Below, piece after piece: positions 1 through 64,000 of a stretch of DNA of 64,000 bases. Origin of the DNA: Haliotis rufescens. Its lineage: Eukaryota. The notes beneath the pieces were generated by a model, which saw nothing but the letters and a program-made list of their open reading frames with translations, had not been told where the DNA came from and searched no databases. Position 1 is the stretch's first letter. Every line of letters starts with the position of its first letter. Position numbers and translations under genes: made by a program. Location of the stretch: the NCBI RefSeq assembly GCF_023055435.1, contig NW_025963815.1, positions 558,001 to 622,000 on the forward strand. Reading direction: 5' to 3'.

Positions 1-303
1 GTTTCATGTTTGTTTTTGTTTGTTTGTTAGTTTGTTGTTTAACGCCGCACTCAGCTATATGAGGGCGGTCTGTAAAGAAAATAATCTGGACCAGACAATC
101 CAATGAGCATCGGTCTATGCAATTGGGATACATGACGTGAATCAACCAAGTAAGCGAGCCTGACCACCCGATCCCGCAAGTTGCCTCTTACGACAAGCAT
201 GGGTTGCTGGAGGCAAATTCTAACCTGAAATGTTCACGGGTCTGTTTCCTGTACATTACGCCACTGTCCCACTTTCCCACTTTCCATATCTTCTTACATG
301 ATC

Positions 304-1380
304 TATCTACTACTCAAAAGAAGTTAAAGAACACCCGATCTTTTCAAATGACCATAGTTAATCTGTCATGGCCATGCCTATATAAGAGGTTTGTTTTCAT
401 TTTTTCAAGACCAGAGGCCCATAAAACATATCAGTACATAAACGGTTATAAACATATAATAAGCAAAACACATGCGATCAATATTGATGAAGTGACCTAT
501 GTATCGTCATTGCTTTAAATGTGTATTTTGATAGCTGTACAGCTGTAAACCGACATTCACAGGACACAACATTTACAAAAGTGAGTGAGTTGGGTTTAAC
601 GCCGCTTTTAACAGTATTTCAGTTATATCACGGCGTGTCAGCCTAGTGTGGGAGGAAAGCCCGAAGTGATGCAGGTCTCGGACGTTTACCACTTCGGTGA
701 AACCCACTAGCACGGGTATGGTGCTGACAAATCTAGAAACATAATCGGGGCGAACCGGGATTCGAACCCACAATCATAGGTTTCTGGCGTGTCCAAGGGA
801 TGCAACTCTGCACATGCGCATCGCGGCACCTTAGACGACTGGGCCACCCGTGCCCCCCATTTACAAAAGACTCCATTGAATGTTTAGTCACGTAATAAGT
901 GTGAATACAGATTTGTCTAAGGTCAGTAACAGCATGGCATTTCAGCGGGAATGTGTATCCGTTTACAATCACTCTAACATTGGATCGGATACAATATTTA
1001 CATTATCTGTTTGCGTTGTCGAGGTCGATGTATCTTCCAGGTTCTAACACTAAGTGCTGACATCCACATCTAAATCTCGTAACTAAAAACTCTGGAGTCA
1101 AGTTGAGAACATTAGGTTTCCGTTTGTTGTATTGATTTATAAGTTGCATTTTAGCTGTAAGTTTAGAGGTTGCTGTTGTTGTTGTATGCCATCTTTGGAT
1201 GTGACGTTATACTCCGTGTTTAAATTCATATAAAATGCATCTACATTGCCTGCAGCTGAACCTTGCATTGTCCATGCATATCCAAAACCATAGAAACACG
1301 TATATCCATATAAATGGCCATGCCAGATAAACTACAGATATTGAAAATCTTCTTGAACTTCATTTGAGTCGTAGAGATAC
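304..1380. mobile_element. Degenerate inverted-repeat element (~85-bp arms at 304-385 and 1301-1380) with a SINE D inserted
   Basis: CTACTACTCAAAAGAAGTT...ATCTGTCATGGCCAT versus the reverse complement of ATGGCCATGCCAGAT...AACTTCATTTGAGTCGTAG. Confidence 0.55.
581..858 (-). mobile_element. tRNA-headed SINE family D, full length
   Basis: A-box TGGCCCAGTCGTCTAAGG, B-box GGTTCGAATCC, (ACTC)n tail, TSD ATTTACAAAA(G) at 571 and 859. Confidence 0.88.
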
Positions 1381-2785
1381 GTGTTTGTTCTTTGTCGTGG
1401 TGTTTATGACACAGTCGGAATCTAGCTATGGAGAGATCTCTTATTTTTTCCTAGGATTTTAGCGCTCTATGTAATTATAGTAATATTACATATTGTCCCC
1501 AATACCTGGGATACATAATCATGACTGATTCCATCGACTTTTTCCAGATCTAGTGAACATACCGTGAGAACCATATTATTAGTGGGAACGCGTGAAATAA
1601 AAGAAAGAAAATTTAAATTAAAAAAACAACTGGTTTTTTTCACTAATTGTGTAAGTTTGGTAAGTGGTGTTTGGTGACAGCCTAAGAGAAACCATTTCTT
1701 GAAAATGCACTTACTTTATATGAACCGTATGGTTTGTTGAAACTTGTGCATCATTGCCATTGAATATGCTTGCACACGGTGCCAGATAGTCAGGCAGGAG
1801 AAAGAACGTTACACGATAGACCCAGCTTCGTGCACACGGCGTCAGTCTACAGACAGTACGAGGTCCGTACAGTGCAGACTTCATTTCGAGCACACGGTGT
1901 ATGAAGGAGTAGGGGCAACACCAGACTCCCAGTCTCGGATCAGCTCGTGACAGTCCTGGCTAAATATACACCGACAAAGACTCTAGAAGCCGTGTAACCT
2001 GGCCTGATGTTTGTCTTCACATCTAAGTAGCGGTGTAACGGCATATCAAGTGCTCGTGCATGCGTATGTAAGATATGCTAGATATGCTCCATGTGTACCT
2101 GTAATCTAACACACGCGTGAAGATGTATCTGAACTGTGTCTTGGTATATAACATTCGTATCTGTTTCGTGTTTCTTGTTTGACTTATTGTCTTCTCCATG
2201 TGACCAAGTTACACACATGAATCTCCATGTTTGTTTGTTTGTTTGTTTGTTTGTTTGTTTGTTGTTTAACGCCACACTCACTAATATTCCACCTATTTGA
2301 TGGTAGTCTGTAAATAATCGAGTCTGGAGCAGACAATCCAGTGATTATTATCATGAGCATCGATCCACGCAATTGGAATATCAATATCTACCAAGTCAGA
2401 GTGCCTGACCACCCGATCCCGTTAGTCGCCTTACGACAAGAATAGTCACCTTTACGGCAAGCATGGGTTGCTGAAGACCTATTCTACCCCGGATCTTCAC
2501 GGGTCGAATCTCTTTGTAACTTTGGATTAATATATTCTTGTTCAAACCGCAACAAACTCCCCATGCATGGAGTATATATTTTTGATTTATTACAGTCCTA
2601 CCTCTGAAAAGCACACAGTTTAAATATATAGTTCATCCGCCTACACCAATTGTTTCAGAACCATTAGCCTTACGAAACAGTTTTATCTTTCATTCTCAGA
2701 TTAACAAAAATTATCATTTCAACAACATGCACATATTCGCGTTTCATTCAAGGTTTAAACAGCTTGACTCCCCTGATCAAAGCCG

Positions 2786-5700
2786 ACGTGGGTCTACTTC
2801 TGTACACGCGTGGGGCTACTTCTGTACACGCGTGGGGCTACTTCTGTACACGCGTGGGTCTACTTCTGTACACGCGAAGGGCTACTTCTGTTCACGCGTG
2901 GGTCTACTTCTGTACACGCTTGAGGCTACTTCTGTACACGCGTGGGTCTACTTCTGTACACGCGTTGGTCTACTTCTGTACACGCTTTGGTCTACTTCTG
3001 TACACGCGTGGGGCTACTTCTGTACACGCGTGGGGCTACTTCTGTACACGCGAAGGGCTACTTGTGTACACGCGTGAGGCTACTTCTGTACACGCGTGGG
3101 TCTACTTCTGTACACGCGTGAGGCTACTTCTGTACACGCGTGGGGCTACTTCTGTACACGCGTGGGGCTACTTCTGTACACGCGTGGGGCTACTTCTGTA
3201 CACGCGAAGGGCTACTTCTGTACACGCGAAGGGCTACTTCTGTACACGCGTTGGTCTACTTCTGTACACGCGTTGGTCTACTTCTGTACACGCGAAGGGC
3301 TACTTCTGTACACGCGTGAGGCTACTTCTGTACACGCTTGAGGCTACTTCTGTACACGCGTGGGGCTACTTCTGTACACGCGTTGGTCTACTTCTGTACA
3401 CGCGTGGGGCTACTTCTGTACACGCGTGGGTCTACTTCTGTACACGCGTGGGGCTACTTCTGTACACGCGAAGGGCTACTTCTGTACACGCGTGGGTCTA
3501 CTTCTGTACACGCGAAGGGCTACTTCTGTACACACGTGGGTCTACTTCTGTACACACGTGGGTCTACTTCAGTACACGCGTGAGGCTACTTCTGTACACG
3601 CGTGGGGCTACTTCTGTACACGCGAAGGGCTACTTCTGTACACACGTGGGTCTACTTCTGTACACGCGTGAGGCTACTTCTGTACACGCGTGGGTCTACT
3701 TCTGTACACGCGTTGGTCTACTTCTGTATACGCGAAGGGCTATTTCTGTACACGCGAAGGGCTACTTCTGTACACGCCTGAGGCTACTTCTGTACACGCG
3801 TGAGGCTACTTCTGTACACGCGTGGGGCTACTTCTGTACACGCGTGGGTCTACTTCTGTACACGCGTGGGTCTACTTCTGTACACGCGAAGGGCTACTTG
3901 TGTACACGCGTGGGTCTACTTCTGTACACGCGTGAGGCTACTTCTGTACACGCGTGGGTCTACTTCTGTACACGCGTGAGGCTACTTCTGTACACGCGTG
4001 GGGCTACTTCTGTACACGCGTGGGTCTACTTCTGTACACGCGAAGGGCTACTTCTGTACACGCGAAGGGCTACTTCTGTACACGCGAAGGGCTACTTCTG
4101 TACACGCGTTGGTCTACTTCTGTACACGCGTTGGTCTACTTCTGTACACGCGAAGGGCTACTTCTGTACACGCGTGAGGCTACTTCTGTACACGCTTGAG
4201 GCTACTTCTGTACACGCGTGGGGCTACTTCTGTACACGCGTTGGTCTACTTCTGTACACGCGTGGGGCTACTTCTGTACACGCGTGGGTCTACTTCTGTA
4301 CACGCGTGGGGCTACTTCTGTACACGCGAAGGGCTACTTCTGTACACGCGTGGGTCTACTTCTGTACACGCGAAGGGCTACTTCTGTACACACGTGGGTC
4401 TACTTCTGTACACACGTGGGTCTACTTCAGTACACGCGTGAGGCTACTTCTGTACACGCGTGGGGCTACTTCTGTACACGCGAAGGGCTACTTCTGTACA
4501 CACGTGGGTCTACTTCTGTACACGCGTGAGGCTACTTCTGTACACGCGTGGGTCTACTTCTGTACACGCGTTGGTCTACTTCTGTATACGCGAAGGGCTA
4601 TTTCTGTACACGCGAAGGGCTACTTCTGTACACGCCTGAGGCTACTTCTGTACACGCGTGAGGCTACTTCTGTACACGCGTGGGGCTACTTCTGTACACG
4701 CGTGGGTCTACTTCTGTACACGCGTGGGTCTACTTCTGTACACGCGAAGGGCTACTTCTGTACACGCGAAGGGCTACTTCTGTACACGCGTTGGTCTACT
4801 TCTGTACACGCGTGGGGCTACTTCTGTACACGCGAAGGGCTACTTCTGTACACGCTTGGGTCTACTTCTGTACACGCGTGGGGCTACTTCTGTACACGCG
4901 AAAGGCTACTTCTGTACACGCGTGGGTCTACTTCTGTACACGCGTGGGGCTACTTCTGTACATGCGTGGGGCTACTTCTGTACACGCGTGGGTCTACTTC
5001 TGTACACGCGTTGGTCTACTTCTGTACACGCGTGGGGCTACTTCTGTACACGCGTGGGGCTACTTCTGTACACGCGTGGGGCTACTTCTGTACACGCGTG
5101 GGGCTACTTCTGTACACGCGTGGAGCTACTTCTGTACACGCGTTGGTCTACTTCTGTACACGCGTGGGGCTACTTCTGTACACGCGTGGGGCTACTTCTG
5201 TACACGCGTGGGGCTACTTCTGTACACGCGTGAGGCTACTTCTGTACACGCGTGGGGCTACTTCTGTACACGCGTGGGGCTACATCTGTACACGCGTGGG
5301 GCTACTTCTGTACACGCGTTGGTCTACTTCTGTACACGCGTGGGGCTACTTCTGTACACGCGTGAGGCTACTTCTGTACACGCGTGGGGCTACTTGTGTA
5401 CACGCGTGGGGCTACTTCTGTACTAGCGTGGGGCTACTTCTGTACACGCGTGGGGCGGCTTCTGTACTAGCGTTGGGCTACTTCTGTACTAGCGTGGGGC
5501 TACTTCTGTACTAGCGTGGGGCTACTTCTGTACTAGCATGGGGCTACTTCTGTACACGCGTGGGGCTACTTCTGTACACGCGTGGGGCTACTTCTGTACA
5601 CGCGTGAGGCTACATCTGTACACGCGTGAGGCTACTTCTGTACACGCGTGGGGCTACTTCTGTACACGCGTGGGGCTACTTCTGAACACGCGTGGGGCTA

Positions 5701-6003
5701 CTTCTGTACACGCGTGGGGCTACTTCTGTACACGCGTTGGTCTACTTTTGTACACGCGTGGGGCTACTTCTGTACACGCGTTGGTCTACTTCTGTACACG
5801 CGTTGGTCTACTTCTGTACACGCGTGGGACTACTTCTGTACACGCGTGGGGCTACTTCTGTACACGCGTGGGGCTACTTCTGTACACGCGTGGGGCTACT
5901 TCTGTACACGCGTGGGGCTACTTCTGTACACGCGTGGGGCTACTTCTGTACACGCGTGGGGCTACTTCTGTACACCAGTGGGGCTACTTCTGTACACCAG
6001 TGG
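2786..6003. repeat. 22-bp satellite (CACGCGTGGGGCTACTTCTGTA)n, ~146 units, with an 858-bp (39-unit) higher-order duplication
   Basis: Read directly. Variant patterns recur at +858 (e.g. ORF starts 3096/3954 and 3338/4196). Confidence 0.97.
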
Positions 6004-6429
6004 CGCTAACGGCTTATGTTAACTTTCCAAGAACCCGGGTGACAGTTCTCTGTCTGAAGTTTCGGCATATGTACTATTTTAAACACTCAGTCGTGGAGGC
6101 TCACATGCATGCGCAGCAGAAACATTGCTGATTCGTCGTGTTATCATTATCGGTTTCTCCAGGCGGCGAGGGGTTCCCCCGACGTGAAACATGTGCACCT
6201 CACTGGTAAGAATTCTAATTGAGTTAGAAGAAACTCATCTTCGTCAAACGACATCACTTATCTCCCCGCCACTGAAGCTGGTTCGCTGTAAGTTACATGC
6301 TCAAGACACTGGGTATTACTGTTTACAAACTGAAAAAGTTGGATGATAAATAGAATCTCACCTCTGTGGCTTTTGATACTCGTCAATGAAAGTTTAAAAC
6401 GACCCCTGTTGACCAACCAGCACCTCCTT

Positions 6430-9400
6430 ACACCCCACCCTCACCCCACAAACCACCCCACCACCAGCCAACCACCCTAAACCCTACCACCATCACCTCC
6501 CCGCACCCCTACCCACCCTCACCCCACAAACCATCCCACCACCAGCCAACCACCCTAAACCCTCCCACCATCACCTCCCCGCACCCCACCCTCACCCCAC
6601 AAACCATCCCACCACCAGCCAACCACCCCAAACCCTCCCACCATCACCTCCCCGCACCCCACCCTCACCCCACAAACCATCCCACCACCAGCCAACCACC
6701 CTAAACCCTACCACCATCACCTCCCCGCACCCCACCCTCACCCCACAAACCATCCCACCACCAGCCAACCACCCCAAACCCTCCCACCATCACCTCCCCG
6801 CACCCCACCCTCACCCCACAAACCATCCCACCACCAGCCAACCACCCTAAACCCTACCACCATCACCTCCCCGCACCCCACCCTCACCCCACAAACCATC
6901 CCACCACCAGCCAACCACCCTAAACCCTACCACCATCACCTCCCCGCACCCCACCCTCACCCCACAAACCATCCCACCACCAGCCAACCACCCCAAACCC
7001 TACCACCATCACCTCCCCGCACCCCACCCTCACCCCACAAACCATCCCACCACCAGCCAACCACCCCAAACCCTACCACCATCACCTCCCCGCACCCCAC
7101 CCTCACCCCACAAACCATCCCACCACCAGCCAACCACCCTAAACCCTACCACCATCACCTCCCCGCACCCCACCCTCACCCCACAAACCATCCCACCATC
7201 ACCTCCCCGCACCCCACCCTCACCCCACAAACCATCCCACCACCAGCCAACCACCCTAAACCCTACCACCATCACCTCCCCGCACCCCACCCTCACCCCA
7301 CAAACCATCCCACCACCAGCCAACCACCCCAAACCCTCCCACCATCACCTCCACGCACCCCACCCTCACCCCACAAACCATCCCACCACCAGCCAACCAC
7401 CCTAAACCCTACCACCATCACCTCCCCGCACCCCACCCTCACCCCACAAACCATCCCACCACCAGCCAACCACCCCAAACCCTACCACCATCACCTCCCC
7501 GCACCCCACCCTCACCCCACAAACCATCCCACCACCAGCTAACCACCCCAAACCCTACCACCATCACCTCCCCGCACCCCACCCTCACCCCACAAACCAT
7601 CCCACCATCACCTCCCCGCACCCCACCCTCACCCCACAAACCATCCCACCACCAGCCAACCACCCTAAACCCTACCACCATCACCTCCCCGCACCCCACC
7701 CTCACCCCACAAACCATCCCACCACCAGCCAACCACCCCAAACCCTCCCACCATCACCTCCCCGCACCCCACCCTCACCCCACAAACCATCCCACCACCA
7801 GCCAACCACCCTAAACCCTACCACCATCACCTCCCCGCACCCCACCCTCACCCCACAAACCATCCCACCATCACCTCCCCGCACCCCACCCTCACCCCAC
7901 AAACCATCCCACCACCAGCCAACCACCCTAAACCCTACCACCATCACCTCCCCGCACCCCACCCTCACCCCACAAACCATCCCACCACCAGCCAACCACC
8001 CCAAACCCTCCCACCATCACCTCCCCGCACCCCACCCTCACCCCACAAACCATCCCACCACCAGCCAACCACCCTAAACCCTACCACCATCACCTCCCCG
8101 CACCCCACCCTCACCCCACAAACCATCCCACCACCAGCCAACCACCCCAAACCCTACCACCATCAACTCCCCGCACCCCACCCTCACCCCACAAACCATC
8201 CCACCACCAGCCAACCACCCCAAACCCTACCACCATCACCTCCCCGCACCCCACCCTCACCCCACAAACCATCCCACCATCACCTCCCCGCACCCCACCC
8301 TCACCCCACAAACCACCCCACCATCACCTCCCCGCACCCCACCCTCACCCCACAAACCATCCCACCACCAGCCAACCACCCTAAACCCTACCACCATCAC
8401 CTCCCCGCACCCCACCCTCACCCCACAAACCATCCCACCACCAGCCAACCACCCCAAACCCTACCACCATCACCTCCCCGCACCCCACCCTCACCCCACA
8501 AACCATCCCACCACCAGCCAACCACCCTAAACCCTACCACCATCACCTCCCCGCACCCCACCCTCACCCCACAAACCACCCCACCACCAGCCAACCACCC
8601 TAAACCCTACCACCATCACCTCCCCGCACCCCACCCTCACCCCACAAACCATCCCACCACCAGCCAACCACCCTAAACCCTACCACCATCACCTCCCCGC
8701 ACCCCACCCTCACCCCACAAACCATCCCACCACCAGCCAACCACCCTAAACCCTACCACCATCACCTCCCCGCACCCCACCCTCACCCCACAAACCACCC
8801 CACCACCAGCCAACCACCCCAAACCCTACCACCATCACCTCCCCGCACCCCACCCTCACCCCACAAACCACACCACCACCAGCCAACCACCCTAAACCCT
8901 ACCACCATCACCTCCCCGCACCCCACCCTCACCCCACAAACCACCCCACCACCAGCCAACCACCCCAAACCCTACCACCATCACCTCCCCGCACCCCACC
9001 CTCACCCCACAAACCATCCCACCATCACCTCCCCGCACCCCACCCTCACCCCACAAACCATCCCACCACCAGCCAACCACCCTAAACCCTACCACCATCA
9101 CCTCCCCGCACCCCACCCTCACCCCACAAACCATCCCACCACCAGCCAACCACCCCAAACCCTCCCACCATCACCTCCCCGCACCCCACCCTCACCCCAC
9201 AAACCATCCCACCACCAGCCAACCACCCTAAACCCTACCACCATCACCTCCCCGCACCCCACCCTCACCCCACAAACCATCCCACCATCACCTCCCCGCA
9301 CCCCACCCTCACCCCACAAACCATCCCACCACCAGCCAACCACCCTAAACCCTACCACCATCACCTCCCCGCACCCCACCCTCACCCCACAAACCATCCC

Positions 9401-11300
9401 ACCACCAGCCAACCACCCCAAACCCTACCACCATCACCTCCCCGCACCCCACCCTCACCCCACAAACCATCCCACCACCAGCCAACCACCCTAAACCCTA
9501 CCACCATCACCTCCCCGCACCCCACCCTCACCCCACAAACCACCCCACCACCAGCCAACCACCCTAAACCCTACCACCATCACCTCCCCGCACCCCACCC
9601 TCACCCCACAAACCATCCCACCACCAGCCAACCACCCTAAACCCTACCACCATCACCTCCCCGCACCCCACCCTCACCCCACAAACCATCCCACCACCAG
9701 CCAACCACCCTAAACCCTACCACCATCACCTCCCCGCACCCCACCCTCACCCCACAAACCACCCCACCACCAGCCAACCACCCCAAACCCTACCACCATC
9801 ACCTCCCCGCACCCCACCCTCACCCCACAAACCACACCACCACCAGCCAACCACCCTAAACCCTACCACCATCACCTCCCCGCACCCCACCCTCACCCCA
9901 CAAACCACCCCACCACCAGCCAACCACCCCAAACCCTACCACCATCACCTCCCCGCACCCCACCCTCACCCCACAAACCATCCCACCACCAGCCAACCAC
10001 CCCAAACCCTACCACCATCACCTCCCCGCACCCCACCCTCACCCCACAAACCATCCCACCACCAGCCAACCACCCCAAACCCTACCACCATCACCTCCCC
10101 GCACCCCACCCTCACCCCACAAACCATCCCACCACCAGCCAACCACCCTAAACCCTACCACCATCACCTCCCCGCACCCCACCCTCACCCCACAAACCAT
10201 CCCACCACCAGCCAACCACCCCAAACCCTACCACCATCACCTCCCCGCACCCCACCCTCACCCCACAAACCACCCCGCCACCAGCCAACCACCCCAAACC
10301 CTACCACCATCACCTCCCCGCACCCCACCCTCACCCCACAAACCATCCCACCACCAGCCAACCACCCCAAACCCTACCACCATCACCTCCCCGCACCCCA
10401 CCCTCACCCCACAAACCATCCCACCACCAGCCAACCACCCTAAACCCTACCACCATCACCTCCCCGCACCCCACCCTCACCCCACAAACCATCCCACCAC
10501 CAGCCAACCACCCTAAACCCTACCACCATCACCTCCCCGCACCCCACCCTCACCCCACAAACCATCCCACCACCAGCCAACCACCCCAAACCCTACCACC
10601 ATCACCTCCCCGCACCCCACCCTCACCCCACAAACCACCCCGCCACCAGCCAACCACCCCAAACCCTACCACCATCACCTCCCCGCACCCCACCCTCACC
10701 CCACAAACCATCCCACCACCAGCCAACCACCCCAAACCCTACCACCATCACCTCCCCGCACCCCACCCTCACCCCACAAACCATCCCACCACCAGCGAAC
10801 CACCCTAAACCCTACCACCATCACCTCCCCGCACCCCACCCTCACCCCACAAACCATCCCACCACCAGCCAACCACCCCAAACCCTACCACCATCACCTC
10901 CCCGCACCCCACCCTCACCCCACAAACCACCCCGCCACCAGCCAACCACCCCAAACCCTACCACCATCACCTCCCCGCACCCCACCCTCACCCCACAAAC
11001 CACCCCGCCACCAGCCAACCACCCTAAACCCTACCACCATCACCTCCCCGCACCCCACCCTCACCCCACAAACCATCCCACCACCAGCCAACCACCCTAA
11101 ACCCTACCACCATCACCTCCCCTCACCCCACCCTCACCCCACAAACCACCCCGCCACCAGCCAACCACCCTAAACCCTACCACCATCACCTCCCCGCACC
11201 CCACCCTCACCCCACAAACCACCCCGCCACCAGCCAACCACCCTAAACCCTACCACCATCACCTCCCCGCACCCCACCCTCACCCCACAAACCACCCCGC
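6430..11300. repeat. C/A-rich 73-bp satellite with 44-bp deletion variants
   Basis: Unit CCCCACCCTCACCCCACAAACCATCCCACCACCAGCCAACCACCCTAAACCCTACCACCATCACCTCCCCGCA; 146- and 263-bp periodicities. Confidence 0.97.
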
Positions 11301-13032
11301 CAGCACGCCGGGTAACAGACGTCTACAGGTAGCTAGCACGCCAGGTAACAGACGTCTACAGGTAGCCAGCACGCCAGGTAACAGACATATACGGGTCGCA
11401 AGCACGCCCGGTAACAGACGTCTACGGGTAGCCAGCACGCCAGATCACAGACGTCTACAGGTAGCTAGCACGCCAGGTAACAGACGTCTACAGGTAGCCA
11501 GCACGCCAGTTAACAGACGTCTACAGGTAGCCAACACGCCAGGTCACAGACGTCTACATGTAGCCAACACGCCAGGTATCAGACGTCTACGGGTAGCCAG
11601 CACGCCAGGTAACAGACATCTACGGGTAGCCAGCACTCCAGGTAACAGACGTCTACAGGTAGCCAGCACGCCAGGTAACAGACATCTACGGGTAGCCAGC
11701 ACGCCAGGTAACAGACGTCTACAGGTAGCCAGCACGCCAGGTAACAGACATATACGGGTCGCAAGCACGCCCGGTAACAGACGTCTACGGGTAGCCAGCA
11801 CGCCAGATCACAGACGTCTACAGGTAGCTAGCACGCCAGGTAACAGACGTCTACGGGTAGCCAGCACGCCAGGTAACAGACGTCTACAGGTAGCCAGCAC
11901 GCCAGGTAACAGACATCTACGGGTAGCCAGCACGCCAGGTAACAGACGTCTACAGGTAGCCAGCACGCCAGGTAACAGACATCTACGGGTAGCCAGCACG
12001 CCAGGTAACAGACGTCAACGGGTAGCCAGCACGCCAGGTAACAGACATCTACGGGTAGCCAGCACGCCAGGTAACAGACGTCTACGGGTAGCCAGCACGC
12101 CAGGTAACAGACGTCTACAGGTCGCTAGCACGCCAGGTAACAGACGTCTACGGGTGGCCAGCACGCCAGGTAACAGACATCTACGGGTAGCCAGCACGCC
12201 AGGTAACAGACGTCTACGGGTAGCCAGCACGCCAGGTAAAAGACATCTACGGGTAGCCAGCACGCCAGGTAACAGACATCTACGGGTAGCCAGCACGCCA
12301 GGTAACAGACGTCTTCGGGTAGCCAGCACGCCAGGTAACAGACGTCTACAGGTCGCTAGCACGCCAGGTAACAGACGTCTACAGGTAGCCAGCACGCCAG
12401 GTAACAGACGTCTACAGGTCGCTAGCACGCCAGGTAACAGACATCTACGGGTAGCCAGCACGCCAGGTAACAGACGTCTACAGGTCGCTAGCACGCCAGG
12501 TAACAGACATCTACGGGTAGCCAGCACGCCAGGTAACAGACGTCTACAGGTCGCTAGCACGCCAGGTAACAGACGTCTACAGGTCGCTAGCACGCCCGGT
12601 AACAGACATCTACGGGTAGCCAGCACGCCAGGTAACAGACGTCTACAGGTCGCTAGCACGCCAGGTAACAGACGTCTACGGGTAGCCAGCACGCCAGGTA
12701 ACAGACGTCTACAGGTAGCCAACACGCCAGGTAACAGACGTCTAGAGGTAGTTTGCACGCCAGGTAACAGACGTCTAAAGGTAGCCAGCACGCCAGGTAA
12801 CAGACGTCTACGGGTAGCCAGCACGCCAGGTAACAGACGTCTACAGGTAGCCAGCACGCCAGGTAACAGACGTCTACAGGTAGCCAGCACGCCAGGTAAC
12901 AGACGTCTACAGGTCGCTAGCACGCCAGGTAACAGACGTCTACGGGTAGCCAGCACGCCAGGTCACAGACGTCTACAGGTAGCCAGCACGCCAGGTAACA
13001 GACGTCTACGGGTAGCCAGCACGCCTGGTAAT
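11298..13032. repeat. 33-bp minisatellite (GCACGCCAGGTAACAGACGTCTACAGGTAGCCA)n, ~52 units
   Basis: Read directly; abuts the 73-bp array. Confidence 0.97.
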
Positions 13033-14585
13033 CGACCTCGGGTTGCTAGGCACTCCCTGTTGTTTTAACGCCGCGACATTGTGGGAGGCAAGACCTTGGC
13101 ACTGCTTGCACTGAATTCAAAATGGTGGTTGAAAAAATGTGTGTTGATGCATGAGTTATGCAACTGCTGCATTGTTTAAAAAGTTGGAGAGAACATTTTC
13201 ATGAGGAGGAGAGTGGAATTGATGCTGCCGATAAGTCAGCACTGTCTGTAACACAAATATACCGATACACAGTGCAACTCTGTGTCAATAGGCGCAAAGT
13301 ATAATGTGTTGATGAATAACAAGAACAGCATCTAAAGGAAATGTTTCCGTATGGGCGTGTGTAGTTCTAGATAGCATGGAGACGCGCCCTAGAGTTAGTA
13401 GTCGGAAGAGCTGGTCATCGGATATGCTTTCCGAAAAATTAAAAATTACAAAATACATAATTATTCTGAACGAGTTTGGGTTTTTTTAAAATGCCTTGGA
13501 TGTTTGTTGACTAAAGTCCGGTGCATGAACGATAACGCGAGTTTTATTGGAGGATATACGGCATTGTTACAATGTTGGTCTCCCTTGGGAATAGAACCCA
13601 TTTTGAACTCATAGCAGCCATTGTCTCAAGCCATAAGTCAACATAAGAACAAAGCGAAGTAACAGTACAATGAGAGTGGTTATGGTGCCGACAAACCTTG
13701 GAACGTAGTGGGTTAAGCGTTCGCAGGCCGGGTTCGATTCCCCATATTGTGAGAAGCCCATTTCTGTTTGTCCGCCGTCGTGATATTGCTGGAATATCGC
13801 TAAAACCGGCGTAACTTGCAACGTAATCGGGATCCGGGCAACTAAGGGAAGTAACTCTGCACTGCACGGCACGGCACGGCACGTGCACTCTAAAGTTACT
13901 CTTATGCATGTTGTGCAAATCCTGTTTTATGGGGATGCATTAAAGTAGTTAACATTAGCTAGACCTACCATGCAGATCCTGACATCAGTGAGTAAGGTTT
14001 TACGCCGCTTTTAGCAATATTCCAGGAATGCCACGGCGGGCTTTGCACATTGTACCCATGTGGGGAATCGAACCGGGGTCTTCGGCGTGGCGAGCGAACG
14101 CTCTAACCACTAGACTACCCCACCGCACCTCCCATGACATGAAACTCACCCTCAGCTGAAACAACAACATGTGCACAATAAGTTGTTTCAGCAGTTTCAA
14201 TATTGACTTCCCTACCAGCTGCATGCTGCTCCGTGAAGACGTGCAGGAGGTGACTCAGACTGTCAGAGAAGCCATGTCAGGACTGAACACCAGACCCTCC
14301 CCGACAGAACGCGGGTACGGTGACCCAGATGTCGCCATAGAAAATACATGTAAGTCATACTAATAGGTACTCAAGAAGAATTGGTTAGAATTGATCTTCA
14401 GCAACCCATGCTTGTCGTAAGAAGCGACTACCGGGATCGGGTAGTCAGGCTCACTGACTTAGTTGATGCATGTCATCGTATCCCAGTTGCGGAGATCAAT
14501 GCTCATCGCGCCATCACTGAAATTCCTGGTCAGTTATTTTTAGACAATAAACAAACAAGATACTAATAACAATTGAGGGAGTAAG

Positions 14586-14917
14586 GTGAGGTGAGGTGAA
14601 AAGGGGGGTTAACGTCGCGTCCAAGATTATTGCACTTATATAGCGACGTGAACGTACGTGTGTGTGTTTGTGTGGCTGCTTGTAGTAGTCCGGACTGATG
14701 CCGATTTATAGTGCTAGCTCACTGCGATACCATGCCGCAGTTTAACATGAATACCCCACTCAGACACAGTATACTGACTCCGAGCCGACCAGTCCTTGTT
14801 TTAGCCCCTTAATGCCGAGCGCTAGACAGGGTAACAACAAGTAACATCTTTTAACGTCGAACCCCGGACCTTCCGCTCTCCTGGCGGACGCTCTACCATT
14901 AGACCACGGAGGCGGTC
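14586..14917 (-). mobile_element. tRNA-headed SINE family B copy
   Basis: Near-identical to 18098-18447 and 27289-27624. Confidence 0.87.
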
Positions 14918-17900
14918 ATCTGTTGAAGATAAGTTGACGGTACACATGTTTTGCAAATCCTGCAGTCGACCGAATTTACGAACCGGATGTCGACTTCGTT
15001 ACGCGATTTTGATTGGCCAAGGGTTGAAACTGGACTTTTATAGTTCGTGGTTCGGGGTTCGTGGTTCGTGGTTCGTGGTTCGGGGTTCTATTTCCGAAAT
15101 GTACAATGCGTCAAGCGGATTCTCACTCACTCACTCACTCACTCACTCACTCACTCACTCTACCGTATCCCTCCCTCCCTCGTTCGCTCGCTCGCCCGTC
15201 CGTCCGCCCATTCAATCACTCACTCACTTACCCACCCACCCGCTCACTCACTGTTATATGTCGACCGTGCCGTCAGTCGACATGCAGATCAATACCATTC
15301 ATGGCATGACTATGTTCATGACACGTGTACAAAACAACATGTCCTCTTCCATACCAGAGGTAACAAGCATCGCCGACACCCAGATCTCAATCACATATCT
15401 CACACGAATCCTATTACTGAGATATAACACGTCTGAAACAGGACATAATAAGTCGACAGCTAATACCCCCCGGTGTATTCCCCACTAACTCCGCACATCT
15501 CCTGTATAGTCGGTGTAAAAACACGTATATTATCTGGCCCTCCTCCAAGCACATGCCGATGCCTGCTATCTTCTGCGAACCCTGCTTCAACACTGTACGG
15601 AGCTTGCCTTGGGTGGGAGATTATCATGGCGTTATTGAAACAGACCGCATATCTAAACACACGGTGCCGATCGTTAAGTGCTAAATGTATTTTCCCATAA
15701 TTACTGCTTATTAATACAGGAACTGGGCCTGAGATGTTTTCTTTGGATTCGGGTTAAGCATATGACAAGATTCTGCACTCGGTGTAAAAATAACTGTATG
15801 CATCGTCTAGGTGTGGGGAATTTTACAAGGTCAGGGTTATATACTGGGGGAAATTATCAATGCATAAATGGCGAGTTGGTTAATCATTGTTCAAGCGGTT
15901 GTTATAACGTGGATAACCACCACATCGTTGGTGTAGCTGTTGTATATGGCTGCATATACTGATGACTGGCGTAAAAGAACATTCACTCACTCACTCGTTC
16001 TCTTCACACAGACGCGTACATTAATAACAAGAGGTAACCAACAATCATATAGTGAGTGAGAGAGTATGGTTTTAGTAATATTCCGCAATGTCATGGCGGG
16101 GTCATCGGGATCCACTTGCACAATTGCTCATGATGTCAACCACTGGATTCTCTGGTTCCTACTAGATTATTTACAGACCGCCATCACATAGCTTGACCCA
16201 GTCATGTCCCCTGAAGCAGCTGAGACATCATCATGACAAATAACACGACAACATTGAAGCTTCTGCTTTTTGTGTAACTAGGAATTTACAGAGCTTCAGA
16301 TGAGCTGTGTATCTGACTAAAATACGCAAAAAATATATTATTACACATTTGTATACCGCAGGTATCCAGGAAGGTATCGACTCTGATGCGGTACTATTTT
16401 CCCCCGACCAGCGGATCCGTTTGCATTCCAGTTATCGTTTGTTTGTTTGTTAACGCCGCACTCAGCAATAATCCAGTTATATGACGGCGGTCTGTTAACA
16501 ATCGAGGCTGGACCACACAATCCATTGATTGATATCATGAGCATCGATCCACGCAATTAGGATACGATGACATGCATCAAGTCAGCGAGCCTCACCACCC
16601 GATCCCGTTAGTCGCCTCTTACGACAAGCACAGTCGCATTTTACGGCAAGCATAGTTTGCTGAAGTGCTGAAGACCTATTCTACCCCGAATCTTCATAGG
16701 TCTTATGTCCAGTTATCATTCTCATTCCCTGGGGGGCATAAAACCCATGCTGATGCAGTGCGTCATAAAAACCATCTTCCGGAGGTAAGGGATGAACTGA
16801 CGAACTTGCCGAACTAGGTTTCTGGGTTCGGTCGTAGCGCCACCCGTGGTTTTTACAAGTTATGTCCCTTCTCTGTCCCTCCTATTGACCAATCAGATTT
16901 AACCTCTCATATCACTTGCATTTGCAATGGCGGCGCCCAGTCAAGACTACCTGTTCAAGATCTGTATTGTAACAAAACGGGTGTCACTTACCGAAGTAAA
17001 TTTACATCATGTGAGCACCTTGATTACAAGCATTTAAAGATTTGGAAAATATCTGTTGACGCTAATTTGACGGTACACATGCTTGACAAATCCTGCAATC
17101 GCCCGAAATCTGCACTCGACTTTACGAACCGGATGTTGATTCATTACGTGAATTTGATTGGACTATGCATAGACTCGTTAATCCAGCCAAAATTTAACTC
17201 CATAATGCCAGTTCTGTTCGGCAAGGGTGTAAACAGGACTTTTATAGTCAGTCAACTCCCTTTCCTCGGGAAGAGGAGACGTCGTTCACGGTGACAAAGT
17301 AGCCAGACAACTCAATAGGTCTTCGCAAAACAGAATAAACTCCCAGTGGCCGCAGTCGACGCTTTTTAAAATAAGATAAATAGTCCCTTGAACAAGAAAA
17401 CCTTATGTTTCTCTTAAGTCAAGTTAGAATGCAATCTGCAGAGATTTGAGTGTCACGTTAGCATGATATGAGCATCTTAATATATCACATAGATAATGCT
17501 GCGCATTATTAAACTTATATCATGTCTGTGTCAGATACATGTGTCAAACCAGCACAATTTTGTCGAAACAGACTTTAGATGATGGCACGCTCCCATCCCA
17601 CGCAAGCGCGGCTGAGACAAGTGAACTAGCAAAACATGGTTTCAAACACTCACACACAAAAAATAAGATGAATTTCACTGGGTTATGCTTCGTTATCTTT
17701 AACTATGCTCATTAAGATTTCACATTCGCATGATATAGGTTCTCTTATCTGTGTTAATGAATGTTTGCAATCTTGAAGATCCTACTCAAGGAATCTGAAG
17801 CATTCACACGTGCCCTATTTAATGAAGAGACTTTGGTGCTTGGCAATGCATGTTTTACACACTTTGGTTTATGAATGAGAATAATTTAGATGAAGACGTA

Positions 17901-18097
17901 CATTAGCTTAGTCCGGATAAGTGGTTGATAGTAAAAGTGTTTTAGAGCCTGTGGTGGCTCAAACAACGCTTGTATTTGTCCACTGTATCCTAGAGAGTCG
18001 AACCTGCGATTTCGGGGTGGCCGAACGGTGGCTTTTCTCCCGCCAGAATATAAAACAGTCGATCTCTCACAGATATATATGTAAGTATGTGAGTGAG

Positions 18098-18447
18098 GTG
18101 AGGTGATATTGGGTTTAACGTCGCGTCCAAGATTATTGCACTTATATAGTGACGTGCATGTACGTGTGTGTGTTTGTGTGGCTGCTTGTAGTAGTCCGGA
18201 CTGATGCCGATTTATAGTGCTAGCTCACTGAGATACCATGCCACAGTTTAACATGAATACCCCACTCAGACACAGTATACTGACTCCGAGCCGACCAGTC
18301 CTTGTTTTAGCCCCTTAATGCCGAGCGCCAGACAGGGTAACAACAAGTACCATCTTTTAACGTCTTTTGGTATGACGCGGCAGGGGATCGAACCCCGGAC
18401 CTTCCGCTTTTCGGGCGGACGCTCTACCACTAGACCATGGAGGCGGT
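18098..18447 (-). mobile_element. tRNA-headed SINE family B, full length (resembles Meta/V-domain molluscan SINEs; family name unverified)
   Basis: A/B boxes TGGTCTAGTGG and GGTTCGATCCC, (CCTCA)n tail, TSD AGTATGTGAGTGAG. Confidence 0.88.
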
Positions 18448-19420
18448 GAGTATGTGAGTGAGTTATATTTGATAATTAATATCACAGGAATTAAAGAACG
18501 CAAGTCACTTTAGTGAACCTACGAAGACGGGAATGAGGCTGTCAAAACAAGAATTATAGTATAGTCGGAGCAAACATGGAGTAAATACGATAGGCAGATC
18601 CTAAAACCAGGAAGGGGCGCAACTCTGACCTCGACCTCGGAGTGAACTATGCGACGTGGCAGCCTGTGCCCTCTTCGGATACAACAGTGTGTGACGTCAT
18701 TACGAGTGGTCAGGGTGAGATGTCACCCCAGGGCAGCCAGCCTAAACTTGTCCGTGGCGCTGTCTCCATTCCTCGCTGTATTATTGCACCGAACCACTTT
18801 TTCTGTGGATACCTTATAAACTTAGGGGCAGAAGAAAGTATATCGTGTTCGTTTTTTTATGTATTTTTGTTTTTTGTTTCTTTGTTGCTATACGCCGCAC
18901 TTGTTTTTGTTTTTTTTATGTAATTTAAAATTGTTGTTAAATTTGATAATGTCTATGCTACCATCGGTCATTCCTGCAACAAATTGTAAAGAGTGATCTG
19001 TGGCTGAGTAGTTAAGTCTAAAAATAAACTGGTTCAATGAAGTCTGGGGCAAGAAATGAATTTGCTATCACAAGACTGCTATCATGTTTGAAATATTGTA
19101 AATTTGTGCCCAGAAAAGCAAATTTATTGTTTTTCAATGATAAAACGTCTAAGATACCCATCAGCAGTTGTGTATGATGCAATTGAAAAAAATCTTTATA
19201 TTGTTTTAAAATTCAAATCAAAATATATTTTTGAAAATAAATCCAAGTATTCTTTGAGACCTGACATTTCATTATCATGTATTGCTAACTTGAAAATCAA
19301 ACATGATAAAAAATAAGGTATAGTTTCTTTTACTCCTCAGTATATTTTGCTTTTAAGAGTGTGGACATTGTCTTGAACAACATACTCTTCATATAAAAGT
19401 TTGATCCTTATTAACACATA

Positions 19421-20349
19421 CACGCTTCAAAAAAAAGAAACGTACGGGTAGATTTTTGGTAGATTTATTGTATCTAATAAAGTCGATTTATTCAATTTAA
19501 TATCATAGATACAAATATTATATTTTGGAACTCGATAGTCACATGTCGTTGTACAAAAGCATTGAAAACTGTTCATTGTCATGTCACATAAGGCCACAAG
19601 GTTGCGCTGAGCTCATTATCTCGTCGTGTGACCGCCCCGGGCAGCAATCACGTTTTTGCATCTCCTCGGCACTGACTAGATAAGTGTACGAATTATGTCC
19701 TGCGGAATTCTGCGCCCTTCTGCTTGTAACGCGTTGGCCAATTTTGGGAGTGTCTGTGGCGTGTTCTGACGTTGACGTACACGTCGATCGAGTTCATCCC
19801 CGAGGTGTTCGATTGGGTTGAGATCTGGAGATCTCGATGGCCAGAGCAAGCCGTTGATGATGGCATTATGAAGGTAGTCTACCGTGACACGAACTGTGTG
19901 CGGTGGAACGTTGTCCTGTTGAAACAGCTCTCTCTGGCGGTCAATGATTGGAAGACGGTGAGGTTGAAGAATTTGATTCATGTAGCGATTTGCTGTCAAA
20001 GTTCCCTGAACCTCAACCAAGTCAAATCTCCTGGTGAAGGATATGGCCCCCCACACCCTGACACGAATTGTCGAAATCGCACATTTCGACGACGATAAAA
20101 ACGTTGTCTTCCATCTCGCCAGTGAAGAAAAATCGTGATTCACCGCTGAACCACACTCGTCTCCAGTTTCTCAAGGCTGTAAGGTATGGCACCAACGCAA
20201 GTCGACAATGGCTGCTTTTTGACGCATCGTTTGTCGAATATCAGGCCACCAACATTTTCCAATAACATATATCCAATTAATATGCCTGGTTTTTTGTGTA
20301 GTCAGGTTCAATGAACTACATACTACCTGTGCGTTTCTTTTTTAAGAGC
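19421..20349 (-). mobile_element. Internally deleted Tc1/mariner transposon with degraded transposase
   Basis: ORF 19676-20143 has WGAIS, FQQDNxPPHT and WPSRSPDLNPIEH motifs. Imperfect TIRs AAAAAAGAAACGTACGGGTAG / CTACCTGTGCGTTTCTTTTTT. Confidence 0.88.
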
Positions 20350-21639
20350 CTAGTGGTTAAAGCGTTCGCTCGTCACGCCGAAGACCCGGTTTCGATTCCC
20401 GACATGGGTACACTGTGGAAAGCCCATTTCTGGTGATATTGCTGGAATATTGCTTAAAGCGGCGTAAAACCATACTCACTCACTCACTTTTTGAAGATTG
20501 TATGTTATCATTCACCCTGGGTATTGATGGTCTTTCTCTGGGTAATAATATATTTATATTCCCTTTGGTAAGTCTATTGGGTATTTTTAAAACAAGGAGC
20601 AGTGCTTAAAATGCAACCGCCAGTGTCCCATATCACAGTAGCGAAATGCATGTCTGCGTTACAAGAGGGGCAGTTATCCACAGTTAGTTTATAGGTTATG
20701 CAGAGGGTAAAGAAATACAGATACCAATCTCATTAAAATCAGAACATAGATCTGACTTTAATGAGATTCTACAGATACGCACGCTGGAATAGCTTCATTG
20801 GGTAATTACGCACAGTGTTATTAACTGTTGTTTTTGTAAAGTTTTACGCGTATTTGTACACAAGCACCCTATAATTAATTGGATAATGGTGATTTATATA
20901 TTTTAAACAAATACTCGGTTTTTCTGGGCCTCTGATGATCCTAGTTACCCGTACACAAAGCAAAAGCTTACATTTTGTCACCTGTTATCATGCTATTTGT
21001 CATGATTTCTGGGTACAATCATTTTGTTTGTTGTTTAACGCCACACTCAGCAATATTCCAGGTATATGATGGCAGTCTATATATAATCGAACCTTGACCA
21101 GACAATCCAGTGATTGACATCATGAGCATCGATCTACGCAACTGGGATACGATGACATGCATCAACCAAGTCAGCGAGCCTGACGACCCGATCCCGTTGG
21201 GAGCTGAAGGCCAAATTCTAGCCCGGATCTTCACGGGGATATCACAGTGACTATGGTGGAACACGGGTACAATCATTGATAAGTGAGTGTCCGATATACA
21301 ACTTCAACTCAGCAATGTAGGGGTGGGGTGGGGGACTTGGGGCTTGTGTTGGGGGGGGGGGGGGGGGGGGGGGGTTGCAGCCATACCACGGTGATTACGC
21401 TGGTCATTTGGTGAAAGCCATGAACACAAACCAGTGGACAGACCAACAGACCAAGGTTCTGGTAGGCTGACTCTGGGACTCGATCCAGTAACCCCGCCCT
21501 ACTGGGTCCCGTCCCACAAAGCTTTCTAGCGCTGAGACGATCGTAAGCTGATAAGTTTCCAGCTGATAAACGAGATAAGTAGCATGTGGATCTGTATCTG
21601 CACGTGACAAGAAATTATTAATATATGATATATTCCCGG

Positions 21640-21852
21640 GTGCCGATATACAAAACAACCTAAGCGCAACGACTGTCGTAAGTCTATGGTATGGGATTTA
21701 CGATCACCTTAGCGCTAAGATCGCTTTGTACAACGGCACACTGGATCCACTTGCATAAAGTCATCTTAACGTTACGACAATCGTCAGTCCCACACTTTAA
21801 CACAGATTTACGATAGTCGTAGCACTACGATCGCCTTGTGCAAGCGGGACCC
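21640..21852. mobile_element. Two adjacent ~100-bp MITE-like palindromic elements
   Basis: GTGCCG...CGGCAC (21640-21739) and GGATCCACTTGCATAA...TTGTGCAAGCGGGACC (21743-21852); related end at 21504. Confidence 0.55.
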
Positions 21853-22999
21853 GTGGTCCCCGCCTGGACAATGCGGGAATATTGCTAAACGCGGCGTAAA
21901 ACCATACTCACTCACTGACTGTATGATTCTTATTGCGTATCACTAGTGGAGGATACGCGTCTGTGTGAAGAGCAACGGGTGAGGGAATATTCTTTTACGC
22001 CGCAGTTAGCAATATCAAGCTGGATCACAACCTGTAAATATTCTTGTCAGGATCAGGCAAACCTGTGAGTGAACCTGACCAGTTCCCCATTGCGGTATAC
22101 AGCGGTACCACTTGACTTGCAGACTGATGTCCTTCAGCTAAAGGACGGTAGGGTAGCCTAGTTCTCTCGACACCCCCAAGACCCGGTTTTGATTCCCTAC
22201 AAGGGTACAATGTGGGATGCCCATTTCTGGAAAACTACTGAAAGCGTCGTAAAACAATATCTTCCCACAAAGCTAAGCTGAAACAAATCCTAGCGTGTCT
22301 GCAGAAACAATATTATCTACTTGAATAATCAAATCTTCACACAATGCTGTACAATGCTTTTTTCCAGTTCCACAGAACGTTGCGCAGATCTCAACGAAAG
22401 TTATTCGGTCATGTTACAATTATGCGGCTTCCAAAAAGCCATGATGAATATGTGTGCCACTACTGTCGCCAGGAGATAGCAAGTGCAACTTCTTTAGCAT
22501 GCGGTACCATCACAGCAATTACAGGGATACAAGGAGAGCGTGGAGACAACACATGTAACATCTACCGTTTTGAACATTCGCCATACACTCACACACTGCG
22601 CATTGCAACAACACGTCTTTCAAAACCAAACAGACGAAAATGTGTAATAAATATACACGTTTCTGAGGAATTTAATGCACTGAAACTTTACTGCATTAAC
22701 TTACCACCCCCCTTCCCTACTCCAGAATAGCTCCACCCCCGACATAACGTCATGTATCTAGAACCTTCATCCTCTGTCACCACCAACCGTTGCTTAAGTT
22801 ACGCATCTACTTCATTATAACGCTCAACTTAATCTCTCCGCGCCATACTGACCATATTATCATACGTCTCCCCTCTCCCCCGCGCGACGTCCCCCCTGCC
22901 CCCACAGTGACCAGGCTACCCCCCATCCTTGGGATGCAGCACCGTCTCAGGTATCAGGGCACATGGCAGCCCCCTAGTATGGCAACGTTCAGAGGCTGG

Positions 23000-23102
23000 T
23001 ATAAATATAGCAGCGTCGCCCGTCCTCGAGTAGAACGTTCAGTTACTCTCAGCCCTTCAACGCCTCGGGACTTCTCCGCAACTTGCTCAACAAATAACCA
23101 TG
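23000..23102 (+). promoter_or_regulatory. Putative TATA box and ATG-only exon 1 of ELC copy 1
   Basis: TATAAATA at 23000-23007, accATG|GTATGT at 23100-23102, CACATGGC E-box at ~22960. Same layout and ~90-100 bp TATA-to-ATG spacing as copies 2-5. Implies intron 23103-29855. Confidence 0.72.
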
Positions 23103-23836
23103 GTATGTACCACCTACCGTACCTTTCCTGTGTTGAATTTTAAACACCTTTTTGCACTTTGTTCTTTAAAAGCTGTTTCAAAATTTAACTTTCATACTTT
23201 CAGTTTTAAACTCCATAATGCATTGAATAGCGTTCACGGTTTTTCTTAAGCTCTCTTTGGATTATCAAGGGCGTTAGAGGTCATTGGTTAAGTCAGCGGT
23301 ACCAGACAAACGATGACTTAGATTGGGCCTCTTTGTCCAAGCCATCACGTCTTATCTAACGAGTGGAATCTTATGCAGATTTATTGTTGCGTAGGTTTGT
23401 ATTTCTGTGTGTCAGAAAATTTTACATTAAACAATTACATGTTTGAGGAGATCGTGTAAATGGTTTTATTCCTTCATCAGCGGAATGTGTATATACGACC
23501 TTATCTTCTATTCTTTTTGGAGTTTAAACGTCTGGTTTTTTATCTCGCTCATCTTCAAGTCACGTGATCGAAAGTGTTTAACCCTAGCCGGCTGGAGGAG
23601 GGAAGATGCGCTGTTTATGCTGACAGAGCTGATAGACGCCTTCAGAGCCCCGGTATCTCTATAGGCAGTTGTTCGGGCTCGTCTCTTTTACGTTCATAAT
23701 TTATTTGCGAGATAGCTTGTCATTGTGGGTTGGGTTACAGGGGCTAGATTCCCTTCTATCAAGATATACTGCTCACAACAAGTCAAGGACCGTCCAATTG
23801 TTACACATTTCTATAGTTCATGCAATGACAAAGTCG

Positions 23837-24200
23837 ATATGAAAGAATTGGTGCCATTATAGATTAACTAAAGTAATATGAAAGAATTGGTGCCATGATA
23901 TATTAACTATAGCAATATGAAAGAATTGGTGCCATGATATATTAACTATAGCAATATGAAAGAATTGGTGCCATGATATATTAACTATAGCAATATGAAA
24001 GAATTGGTGCCATGATAGATTAACTAAAGTAATATGAAAGAATTGGTGCCATGATAGATTAACTATAGTAATATGAAATAATTGGTGCCATGATAGATTA
24101 ACTATAATAATATGAAAGAATTGGTGCCATGATAGATTAACTATAATAATATGAAAGAATTGGTGCCATGATATATTAACTATAGTAATATGAAAGAATC
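23837..24200. repeat. 39-bp minisatellite (AATATGAAAGAATTGGTGCCATGATAGATTAACTATAGT), ~9 units
   Basis: Read directly; lies in the copy 1 intron. Confidence 0.95.
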
Positions 24201-24615
24201 GGTGGTCCTGAACTTCTTTTGAGTGGTATAGATTCAGTCGACTTCCGGTGTTACGAACCTGGTTAACTCAAAACCCCTTTAAACAATCTTCGCGTAAATG
24301 CAATCGTAAGTATGTGAGTGAGTGAGTTTATCGACGCTTTGAATAGCATATCAGCTTGATGTCGGAGGAAAGCCCGAAGTGATGCAGGTCGTAAGTACGA
24401 GCTACCCCTCGACACGTATAGTATTAGCAGCGATAACATCGACAGAGGGACGTTGGTATCTGTACATCAGTATCACTTCGTCTGTATCGAACCCCCGTTA
24501 TGTCGAAACGTCCATGTTGCGCTTCCGTCAGAATCACGCACCAGACAGTGTGAATTTAGTTTCAGGACCCGTTTTACCCCGAAAGAACATCGTTAGAACA
24601 AAACATGTCTTTCAT

Positions 24616-24880
24616 GTTAGTTGTGTTTAACGCAGCTTTCAACAATATCCTTGTTATATCGCGGCGTGTCAGCTTAATGTGGGAGGAAAACCCGAAGTGA
24701 TGCAAGTCTTAGATGTTTACTTTAGTGAAACCCACGAGCAAGGGTATGGTGCTGACAAACCTAGAAACATAATCGGGGTGAGCCGGGATGCGAACCACAA
24801 TCATATGTTTCTGGCGTGCCCAAGGGACGCAACTCTGCAAAGCGAATTGCGGCGCCTTAGACGACTGGGCCGCCCGTGCC
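24616..24880 (-). mobile_element. SINE family D copy
   Basis: Aligns to 581-858; TSD AACATGTCTTTCA. Confidence 0.85.
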
Positions 24881-26004
24881 AACATGTCTTTCAAGTATTG
24901 ATACACTATCTTACACACTTACACGAAGCATGACTCGACTGCTCAACAAAAGTCGGAGAGGCAAGTTTCCTTATCGCCTTTTTAAGACAGCCAAGTAATG
25001 ATTTTTCCATCCTCAAAAATGTGCTATATTTAGCTGAACGCTGCCTGTTCGATGTATCATAAACCAAAACATACGTGTTTGTGGGCTCGGGTTAGTTGCG
25101 GACTGACGAGCTTTGCCATCGTGCGTTCTCCACTTTGTAAGATTAACCATCAAGGTCAAACTGAAAGGAATACTAGAACAACTATGTACGAATCTATACT
25201 AACATACTTGATGCTTGTGTTCAGACAAGACACACCGTAGCTCACCTCATAGAAGTGTCTAAGGCAATAATTATTAGTTTAAATCATAATTTCTAGATTA
25301 TGTAACTAATAAGACAAGACACACCGTAGCTCACCTCATAGAAGTGTCTAAGGCAATAATTATTAGTTTAAATCATAATTTCTAGATTATGTAAATAATA
25401 AGAACAAATTGTCCCAATATAAGAAACTGGAGTCCCTGCTTGGGAGGAGGATAGACTTACTACACATCCATAGACTTTCTTTCAGTAAAGCCGTGGAACA
25501 AGGCTACTTTGAAGCCGCCACATCCATGTCATTTCACCTTAATTCACCTTACATAATTCCCATTAGTTATAAACGCTTTCCCAGAACGATAACATAAAAC
25601 CAACCCGCGAGTCTGCGATTTGGTTAATTACAAAAGGTGCATTAAGTAGAGGCCTAAAAGTAAGGTGTTAGGTTGCCATGGCGCACTGTTTCTTCTAATG
25701 CGTCAGGAGCAGACAACGTTCAACAAAGAACGTATGTATTCCTACGCGTTGGCACTACTTGCCTGCCTGGCAGTTGTGACTGGTTGTAATGGAGGGACCA
25801 GTATCGAGTTACCGCGTCGCTCATTCCACTTCCAAACATGTGCTGCTGCGCCGGTAATCAGCAGCATACACAAGTCACACTAACACATTAGCTTATTACC
25901 GGCTATAGTTGGTTTCTGAAATCCATCGCTAGCTATATATCGCCTGAAAGTACTCACCTGGCGGCCATGTTGCAGCACTCGAACACCAGAAAGAGGTTAA
26001 CGGT

Positions 26005-26198
26005 AGACTTGCACAAATCTCTAGGGCATATTAATTAGAAGCTAAATCATAATTTCTAGATTATATAAATAATAAGAACAAGTTGTCCCTATAAGAGACT
26101 GGGTGTATTGTCCACATATCTAGACTTGCCTATTAGAGGATAGAATTACAACACATCCATGGACTTCTCTATCAGTACAACCTTGGAGCAAGGCTAGG
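26005..26198 (+). repeat. ~190-bp dispersed element E. Other copies at 25250-25506(+), 34264-34460(+), 36024-36100(+, partial), 42389-42561(-)
   Basis: Starts (TA)GACTTGCACAA(G/A)TC, core AAATCATAATTTCTAGATTAT, ends in hairpin CCTTG-GAG-CAAGG followed by CTAG. Confidence 0.8.
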
Positions 26199-26451
26199 TT
26201 AAGGGATACTTGTTGAATAAATAAGTGGGTGTTTCCTTTCTGGCAGGTATTTTTTTAAGTATTTAACGTCTCAGCGTAATTTGTTTTTACAGATGGTTCA
26301 GTGTGGTCTAGTTCGAATACTATATATGTTTTCTTCACTGATTGATAAACATTTAGCAGCTTATGTGAACTCTACTGTGTTTTTATTGGGAAACGTAAAA
26401 CAACGTTAACTACAACCTGAGACAGGTACTCTTCTCACTGTGTTTATTTAA

Positions 26452-26735
26452 GTGGGTGAGTGAGTGAGTTGGGTTTAACGCCGCATCAACATTATTCCAG
26501 TTATATCACGGCGTGTCAGCTTAATGTGGGAGGAAAGCCCGAAGTGATGCAGGTCTTAGACGTTTACCACTTCGGTGAAACCCACGAGCACGGGTATGGT
26601 GCTGACAAACCTAGAAACATAATCGGGGCGAACCGGGATTCGAACCCACAATCATAGGTTTCTGGCGTGCCAAGGGGACGCAACTCTGCAAAGCGAATCG
26701 CAGCGCCTTAGACGACTGAGCCACCCGTGCCCCCT
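26452..26735 (-). mobile_element. SINE family D copy
   Basis: Aligns to 581-858; near-TSD TGTTTA(T/C)TTAAG. Confidence 0.87.
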
Positions 26736-27288
26736 TGTTTACTTAAGAGGGTGATTTGGTGTGACAGCATATAGGATTTGTTTTGGTTTTGGTTTTGGTT
26801 TTGGTTTTGTTTAACGTCGCACTCAGTTGGGAGTCACGCACCACAGTTGGGAGCACATCCTGGGGGGGATCGTTTCCTGAGGGTAACGCGCATCGTTAGG
26901 GTGAGCGTGTCCCGATTAACGCTGGTCGTGATTGTTAGCATGATGTACATACAGGTAGTTTCTATCACGAGATAACGTAGTCATCGTCATCATCAACATT
27001 TTACCCTTTTCGGCGTTATTCGTGCTGTAAACATTTCATTACAACACAACATTCATACACCCACGGGGAATGAAACTAGGCATGATCGCTAGGGTGGCCG
27101 AGTGGTTAGCGCCCTTCTGTCATACCACGATCCGATAGTCGTGGGTGCGACGCCGTGAGGTAACTAAAACACTGTGTACAGCGGCGTTAAACCAAACACG
27201 CTCCACAAAGAGACCCAAAGGCGTGACATTGGTGTAATACGTGAAATTCTGCGTTTGAAGTGGGCTTAAGCAACCCATGATTGTCGTA

Positions 27289-27624
27289 GACCGCCTCCGT
27301 GGTCTAGTTGTAGAGCGTCCGCCCGGAGAGCGGAAGGTCCGGGGTTTGATTCCCGGCCGCGTCATACCAAAAGACGATAAAAGATGGTACTTGTTGTTAC
27401 CCTGTCTGGCGCTCGGCATTAAGGGGCTAAAACAAGGAGTCTCGGAGTCAGTATACTGTGTCTGAGTGGGGTATTCATGTTAAACTGCGGCATGGTATCT
27501 CAGTGAGCTAGCACTATAAATCGGCATCAGTCCGGACTACTACAAGCAGCCAAACACACACACAGATGCATGCACGTCGCTATATAATCTTGGACGCGAC
27601 GTTAAACCCAATTTCACCTCACCT
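27289..27624 (+). mobile_element. SINE family B nested inside a family A copy
   Basis: 13-bp TSD CATGATTGTCGTA at 27276-27288 and 27625-27637. Confidence 0.9.
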
Positions 27625-28878
27625 CATGATTGTCGTAAGAGACGACTAACGGGATCGGGTGGTCAGGGTCGCGTGGTTGATGCATGTCATCGTATCCTAA
27701 TTTCGAAGATCGATGTTCATGATGTCAATCTCTGGATTGTCTGGCCAGGACTCGTTTATTTACAAACCGCTGTCATGGCATCTAAACTCCCCAGCACGTT
27801 GATGTAAGCCTGCTGTGCATGTGAATGTTCAATGCGACGTGAAAGGAAGTCCATGCGCGTTTAGAATTCTCGTGGTAAACGTATCTAACATCAACCCATG
27901 TACAGGTATCGTGTTTGTCTCCTCGAGGGGGGTTCAATTTCCCCGGCACGCGAGGTATCCCCAGAACCGTAGATGGCACCTGGTTCTAATTACAGCCGCC
28001 ATCCCCGGACACAGTAACTAGCGCTCGGTGGGTACGGCTGCAGCAGCGACTAAACGCCATGACTAAGGCAAACAGCAGCACCGCCTGTCGTGCGTGGGTT
28101 CACTGGCAGAACAGACTTCACTTTCCCAGAGCTTGCTTTTTACCAACTTCGCCCTTTAGTAGCTCGTTTGATTACAAGAAAGTGCTACCATGGCAACGAA
28201 GTTGTCGGAGGTTAGAATGATACTATGGTTGAGAGTTTGGGAATGATAAAACACTTGCTCTCATATAGTCATAAGGCAGTGGTAAAATAGCTTCTGTAAG
28301 CAGTTCACTTTGCTGAGCTAAGCTGTTTTAGCATTAATCACACATATCACTGAGCATTATACGAAACAGTTTTGGGGAAACGTGATAGTTGTCTCCTATA
28401 TTTTAAATACAGATATATAGGAAGTTGCACACACAATATCGATTATTAACTTTAAACCTCAAATCACATACAATATCGAGGTTTAACTTAAAACCTCAAA
28501 TAAAATGTTTTCATAGTGATTTTGTCGGCTTTTCTTTGGATTAGAGGGTAATTAACGCCATACTTTGGCTGTTGATCAAAACCAATAGAGCAACTTGTGT
28601 TCGTAGTTGTCTGTTAAAGGGGGATATCTAGTCTGTCATACAGACCCTGACACACACATATCCAATAAATCCCATGCAAGTCTATTATAATTGGCAAGTC
28701 TAGATTACTGCAGTATCAGGAAATCTGAAAATGAAGAAAGTCTCTGGCCTCCTTCTTATCATATATTTTATTACTATAATTTAACAACTGTTTTTTTCTG
28801 TAAAAGATGTTTATTTCAGAGACTAGATGTTAGTCGAGGGAATATCGGCGCATTTGAGTCATGCCAGATAATCGAGGG

Positions 28879-29784
28879 CAGTGTTGGTAGTGTCAACAGT
28901 GTCCGCAGTGTTGGTAGTGTCAACAATGTCAGAAGTGTTGGTAGTGTCAACAGTGTCAGCAGTGTTGGTAGTGTCAACACTGTCCGCAGTGTTGGTAGTG
29001 TCAACAGTGTCAGCAGTGTTGGTAGTGTCAACAGTGTCCGCAGTGTTGGTAGTGTCAACAGTGTCCGCAGTGTTGGTAGTGTCAGCAATGTCCGCAGTGT
29101 TGGTAGTGTCAACAGTGTCCGCAGTGTTGGTAGTGTCAACAGTGTCCGCAGTGTTGGTAGTGTCAACAGTGTCCGCAGTGTTGGTAGTGTCAACAATGTC
29201 CGCAGTGTTGGTAGTGTCAACAGTGTCCGCAGTGTTGGTAGTGTCAACACTGTCCGCAGTGTTGGTAGTGTCAACAATGTCAGAAGTGTTGGTAGTGTCA
29301 ACAATGTCAGAAGTGTTGGTAGTGTCAACAGTGTCCGCAGTGTTGGTAGTGTCAACAGTGTCCGCAGTGTTGGTAGTGTCAACAATGTCCGCAGAGTTGG
29401 TAGTGTCAACAGTGTCAGCAGTGTTGGTAGTGTCCGCAGTGTTGGTAGTGTCAACAGTGTCAGAAGTGTTGGTATTGTCAACAGTGTCAGAAGTGTTGGT
29501 GGTGTCAACAGTGTCCGCAGTGTTGGTAGTGTCAACAGTGTCCGCAGTGTTGGTAGTGTCAACAGTGTCCGCAGTGTTGGTAGTGTCAACAATGTCCGCA
29601 GTGTTGGTAGTGTCCGCAGTGTTGGTAGTGTCAACAGTGTCCGCAGTGTTGGTAGTGTCAGCAATGTCCGCAGTGTTGGAGGGTCAACAGTGTCCGCAGT
29701 GTTGGTAGTGTCAGCAATGTCCGCAGTGTTGGTAGTGTCAACAATGTCCGCAGTGTTGGTAGTGTCAACAATGTCCGCAGTGTT
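28879..29784. repeat. 27-bp minisatellite (CAGTGTTGGTAGTGTCAACAGTGTCCG)n built from 9-bp subunits
   Basis: Read directly; ends ~70 bp before the copy 1 splice acceptor. Confidence 0.96.
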
Positions 29785-29855
29785 TTGGTATTTCTTTGAA
29801 ATTGTAACGACTTTCTTTTTCTTTTGGAGATCTAATATCATATCATTATTTTCAG

Positions 29856-30329
29856 CCCGAACTATCACGAGACGAAATTGAGGAGGTCACCGAGGTGTTC
29901 GACCTTTTCGATTTCTGGGATGGTCGTGATGGCGCCGTCGACGCTGCCAAGACCGGCGACATGTTGTACTGTCTGGGCCTCAACCCTACAATGAGCACCA
30001 TCATGAAGAACGGCGGTGTTCAAAAGTTCGGAGAGAAGAACTACAAACTGGAGGAGTTCCTGCCCATCTACCAGACCGTCATGCAGATCAAGGACACAGG
30101 CACCTACGCCGACTTCATGGAGGCTTTCAAGACATTCGACAGGGAGGGCCAGGGCTTCATCTCATCTGCTGAGCTGAGGCACGTTCTGACATCTCTGGGA
30201 GACAGATTGTCAGACAACGACGTTGATGAAATCATCAGGTGCACAGACTTGAGAGAGGATCTGGAGGGCAACGTCAAGTACGAGGACTTCATCTCCAGAG
30301 TCATGGCCGGACCCTACCCAGACAAATAA
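29856..30329 (+). CDS. Myosin essential light chain, copy 1 (divergent isoform), main coding exon; predicted join(23100..23102,29856..30329), 158 aa
   Basis: Acceptor ttattttcAG at 29855, then [30 protein letters not shown]...[13 protein letters not shown]...[11 protein letters not shown]...MAGPYPDK*. Matches molluscan (scallop-type) ELC, including the Ca2+-binding DFWDGRDG loop. Confidence 0.96.
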   Translation, partial: PELSRDEIEEVTEVFDLFDFWDGRDGAVDAAKTGDMLYCLGLNPTMSTIMKNGGVQKFGEKNYKLEEFLPIYQTVMQIKDTGTYADFMEAFKTFDREGQGFISSAELRHVLTSLGDRLSDNDVDEIIRCTDLREDLEGNVKYEDFISRVMAGPYPDK

Positions 30330-31152
30330 ACGCACACATAAAAATAAATCTCCAAACAACGTCTCACAATTTTCATGACTTCCACGTTGGTCTGTTGTAC
30401 AAGGTCAACCAAAGACGTTTCCTTCATCTAAACATTATCAAAAGCTCTGACCCAAGAGCAAAGATTAACCTCCACTCTGTGGCCCGCTTCTGTGCAATGT
30501 CCCTGAGAAGGTCATGTCTTGGACTGAAATTGTGAAACCAATGGCATTTCGTGACACAGGCAATGCTCTTCTGTTCAACCAAACAGCAACGCCGTCTTTC
30601 GGCCCTCAGGTTGTGAGACTCGCGCCTCTTGATGTGATCTATGTGTAACTTGATACAGCTCAGTGTATATACCTCCTAATTTATTTACATGGGAAAATGT
30701 ACATATCTAACATGGCGAAGGTTAGGCGTTTTAAACTGTGCAATGAAATTCCCCGATTAAATATTTAGTCACGAACCATTTTTGTTGTGTTGAGCTCCTC
30801 TCTGGAGAATGTGTGGTCCGCTCATTAAGGCTGTGTGATGCATAATAAAGTCGGTTATCACGAACTCATTACGTATTCGTTATATCCGTAATACAGGAAC
30901 TGTTCTTGCTTTGATGGAAGACCTACTGACAGTAACGCATTCAGACTCAAAGGACGAATACGTTTATCGTGAGTGAGTGAGTGAGTGAGTTAGTATGGTT
31001 TAGCAATATTTCAGCAACATCACGCATTGTACCCATGTGGGGATTCGAACCCGGGACATCGGCGTGACAACATAACGATTAGGCGACTGTTGAACACACA
31101 TCTTTATAGAGATCATCATCGTTAATTAGGTAAAGATTGAATACGATACGAT

Positions 31153-33499
31153 TGTCGATACCTCATATCCACGGGTTTCACCAAAGTGATGAACCTTTGT
31201 ATGTCGATACCATATATCCACGGGTTTCACCAAAGTGATGAACCTTTGTATGTCGATACCATATATCCACGGGTTTCACCAAAGTGGTGAACCTTGGTAT
31301 GTCGATACCATATATCCACGGGTTTCACCAAAGTGATGAACCTTGGTATGTCAATACCATATATCCACGGGTTTCACCAAAGTGGTGAACCTTGGTATGT
31401 CGATACCATATATCCACGGGTTTCACCAAAGTGATGAACCTTGGTATGTCGATACCATATATCCACGGGTTTCACCAAAGTGATGAACCTTGGTATGTCG
31501 ATACCATATATCCACGGGTTTCACCAAAGTGATGAACCTTGGTATGTCGATACCATATATCCACGGGTTTCACCAAAGTGATGAACCTTGGTATGTCGAT
31601 ACCATATATCCACGGGTTTCACCAAAGTGGTGAACCTTGGTATGTCGATACCATATATCCGCGGGTTTAACCAAAGTGATGAACCTTGGTATGTCGATAC
31701 CATATATCCACGGGTTTCACCAAAGTGATGAACCTTTGTATGTCGATACCATATATCCACGGGTTTCACCAAAGTGGTGAACCTTGGTATGTCGATACCA
31801 TATATCCACGGGTTTCACCAAAGTGGTGAACCTTGGTATGTCGATACCATATATCCACGGGTTTCACCAAAGTGATGAACCTTGGTATGTCGATACCATA
31901 TATCCACGGGTTTCACCAAAGTGGTGAACCTTGGTATGTCGATACCATATATCCGCGGGTTTAACCAAAGTGATGAACCTTGGTATGTCGATACCATATA
32001 TCCACGGGTTTCACCAAAGTGATGAACCTTGGTATGTCGATACCATATATCCACGGGTTTCACCAAAGTGGTGAACCTTGGTATGTCGATACCATATATC
32101 CGCGGGTTTAACCAAAGTGATGAACCTTGGTATGTCGATACCATATATCCACGGGTTTCACCAAAGTGATGAACCTTGGTATGTCGATACCTCATATCCA
32201 CAGGTTTCACCAAAGTGATGAACCTTGGTATGTCAATACCTCATATCCACGGGTTTCACCAAAGTGATGAACCTTGGTATGTCAATACCTCATATCCACG
32301 GGTTTCACCAAAGTGATGAACCTCTGTATGTCGATACCATATATCCGCGGGTTTCACCAAAGTGATGAACCTTGGTATGTCGATACCATATATCCACGGG
32401 TTTCACCAAAGTGGTGAACCTTGGTATGTCGATACCATATATCCACGGGTTTCACCAAAGTGGTGAACCTTGGTATGTCGATACCATATATCCACGGGTT
32501 TCACCAAAGTGGTGAACCTTGGTATGTCGATACCATATATCCACGGGTTTCACCAAAGTGGTGAACCTTGGTATGTCGATACCATATATCCGCGGGTTTC
32601 ACCAAAGTGATGAACCTTGGTATGTCGATACCATATATCCGCGGGTTTCACCAAAGTGATGAACCTTGGTATGTCGATACCATATATCCGCGGGTTTCAC
32701 CAAAGTGATGAACCTTGGTATGTCGATACCAGATATCCGCGGGTTTAACCAAAGTGATGAACCTTGGTATGTCGATACCAGATATCCGCGGGTTTAACCA
32801 AAGTGATGAACCTTGGTATGTCGATACCAGATATCCGCGGGTTTAACCAAAGTGATGAACCTTGGTATGTCGATACCAGATATCCGCGGGTTTCACCAAA
32901 GTGATGAACCTTGGTATGTCGATACCAGATATCCGCGGGTTTCACCAAAGTGATGAACCTTGGTATGTCGATACCATATATCCGCGGGTTTCACCAAAGT
33001 GGGGAACCTTGGTATGTCGATACCATATATCCGCGGGTTTCACCAAAGTGGGGAACCTTGGTATGTCGATACCATATATCCGCGGGTTTCACCAAAGTGG
33101 TGAACCTTGGTATGTCGATACCATATATCCGCGGGTTTCACCAAAGTGGGGAACCTTGGTATGTCGATACCATATATCCGCGGGTTTCACCAAAGTGATG
33201 AACCTTGGTATGTCGATACCATATATCCACGGGTTTCACCAAAGTGATGAACCTTGGTATGTCGATACCATATATCCACGGGTTTCACCAAAGTGATGAA
33301 CCTTGGTATGTCGATACCATATATCCGCGGGTTTAACCAAAGTGATGAACCTTGGTATGTCGATACCATATATCCGCGGGTTTCACCAAAGTGATGAACC
33401 TTGGTATGTCGATACCATATATCCGCGGGTTTCACCAATGTGATGAACCTTGGTATGTCGATACCAGATATCCGCGGGTTTAACCAAAGTGGTGAACCT
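31153..33499. repeat. 49-bp satellite (GTCGATACCATATATCCACGGGTTTCACCAAAGTGATGAACCTTGGTAT)n, ~48 units, SINE-derived
   Basis: Read directly; the unit resembles the interior of SINE family D. Confidence 0.96.
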
Positions 33500-34945
33500 G
33501 TAAGACATGCGGCATTATACGTCTTCTGTGATATACACATATAACTGTCCCAAGACGTCAAACCCACCCACTTCATCCTCGACACTTAGTTAAGTACCAC
33601 TGTCCTTATTGCTATTTTAAAGCAAACCCTGGTGGCCAAACCACAACGCGTCCCTGACGCTCCAGTAAACCGAGCAAAGGATTCACTGAAAGAAATACAG
33701 CAGGTGTATATATAACGGGGTAGTTAAGGGTATACATGTATAGTGGAACTCAATAAAGTTTTTTTAATTTGATATAATCCATAAATTTGTGTCCGCGAAG
33801 TCGATTCATTGAATCGTAAGGGAGCCAACGTGACCTTGAGTTACTTTTGGATTACGATTGGGTAATATATATGGTATGGGTCTGAACGAGATACACACTT
33901 ATGAATCCTTGGTTTATGAAACAAAAATTTCGTTCAACACACGTCGTAAGTTGTCATACAGACCCTGAAACAAATATATCCAATACAACCCATGCAAGTC
34001 TATAATAGTTGGCAAGTCAAGATTACTGCATAAATGAAGTTTCTGGGCTCCCCTTTACTTTATTGTATTAAAATAATTTAACAACGTTACTTTTCTGTAA
34101 ATTATTTTCAATTCAATACACACGTCGGTACCATTTTTGAAGCACGTACCTTGTGTTCGATATTGTTGAAATGTTGTTAAAAGAGGCGTAAAATCCCACC
34201 CCCTCACTACATACCACATATGATGTTCACAGCAAGAAAAACTCTTCACAACTGCACGATGAATACTTGCACAAATCTCTAAGGCAATAATTATTAGTTT
34301 AAATCATAATCTCTAGATTATTTAAATGATAAGAATAAGTTGTCTTTATAAAAGACTGGCGTCTTTAAACTCTTACCATCTTGACTTGCCTGTTATAAGG
34401 ATAGAATTAAGTATACATCCATGGTCGTAGCATTGAGTACAGCCTTGGAGCAAGGCTAGGTCGGCCTACCGAAAGTGGGGTTTTATTTTAGTTAAATTAC
34501 TTTGTTGTCATGGGATGCACCGTGAACACTTTGTTTGTTTGTTTGTTTGTTTGTTATCGTCTCACTCAGCAATATTCCAGCTATATGACGACGGTCTGTA
34601 AATAATCGAATCTGACAAGGCAATCCAGAGATTGACATAATGAGCATCTATCTACGCAATTGGGATACGATGACATGCAATCGATCTTAAGTCAGCGAGC
34701 CTGACCACCCGATCCCGTTAGTCGACAAGCATGGGTTGCTGAAGTCCAATGGTAACCCGGATGTTCACGGATAACCTCGCTTTGGACGGTATTTTAGTTA
34801 CGTCACTGCCTGTCAGCCTCATGTGGGAGGAAAGCCGGAAGTGATGCAGGCTGGTGAACAAATACCGCCACACCGTGCCATCGTGACATTGATGTAGGTT
34901 CTATGTATTTCACTTGTTTCTATCCATAACGATCAGATCCAAACA

Positions 34946-35111
34946 GGGGCGGTCGGGTAGCCTAGTGGTTTAAGCGTTCGCTCGTCACGCCGAAGACCCG
35001 GGTTCGATTCCCGACATGGGTACAATGTGTGAAGCCCATTTCTGGTGTCCCCCGCCGTGATATTGCTGGAATAGTGCTAAAAGCGGCGTAAAACCATACT
35101 CACTCACTCAC
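34946..35111 (+). mobile_element. Short tRNA(Asp-like)-headed SINE family C, full length. Other copies at ~13704-13813(+), 13988-14127(-), 20349-20486(+), 22144-22260(+), 30970-31070(-), 41374-41520(-), 52909-53073(-), 53379-53527(+)
   Basis: A-box TAGCCTAGTGG, GTC anticodon-like loop, B-box GGTTCGATTCC, (CACT)n tail, TSD TCAGATCCAAACA at 34933-34945 and 35112-35124. Confidence 0.9.
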
Positions 35112-35232
35112 TCAGATCCAAACAACCGAAACATGTGAAATATACTCCAACACGCTGGACCACAGAGTCAACTGAACAACGAACCACGTACACCTAAGAC
35201 ACCTAAACCATTTGATACCTTCTCTGACGAAA

Positions 35233-35858
35233 GACACACCTCACACACACCCGCCACATAACCTTCACTGCGCATGCACGACACACATCACGTACGACTC
35301 TCACGATGACACCTACACACATGCCGTCCCATACTTCACTTTACTTCACTTCTTTGACAGCAGGAGACACACCTCCCACACCCCCGCCACATAACCTTCA
35401 CTACACTACACACATCATGTACGACTCTCACGATGACACCTACACACATGCCGTCCCATACTTCACTTTACTTCACTTCTTTGACAGCAGGAGACACACC
35501 TCCCACACCCCCGCCACATAACCTTCACCACACTACACACATCATGTACGACTCTCACGATGACACCTACACACATGCCGTCCCATACTTCACTTCTTTG
35601 ACAGCAGGAGACACACCTCCCACACCCCCGCCACATAACCTTCACTACACTACACACATCATGTACGACTCTCACGATGACACCTACATACATGCCGTCC
35701 CATACTTCACTTCTTTGACAGCAGGAGACACACCTCCCACACCCCCGCCACATAACCTTCACTACACTACACACATCATGTACGACTCTCACGATGACAC
35801 CTACACACATGCCGTCCCATACTTCACTTTACTTCACTTCTTTGACAGCAGGAGACAC
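35233..35858. repeat. 117/127-bp tandem repeat, ~5 units
   Basis: Unit GACACACCTCCCACACCCCCGCCACATAACCTTCAC...TTTGACAGCAGGA. Confidence 0.93.
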
Positions 35859-36264
35859 GGAACCAGTGAAGACTTAGTGAAGGAAATACGCATCCTTCAA
35901 TGCAAACAGTCAGACAACTGATTCCCGTCTATAGGCTACTATATATTTTACCTATAGTCCAACGAGTTAAACTAACAGGAAGGAGATGAATGGTGATAGC
36001 CCAAGCTGAGTACACCTTGAATATAGACTTGCACAAGTCTCTAAGGCAAAAAGTATTAGTTTAAGGTATAATTTCTAAATTATGTAAATAATAAGAACTA
36101 GTTAAGGAATACGAAAAAAATAATTGACCCTTGTATGTACGTACAGGTTCGTATTCCTGGGCTTGAAGCACCGACTCGGGACATGGCCGACCGAGACATA
36201 GTTGTGTTGTTTATGGCCGATGAATCAGGGCGTAGATCGAGCTCATTACTCGGGCCGCCTCATT

Positions 36265-36295
<31 letters not shown>

Positions 36296-38794
36296 CCATA
36301 CACGTTTGTATAACATATGTGTGTTTCATTACTAACTTGCCACAGGGGCCTGGGTCTAAACAGGCCCATCTGGCCCTACGGGGTCCCTCGGTGCGGTGAT
36401 TTATGAATTGACTTGATTAAATGTTGCGTTTATGGAGGCATAAAAATATAACCAGGTGTGCGAACTGTAAAATCCTGGAAACGCGTGCAGCCGGATGTTG
36501 CGTTTATAAACTTTATGAACTTTATAAACATCTTGAAGTAAATTCTTATATAACTACGTCAATAACTATAGCTTCACAGACTGTTTATTTAATCATTAAC
36601 GCACACACAAAATGGAAAACAAAACGAAATCAGTGATTTCGTTCAGCACAATAATGCAAGACAAGTCCTGCCCATTTTATTATCAGCCAATCAGGGAACA
36701 GTCGCCCGTTTGGGGGCGCGGCCTAATGTTTATGTTTTTTTATGTTGATGCAATAAAAAATGCTTGGTTAGCCAATCAAATGCCGATTCATATTTTTAGC
36801 TCATATTGTAAGAAAAAGGTTCCTCTGTGTCATTATGTGCAATAGATCAACTCAATTTGTAGCCTGTTACTTCAGGACATTATGGTACGGGGGTGTAATA
36901 TCTTCATTTATCATTTAACTTAAGCATTTATCCATGACATAAGCTTATGACATAAAAACATGTATGTCATACCCCAATGACATAAGTATGCAAATTAGAT
37001 ATGCAAATTAGATAACCGGAAGAGCGAGCGGTTTGATTTGAAACTATATATTATAAGTGAAGTTACACCAGAGATATAATCAGATTACACAGAATCGTTG
37101 TTGTAACCGTTATTAAAGTTTCAATTATTCTGCAAAAGTCTGTTCAAGTATTTTGTTTAAAATAATCCGAGGAACTTTTTTTCTCAGCGAATTGTTTACT
37201 TTGGTTTCGCCAAAGGCTCGGCAAATACCGATTAACTAAGACTCGGTTGATATTTCCCATATTAAAAAACACTCGTGATGAAGAGAGTCAAACCTCAAGC
37301 CATATCATCAACAGAGCAAGAGTGAACCATACAAACTGCGGTAATCAGTTACAGCGAGTTATATTCACACAAGAAAAGATTTGTTTGTTGTTTAACGCCG
37401 CACTCAGCAATATTCCAGCTATATGACGGCGGTCTGTAAATAATCCAGTCTGGACCACACATTCCAGTGATTGACATTATGGGCATCGATTCACGCAATT
37501 GTGATACGATGACATGCATCAACCGAGTCAGCGAGCCTGACAACCCGATCCTGTTAGCCGCCTCTAAACGAAAAGAATAGTCGCCTTTTACGGCAAGCAT
37601 GGGTTGCTGAAGACCTATTCTCCCCCGAATCTTCACAGGTCTTTAATATACCACCCGATCCCGTTAGTTGTCTTTTCCGACAAGCATGGGTTGCTGAAGA
37701 CCAATTCTAACCCGGATATTCATGAGGGCATAATGATGGTATTTATGAATAGGTTTATATGTCGTACTCTCAAAATACATAATATTTATACATATTAAAT
37801 ATGAGAATAAAATATCGCTTCAACAGACCTCTAATAGATCGATGTGTGCCGACACGAATGTTGACACAGTGCCCTTGACATACAAATAACAGAGAAAGTC
37901 GATCAATGTTACCGTTAATTCTGAGACAGTATATTATTGTATTTTCATCTGATTGTTTTTCCTTGTTTATAGTGTCATTAATGTTTATTCGCATATGATA
38001 AAAGACAAATTAGATCTCTTATCGGCAAAATCTACAGGTCGCGAGTTTCAGATTTGTGATGCATGTATACAGTGTAAGAAATACCGTGATAGTTATCGTC
38101 TCGCCAGGTAAGGGCACCCAAAACTAACTATATTCTTATAATTTTCATATATTTACTCAATCCATCATTTAAACATGTATCATAGCGAATGTTTAACCGA
38201 TAAAAACATCCGCAATAGCATTTTTTTAATATGACGGCAAGGGAACAGCGGAGATGAAACGGGTTCACAAATGGTCTAAATAAAATCCAGTGTCGACTCC
38301 CTCTAAGGAAGGTCACTCATGCATATCAATAGGATACTTACCTCATCATCCATCATCTCCCCAGAGTATATGCTTCCATATACCACATCGCTTGACCGTG
38401 ACATCTCCCACGCACGTGCATCCCGTGTAGGTCGATTCGGTTACCTTGGTGACCAGTTCCCTGTAAGGAAGTCCTATTGACTGCATGTAAAACCTTCATC
38501 ACATATTGACACATAAAACGCCAGAAATTAATTAATGTCACAAATATCTGGAGAAATTAGTGGAGACAATTATATGAATGGATCACTGAAAATAAGTTAT
38601 GACGCCAGGTGTTAGCGAAAAGGGTAATATGTCCTGCTTTACATGTAGAACCCACCACTCACACAATTTGAGGGTAAAGTAGGTGTTTGTTGTCTAACTC
38701 CGCACAGCAATACTCCTGCCATAGATTGCGGTCTGTAAACAATCGAGGCTTACTTATATGTCCAAGCTGACATTGTTTCAGAGGATAGTGCAAG

Positions 38795-39069
38795 TTTGTT
38801 TGTTTTTTTAATTTTGTTATTTAACACCGCACTCGGCTATATTCCAGCTATATGACGGCGGTCTGTAAATAATCGAGTCTGGACCAGACAATCCAGTGAT
38901 TGACATCATGAGCATCGATCCACGCAATTGGGAATCATTGACATGCATCAACCAAGTCCGCGAGCCTGACCACCCGATCCCGTTAGTCGCCTCTTACGAC
39001 AAGCATAGTCGCTTTTTACGGCAAGCATGGGTTGCTGAAGACCTATTCTAACCCGGATCTTCACGGGTT
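38795..39069 (-). mobile_element. SINE-like family A (~260 bp, non-tRNA head), representative copy. Others at ~20-243(-), 2229-2505(-), 14380-14505(+), 16437-16702(-), 21023-21237(-), 27237-27775(+, split), 34531-34771(-), 37380-37720(-), 40580-40940(-), 43811-44056(+), 54699-54880(+), 59146-59372(+)
   Basis: Shared 5' end ACCCGTGAAGATCCGGG, shared body, and tail GCTGGAATATTGCTGAGTGCGGCGTTAAAC(AAAC)n. Confidence 0.88.
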
Positions 39070-40017
39070 CTCAATATTACTGCAGCATCTGGACAGCTGT
39101 ATGATCCATCTCTTGTTATTACTACACATGGTCTTTTGCCACACGTTAACCTCACAGTGACGTAGATGATACCATTGCTTAGTTTGCAAAACCAATAGAG
39201 TCTTCGGATTAACCTCACAAGACATGTTTGAGTGATGGTCATACAAAAACTTAGTCAAAACACATGATTCTTTCCACAATAATTAATAGTAAATAGAATC
39301 GGAAAAACAATTCTATAATCATAAGGAATATTAGATTGCACGATTCCGAGCATGTGTTTATGAATAACTATCAAATAGGGATGATACCTTGTGTTCGCGA
39401 AAAGGCGAATGTATGCTATCACAAACACATACAAATCACAAACACATACAAATCAAAGTCCATTTTAAACCTGAAAAGGTACAGGTCGTTGGGCTTAGAT
39501 CGTTTTGTGGCACCAGGCCCAGATTTCCCATATTAATAATTTAATATGTATCTATTATTTACTTATTTCTCCCATAAAATGGAAAATCCATCTTTACATT
39601 TAACAGCAAGAATTATTTTTTTATTACTCGCTAACTATAAAAAAACCACAATACATCATATGTTAATAATTTTTATTTTCATTGACATTCTGACTTTCCA
39701 GTGTATCAGCGGCTACATACTAACATGGCCAGCTTTAAGTTGAGGAAGGTGGTATAGTTTCTATACAGTTATCTACACTTTGATAAAGATAATTTCATGT
39801 GTATGATATTATAGTACCATAGTTTGAAAATAGGATTTAAATTGGATTTTAAATAATTACTTTTCTTCCGGTATTATGTATGTTTGGTCAACATTGCTTG
39901 GAAGAGGAACTGAAATATGTCATTGATTTGAGCGCCTGTTCGCATTGGCGTCCGGTTTCTGGTCCAGTTGTAAGTGTCTTTCATTTTAAGTGTTTATCAG
40001 CATTGGGAGAACATTGT

Positions 40018-40491
40018 CTATTTATCTGGGTAGGGTCCGGCCATGACCTTGGAGATGAAGTCCTCGTACTTGACGTTGCCCTCCAGATCCTCTCTCAAGT
40101 CTGTGCACTTGATGATGTCGTCCATCTGGGTGTCGGTCAGTCTGTCTCCCAGAGATGTCAGAACGTGCCTCAGCTCAGCAGATGAGATGAAGCCTTGGCC
40201 CTCCCTGTCGAATGTCTTGAAAGCCTCCATGAAGTCGGCGTAGGTGCCTGTGTCCTTGATCTGCATGACGGTCTGGTAGATGGGCAGGAACTCCTCCAGT
40301 TTGTAGTTCTTCTCTCCAAACTTCTCCACACCTCCGTTCTTCATGATGGTGGTCATGGTAGGGTTGAGGCCCAGACAGTACAACATGTCGCCGGTCTTGG
40401 CAGCGTCGACGGCGCCATCACGACCATCCCAGAAATCGAAAAGGTCGAACACCTCGGTGACCTCCTCAATTTCATCCTTTGATAGCTGAGG
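40018..40491 (-). CDS. Myosin essential light chain, copy 2, main coding exon; complement(join(40018..40491,42737..42739))
   Basis: Acceptor tttgtgtttcAG, then [11 protein letters not shown]...GPYPDK*; intact 474-bp exon. Confidence 0.96.
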
Positions 40492-42736
40492 CTGAAACAC
40501 AAATGTATTCAGTAAGAGTGTATCAACACTCAGTCAACAACAAATCACAAAGATGATACATATCATCATGTTCGATCTTGTTTGTTTGTTTGTATATTTC
40601 CTGTTTAACGCCGCACGATCCCAGCAATATCACAGCTATATGATGGCGGTTTGTAAACAATCGAGTATGGACAAGATAATCCAGTGATTAACATCATGAG
40701 CATCGATCTACGCAAAACGGATACGATGACATGCATCAACCAAGTCAGCGAGCCTGACCACCCGATCCCGCAAGTCGCTTCTTACGACAAGCATAGTCGC
40801 CTTTTACGGCATGGGTTGCTGAAGACCTGTTATACCCCGGATCTTCACAGATCTTTAATATACCACCCGATCCCGTTAGTTGTCTTTTCCGACAAGCATG
40901 GGTTGCTGAAGACCAATTCTAACCCGGATATTCATGAGGGCATAATGATGGTATTTATGAATAGGTTTATATGTCGTACTCTCAAAATACATAATATTTA
41001 ACCATATTAAATATAAGAATATGATATCGCTTCAACAGACCTCTAATAGATCGATGTGTGCCGAAACGAATGTTGACACAGTGCCCTTGACACTGGTGGA
41101 CGCTGGTGTAGTTATGTATAATATGTTTTGCCGATCTTCATAAAGTAATTATTTATCATCTACATTTGAATTAGTTGCGCAATCGGACTTATGTCTGTGA
41201 AAAACACGTGATAGTAAACTGCCTGGCAAACGAAAGACATACACCTATGTTTGATGGTGGCTAAAGCTGAAACATTCAAGAAATGGTTATTCGATGGTGA
41301 CGTATTTGATACGGGTATCACAGCTGTGTTTCGCACCTACGTTTGCAGTGTTTCGGCGACCGTTTTCAGCATGGTGAGTGAGTGAGTAAGTAAGTATGGT
41401 TTTACGCCGCTTTGAGCAGTATTCAGCAATATCACAGCGGAGGACACCAGAAATGGGCTTCACACACATTGTACCCAATGGAACCCGGGTCTTCGGCGTG
41501 ACGAGAGAACGCTTTACCCCATCGACCTTTTCATCTCGAAACATTCTGATATGTTTTGTAATGTTTTAGTCAAATCCAATTATCAAGCGTATACTTCAAA
41601 GTTTATTTCAGAAGAAAGGCCATTGGCCCAGGGGGGGGTAAATATAAAAAAACAATTTTGAAACAGATGTGCGTTTTGTCTAACAAATAGAGAGTTGTAT
41701 ATAAACTTTGCACAATTAATCAACATCAATTGCTTATTGCATGACACTAGAGAGTACATTTTTCTTAAACATGGGTTATGACAATACTATTTTAGGAAAT
41801 ATATGTTTCTTAAATGCTTATAATATGGACATACTAACATGAAATGGAACTCATCTTCAACAGCTGGCACGTCACAATAATTACAAAGTCTTTGAGAATA
41901 TTCCACACCACAGCATTAGTGACAATCGCTGTGACAATCAGCCTTGTCAATCGCTGAAGCATATACCAGTGACTGAATGAGTGTAGGCTACCGGCGGGTG
42001 GTTCGATTGATGGTCTACAGAATACACTGTGGCCAAACAGCGATGAAATAGAGGAATACAGAGTGCATATTGTTTTCCATCGCTTTTAGCAATATTTCAG
42101 TAAGATTACAGCTGAGGACACAAGAAGTGGACATCGATTTAACTTTGTCGAGAATGGAACCCGGGTGCTCGGTGCTTTAATGCTAATGCTTTGACCACCA
42201 GGCTACCATCCCTTAAGTGAATACTGAGGGCCAATACACGCAGACATTCATTGAAAGAAATTGGATTGTCTGGTCCACACTCGATTATTTACAGACCGCC
42301 GTCATATAGAAAGCCATATAAACAACAAACAAACAAACATTAATACTGTTAGATGAACGGTCATGTTTTCCCTTTGTCTCATATATATGCTAGCCTTGCT
42401 CCAAGGCTGTACTGAAAGAAAGGTCAATGGATGTGTAGTAATTCTATCCTTCTTATAGACAAGTCTAGATATGTGGACAGTATAACTTGTTCTTATTATT
42501 TACATTTGCTAGAAATTATGATTTAAACTAATAAGTATTGACTTCGAGACTTGTGCAAGTCTTCCTCTATGACTACAGTCTACACTTCTCCTGCGGCACG
42601 ATTGACATACATGTATTTTCTTCAATCAATCTAGATAACCAACAGCAAGTCTATCCAGCTGTGTTCCCCCAAAGCATTATACATTTAGAGGTCAAGTGTG
42701 TATTTTGTAAGTTGGAACAGTAAGTAGTAAACTTAC

Positions 42737-56253: not shown

Positions 56254-57134
56254 GGGTTACAGGCCGGCAAAGCCACATTTCGAAAATAGATAGCCCAAAT
56301 TGATGTGGCTCTCGCGGCAATGGTTATGGTTGCGTGATTGTATAATGTGACTCTCGCGGCTATGCTGTCAAAACATGCTTTGTGATTCTAACAGGTTACC
56401 GTATATAACAAAACAAGTCTTGTTTTCTCATTTTTTATTCAACAAGGATAACAGTAACATATTCATCAAAACTTTACATTGATGAATATGAATAGCATAT
56501 GAATAGCATAATGGATTTTAGGTCATTACTGCAGAAGAAAGGTGGCCGCCCACGTGGTCAGCATATTCCATCTCACTCAGGTGTTGGTTCAGGAGCTGGA
56601 TCTTGAGGGACGCAATACGTGCATCGATTGCCTTGTACTTCTTTCTTCGTGAAGGTTCTGACCACTGGTGAGAGAGTCTCAGGACTGTAACCACTTTGAG
56701 TGACTGCTCTCGCTGAAATAGCTTCACTACCTCGTAGATGGTCGGGTGGCACTTCTTGGCAAGCTCCCTTAGTTCGTCCCCCACCCACTCTTGGCATTCT
56801 TTCCAAATTTCAAAATTACTATATAAGCAACCCCTAAAGCCCCCCTCCTGGGTTGCACAAACTCACTTTCCCCTTTTTGGAAACACATTAAATGGCCTGG
56901 CCGGGCCCGTGTGCGACATACGCTTGCAGTCGGAAAGCGCACGTTAAATCTCCAATATAAGTAAGTAAGTAAGTAACACCACGCTTAGTAATTTAAATGT
57001 GGGACACTCATTTAAAGGTATCGGTAATCGGATTAAGAAATTACCCGCTAGATTAGGTGAAATGCACTCAGCTGAAAATGTGGCTCTACCGGCAATAGCC
57101 ATTTCTGAAATGTGGCTCTCCCGGCTAGACACCC
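56254..57134 (-). mobile_element. Non-autonomous DNA transposon with MULE-like transposase C-terminal remnant
   Basis: ORF 56518-56784 (HPTIYEVVKLFQREQ...RRKKYKAIDARI). Imperfect terminal inverted repeats (GCCGGxxAGCCACATTTC) flanked by a CTAATT direct repeat. Confidence 0.55.
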
Positions 57135-58199
57135 CTAATTGCCAGCAACTAAGTCAACGATCCAACCCAATCAGCCACCGACGTTAAAAAAATGAAATTC
57201 CGACAACTGGTAGTGTAGATCACGTACATTGTGTACCCCTCTGACAAGTGTAGCTTGTGACGAGCTTATGACGTAATATAATAACGCGCACATTCCAGGA
57301 AACATGCAGTGTTCATGTACCGTTTGTGAGAAATCCTTTTCGATGAATGTAAGAATGACATAAAATGTAGGTAATCATTCGTGTTTGTTGGGATGGCGGA
57401 TATCCTGTAACAGGAATAAGCACTATGGTGCCCGCCAACATTCGCGAAATACAAGTACATAATAAATGATCTCTTCTATTTATGCTACAAGAAACCACTC
57501 CAGCAAATGTTTGTGCATCTAGTAGAGTGATTAACACGAGAAGCTGAGATTAGCCCAAGAAGCAGACACCGTGCCACATCGGGCGTGGGCGGGAGGTAGG
57601 AATGATGTAGGTACACACGAAGAGAGAACCTAATGAGCCCCAGCCCTGACACAGACCTCGAACAGGAAACTATTTATATACGTTTTGAGTGAGTGATTAT
57701 TGCTTAACGTCACATCAGCAAGTAATATTCGTAGACCAATGCGCATCATAGCTTGAAGATCTCCATTGCGAGCTGTAAGACAAAGTTTGACCTCGATGGG
57801 TACAATAGGACTTGGTTACTTTTGTTCACTCACTCACTCACTCACTCAGCACAACTGACAAAATTCAATTCATGCTGTGGTATAAACAGATAGCAAATGT
57901 TTTAATGCTAATCGTCTTTATTCTACACTGGTTCCACAACTACATACTACATACTACAGCTACATACTACAGTGGTATATATTTACATGGATGGGAAACT
58001 ATCTGCCCATTGCAGGCATCTTCTATGTACAACAGAAAACCTGTGCATCTACAGTGGAAGTGGACAAGAGTCTGTTTGTTTGTCCAGCCATGTCATTGTA
58101 GATCAGTGCTAAATATGTCAATGCTTTTGTAGAAGTCACACATATGTCTCTTTCTTCGCACGTCATTGCGAGGTCTTTAATATCTAGAGGACAGAGTGT

Positions 58200-58673
58200 C
58201 TATTTGTCTGGGTAGGGTCCGGCCATGACCTTGGAGATGAAGTCCTCGTACTTGACGTTGCCCTCCAGATCCTCTCTCAAGTCGGTGCACTTGATGATGT
58301 CGTCCATCTGGGTGTCGGTCAGTCTGTCTCCCAGAGATGTCAGAACGTGCCTCAGCTCAGCAGATGAGATGAAGCCCTGGCCCTCCCTGTCGAATGTCTT
58401 GAAAGCCTCCATGAAGTCGGCGTAGGTGCCTGTGTCCTTGATCTGCATGACGGTCTGGTAGATGGGCAGGAACTCCTCCAGTTTGTAGTTCTTCTCTCCA
58501 AACTTCTCCACACCGCCGTTCTTCATGATGGTGGTCATGGTAGGGTTGAGGCCCAGACAGTACAACATGTCGCCGGTCTTGGCAGCGTCGACGGCGCCAT
58601 CACGACCATCCCAGAAATCGAAAAGATCGAACACCTCGGTGACCTCCTCGATTTCATCCTTTGATAGTTGAGG
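58200..58673 (-). CDS. Myosin essential light chain, copy 4, main coding exon; complement(join(58200..58673,59464..59466))
   Basis: Protein identical to copies 2, 3 and 5; AATAAA on the minus strand at 57917-57922. Confidence 0.96.
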
Positions 58674-58754
58674 CTGAAACACAAAACACAGATATCAGCA
58701 ACAAAGCATTGAACATCCACTGAAGAACATGTCCCGTTTATGAAGTTCAAGGGG

Positions 58755-58996
58755 GTGAGTGAGTGAGTTATATTCCAGTTATATCATGGCGTGTCAGCCG
58801 AATGACGGAGAAAGTGATGCAGGTCTCAGACGTTTATCACTTTGGTGAAACCCACGAGCACGGGTATGGTGCTGACAAACCTTGAAACGTAATTGGAGCG
58901 AAACGGGAATCGAACCCACAAACATAGATTTCTGGAATGCCTAAGGGACGCAACTCTGCACAGCGAATTACAACGCCTTAGACGACTGGGGCACCT
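58755..58996 (-). mobile_element. SINE family D copy in the copy 4 intron
   Basis: Aligns to 581-858. Confidence 0.82.
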
Positions 58997-59463
58997 TTTG
59001 ACTCAAGTCTGCAGTGTGTGATGAATAACTTTGGCTGCAGTAAGTTAACAAAATTTATAGCAGTAACTGATCAACAATATAAACGATGATAACAGCAATG
59101 TTCAGTATATGAAGATGATTAGGTAATTTTAAACAGAAGTAGAGAGACCCGTGAAGGTCCGGCAGAGAATTGGTCTTCAGATACCCATGCTTGTAAGAGG
59201 CGATTAACAGGATTGGGTGATCAGGCTCGCTGACTTGGTTGATGCATGTCATCGTATCCCAACTGCGTAGATAGATGCTCTTGATGTCAATCACTGGATT
59301 GCCTGTCCAGCAGATTATTTACAGACCGCCGTCTTAGAGCTGGAATATTGCTGAGTGTGGCATTAAACAAACAGACGATAGTGATGGTGTGTGCTGATTG
59401 TAGACGTCTATAGAAACAACACTCCACAGACTCTGATCCAGCCTGGATCTGTTGTAAACTCAC

Positions 59464-59620
59464 CATGTTTCTAGCAGGGTCTGCTTGAGTCTGACAACCG
59501 AAAAACTGAGGGCAGGTGCTTGTTGAGTGATGACTGTTAACCGTTGTCCGAGCTTCTTATACCCAGCGGACACACACCCCCACCACCCCTCCCCCTATTC
59601 CCTCGCTGACGAGCCATGTG
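59464..59620 (-). promoter_or_regulatory. ATG-only exon 1, TATA box and E-box of ELC copy 4
   Basis: aacATG|GTGAGT (59464-59466), GGGTATAAGAA (TATA 59554-59561), CACATGGCTC (core 59615-59620). Intron 58674-59463. Confidence 0.85.
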
Positions 59621-60279
59621 TCCGGCGCGTGGTCCCGACCCCCGTTCATCCCCCCGCACCCCTGGGGTGACCCAGCAGGCGTATAGAGGCACATGCTGGT
59701 ATCGGAGGCTCATTACGATTAGATTATATAAGAACTGAGGACAGTGGAGCTTCTAATGGATGGACGATGTACACTAGATGCCCTTACGTTATGCTGATGA
59801 GAAAAGGATGATGTTAGTTATGTAATCGTTGTTCACAAACATGCGTAGTATTAGTTTGTAATAGCCTATAACCATTTACCAGTTTACTATTCTCGGGAAC
59901 TTTCTAAATGTGTAAACATACACATCTCTATCTGTTGATCATAAATAACTGACAAAGACATCGAAGCTTCACAATGTATTTTTTAACTGTTTGATAATAC
60001 GACATGCTATAAACCATAAGTTGTTAGCCATATGCATTTTTTTATTCCTGAATGAATATCATGATATACAATGACTACGTAATTGTGTTTTAAGAACCCC
60101 GGTCGTAACAGAGTTAGTGTCGGGGTGTAATTTATTGATCACTTGATCCACAGGTTATATCAATTATTAACGGGAAGAAAACGCTACGTTTTACCTTACT
60201 TGATAACATAAACTTGAAAATCAAAACACCAGCAATAATAAGAGTGTGAAATGGTTTCATTGATGGCTTTATTCAGAGA

Positions 60280-60780
60280 GACAAAACACTCTCCACAAGA
60301 CTGTATAAAAAGAGGGATGACTTCAACTTAATATTCAATTTCTCTTATGTCGAGCAATATTCCTGCAGCTCCATCCTTTGATTTCAAAACTAAATTTCAC
60401 AACTTTTGAGGGACAATCGAGCATGTTTTTACTAAGAAGGTTTCAAAGAGCGTCATACTAATTTTGCTCAGAAGTTGCTTGATCAAGGTTACAACATTCA
60501 AGGCCTCAGTAAAGCTTTCAAAAAGTATTATGGTGAAGATGATGAGCACAATTCCAAATTTGATGCATCAGTGACCAAAATGATGTCCGATACAATTCGT
60601 TATTTTGACTTGAACCATATGTTCCCGTGTGATGTTTTTTTCATGTGAACAATTGACTTGCCTTTGCATGTGTTTGTGACGGATGCCACCAGGATACGCC
60701 CACTTTCTCGCCAATATCAAGTATCATCAGAAAATTAATTATTCATAAACACATGCTCATCATATCGTCGGACGCACTAT
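60280..60780 (+). mobile_element. Second copy of the same RT fragment, between divergent ELC copies 4 and 5
   Basis: CTCTCCACAAGACTGTAT...CAATATTCCTGCAGCTCC...GCATCAGTGACCAAAATGATGTCCGAT is shared with 44620-44920. Confidence 0.65.
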
Positions 60781-61638
60781 GGAATCCTTAAGATTAAAGA
60801 TTCCTGAAGATTATGGAAATGTTTTGACGCTTATTATGATTAATCACAAAACCAAACAAACTTCAGTTGCTGTAGTTGTAGATGCGGTCTTCTGCAAGAT
60901 GACCTCACTGTTATTTTAAAAAATAATGTACACAATTCAAGATCTATCTCCGTGTAGCTGTCAACAAACATCCGACAAACAAATGATAAATTTGTTGTGA
61001 CTAAATACTTGATTATTATCCCCAGTTCCTGGATCCTGGGAAGGTCGTATAAAGAAAAGAAGAGAAAATTATATGCGTTTAGTGATGATGTAATATTTCT
61101 GAAGATATGAAAAAAGATATTTCAATCGAACTGAAATAATAACGGGGAATAACACTTTATTCTGGAATGTCATTATGATTTTCGACGAAGATTAGTAAAA
61201 AGATACACAATAAATCTAGCATATGACATTTATTGTCAAGTGACATGATTATTTCGTCTTGTGACTTGAAAAGAGGACAGTTTCAATCATGAAGATATCA
61301 GTATTATGTGGGTTTTTGGATAATATTAATCTGCTTTTATTTATTTACAAGTATTAATATGCAACGCCATGCGGCAGAAAACGAGCAAAATGCCCTAGAA
61401 AAGCCCCAGTACATCATCGTCACAAATTATCGCATAATTAACATGTGTCATCGAAGTTTAAGAATTGTAAACATTTTTCAACAAATTCTTTGTCAAAGTT
61501 AACTCGATATCGGATATAATGTACACATAAGCATGGAGGAGATGGGGAAATAGTTTATCATGATGCAATGGGCGTGGCTTGGAAGCTACCCAAGTGTATC
61601 TTGTCAGTACCCCCGCGGTGCGGTGAGGTCACTGGGGT

Positions 61639-61729
61639 TACAAATACGACCGGACAGCATCCTGACTTCACAACCCTCCCTGCAGCCGCTGAATCACTTG
61701 GTCTGTCCAGCTCCTCAAGTCGCATCATG
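61639..61729 (+). promoter_or_regulatory. ATG-only exon 1 and non-canonical TATA of ELC copy 5
   Basis: atcATG|GTAAGA (61727-61729), TACAAATA 88 bp upstream, TGATGCAAT at 61561-61569. Intron 61730-62344. Confidence 0.7.
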
Positions 61730-61954
61730 GTAAGAATAACTGACGCCACCTTTATTTTACTTCTGGTCTACATGCAGAGTTGCGTCCCTTATCCTGCCAG
61801 GATATTCTGGTCGTGTGTTCGAATCATAGGTCATCCCCGACAATACTCGACAAGCCATCGTCTTGCTGTTGTGTCTACGAACTGACATGCCACTCACTAA
61901 CTCACTCACTGATTTATCATATTTGCTCTCATACGCCGATAATAGGTTCGACGC

Positions 61955-61958
<4 letters not shown>

Positions 61959-62040
<82 letters not shown>
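61959..62040. repeat. (CA)n microsatellite in the copy 5 intron
   Basis: Read directly. Confidence 0.98.
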
Positions 62041-62042
<2 letters not shown>

Positions 62043-62344
62043 ATCCTGGCACCTATTGAGGATGTAGATTGTCGGAATATTGTTGATGAAAGCGTACACT
62101 CACTACCTCATTCGCTATTAGATTTCACTTTCCAATGCTAATTGGAAAAACAAGAATTCAGAAAGCATATTTAAGAAATTGAAATTTTAATGTATTTTTT
62201 TCCTTGAATGGTTTAAGAAAAATGACGTTGTTTGAACTGGGATACGTAACGTAACCTGCCAGAGTTGTGCACAGTTTAGACTGAATATATAATCATTCTT
62301 TGTTCCTATATTTGTATTCTGATAACGTGTCATTTGTGTTTCAG

Positions 62345-62818
62345 CCTCAACTATCAAAAGACGAAATCGAGGAGGTCACCGAGGTGTTCGATCTTTTCGA
62401 TTTCTGGGATGGTCGTGATGGCGCCGTCGACGCTGCCAAGACCGGCGACATGTTGTACTGTCTGGGCCTCAACCCTACCATGACCACCATCATGAAGAAC
62501 GGAGGTGTGGAGAAGTTCGGAGAGAAGAACTACAAACTGGAGGAGTTCCTGCCCATCTACCAGACCGTCATGCAGATCAAGGACACAGGCACCTACGCCG
62601 ACTTCATGGAGGCTTTCAAGACATTCGACAGGGAAGGCCAGGGCTTCATCTCATCTGCTGAGCTGAGGCACGTTCTGACATCTCTGGGAGACAGACTGAC
62701 CGACACCCAGATGGACGACATCATCAAGTGCACCGACTTGAGAGAGGATCTGGAGGGCAACGTCAAGTACGAGGACTTCATCTCCAAGGTCATGGCCGGA
62801 CCCTACCCAGACAAATAG
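62345..62818 (+). CDS. Myosin essential light chain, copy 5, main coding exon; join(61727..61729,62345..62818)
   Basis: Protein identical to copies 2-4; 3'UTR alignable with copy 4; AATAAA at 63127-63132. Confidence 0.96.
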
Positions 62819-63229
62819 ACACTCTGTCCTCTAGATATTAAAGACCTCGCAATGACGTGCGAAGAAAGAGACATTTGTGTAACTGTTACAAAAGCATTGA
62901 CATATTTAACACTGATCTACAGTGACATGGCTGAACAAACAAATAGACTCTTGTTCACTTCCACTGTAGATGCACAGGTTGTCTGTTGTACATAGAAGAT
63001 GTAAAGGCTGTAAAGGGTACTTAGTTTCTCTTTCCCCGTGTACATATACACCACTGTAGTATTTATGTCGATACATTTAGTCGTAATGTACTATGTAGTA
63101 TTTTGTAGTCACTAGAACCAGCGTACAATAAAAATGATTAGCATGAAAATGTTTACTGTCTTTATAATAACAAAATCTAAGAAGTCTGCTGATATGAACA
63201 CGTACATGCGTGGATCAGGTTAACCAATT

Positions 63230-64000
63230 TGGGAATCAAACCCACCGTCAGTACATGGTTGCGTACAGGACGCTCGTTGTCCTACTGAAATACACCTTTG
63301 CCGTTGGCTGCAGTTGGGAGGACGTGTGGTAGGAGAATTTCGTTGATGTATCGTTGAGCCGTAAGATATGGACCAAACCTGTCCTTTCATGATGAGAGAT
63401 AGTCGCCCACATTATAACGCTACCCCAACCAAACCCGTCCACTTCCTGTACGCAGTTTCCGGCGTAACGTTCTCCCCAACGTCTGTTGACCCGTTCTCTT
63501 CCATCCCTGGAAGGAGAAGAAATCTTGATTCGTCGCTGAACCTGACATTTCTCCATAGCAGTTGAGTCCATACCCTGTGTTGACGACACCAATGCAGTCG
63601 ATGTTGACTCAACATGACGCGTCGAACAGGACGTCTTGCTCGTAGACCTGCTGTTCTTAAGCGGCTTCGTACGGTCTGGTCGGAGATTCTGCGCAGTCCG
63701 GGTATTTGGGATGCGGTTGAGTGGCTGTGGTCCTCCTTTCACGAAGGTGGCGCAGTCGGATGTAGCGATTTTGGGCGGAGGTGGGGGTACTTTTGGTTGT
63801 CCCGTGTTAACCCATGCTGTTGAAACCGATCGAATAGCCTTGTGATGGCGCTACTTTGAAAACCCTGGCTACAGTTGATCGGGATTCCCCTACCTGCAAG
63901 CTGCCAATGACGTTGTTTCTTTGCACTTCTGTTAATCATGGCATGTTGTTGAACTGTCACTGTTCGATTGTCACAGATGGCAGGCAATCAAACAACCTGC
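63230..64000 (-). pseudogene. Frameshifted Tc1-family transposase remnant
   Basis: WRNVRFSDESRF and GSVIMWATISHHERTGLV motifs fall in different frames; an HTH-like N-terminal part lies at 63739-63987. Confidence 0.82.

Follow-up and report, generated by a model that had tools for sequence, protein, structure and literature searches.

A five-gene myosin essential light chain array in red abalone with near-identical coding exons and diverged 5' regions

The window analysed here, a 64,000-nt stretch of the red abalone (Haliotis rufescens) genome (contig C37:558001-622000), contains five genes for the myosin essential light chain (ELC), oriented +,-,-,-,+ (Table 1). All five copies share one plan, in which exon 1 ends in the ATG, a single intron follows and exon 2 supplies the remaining 157 codons; the five exon-2 ORFs align with a single ELC protein across 157 residues. 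In every copy exon 2 is preceded by a pyrimidine tract and AG, an ATG-GT donor lies upstream in copies 2-5 at the sites predicted by the intron lengths, and splice sites are intact in 5/5 copies. The exon-2 frames and splice signals thus confirm the five intact genes, and their orientation, described in the initial annotation, as well as its unrelated introns and their lengths in copies 2-5: the introns cannot be aligned between copies apart from transposon pieces. For the 3'UTRs, at least two types had been proposed and three were found, carried by copy 1, by copy 2 and by copies 3, 4 and 5. A 396-aa "ORF" at 28691-29881 was rejected as a gene, being the copy 1 minisatellite read as protein.

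Table 1. Features of the five ELC genes in the window (positions in the window; a slash marks a donor site).
Copy	Feature	Position	Strand	Remarks
1	Core promoter and exon 1	23000..23102	+	TATAAATA at 23000-23007; ATG 23100-23102, then gtatgt
1	Intron	23103..29855	+	6753 bp; 27-bp minisatellite at 28878-29784
1	Exon 2, coding part	29856..30329	+	157 codons + TAA; divergent isoform
2	Core promoter and exon 1	42737..42832	-	GTATATAAAG at 42823-42832; ATG 42739-42737
2	Intron	40492..42736	-	2245 bp; SINE-like repeat at 40580-40861
2	Exon 2, coding part	40018..40491	-	Private 3'UTR; AATAAA at 39672-39677 and 39620-39625
3	Possible extra upstream exon	54639..54663	-	In-frame ATG, donor CAGG/gtaagc; candidate
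3	Core promoter and exon 1	53683..53779	-	GTATAAGTAG at 53770-53779; ATG 53685-53683
3	Intron	52837..53682	-	846 bp
3	Exon 2	52142..52836	-	Coding 52363-52836; ~220 nt of 3'UTR shared with copies 4 and 5
4	Predicted core promoter and exon 1	59464..59562	-	GTATAAGAAG at 59553-59562; ATG 59466-59464
4	Intron	58674..59463	-	790 bp, mostly SINE-like repeats
4	Exon 2	57876..58673	-	Coding 58200-58673; ~320 nt 3'UTR, AATAAA 57917-57922
5	5' region with two candidate first exons	61563..61729	+	No TATA at predicted promoter
5	Candidate exon 1 (initial annotation)	ends in ATG 61727-61729	+	gtaaga donor
5	Alternative candidate exon 1	ORF 61563-61622	+	Donor GCG/gtgagg
5	Intron	61730..62344	+	615 bp (initial annotation); 722 bp with donor at 61622
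5	Exon 2	62345..63166	+	Coding 62345-62818; ~330 nt 3'UTR, AATAAA 63127-63132

The encoded protein matches scallop ELC (1b7t_Z, E = 1e-68; query residues 1-157 against chain residues 1-156) and squid LC-1 (3i5f_C, E = 3.6e-68), and EF-hand Pfam families score above cut-off in copy 1 (PF13499, PF13405 and PF13833) and in copy 2 (PF13499, PF13405 and PF00036). In the alignment, the domain-I Ca2+ loop motif is identical to that of scallop ELC, where this loop binds the trigger Ca2+ (PMC4914028, section 10), in agreement with the earlier designation of EF-hand I as the Ca2+ trigger site of molluscan ELC. The C-terminus MAGPYPDK is likewise identical to that of the scallop (Argopecten) striated adductor ELC (PDB 1B7T chain Z), yet ~30% of residues differ, and unlike scallop ELC the abalone protein, known here from sequence alone, is encoded by a multi-copy two-exon array. 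The five genes probably belong to a muscle myosin II ELC family specific to abalone, and they are close relatives of scallop ELC.

The ELC family comprises at least nine copies on three pieces of the assembly: the five on C37, three of a "long" form on C12 and one on C556. The long form has a Lys/Pro/Ala-rich N-terminal extension of ~16-19 residues (ASKTAKPTKPTKAAAPQIK), and its three genes keep near-identical promoters. The suggestion that the cluster may continue beyond the window therefore holds in spirit, with contig C37 ending 2.5 kb past the window (its end is put ~1.7 kb from the last exon 2), and further copies lying on C12 and on C556, the latter adjoining an assembly gap. In the C556 copy there are five 1-bp indels, all in homopolymers ~1 kb from the gap, which may be consensus errors.

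Transcription was assessed from the contigs of two runs, X1 and X2, which are presumed to be RNA and whose contigs do not cover unique intron and intergenic DNA. On that reading, transcription extends to at least four of the five copies (copies 1, 2, 4 and 5 were examined). A run X1 contig fuses 23077-23102 to the start of exon 2 of copy 1 as an exact unique match, and a run X2 contig joins 42766-42738 (one mismatch) to exon 2 of copy 2; both reproduce the predicted splicing. Contigs of both runs cover the 3'UTRs of copy 4 (57876-58173, 3-4 differences) and copy 5 (62845-63122, one difference), so that run X1 combines transcripts or UTRs from copies 1, 4 and 5, and run X2 those from copies 2, 4 and 5.

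The 5' ends are less uniform in the available gene models. In copy 3, the N-terminus of the H. cracherodii model P0001 falls at 53727-53683, with the same donor after the ATG, and its residues 1-9 map with 100% identity to the candidate upstream exon. In copy 4, where neither X1 nor X2 contigs cover the predicted exon 1, the orthologue model P0002 reads 59713-59563 in its place, a frame that is broken in the H. rufescens genome. In copy 5, where contigs of the two runs cover neither first-exon candidate, the H. cracherodii RefSeq orthologue uses the in-frame alternative, which would give copy 5 a possible 20-residue N-terminal extension and a product of 177 aa. The claim that copies 2-5 encode one 158-aa protein accordingly stands for the exon-2 part; the N-terminus has spliced-contig support in copy 2, and copy 5 may encode 177 aa.

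Within exon 2, the proteins of copies 2-5 are 100% identical, 3-6 of 435 nt differ (98-99% identity), dN is 0 and dS is 0.054-0.088, a range that might be somewhat depressed by strong selection on codons, the gene being very highly expressed. Self-blastn, and also comparison with C12, show that similarity between copies ends ~6-32 bp from exon 2; in copies 3-5 the 3'UTR is also common to the copies, at ~90% identity. The only poly(A) signal of copy 3 is an ATTAAA 19 nt past the stop, and the 3'UTR of this copy abuts a 25/32-bp satellite at 48531-52162. Identity falls to 59-68% between copies over exon 1 and the core promoter, where copies 2, 3 and 4 are recognisably homologous (~65-68%, z 5.7-7.6), and upstream of the core the promoters are unalignable and vary in TATA quality. 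The divergence reported for promoters and 5'UTRs is upheld, with the qualification that core promoters and first exons still show homology among copies 2-4.

Copy 1 differs from this pattern in a patterned way. Its protein is 93% identical to those of copies 2-5, with clustered differences, and its 158-aa product (P0121) is encoded letter for letter on a 55.7 Mb contig that carries H. asinina models. We assessed the clustering of differences by permutation tests (P = 3.5e-5, 8e-5 and < 5e-6). Fourteen copy 1 differences fall inside 32 nt adjoining a 177-nt identical run (P = 3.5e-5), and its synonymous differences cluster beside amino-acid differences (P = 8e-5); between long and short forms, fixed differences occur only at core positions 3-33 and 453. 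In H. asinina only, a single residue, an M-to-L change, is common to short and long forms. Such mosaic differences argue for old duplicates homogenised by gene conversion together with purifying selection. Judged from one genome and one amino-acid site, the coding exon is most likely kept near-identical by gene conversion, which, with dN = 0 among copies 2-5, bears out the statement that the array keeps the protein fixed.

A conserved multi-exon Haliotis ELC paralogue on C605 (P0137, 30.27-30.28 Mb) suggests where the two-exon plan came from. Its protein is 82% identical and its gene, like those of the array, has an intron directly after the ATG; it differs in having four more coding introns (after codon 10, at codon 60, at 116/117 and at 144/145), in being single-copy at its site and in ending in DKDK. 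The array founder probably lost these four internal introns and kept the ancestral post-ATG intron; as to timing and mechanism, we infer a loss in the founder, probably through recombination with a partial reverse transcript, as in the cDNA-mediated intron loss model (PMC2614967). A processed retrogene was rejected as the source, given that all copies keep the ancestral intron after the ATG, as in partial intron loss. The founder would then have duplicated, in tandem and inverted, before H. rufescens and H. cracherodii split: copy-specific upstream sequences can be recognised in the models of H. cracherodii, which places the duplication before that split and indicates that the copy-specific 5' regions are old and retained. 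Thereafter, repeated gene conversion, acting with strong purifying selection, would have homogenised exon 2 and, in copies 3-5, the 3'UTR as well; promoters, first exons and introns, too diverged to recombine, would have evolved independently. Islands of difference would survive only where isoforms must differ, namely the copy-1 helix (core codons 116-126) and the ends of the long isoform. We assign a probability of roughly 75% to this reading as a whole, comprising intron loss, duplication, conversion and independent 5' parts.

Why so many copies are kept is a separate matter, for which two accounts appear possible to the same degree, each short of even odds. In the first, which is compatible with intron loss, duplication and conversion and addresses the "why", one protein would be placed under separate promoters tuned to muscles and/or stages; candidate muscles are the shell/columellar, foot, radula, heart and larval retractor muscles. 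The unalignable promoters above the core, the differing TATA quality, the three 3'UTR types and the copy-specific 5' regions retained between H. rufescens and H. cracherodii are consistent with it, and three vertebrate calmodulin genes for one protein offer a precedent (PMC5419757, PMC13127890). However, neutral drift also predicts promoter divergence, a simple promoter scan showed no difference between copies in MEF2, CArG or E-box pattern, and copies 1, 4 and 5 (X1) and 2, 4 and 5 (X2) co-occur in single libraries. In the second account, extra copies would only raise the output of a very abundant muscle protein, and promoter divergence would be neutral. Identical proteins, a similar core promoter plan in all copies with TATA ~90-100 nt before the ATG, and the near-identical promoters of the three C12 long-form genes fit this, and the presence of transcripts of at least three copies together in each of the two libraries fits dosage or redundancy equally well. 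Yet copies with weak signals (copy 5 without a TATA, copy 3 without a normal poly(A) signal) would contribute little, and expression levels are not measurable from contig data. The proposal that the array diversifies cis-regulation thus holds as sequence divergence only, with copy-specific 5' regions conserved in H. cracherodii, and the initial interpretation overall is partly supported.

A broader proposition, which we regard as rather unlikely, is that of a lineage-specific ELC locus of at least nine genes and three forms (short copy-1, short copy-2 and long), in which conversion would fix the Ca2+-trigger core, selection would keep isoform islands and private promoters, and each muscle or stage would have its own copy. 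If true, the locus would do with separate genes what vertebrates do by alternative splicing of ELC.

It is also unlikely, and a little more so, that one or more of copies 3, 4 and 5 are silent or decaying, their frames intact only through conversion repair from active copies. Such decay would fit the lack of an RNA-like contig over exon 1 as predicted in copies 4 and 5, the replacement of the copy 3 distal 3'UTR by satellite, the missing TATA at the predicted copy 5 promoter and the five indels of the C556 copy. Against this, copy-specific 3'UTRs of copies 4 and 5 appear in two RNA-like runs, splice sites are intact throughout the array, and the C556 indels are perhaps consensus errors.

Conversion might be dispensed with altogether if old copies were held alike in exon 2 by extreme purifying selection that includes synonymous sites. 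The identity of the copy-1 protein between distant abalone species does indicate high constraint, and the ELC gene is very highly expressed, but synonymous differences rise to ~40% within the 32-nt island of copy 1 and are 0 in the adjoining 177 nt, and similarity carries on past the coding part, for 12-32 nt of the intron and, in copies 3-5, along the 3'UTR, which makes selection alone very improbable. That one or two real genes were falsely multiplied, or haplotypes left uncollapsed, has next to no probability even though C37 and C12 are both short, unplaced and rich in satellite DNA, given that flanks, introns and first exons differ in every copy, H. cracherodii has separate orthologues annotated on a single 20.5 Mb scaffold and distinct copies have transcripts.

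The array is a tidy but ordinary instance of a known pattern. Like the abalone genes, vertebrate calmodulin genes carry an intron directly after the ATG; they have many introns and are dispersed over different chromosomes, and ongoing gene conversion is not known among them. Unlike the CALM genes, the abalone array is clustered, nearly intron-free and marked by conversion mosaics. It resembles CALM1/CALM2/CALM3 in that several genes would serve one EF-hand protein, the exon-2 parts of copies 2-5 being identical: several vertebrate CALM genes encode an identical Ca2+-binding EF-hand protein and differ in their non-coding parts (PMC5419757, PMC13127890). The short (C37 window) and long (C12) abalone forms also resemble the vertebrate skeletal ELC forms with and without an N-terminal extension, the long abalone form bearing the Lys/Pro/Ala-rich one; the vertebrate long and short ELCs are splice variants of one gene, and functional effects of the vertebrate extension have been reviewed (PMC4914028), whereas the abalone forms are separate genes, and their extension is only ~16-19 residues long, with any role being putative.

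Since molluscan ELC carries the Ca2+ trigger of myosin-linked regulation, near-identical genes in three forms matter for abalone muscle biology and aquaculture. The array would also serve teaching and the measurement of conversion tracts as a clean small case in which gene conversion is limited to a coding exon and islands of divergence are under selection. The array genes are already present as RefSeq models in four abalone species, and the orthologue models give conflicting first exons for copies 4 and 5. For RNA-seq, exon-2 reads are unassignable to a copy, and only first exons and 3'UTRs discriminate between the genes.

The 157-residue product of exon 2 was placed by local tblastn on the window, which belongs to a 1.33 Gb, 615-contig assembly, with the exon-2 translation prefixed by one M as query, and database searches used exon 2 alone, never a joined exon 1–exon 2 model. 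Five open frames in the window encode one protein family. The scallop essential light chain (ELC) 1b7t_Z matches the exon-2 product over its whole length (E 1e-68), the 12-residue domain-I loop is the same in the scallop and abalone proteins, and the EF-hand Pfam families are found as expected; by homology, the product is a molluscan myosin ELC. With five exon-2 frames and their ATG/GT donors located, the five ELC genes of the initial annotation are confirmed, and the intron lengths it gave for copies 2–5 are reproduced, the donors lying exactly at those distances. A pyrimidine tract and an AG precede exon 2 in every copy, and the copy 1 intron contains a 27-bp minisatellite. Pfam matched none of five non-ELC ORFs of the window, among them the largest one that is not part of a tandem-repeat array; two ORFs of 396 and 350 aa at 28.7-29.9 kb were rejected as minisatellite read as protein.

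Features of the ELC genes and their surroundings (window positions unless a contig is named; P0001, P0002 and P0129 are H. cracherodii RefSeq models)
Feature	Position	Strand	Details
Copy 1 TATAAATA	23000	+	
Copy 1 ATG, then gtatgt donor	23100-23102	+	intron 6753 bp
Copy 1 exon-2 product	29856-30326	+	93% identical
Copy 2 ATG before GT donor	42739-42737	-	intron 2245 bp
Copy 2 exon-2 product	40491-40021	-	100% identical
Copy 3 ATG before GT donor	53685-53683	-	intron 846 bp
Copy 3 exon-2 product	52836-52366	-	100% identical
Copy 4 ATG before GT donor	59466-59464	-	intron 790 bp
Copy 4 exon-2 product	58673-58203	-	100% identical
Copy 5 ATG before GT donor	61727-61729	+	intron 615 bp
Copy 5 exon-2 product	62345-62815	+	100% identical
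P0001 N-terminus	53727-53683		copy 3 exon 1, same donor after ATG
P0001 further upstream exon	54663-54639		mapping of H. cracherodii model
P0002 N-terminus	59713-59563		upstream of copy 4
P0129 N-terminus	61563-61622		upstream of copy 5, in frame in H. rufescens, good donor GCG/gtgagg
Satellites with 22-bp unit (3.2 kb), C-rich 73-bp unit (4.9 kb, minimum GC skew -0.9) and 33-bp unit (1.7 kb)	among 2787-13031, 31153-33499, 35232-35858, 45173-46249		
Satellites: 49-bp (2.3 kb), 25/32-bp (3.6 kb)	49-bp in one of the ranges of the row above; 25/32-bp at 48531-52162		25/32-bp adjoins copy 3 3'UTR
150-nt element, copy 2 intron	41374-41519		
150-nt element, copy 3 intron	52904-53053, 53376-53526		two occurrences, inverted
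SINE-like repeat, copy 4 intron	58812-58893, 59146-59370		
SINE-like repeat, other copies	38794-39077, 40580-40861, 43811-44057, 54698-54879		
Second ELC cluster	C12:354,600-382,100		loci L031, L036, L032, L037
First long gene, ATG; exon 2	C12:362554; 365113	+	two-exon plan as in window
Second long gene, ATG; exon 2	C12:373322; 370623	-	two-exon plan as in window
Third long gene, ATG; exon 2	C12:382078; 380194	-	two-exon plan as in window
Ninth copy, exon 2	~C556:57,583,561-57,584,040		locus L009, 97% identical
P0137, conserved ELC	C605:30.27-30.28 Mb		160 residues

GTATA(T)AAG boxes lie 85-95 nt upstream of the ATG in copies 2, 3 and 4, and at that position copy 5 has only TACAAATA. Orthology to other abalone was inferred from where the unusual N-termini of their RefSeq models fall in the H. 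rufescens genome, and those of the H. cracherodii models match copy-specific upstream DNA in the window. The P0001 mapping supports the copy 3 donor predicted initially and suggests a candidate extra 5' exon for this gene, whereas the P0002-type extension of copy 4 is probably non-coding because its frame is broken in H. rufescens. The claim that copies 2–5 encode the same 158-aa protein is secure for exon 2 and, from a spliced contig, for the whole of copy 2; 158 aa is likely also for copies 3 and 4 with their predicted first exons, while the candidate product of copy 5 has 158 residues, or 177 if the P0129-type first exon is used. Past the copy 3 stop, the only poly(A) signal found is an ATTAAA at 19 nt, and the 3'UTR leads into the 3.6-kb satellite.

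Transcription was examined with contigs of two runs, X1 and X2, taken as RNA by guess and carrying no levels or tissues. They were aligned to 57800-63300, which covers copies 4 and 5, with copy 3 outside and copies 1 and 2 reached only via loose ends. Zero depth over unique intron and intergenic DNA fits RNA. The 3'UTRs of copy 4 (57876-58173, 3-4 differences) and copy 5 (62845-63122, 1 difference) are present in both runs. One contig on copy 5 exon 2 has a loose tail that equals 23077-23102 (exact and unique) followed by the start of copy 1 exon 2, and is thus a copy 1 mRNA spliced as predicted; another, on copy 4, has a tail matching 42738-42766 with one mismatch and is a copy 2 mRNA, likewise spliced as predicted. 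Within 57800-63300, neither copy 4 nor copy 5 has its predicted first exon covered by an X1 or X2 contig. Together, the splice tails of copies 1 and 2 and the 3'UTRs of copies 4 and 5 indicate that at least four genes are transcribed, three of which appear in either library. Introns and spacers also hold dispersed members of a SINE-like repeat family; its copies draw hundreds of contigs with very high summed depth in all four RNA-like runs, indicating that the repeat is abundant in transcripts of several abalone species.

Likeness among the copies is largely limited to exon 2. It stops 6-32 nt into the intron and, in copies 1 and 2, also no more than 3 nt from the stop codon; a further 210-315 nt of 3'UTR is common to copies 3, 4 and 5 at 90-92% identity. 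In exon 2 of copies 2–5, dN is 0 and dS 0.054-0.088. Their first exons and core promoters are 63-68% identical, significantly so for copies 2–4, and no significant likeness to the other copies was found for this region of copy 1. The introns have transposon pieces alone in common, such as a 150-nt element (78-82% identity) that is probably a small transposable element and not a trace of common intron ancestry. In copy 1, a 32-nt stretch (core positions 346-377) holds 14 differences and adjoins 177 nt with none (P = 3.5e-5), and synonymous differences lie no more than a few nt from those that change an amino acid (P = 8e-5). Fixed changes that set the long genes on contig C12, which encode an N-terminal extension, apart from copies 2–5 are limited to core positions 3-33 and 453, the edges of homology. 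The copy 1 protein is encoded letter for letter on a 55.7 Mb contig carrying H. asinina models. Four species, H. asinina, H. rubra, H. cracherodii and H. rufescens, have both long and short forms; the isoform split therefore predates these species. An M-to-L change is common to both forms of H. asinina and no other species. Taken together, the exon-limited likeness, dN and dS values, mosaics and isoform age carry the signature of gene conversion, read in DNA from the H. rufescens genome alone: exon 2 of old duplicates has probably been homogenised through conversion, with selection shielding isoform-specific islands from it.

The family extends beyond the window. The contig of the window, C37, is unplaced and only 624,530 bp long, so that the cluster occupies its extreme end. 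C37 has no further ELC copy; three more lie on C12 and one on C556, in keeping with the initial suggestion that the cluster may continue. In the C12 genes exon 2 begins earlier, encoding ASKTAK(S/P)TKPTKAAAPQIK ahead of LSKDEIEE; the 173-residue long form has a Lys/Pro/Ala/Thr-rich N-terminal extension (ASKTAKPTKPTKAAAPQIK) and, unlike the short form, ends in GPPT or GPPA. The three have near-identical promoters and first exons. C12 was rejected as an alternative haplotype of C37, since matches are limited to the exon and SINE-like repeats. The C556 copy has the acceptor TTTTAG and differs by five 1-bp indels, each within a homopolymer. It may represent a pseudogene or badly polished sequence; no first exon was found between its exon 2 and a 100-N gap ~1.06 kb upstream (57,582,398-57,582,497), which is a likely docking site for C37 and C12. 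A single 20.5 Mb scaffold of H. cracherodii holds the orthologues of copies 3, 4 and 5, of the long genes and of the C556 copy, and therefore the C37, C12 and C556 pieces are probably one locus in H. rufescens. Satellite content around the cluster is unusually high, and this neighbourhood is probably why C37 is short and unplaced.

Why so many copies are kept admits two compatible answers, which both fit the data and are not mutually exclusive. Regulatory specialisation of the copies, the initial proposal, has about one chance in three: private 5' regions are kept across two species, although a simple scan of 800 nt upstream for MEF2, CArG, E-box and GATA motifs gave no informative pattern. 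Plain dosage, to which we give similar odds of roughly a third, agrees with the occurrence of several copies together in one library and with the near-identity of the long genes' promoters. The abalone arrangement resembles that of vertebrate calmodulin, a single protein with three genes (PMC5419757, PMC13127890). Long and short forms likewise bring to mind vertebrate ELC, whose variants either carry or lack an N-terminal extension (PMC4914028); however, in abalone they are separate genes. Within the molluscan ELC family the array genes are unremarkable: RefSeq already has models of them from four Haliotis species, and clustering at 90% identity puts 28 distinct sequences together; our literature search found no paper describing the array. 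It combines known kinds of change, namely a tandem gene family, exon-confined concerted evolution and partial intron loss, and apart from the proposed regulatory contexts follows familiar rules.

The two-exon plan can be compared with P0137, the conserved multi-exon ELC. In its gene a micro-exon, SSLSRDEID, follows an acceptor, which puts the ATG on a separate exon upstream; further introns lie after codon 10 and at codons 60, 116/117 and 144/145. The array genes retain only the intron after the ATG, which rejects a classical retrogene origin. In a published model, introns are lost by recombination with a partial reverse transcript (PMC2614967); the array has the pattern this model predicts, and we infer that the founder probably lost all introns but the first in this way. 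About 60 kb away from the conserved ELC gene there is a second multi-exon ELC-like gene (C605:30,333,000-30,338,100, locus L043), which is 44-51% identical to P0137 and has exon boundaries at residues 11 and 60, at least, in common with it. On another contig (C223:37.83-38.44 Mb), the C-terminal half of the ELC finds over 20 separate matches of 34-50% identity within ~0.6 Mb, in what looks like an extensive tandem cluster of other calmodulin-like EF-hand genes.

What the first reader, a model, noticed from the sequence alone, without database searches (positions are those of the whole stretch)
29856..62818. Exon-limited concerted evolution with mosaic synonymous variants
Coding exons are nearly identical at synonymous sites; copy 1 30030-30206 matches copy 4 exactly over ~177 bp. 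Similarity among copies 2-5 stops ~12-16 nt into the intron (tttgtgtttcag). The few variants conflict with any single tree: copies 1+2 share GAC-CTT and Thr ACA; 1+4 share AAC-GGC; 1+5 share GAC-GAA and TTC-GGA; 3+5 share Lys AAA; 4+5 share Ile ATC. This patchwork is what repeated gene conversion (possibly cDNA-templated) among old duplicates would produce.
Basis: partly seen in the sequence, partly recalled or inferred. Interest (0 to 1): 0.8.

Follow-up and report, generated by a model that had tools for sequence, protein, structure and literature searches.

The report
Gene conversion among abalone myosin light-chain genes
Five neighbouring abalone genes for a muscle protein (myosin essential light chain), plus four more elsewhere in the genome, keep almost identical coding sequences while their promoters, introns and most flanks have drifted apart, because they repeatedly copy patches of sequence into one another; this is a clear but textbook kind of gene-family evolution.

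Summary
The window (probably Haliotis rufescens, contig C37) holds five myosin essential light chain (ELC) genes. Each has its own promoter, a tiny exon 1 ending in ATG, one intron, and a 474-nt exon holding the whole mature protein. Copies 2-5 differ only at 5-10 synonymous sites. Copy 1 differs at 28-30 sites, and it matches copy 4 exactly over 30030-30206.

Four more copies lie outside the window: three "long" ELCs on C12 and one frameshifted copy on C556.

Gene conversion among old duplicates is well supported.
- Synonymous divergence is saturated next to isoform-specific residues (dS 0.9 to saturated) and near zero elsewhere (0.02-0.10), with sharp boundaries (P about 1e-8).
- Where introns can be aligned, they differ by 0.32-0.34 against a dS of 0.02-0.05.
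- Eight of ten informative site pairs fail the four-gamete test.
- The paralogue types and the individual copies exist in other Haliotis species.
- H. asinina long and short types share one species-specific residue.

Codon bias alone is excluded.

The mosaic within copies 2-5 is not significant by itself. A cDNA template is not supported.

This is a new example of a known process. The scan also noted this same stretch in another reading (s1-813595).

The parts
23000..23102 (+). Copy 1 promoter TATA (23000-23009) and exon 1 (5'UTR ending in the start codon at 23100-23102, donor ATG|gtatgt)
   Evidence: A contig of run X15 carries ...CAACAAATAACCATG joined directly to CCCG..., the start of copy 1's main exon. 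The 26-mer occurs once in the window, at 23077-23102. Sequence read.
29856..30329 (+). Copy 1 main exon: the complete mature ELC (157 codons plus TAA). This is the distinct isoform (PELSR..., SDNDVDEIIR). Its four divergence islands lie at exon nt 0-17, 132-173, 351-389 and 441-443.
   Evidence: The protein equals P0121, recorded on four contigs including a 55.7-Mb one that carries H. asinina models.
40018..40491 (-). Copy 2 main exon (short type). Its core is closest to the long-type copies L2 and L3 on C12.
42737..42830 (-). Copy 2 inferred exon 1 (ATG at 42739-42737, donor GTAAGT) with a TATA box about 90 nt upstream
   Evidence: Motif and alignment to copy 3 exon 1 (73% over 88 nt). Inferred only; not shown by RNA.
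52363..52836 (-). Copy 3 main exon (short type)
53683..53775 (-). Copy 3 inferred exon 1 (ATG at 53685-53683, donor GTAAGT) with a TATA box upstream
   Evidence: The N-terminus of the H. cracherodii model P0001 (...DPAISM joined to PQLSK) maps here at 13 of 15 residues.
57860..58199 (-). Copy 4 3'UTR (AATAAA at 57922), homologous to the 3'UTRs of copies 3 and 5 at K2P 0.12
   Evidence: Contig of run X15 at 57876-58173.
58200..58673 (-). Copy 4 main exon (short type)
59464..59560 (-). Copy 4 inferred exon 1 (ATG at 59466-59464, donor GTGAGT) with a TATA box upstream
   Evidence: The N-terminus of the H. cracherodii model P0002 maps to the promoter at 59713-59570.
61640..61729 (+). Copy 5 inferred exon 1 (ATG at 61727-61729, donor GTAAGA)
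   Evidence: The N-terminus of the H. cracherodii model P0129 maps to 61563-61622. Inferred only; not shown by RNA.
62345..62818 (+). Copy 5 main exon (short type)
62819..63160 (+). Copy 5 3'UTR (AATAAA at 63127)
   Evidence: Contigs of run X15 at 62789-62874 and 62845-63122.

Best explanation
These are separate, old, probably linked genes for molluscan myosin essential light chain. Each has its own promoter, an exon 1 made of the 5'UTR plus ATG, one intron, and one large exon.

Their coding sequences are kept nearly identical by recurrent, DNA-templated interlocus (ectopic) gene conversion. During repair, a stretch of tens to several hundred bases of one copy is overwritten from another copy.

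Conversion needs local homology. It therefore continues inside the protein-constrained exon, reaching at most 12-32 nt into the intron and, for copies 3-5, through the 3'UTR. It has stopped in promoters, exon 1 and introns, which have drifted beyond alignment.

Tracts that would erase isoform-specific residues are removed by selection. Those residues are the four islands of copy 1 and the N- and C-terminal ends of the long type. This leaves islands where synonymous sites are saturated, sitting next to stretches with no differences.

Shown: the pattern of divergence, the age of the copies, and the sharing of variants between types. Inferred: the repair mechanism itself and the role of selection at the islands.
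For: 1. Divergence jumps within one exon. Long against short types have 11-12 fixed differences in exon nt 0-44 (6 synonymous, on about 8 synonymous sites). They have none in nt 45-457, and total divergence from nt 458 on. Fisher P = 3e-8.

2. Copy 1 against copy 4: 13 of 15 synonymous differences lie in four islands alongside the amino-acid changes. Across copies 2-5, dS is 0.9-1.65 in the islands and 0.026-0.039 elsewhere. P = 2.5e-9.

3. Non-coding parts of the same genes are old.
- Promoters and exon 1 are barely alignable.
- Introns of the short copies do not align.
- In the long cluster, where introns do align, L3 against L1/L2 gives intron K2P 0.32-0.34 and dS 0.02-0.05 (P = 3e-7 to 3e-9).

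4. Tree conflict.
- Copy 2's core is 2-3 differences from L2/L3 but 6-9 from copies 3-5.
- L1 shares flanks with L2 but carries short-type alleles at sites 47, 173, 242 and 389.
- 8 of 10 informative site pairs fail the four-gamete test.
- The Sawyer-type global P is 0.016, with significant fragments for the 1-2 pair and for long-short pairs.

5. Age of the copies.
- The copy-1 type, the short type and the long type all occur in H. cracherodii, H. rubra and H. asinina.
- Copy-specific flanks of copies 3, 4, 5 and X are recognisable in H. cracherodii gene models.
- Contigs of another species (organism B) are collinear across the copy 4-copy 5 spacer at 3.7-5.7% divergence.

6. H. asinina long and short types share TTILKNGG, where all other species and types have TTIMKNGG.

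7. Codon freedom. ENC is 37-40, which is only moderate bias. The C605 paralogue uses a different codon at 20 of 43 residues that are identical in amino acid, within the same stretch.
Against: - No nucleotide-level comparison of orthologous copies across species could be made, so 'paralogues closer than orthologues' rests on a single amino-acid site.
- Within copies 2-5 alone, no fragment is significant, and three of the conflicting sites are CpG transitions that could recur.
- For copies 3-5, dS (0.05-0.06) is only about half the 3'UTR divergence (0.12-0.16; P = 0.05-0.14).
- Organism B's CDS contig differs from copy 5 at only 3 of 408 nt. At least one of these is a paralogue-variable site. 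This hints that synonymous sites also evolve somewhat more slowly than spacer DNA.
Confidence: 0.85

Rival explanations
1. There is no conversion. The synonymous identity reflects strong selection on codons or on the mRNA sequence of a very highly expressed muscle gene.
For: - GC3 is 0.73-0.78 and ENC 37-40, which shows some bias.
- ELC contigs are deep in the RNA-like runs.
- Organism B's CDS contig shows few or no species-specific differences, although the spacer differs by about 4.5%.
Against: - In the same exon, synonymous sites are saturated wherever the types differ in protein. These differences are fixed within each type, for example GAG/GAA, TCA/TCC and CTA/CTG.
- The C605 paralogue differs in codon at 47% of the residues with identical amino acids.
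- Sharp boundaries and trans-paralogue shared polymorphisms are not expected from selection on codons.
Confidence: 0.04
2. The copies are homogenised from reverse-transcribed mRNA (cDNA-templated conversion). This would explain why similarity coincides with the exon.
For: - For copies 4 and 5, homology runs from the splice acceptor to about 35 nt past AATAAA, roughly the transcribed exon.
- The whole family lacks the internal introns that the C605 paralogue has. This is the footprint of an ancestral cDNA-mediated intron loss.
Against: - Homology extends 12-32 nt into the intron, which mRNA lacks.
- Tract ends differ from pair to pair, and many lie inside the exon: nt 45 and 457 for long against short, and patches in copy 1.
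- Exon 1 and the 5'UTR, and the 3'UTRs of copies 1 and 2 and of the long type, are not homogenised.
- Intron 1 has never been erased in any copy.
Confidence: 0.07
3. The copies are recent duplicates, or assembly artefacts such as haplotigs or collapsed and duplicated segments. Their flanks merely look different because of transposon and satellite turnover.
For: - C37 and C12 are small unplaced contigs.
- TEs and satellites are abundant around the genes.
- L1 and L2 really are a fairly recent whole-gene duplicate (intron K2P 0.07).
Against: - Flanks of C37, C12 and C556 share only the exon and scattered repeats.
- Each copy has its own diverged promoter and exon 1.
- Copy-specific flanks are present in H. 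cracherodii models.
- Contigs of organism B bridge the exon-intron borders of copies 4 and 5.
- Thirteen DNA runs under the same species label, from five studies, hold 29-84% of the stretch's words.
Confidence: 0.03

Closest known systems
Interlocus gene conversion with selection-protected 'islands of divergence' in duplicated genes (for example GOT1 paralogues of Tigriopus californicus, PMC3728101; theory reviewed in PMC3924837)
   Same: Old paralogues are kept near-identical over most of the coding sequence. Short islands that carry the functional differences stay diverged, with hitch-hiking synonymous differences. Variants are shared between paralogues.
   Different: Here there are at least nine copies of three isoform types, in two clusters and in both orientations. 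The protein is a muscle structural protein. Only abstracts and titles of these papers were seen in the search output.
Coding-region-restricted concerted evolution with diverged flanks (mammalian inducible Hsp70 genes, PMC5865164; KRTAP1 genes, bioRxiv 10.1101/282418)
   Same: Coding regions are homogenised by conversion together with purifying selection, while the flanking regions follow orthology.
   Different: Those families have intronless coding genes. Here one intron sits directly after the ATG and marks the 5' limit of homology. The cross-species flank-versus-CDS contrast was shown in those papers but could not be computed here.
Scallop and squid myosin essential light chain (PDB 1B7T chain Z, 3I5F chain C)
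   Same: The match is full length, residue 1 to the last (E = 9e-69). It includes the [12 protein letters not shown] loop of domain I and the ...VMAGPYPDK end.
   Different: This is the protein family, not the evolutionary process. Abalone has expanded it to at least nine near-identical genes, including a long form with a Lys/Pro/Ala-rich N-terminal extension.
cDNA-mediated 'copy correction' proposed for duplicated, highly expressed yeast genes (recalled from memory: Pyne, Skiena and Futcher 2005; not retrieved here)
   Same: Exons are homogenised while introns are not, in highly expressed genes.
   Different: In abalone the homology enters the intron and tract ends lie within the exon, so an RNA intermediate is not needed. 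This comparison rests on memory only.

Membership tests
Molluscan myosin essential light chain (EF-hand superfamily) | Full-length sequence homology to structurally solved ELCs | tested here: met
   phmmer against PDB: 1b7t_Z scallop ELC, E = 9.3e-69, query 1-157 against chain 1-156; squid LC-1, E = 3.6e-68.
Molluscan myosin essential light chain (EF-hand superfamily) | EF-hand pair domains | tested here: met
   Pfam EF-hand_7, EF-hand_6 and EF-hand_1 score above their cut-offs for both copy 4 and copy 1.
Molluscan myosin essential light chain (EF-hand superfamily) | Binds the myosin heavy-chain lever arm; domain I contributes the regulatory Ca2+ site | not testable with these tools
   The only evidence is sequence identity of the [12 protein letters not shown] loop to scallop ELC in the alignment.
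Concerted evolution by interlocus gene conversion | Duplicates are older than their coding similarity implies | tested here: met
   - Types are shared by four Haliotis species.
- Copy-specific flanks are recognisable in H. cracherodii models.
- Promoters and introns are unalignable or at K2P 0.32-0.34, against dS 0.02-0.10.
Concerted evolution by interlocus gene conversion | Divergence is heterogeneous along the sequence, with discrete tract boundaries | tested here: met
   (P = 3e-8 and 2.5e-9).
Concerted evolution by interlocus gene conversion | Statistically significant shared fragments, phylogenetic incompatibility, or polymorphism shared between paralogues | tested here: met
   - Permutation global P = 0.016; fragments are significant for the 1-2 pair and for long-short pairs, but not within copies 2-5.
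- 8 of 10 site pairs are incompatible.
- Sites 47, 173 and 389 are polymorphic in both the long and the short group.
Concerted evolution by interlocus gene conversion | Paralogues within a species are more alike than orthologues between species | tested here: inconclusive
   At the protein level there is one site: H. asinina long and short types both have Leu where all other species have Met. The contig data are too fragmentary.
cDNA (RNA)-templated gene conversion | Homology ends exactly at exon ends and never includes intron sequence | tested here: not met
   12-16 nt of intron are shared by copies 2-5, and 32 nt by copies 4 and 5. Internal tract ends lie at exon nt 45 and 457 and around the islands of copy 1.
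cDNA (RNA)-templated gene conversion | All transcribed parts (5'UTR exon, 3'UTR) are homogenised, or the intron is lost in recipients | tested here: not met
   Exon 1 regions are at most 73% alike or unalignable. The 3'UTRs of copies 1 and 2 and of the long type are unalignable to the others. Intron 1 is present in every copy.

The most novel reading that the evidence does not exclude
Part of the homogenisation is RNA-templated. The family began with a cDNA-mediated loss of all internal introns. Later germline cDNA copies of this abundant mRNA could have repeatedly patched exon 2, from the acceptor to the poly(A) site, in copies 3-5. This would be an animal example of ongoing reverse-transcript-mediated 'copy correction'.
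Probability: 0.08. Interest if true: 0.6.

Novelty: new member of a known kind. Interest (0 to 1): 0.35.

Why it matters
Practical point: trees or dS-based dating of these abalone ELC genes, and of similar muscle gene families, will badly underestimate duplication ages. Short-read mapping, expression counts and variant calls over these exons will also mix nine loci.

Biological point: this is a clean natural example of how conversion and selection together partition one exon into homogenised stretches and protected isoform-specific islands. It pinpoints the residues that probably distinguish three ELC isoforms:
- copy-1 type: aa 2, 5, 47, 56, 119-126, 128 and 148
- long type: the N-terminal Lys/Pro/Ala extension and the C-terminus

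It does not reveal a new mechanism.

Tried and rejected
- The repeat finder on the whole window was swamped by a 22-nt satellite and gave nothing on the genes. I used BLAST in scripts instead.
The planned retrieval of H. cracherodii, H. rubra and H. asinina loci, and therefore the CDS-versus-flank trees, could not be done. I did not try to get round this.
- The single read-laying run was dominated by transposon pile-ups at 58735-59482 and 60231-60791. Most joints and loose ends were cut from the output, so exon 1 of copies 4 and 5 was not confirmed by RNA. Only a few cross-species differences were visible.
- The blocks shared upstream of copies 2, 3 and 4 turned out to be a SINE-like repeat, not exon 1.
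- The haplotig explanation for C12 and C556 was rejected.
- Codon bias as the sole cause was rejected.
- Literature searches found no paper on gene conversion in myosin light chain genes or on abalone ELC gene structure.
- The ATG of exon 1 was never joined to exon 2 in any query.
- The 100-N gap in C556 was left as it is.


Full report
**What is there.** BLAST of the exon at 29856-30329 against the window finds five copies:
- c1 29856-30329 (+)
- c2 40018-40491 (-)
- c3 52363-52836 (-)
- c4 58200-58673 (-)
- c5 62345-62818 (+)

Each copy is an open 157-codon frame plus a stop. It starts directly behind a splice acceptor (...tttcag|CC). The peptide matches scallop striated-muscle myosin essential light chain from its first to its last residue (1b7t_Z, E = 9e-69) and carries EF-hand domains. 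Only the initiator Met is therefore missing from this exon.

A contig of run X15 reads ...CAACAAATAACCATG followed by CCCG..., the beginning of c1's exon. That 26-mer occurs once in the window, at 23077-23102, behind a TATA box and in front of gtatgt. So c1 has an exon 1 made of 5'UTR plus ATG, and a 6.75-kb intron.

Equivalent ATG|GTRAGT exons, each with a TATA box 85-95 nt upstream, lie upstream of c2 (42739), c3 (53685), c4 (59466) and c5 (61727). These are inferred from sequence. For c3 there is added support from a H. cracherodii gene model whose N-terminus ends ...AISM at this spot. As the operators asked, I searched only the exon-2 translation and never joined exon 1 to it.

**Whose genome.** The best protein hits are Haliotis proteins. 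The recorded contig length of two H. rufescens proteins (927,538) equals that of contig C12 of this assembly. The genome is very probably red abalone.

**The family is larger than the window.** A search of the genome finds four more copies.
- Three lie on C12 (L1, L2, L3). They are a 'long' ELC. Exon 2 starts 55 nt earlier and encodes ASKTAKSTKPTKAAAPQIK..., and the C-terminus is PPA or PPT instead of PYPDK.
- One lies on C556 (copy X). It has five one-base indels in homopolymer runs.
- A distant paralogue lies on C605.

The flanks of the C12 and C556 copies share nothing with C37 except the exon and scattered repeats. They are therefore not haplotigs.

**Check of the observation.**
- c2-c5 differ at 5-10 sites, all synonymous.
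- c1 differs at 28-30 sites (11 amino-acid changes).
- c1 and c4 are identical over 30030-30206.
- Homology among c2-c5 ends 12-16 nt into the intron, and at 32 nt for c4 and c5.
- On the 3' side, c1, c2, X and the long copies lose homology within 2-30 nt of the stop codon.
- c3, c4 and c5 stay alignable at K2P 0.12-0.16, with indels. For c4 and c5 this runs to about 35 nt past AATAAA, and for c3 to about 220 nt, where its satellite begins.

**Are the duplicates old?** Yes.
- Promoters and exon 1 are at best 73% alike over 88 nt (c2 against c3) and otherwise undetectable. Introns share only a SINE-like element.
- The c1-type, short-type and long-type proteins all exist in H. cracherodii, H. 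rubra and H. asinina.
- The spurious N-terminal extensions of four H. cracherodii gene models translate copy-specific non-coding DNA of c3, c4, c5 and X at 86-90% amino-acid identity.
- Contigs of another species (organism B, run X14) lie collinearly across the whole c4-c5 spacer and bridge both exon-intron borders, with 3.7-5.7% substitutions plus indels.

**Is it conversion or constraint?** The decisive evidence lies inside the exon.

Long against short copies show three zones:
- exon nt 0-44: 11-12 fixed differences. Six of these are fixed synonymous differences; each long-short pair counts 7-9 synonymous differences on about 8.3 synonymous sites, which is saturated.
- nt 45-457: no fixed difference at all.
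- from nt 458 on: complete divergence.

The Fisher test gives P = 3e-8.

For c1 against the short copies, 11-14 of the 14-16 synonymous differences sit in four islands together with all the amino-acid changes. There dS is 0.9-1.65, against 0.026-0.039 elsewhere (c1 against c4: P = 2.5e-9).

If synonymous sites were held by codon selection, they would not be saturated in the segments adjoining the homogenised stretches of the same mRNA.

Two controls agree.
- ENC is 37-40, which is only moderate bias.
- The C605 paralogue uses a different codon at 20 of 43 residues with the same amino acid, within exon nt 24-179.

Where introns can be aligned, in the long cluster, L3 against L1/L2 has intron K2P 0.32-0.34 and 3'-flank K2P 0.32-0.33 against dS 0.02-0.05 (P = 3e-7 to 3e-9). 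L1 against L2 is a recent whole-gene duplicate (intron K2P 0.07).

**Mosaicism.**
- In the core, c2 is 2-3 differences from L2/L3 but 6-9 from c3-c5.
- L1 shares flanks with L2 but carries the short-type alleles at sites 47, 173, 242 and 389.
- Sites 47, 173 and 389 are polymorphic with the same two alleles in both the long and the short group.
- 8 of 10 pairs of informative core sites fail the four-gamete test.
- My Sawyer-type permutation test gives a global P of 0.016. Fragments are significant for the c1-c2 pair and for several long-short pairs.
- No fragment is significant for any pair within c2-c5, where there are too few differences.
- Sites 17, 23 and 173 are CpG transitions and could recur.

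**Across species.** Only protein data were available. In H. asinina the long type (P0127) and the short type (P0133, P0124) both read TTILKNGG. Every long and short copy of H. rufescens, H. cracherodii and H. rubra reads TTIMKNGG, as do the c1 type, the Gigantopelta outgroup protein and (at this one position) nothing else differs except the distant paralogue P0004, which reads TIKSNGG. A derived residue shared by different paralogue types of one species is what concerted evolution predicts. It is a single site.

In one search the CDS contig of organism B has depth 193, against about 30 for single-copy flanks. It differs from c5 at only 3 of 408 nt, and at least one of these is the paralogue-variable site 47. 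Some slowing of synonymous change relative to the spacer therefore cannot be excluded.

**Mechanism.** Tract ends differ from pair to pair:
- c4 and c5: -32 nt to about +340 nt past the stop
- c2 against the other short copies: -14 to +3
- X: about -13 to +30
- long against short: nt 45 to 457
- c1: patches within the exon

They include intron bases. Exon 1 and the 5'UTR are never homogenised, and no copy has lost intron 1. This fits ordinary DNA-templated ectopic conversion, limited by residual homology and filtered by selection. It does not fit a cDNA template.

An RNA step probably did occur once, at the origin of the family. The C605 paralogue has internal introns (exon borders near residues 10 and 61), whereas all nine copies have none after the ATG intron.

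**Standing.** Conversion confined to coding sequence, with protected islands of divergence, is well documented in other families (PMC3728101, PMC5865164, PMC3924837, bioRxiv 10.1101/282418). I found nothing on myosin light chains or on abalone. This is a well-supported new example of a known process.

Noticed in passing
G000:C556:57583561-57584035 (locus L005), with a 100-N gap at C556:57582398-57582497: A sixth short-type copy (X) is 98% identical to copy 4 but has five one-base indels, all in homopolymer runs, and a tag acceptor. It is either a pseudogene still being homogenised or a stretch with local assembly errors. A scaffold gap lies 1.06 kb upstream. H. cracherodii accession numbers run X, c5, c4, c3 consecutively, so contig C37 probably belongs in that gap.
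   Followed up: partly
G000:C12:365114-365567 (+), 370624-371077 (-), 380195-380648 (-) (loci L006-L008): Three 'long' ELC genes encode an N-terminal Lys/Pro/Ala-rich extension (MASKTAKSTKPTKAAAPQIK...) and a different C-terminus. From memory, the extension is reminiscent of the actin-binding extension of vertebrate A1-type essential light chains. The form is present in four Haliotis species.
   Followed up: partly
G000:C605:30275581-30278651 (locus L010): The more distant ELC paralogue (82% protein identity) is split by internal introns. All nine copies of the family studied here have the whole mature CDS in one exon. This suggests an ancestral cDNA-mediated loss of all introns except the first.
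   Followed up: partly
window 59570-59713 (-), 61563-61622 (+), 53683-53727 (-); C556 about 57583494-57583556: Several RefSeq models of H. cracherodii ELC genes (P0002, P0129, P0001, P0130) carry N-terminal extensions that translate promoter, 5'UTR or intron DNA. One model seems to use the GT of the TATA box as its splice donor. The true start is most likely the ATG that ends exon 1.
   Followed up: partly
window 2681 to about 5900, and 48479-52362: There are two long arrays of roughly 22-nt tandem repeats. The second begins inside the 3'UTR of copy 3 and cuts short its homology with copies 4 and 5.
   Followed up: no
window 58735-59482, 60231-60791, 43868-44004, and the intron of copy 3: A SINE-like element (...CAATCCAGTGATTGACATCATGAGCATCGA...GGGATACGATGACATGCATCAACCAAGTC...) sits in the introns of copies 2, 3 and 4. 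It is extremely abundant, with summed contig depths of 1e5-1e6 in the DNA run of a related species.
   Followed up: no
G000:C223:37.83-38.44 Mb: A search with the ELC paralogue also hit about 40 EF-hand open frames (30-51% identity) packed into 0.6 Mb. This looks like a large tandem array of calmodulin-like genes.
   Followed up: no
window 22900-23010, 42830-42900, 53780-53900, 59560-59640: The otherwise diverged promoters of copies 1-4 share a short CACATGGC(C)TC motif and G-rich tracts upstream of the TATA box. These are candidate muscle-specific control elements.
   Followed up: no
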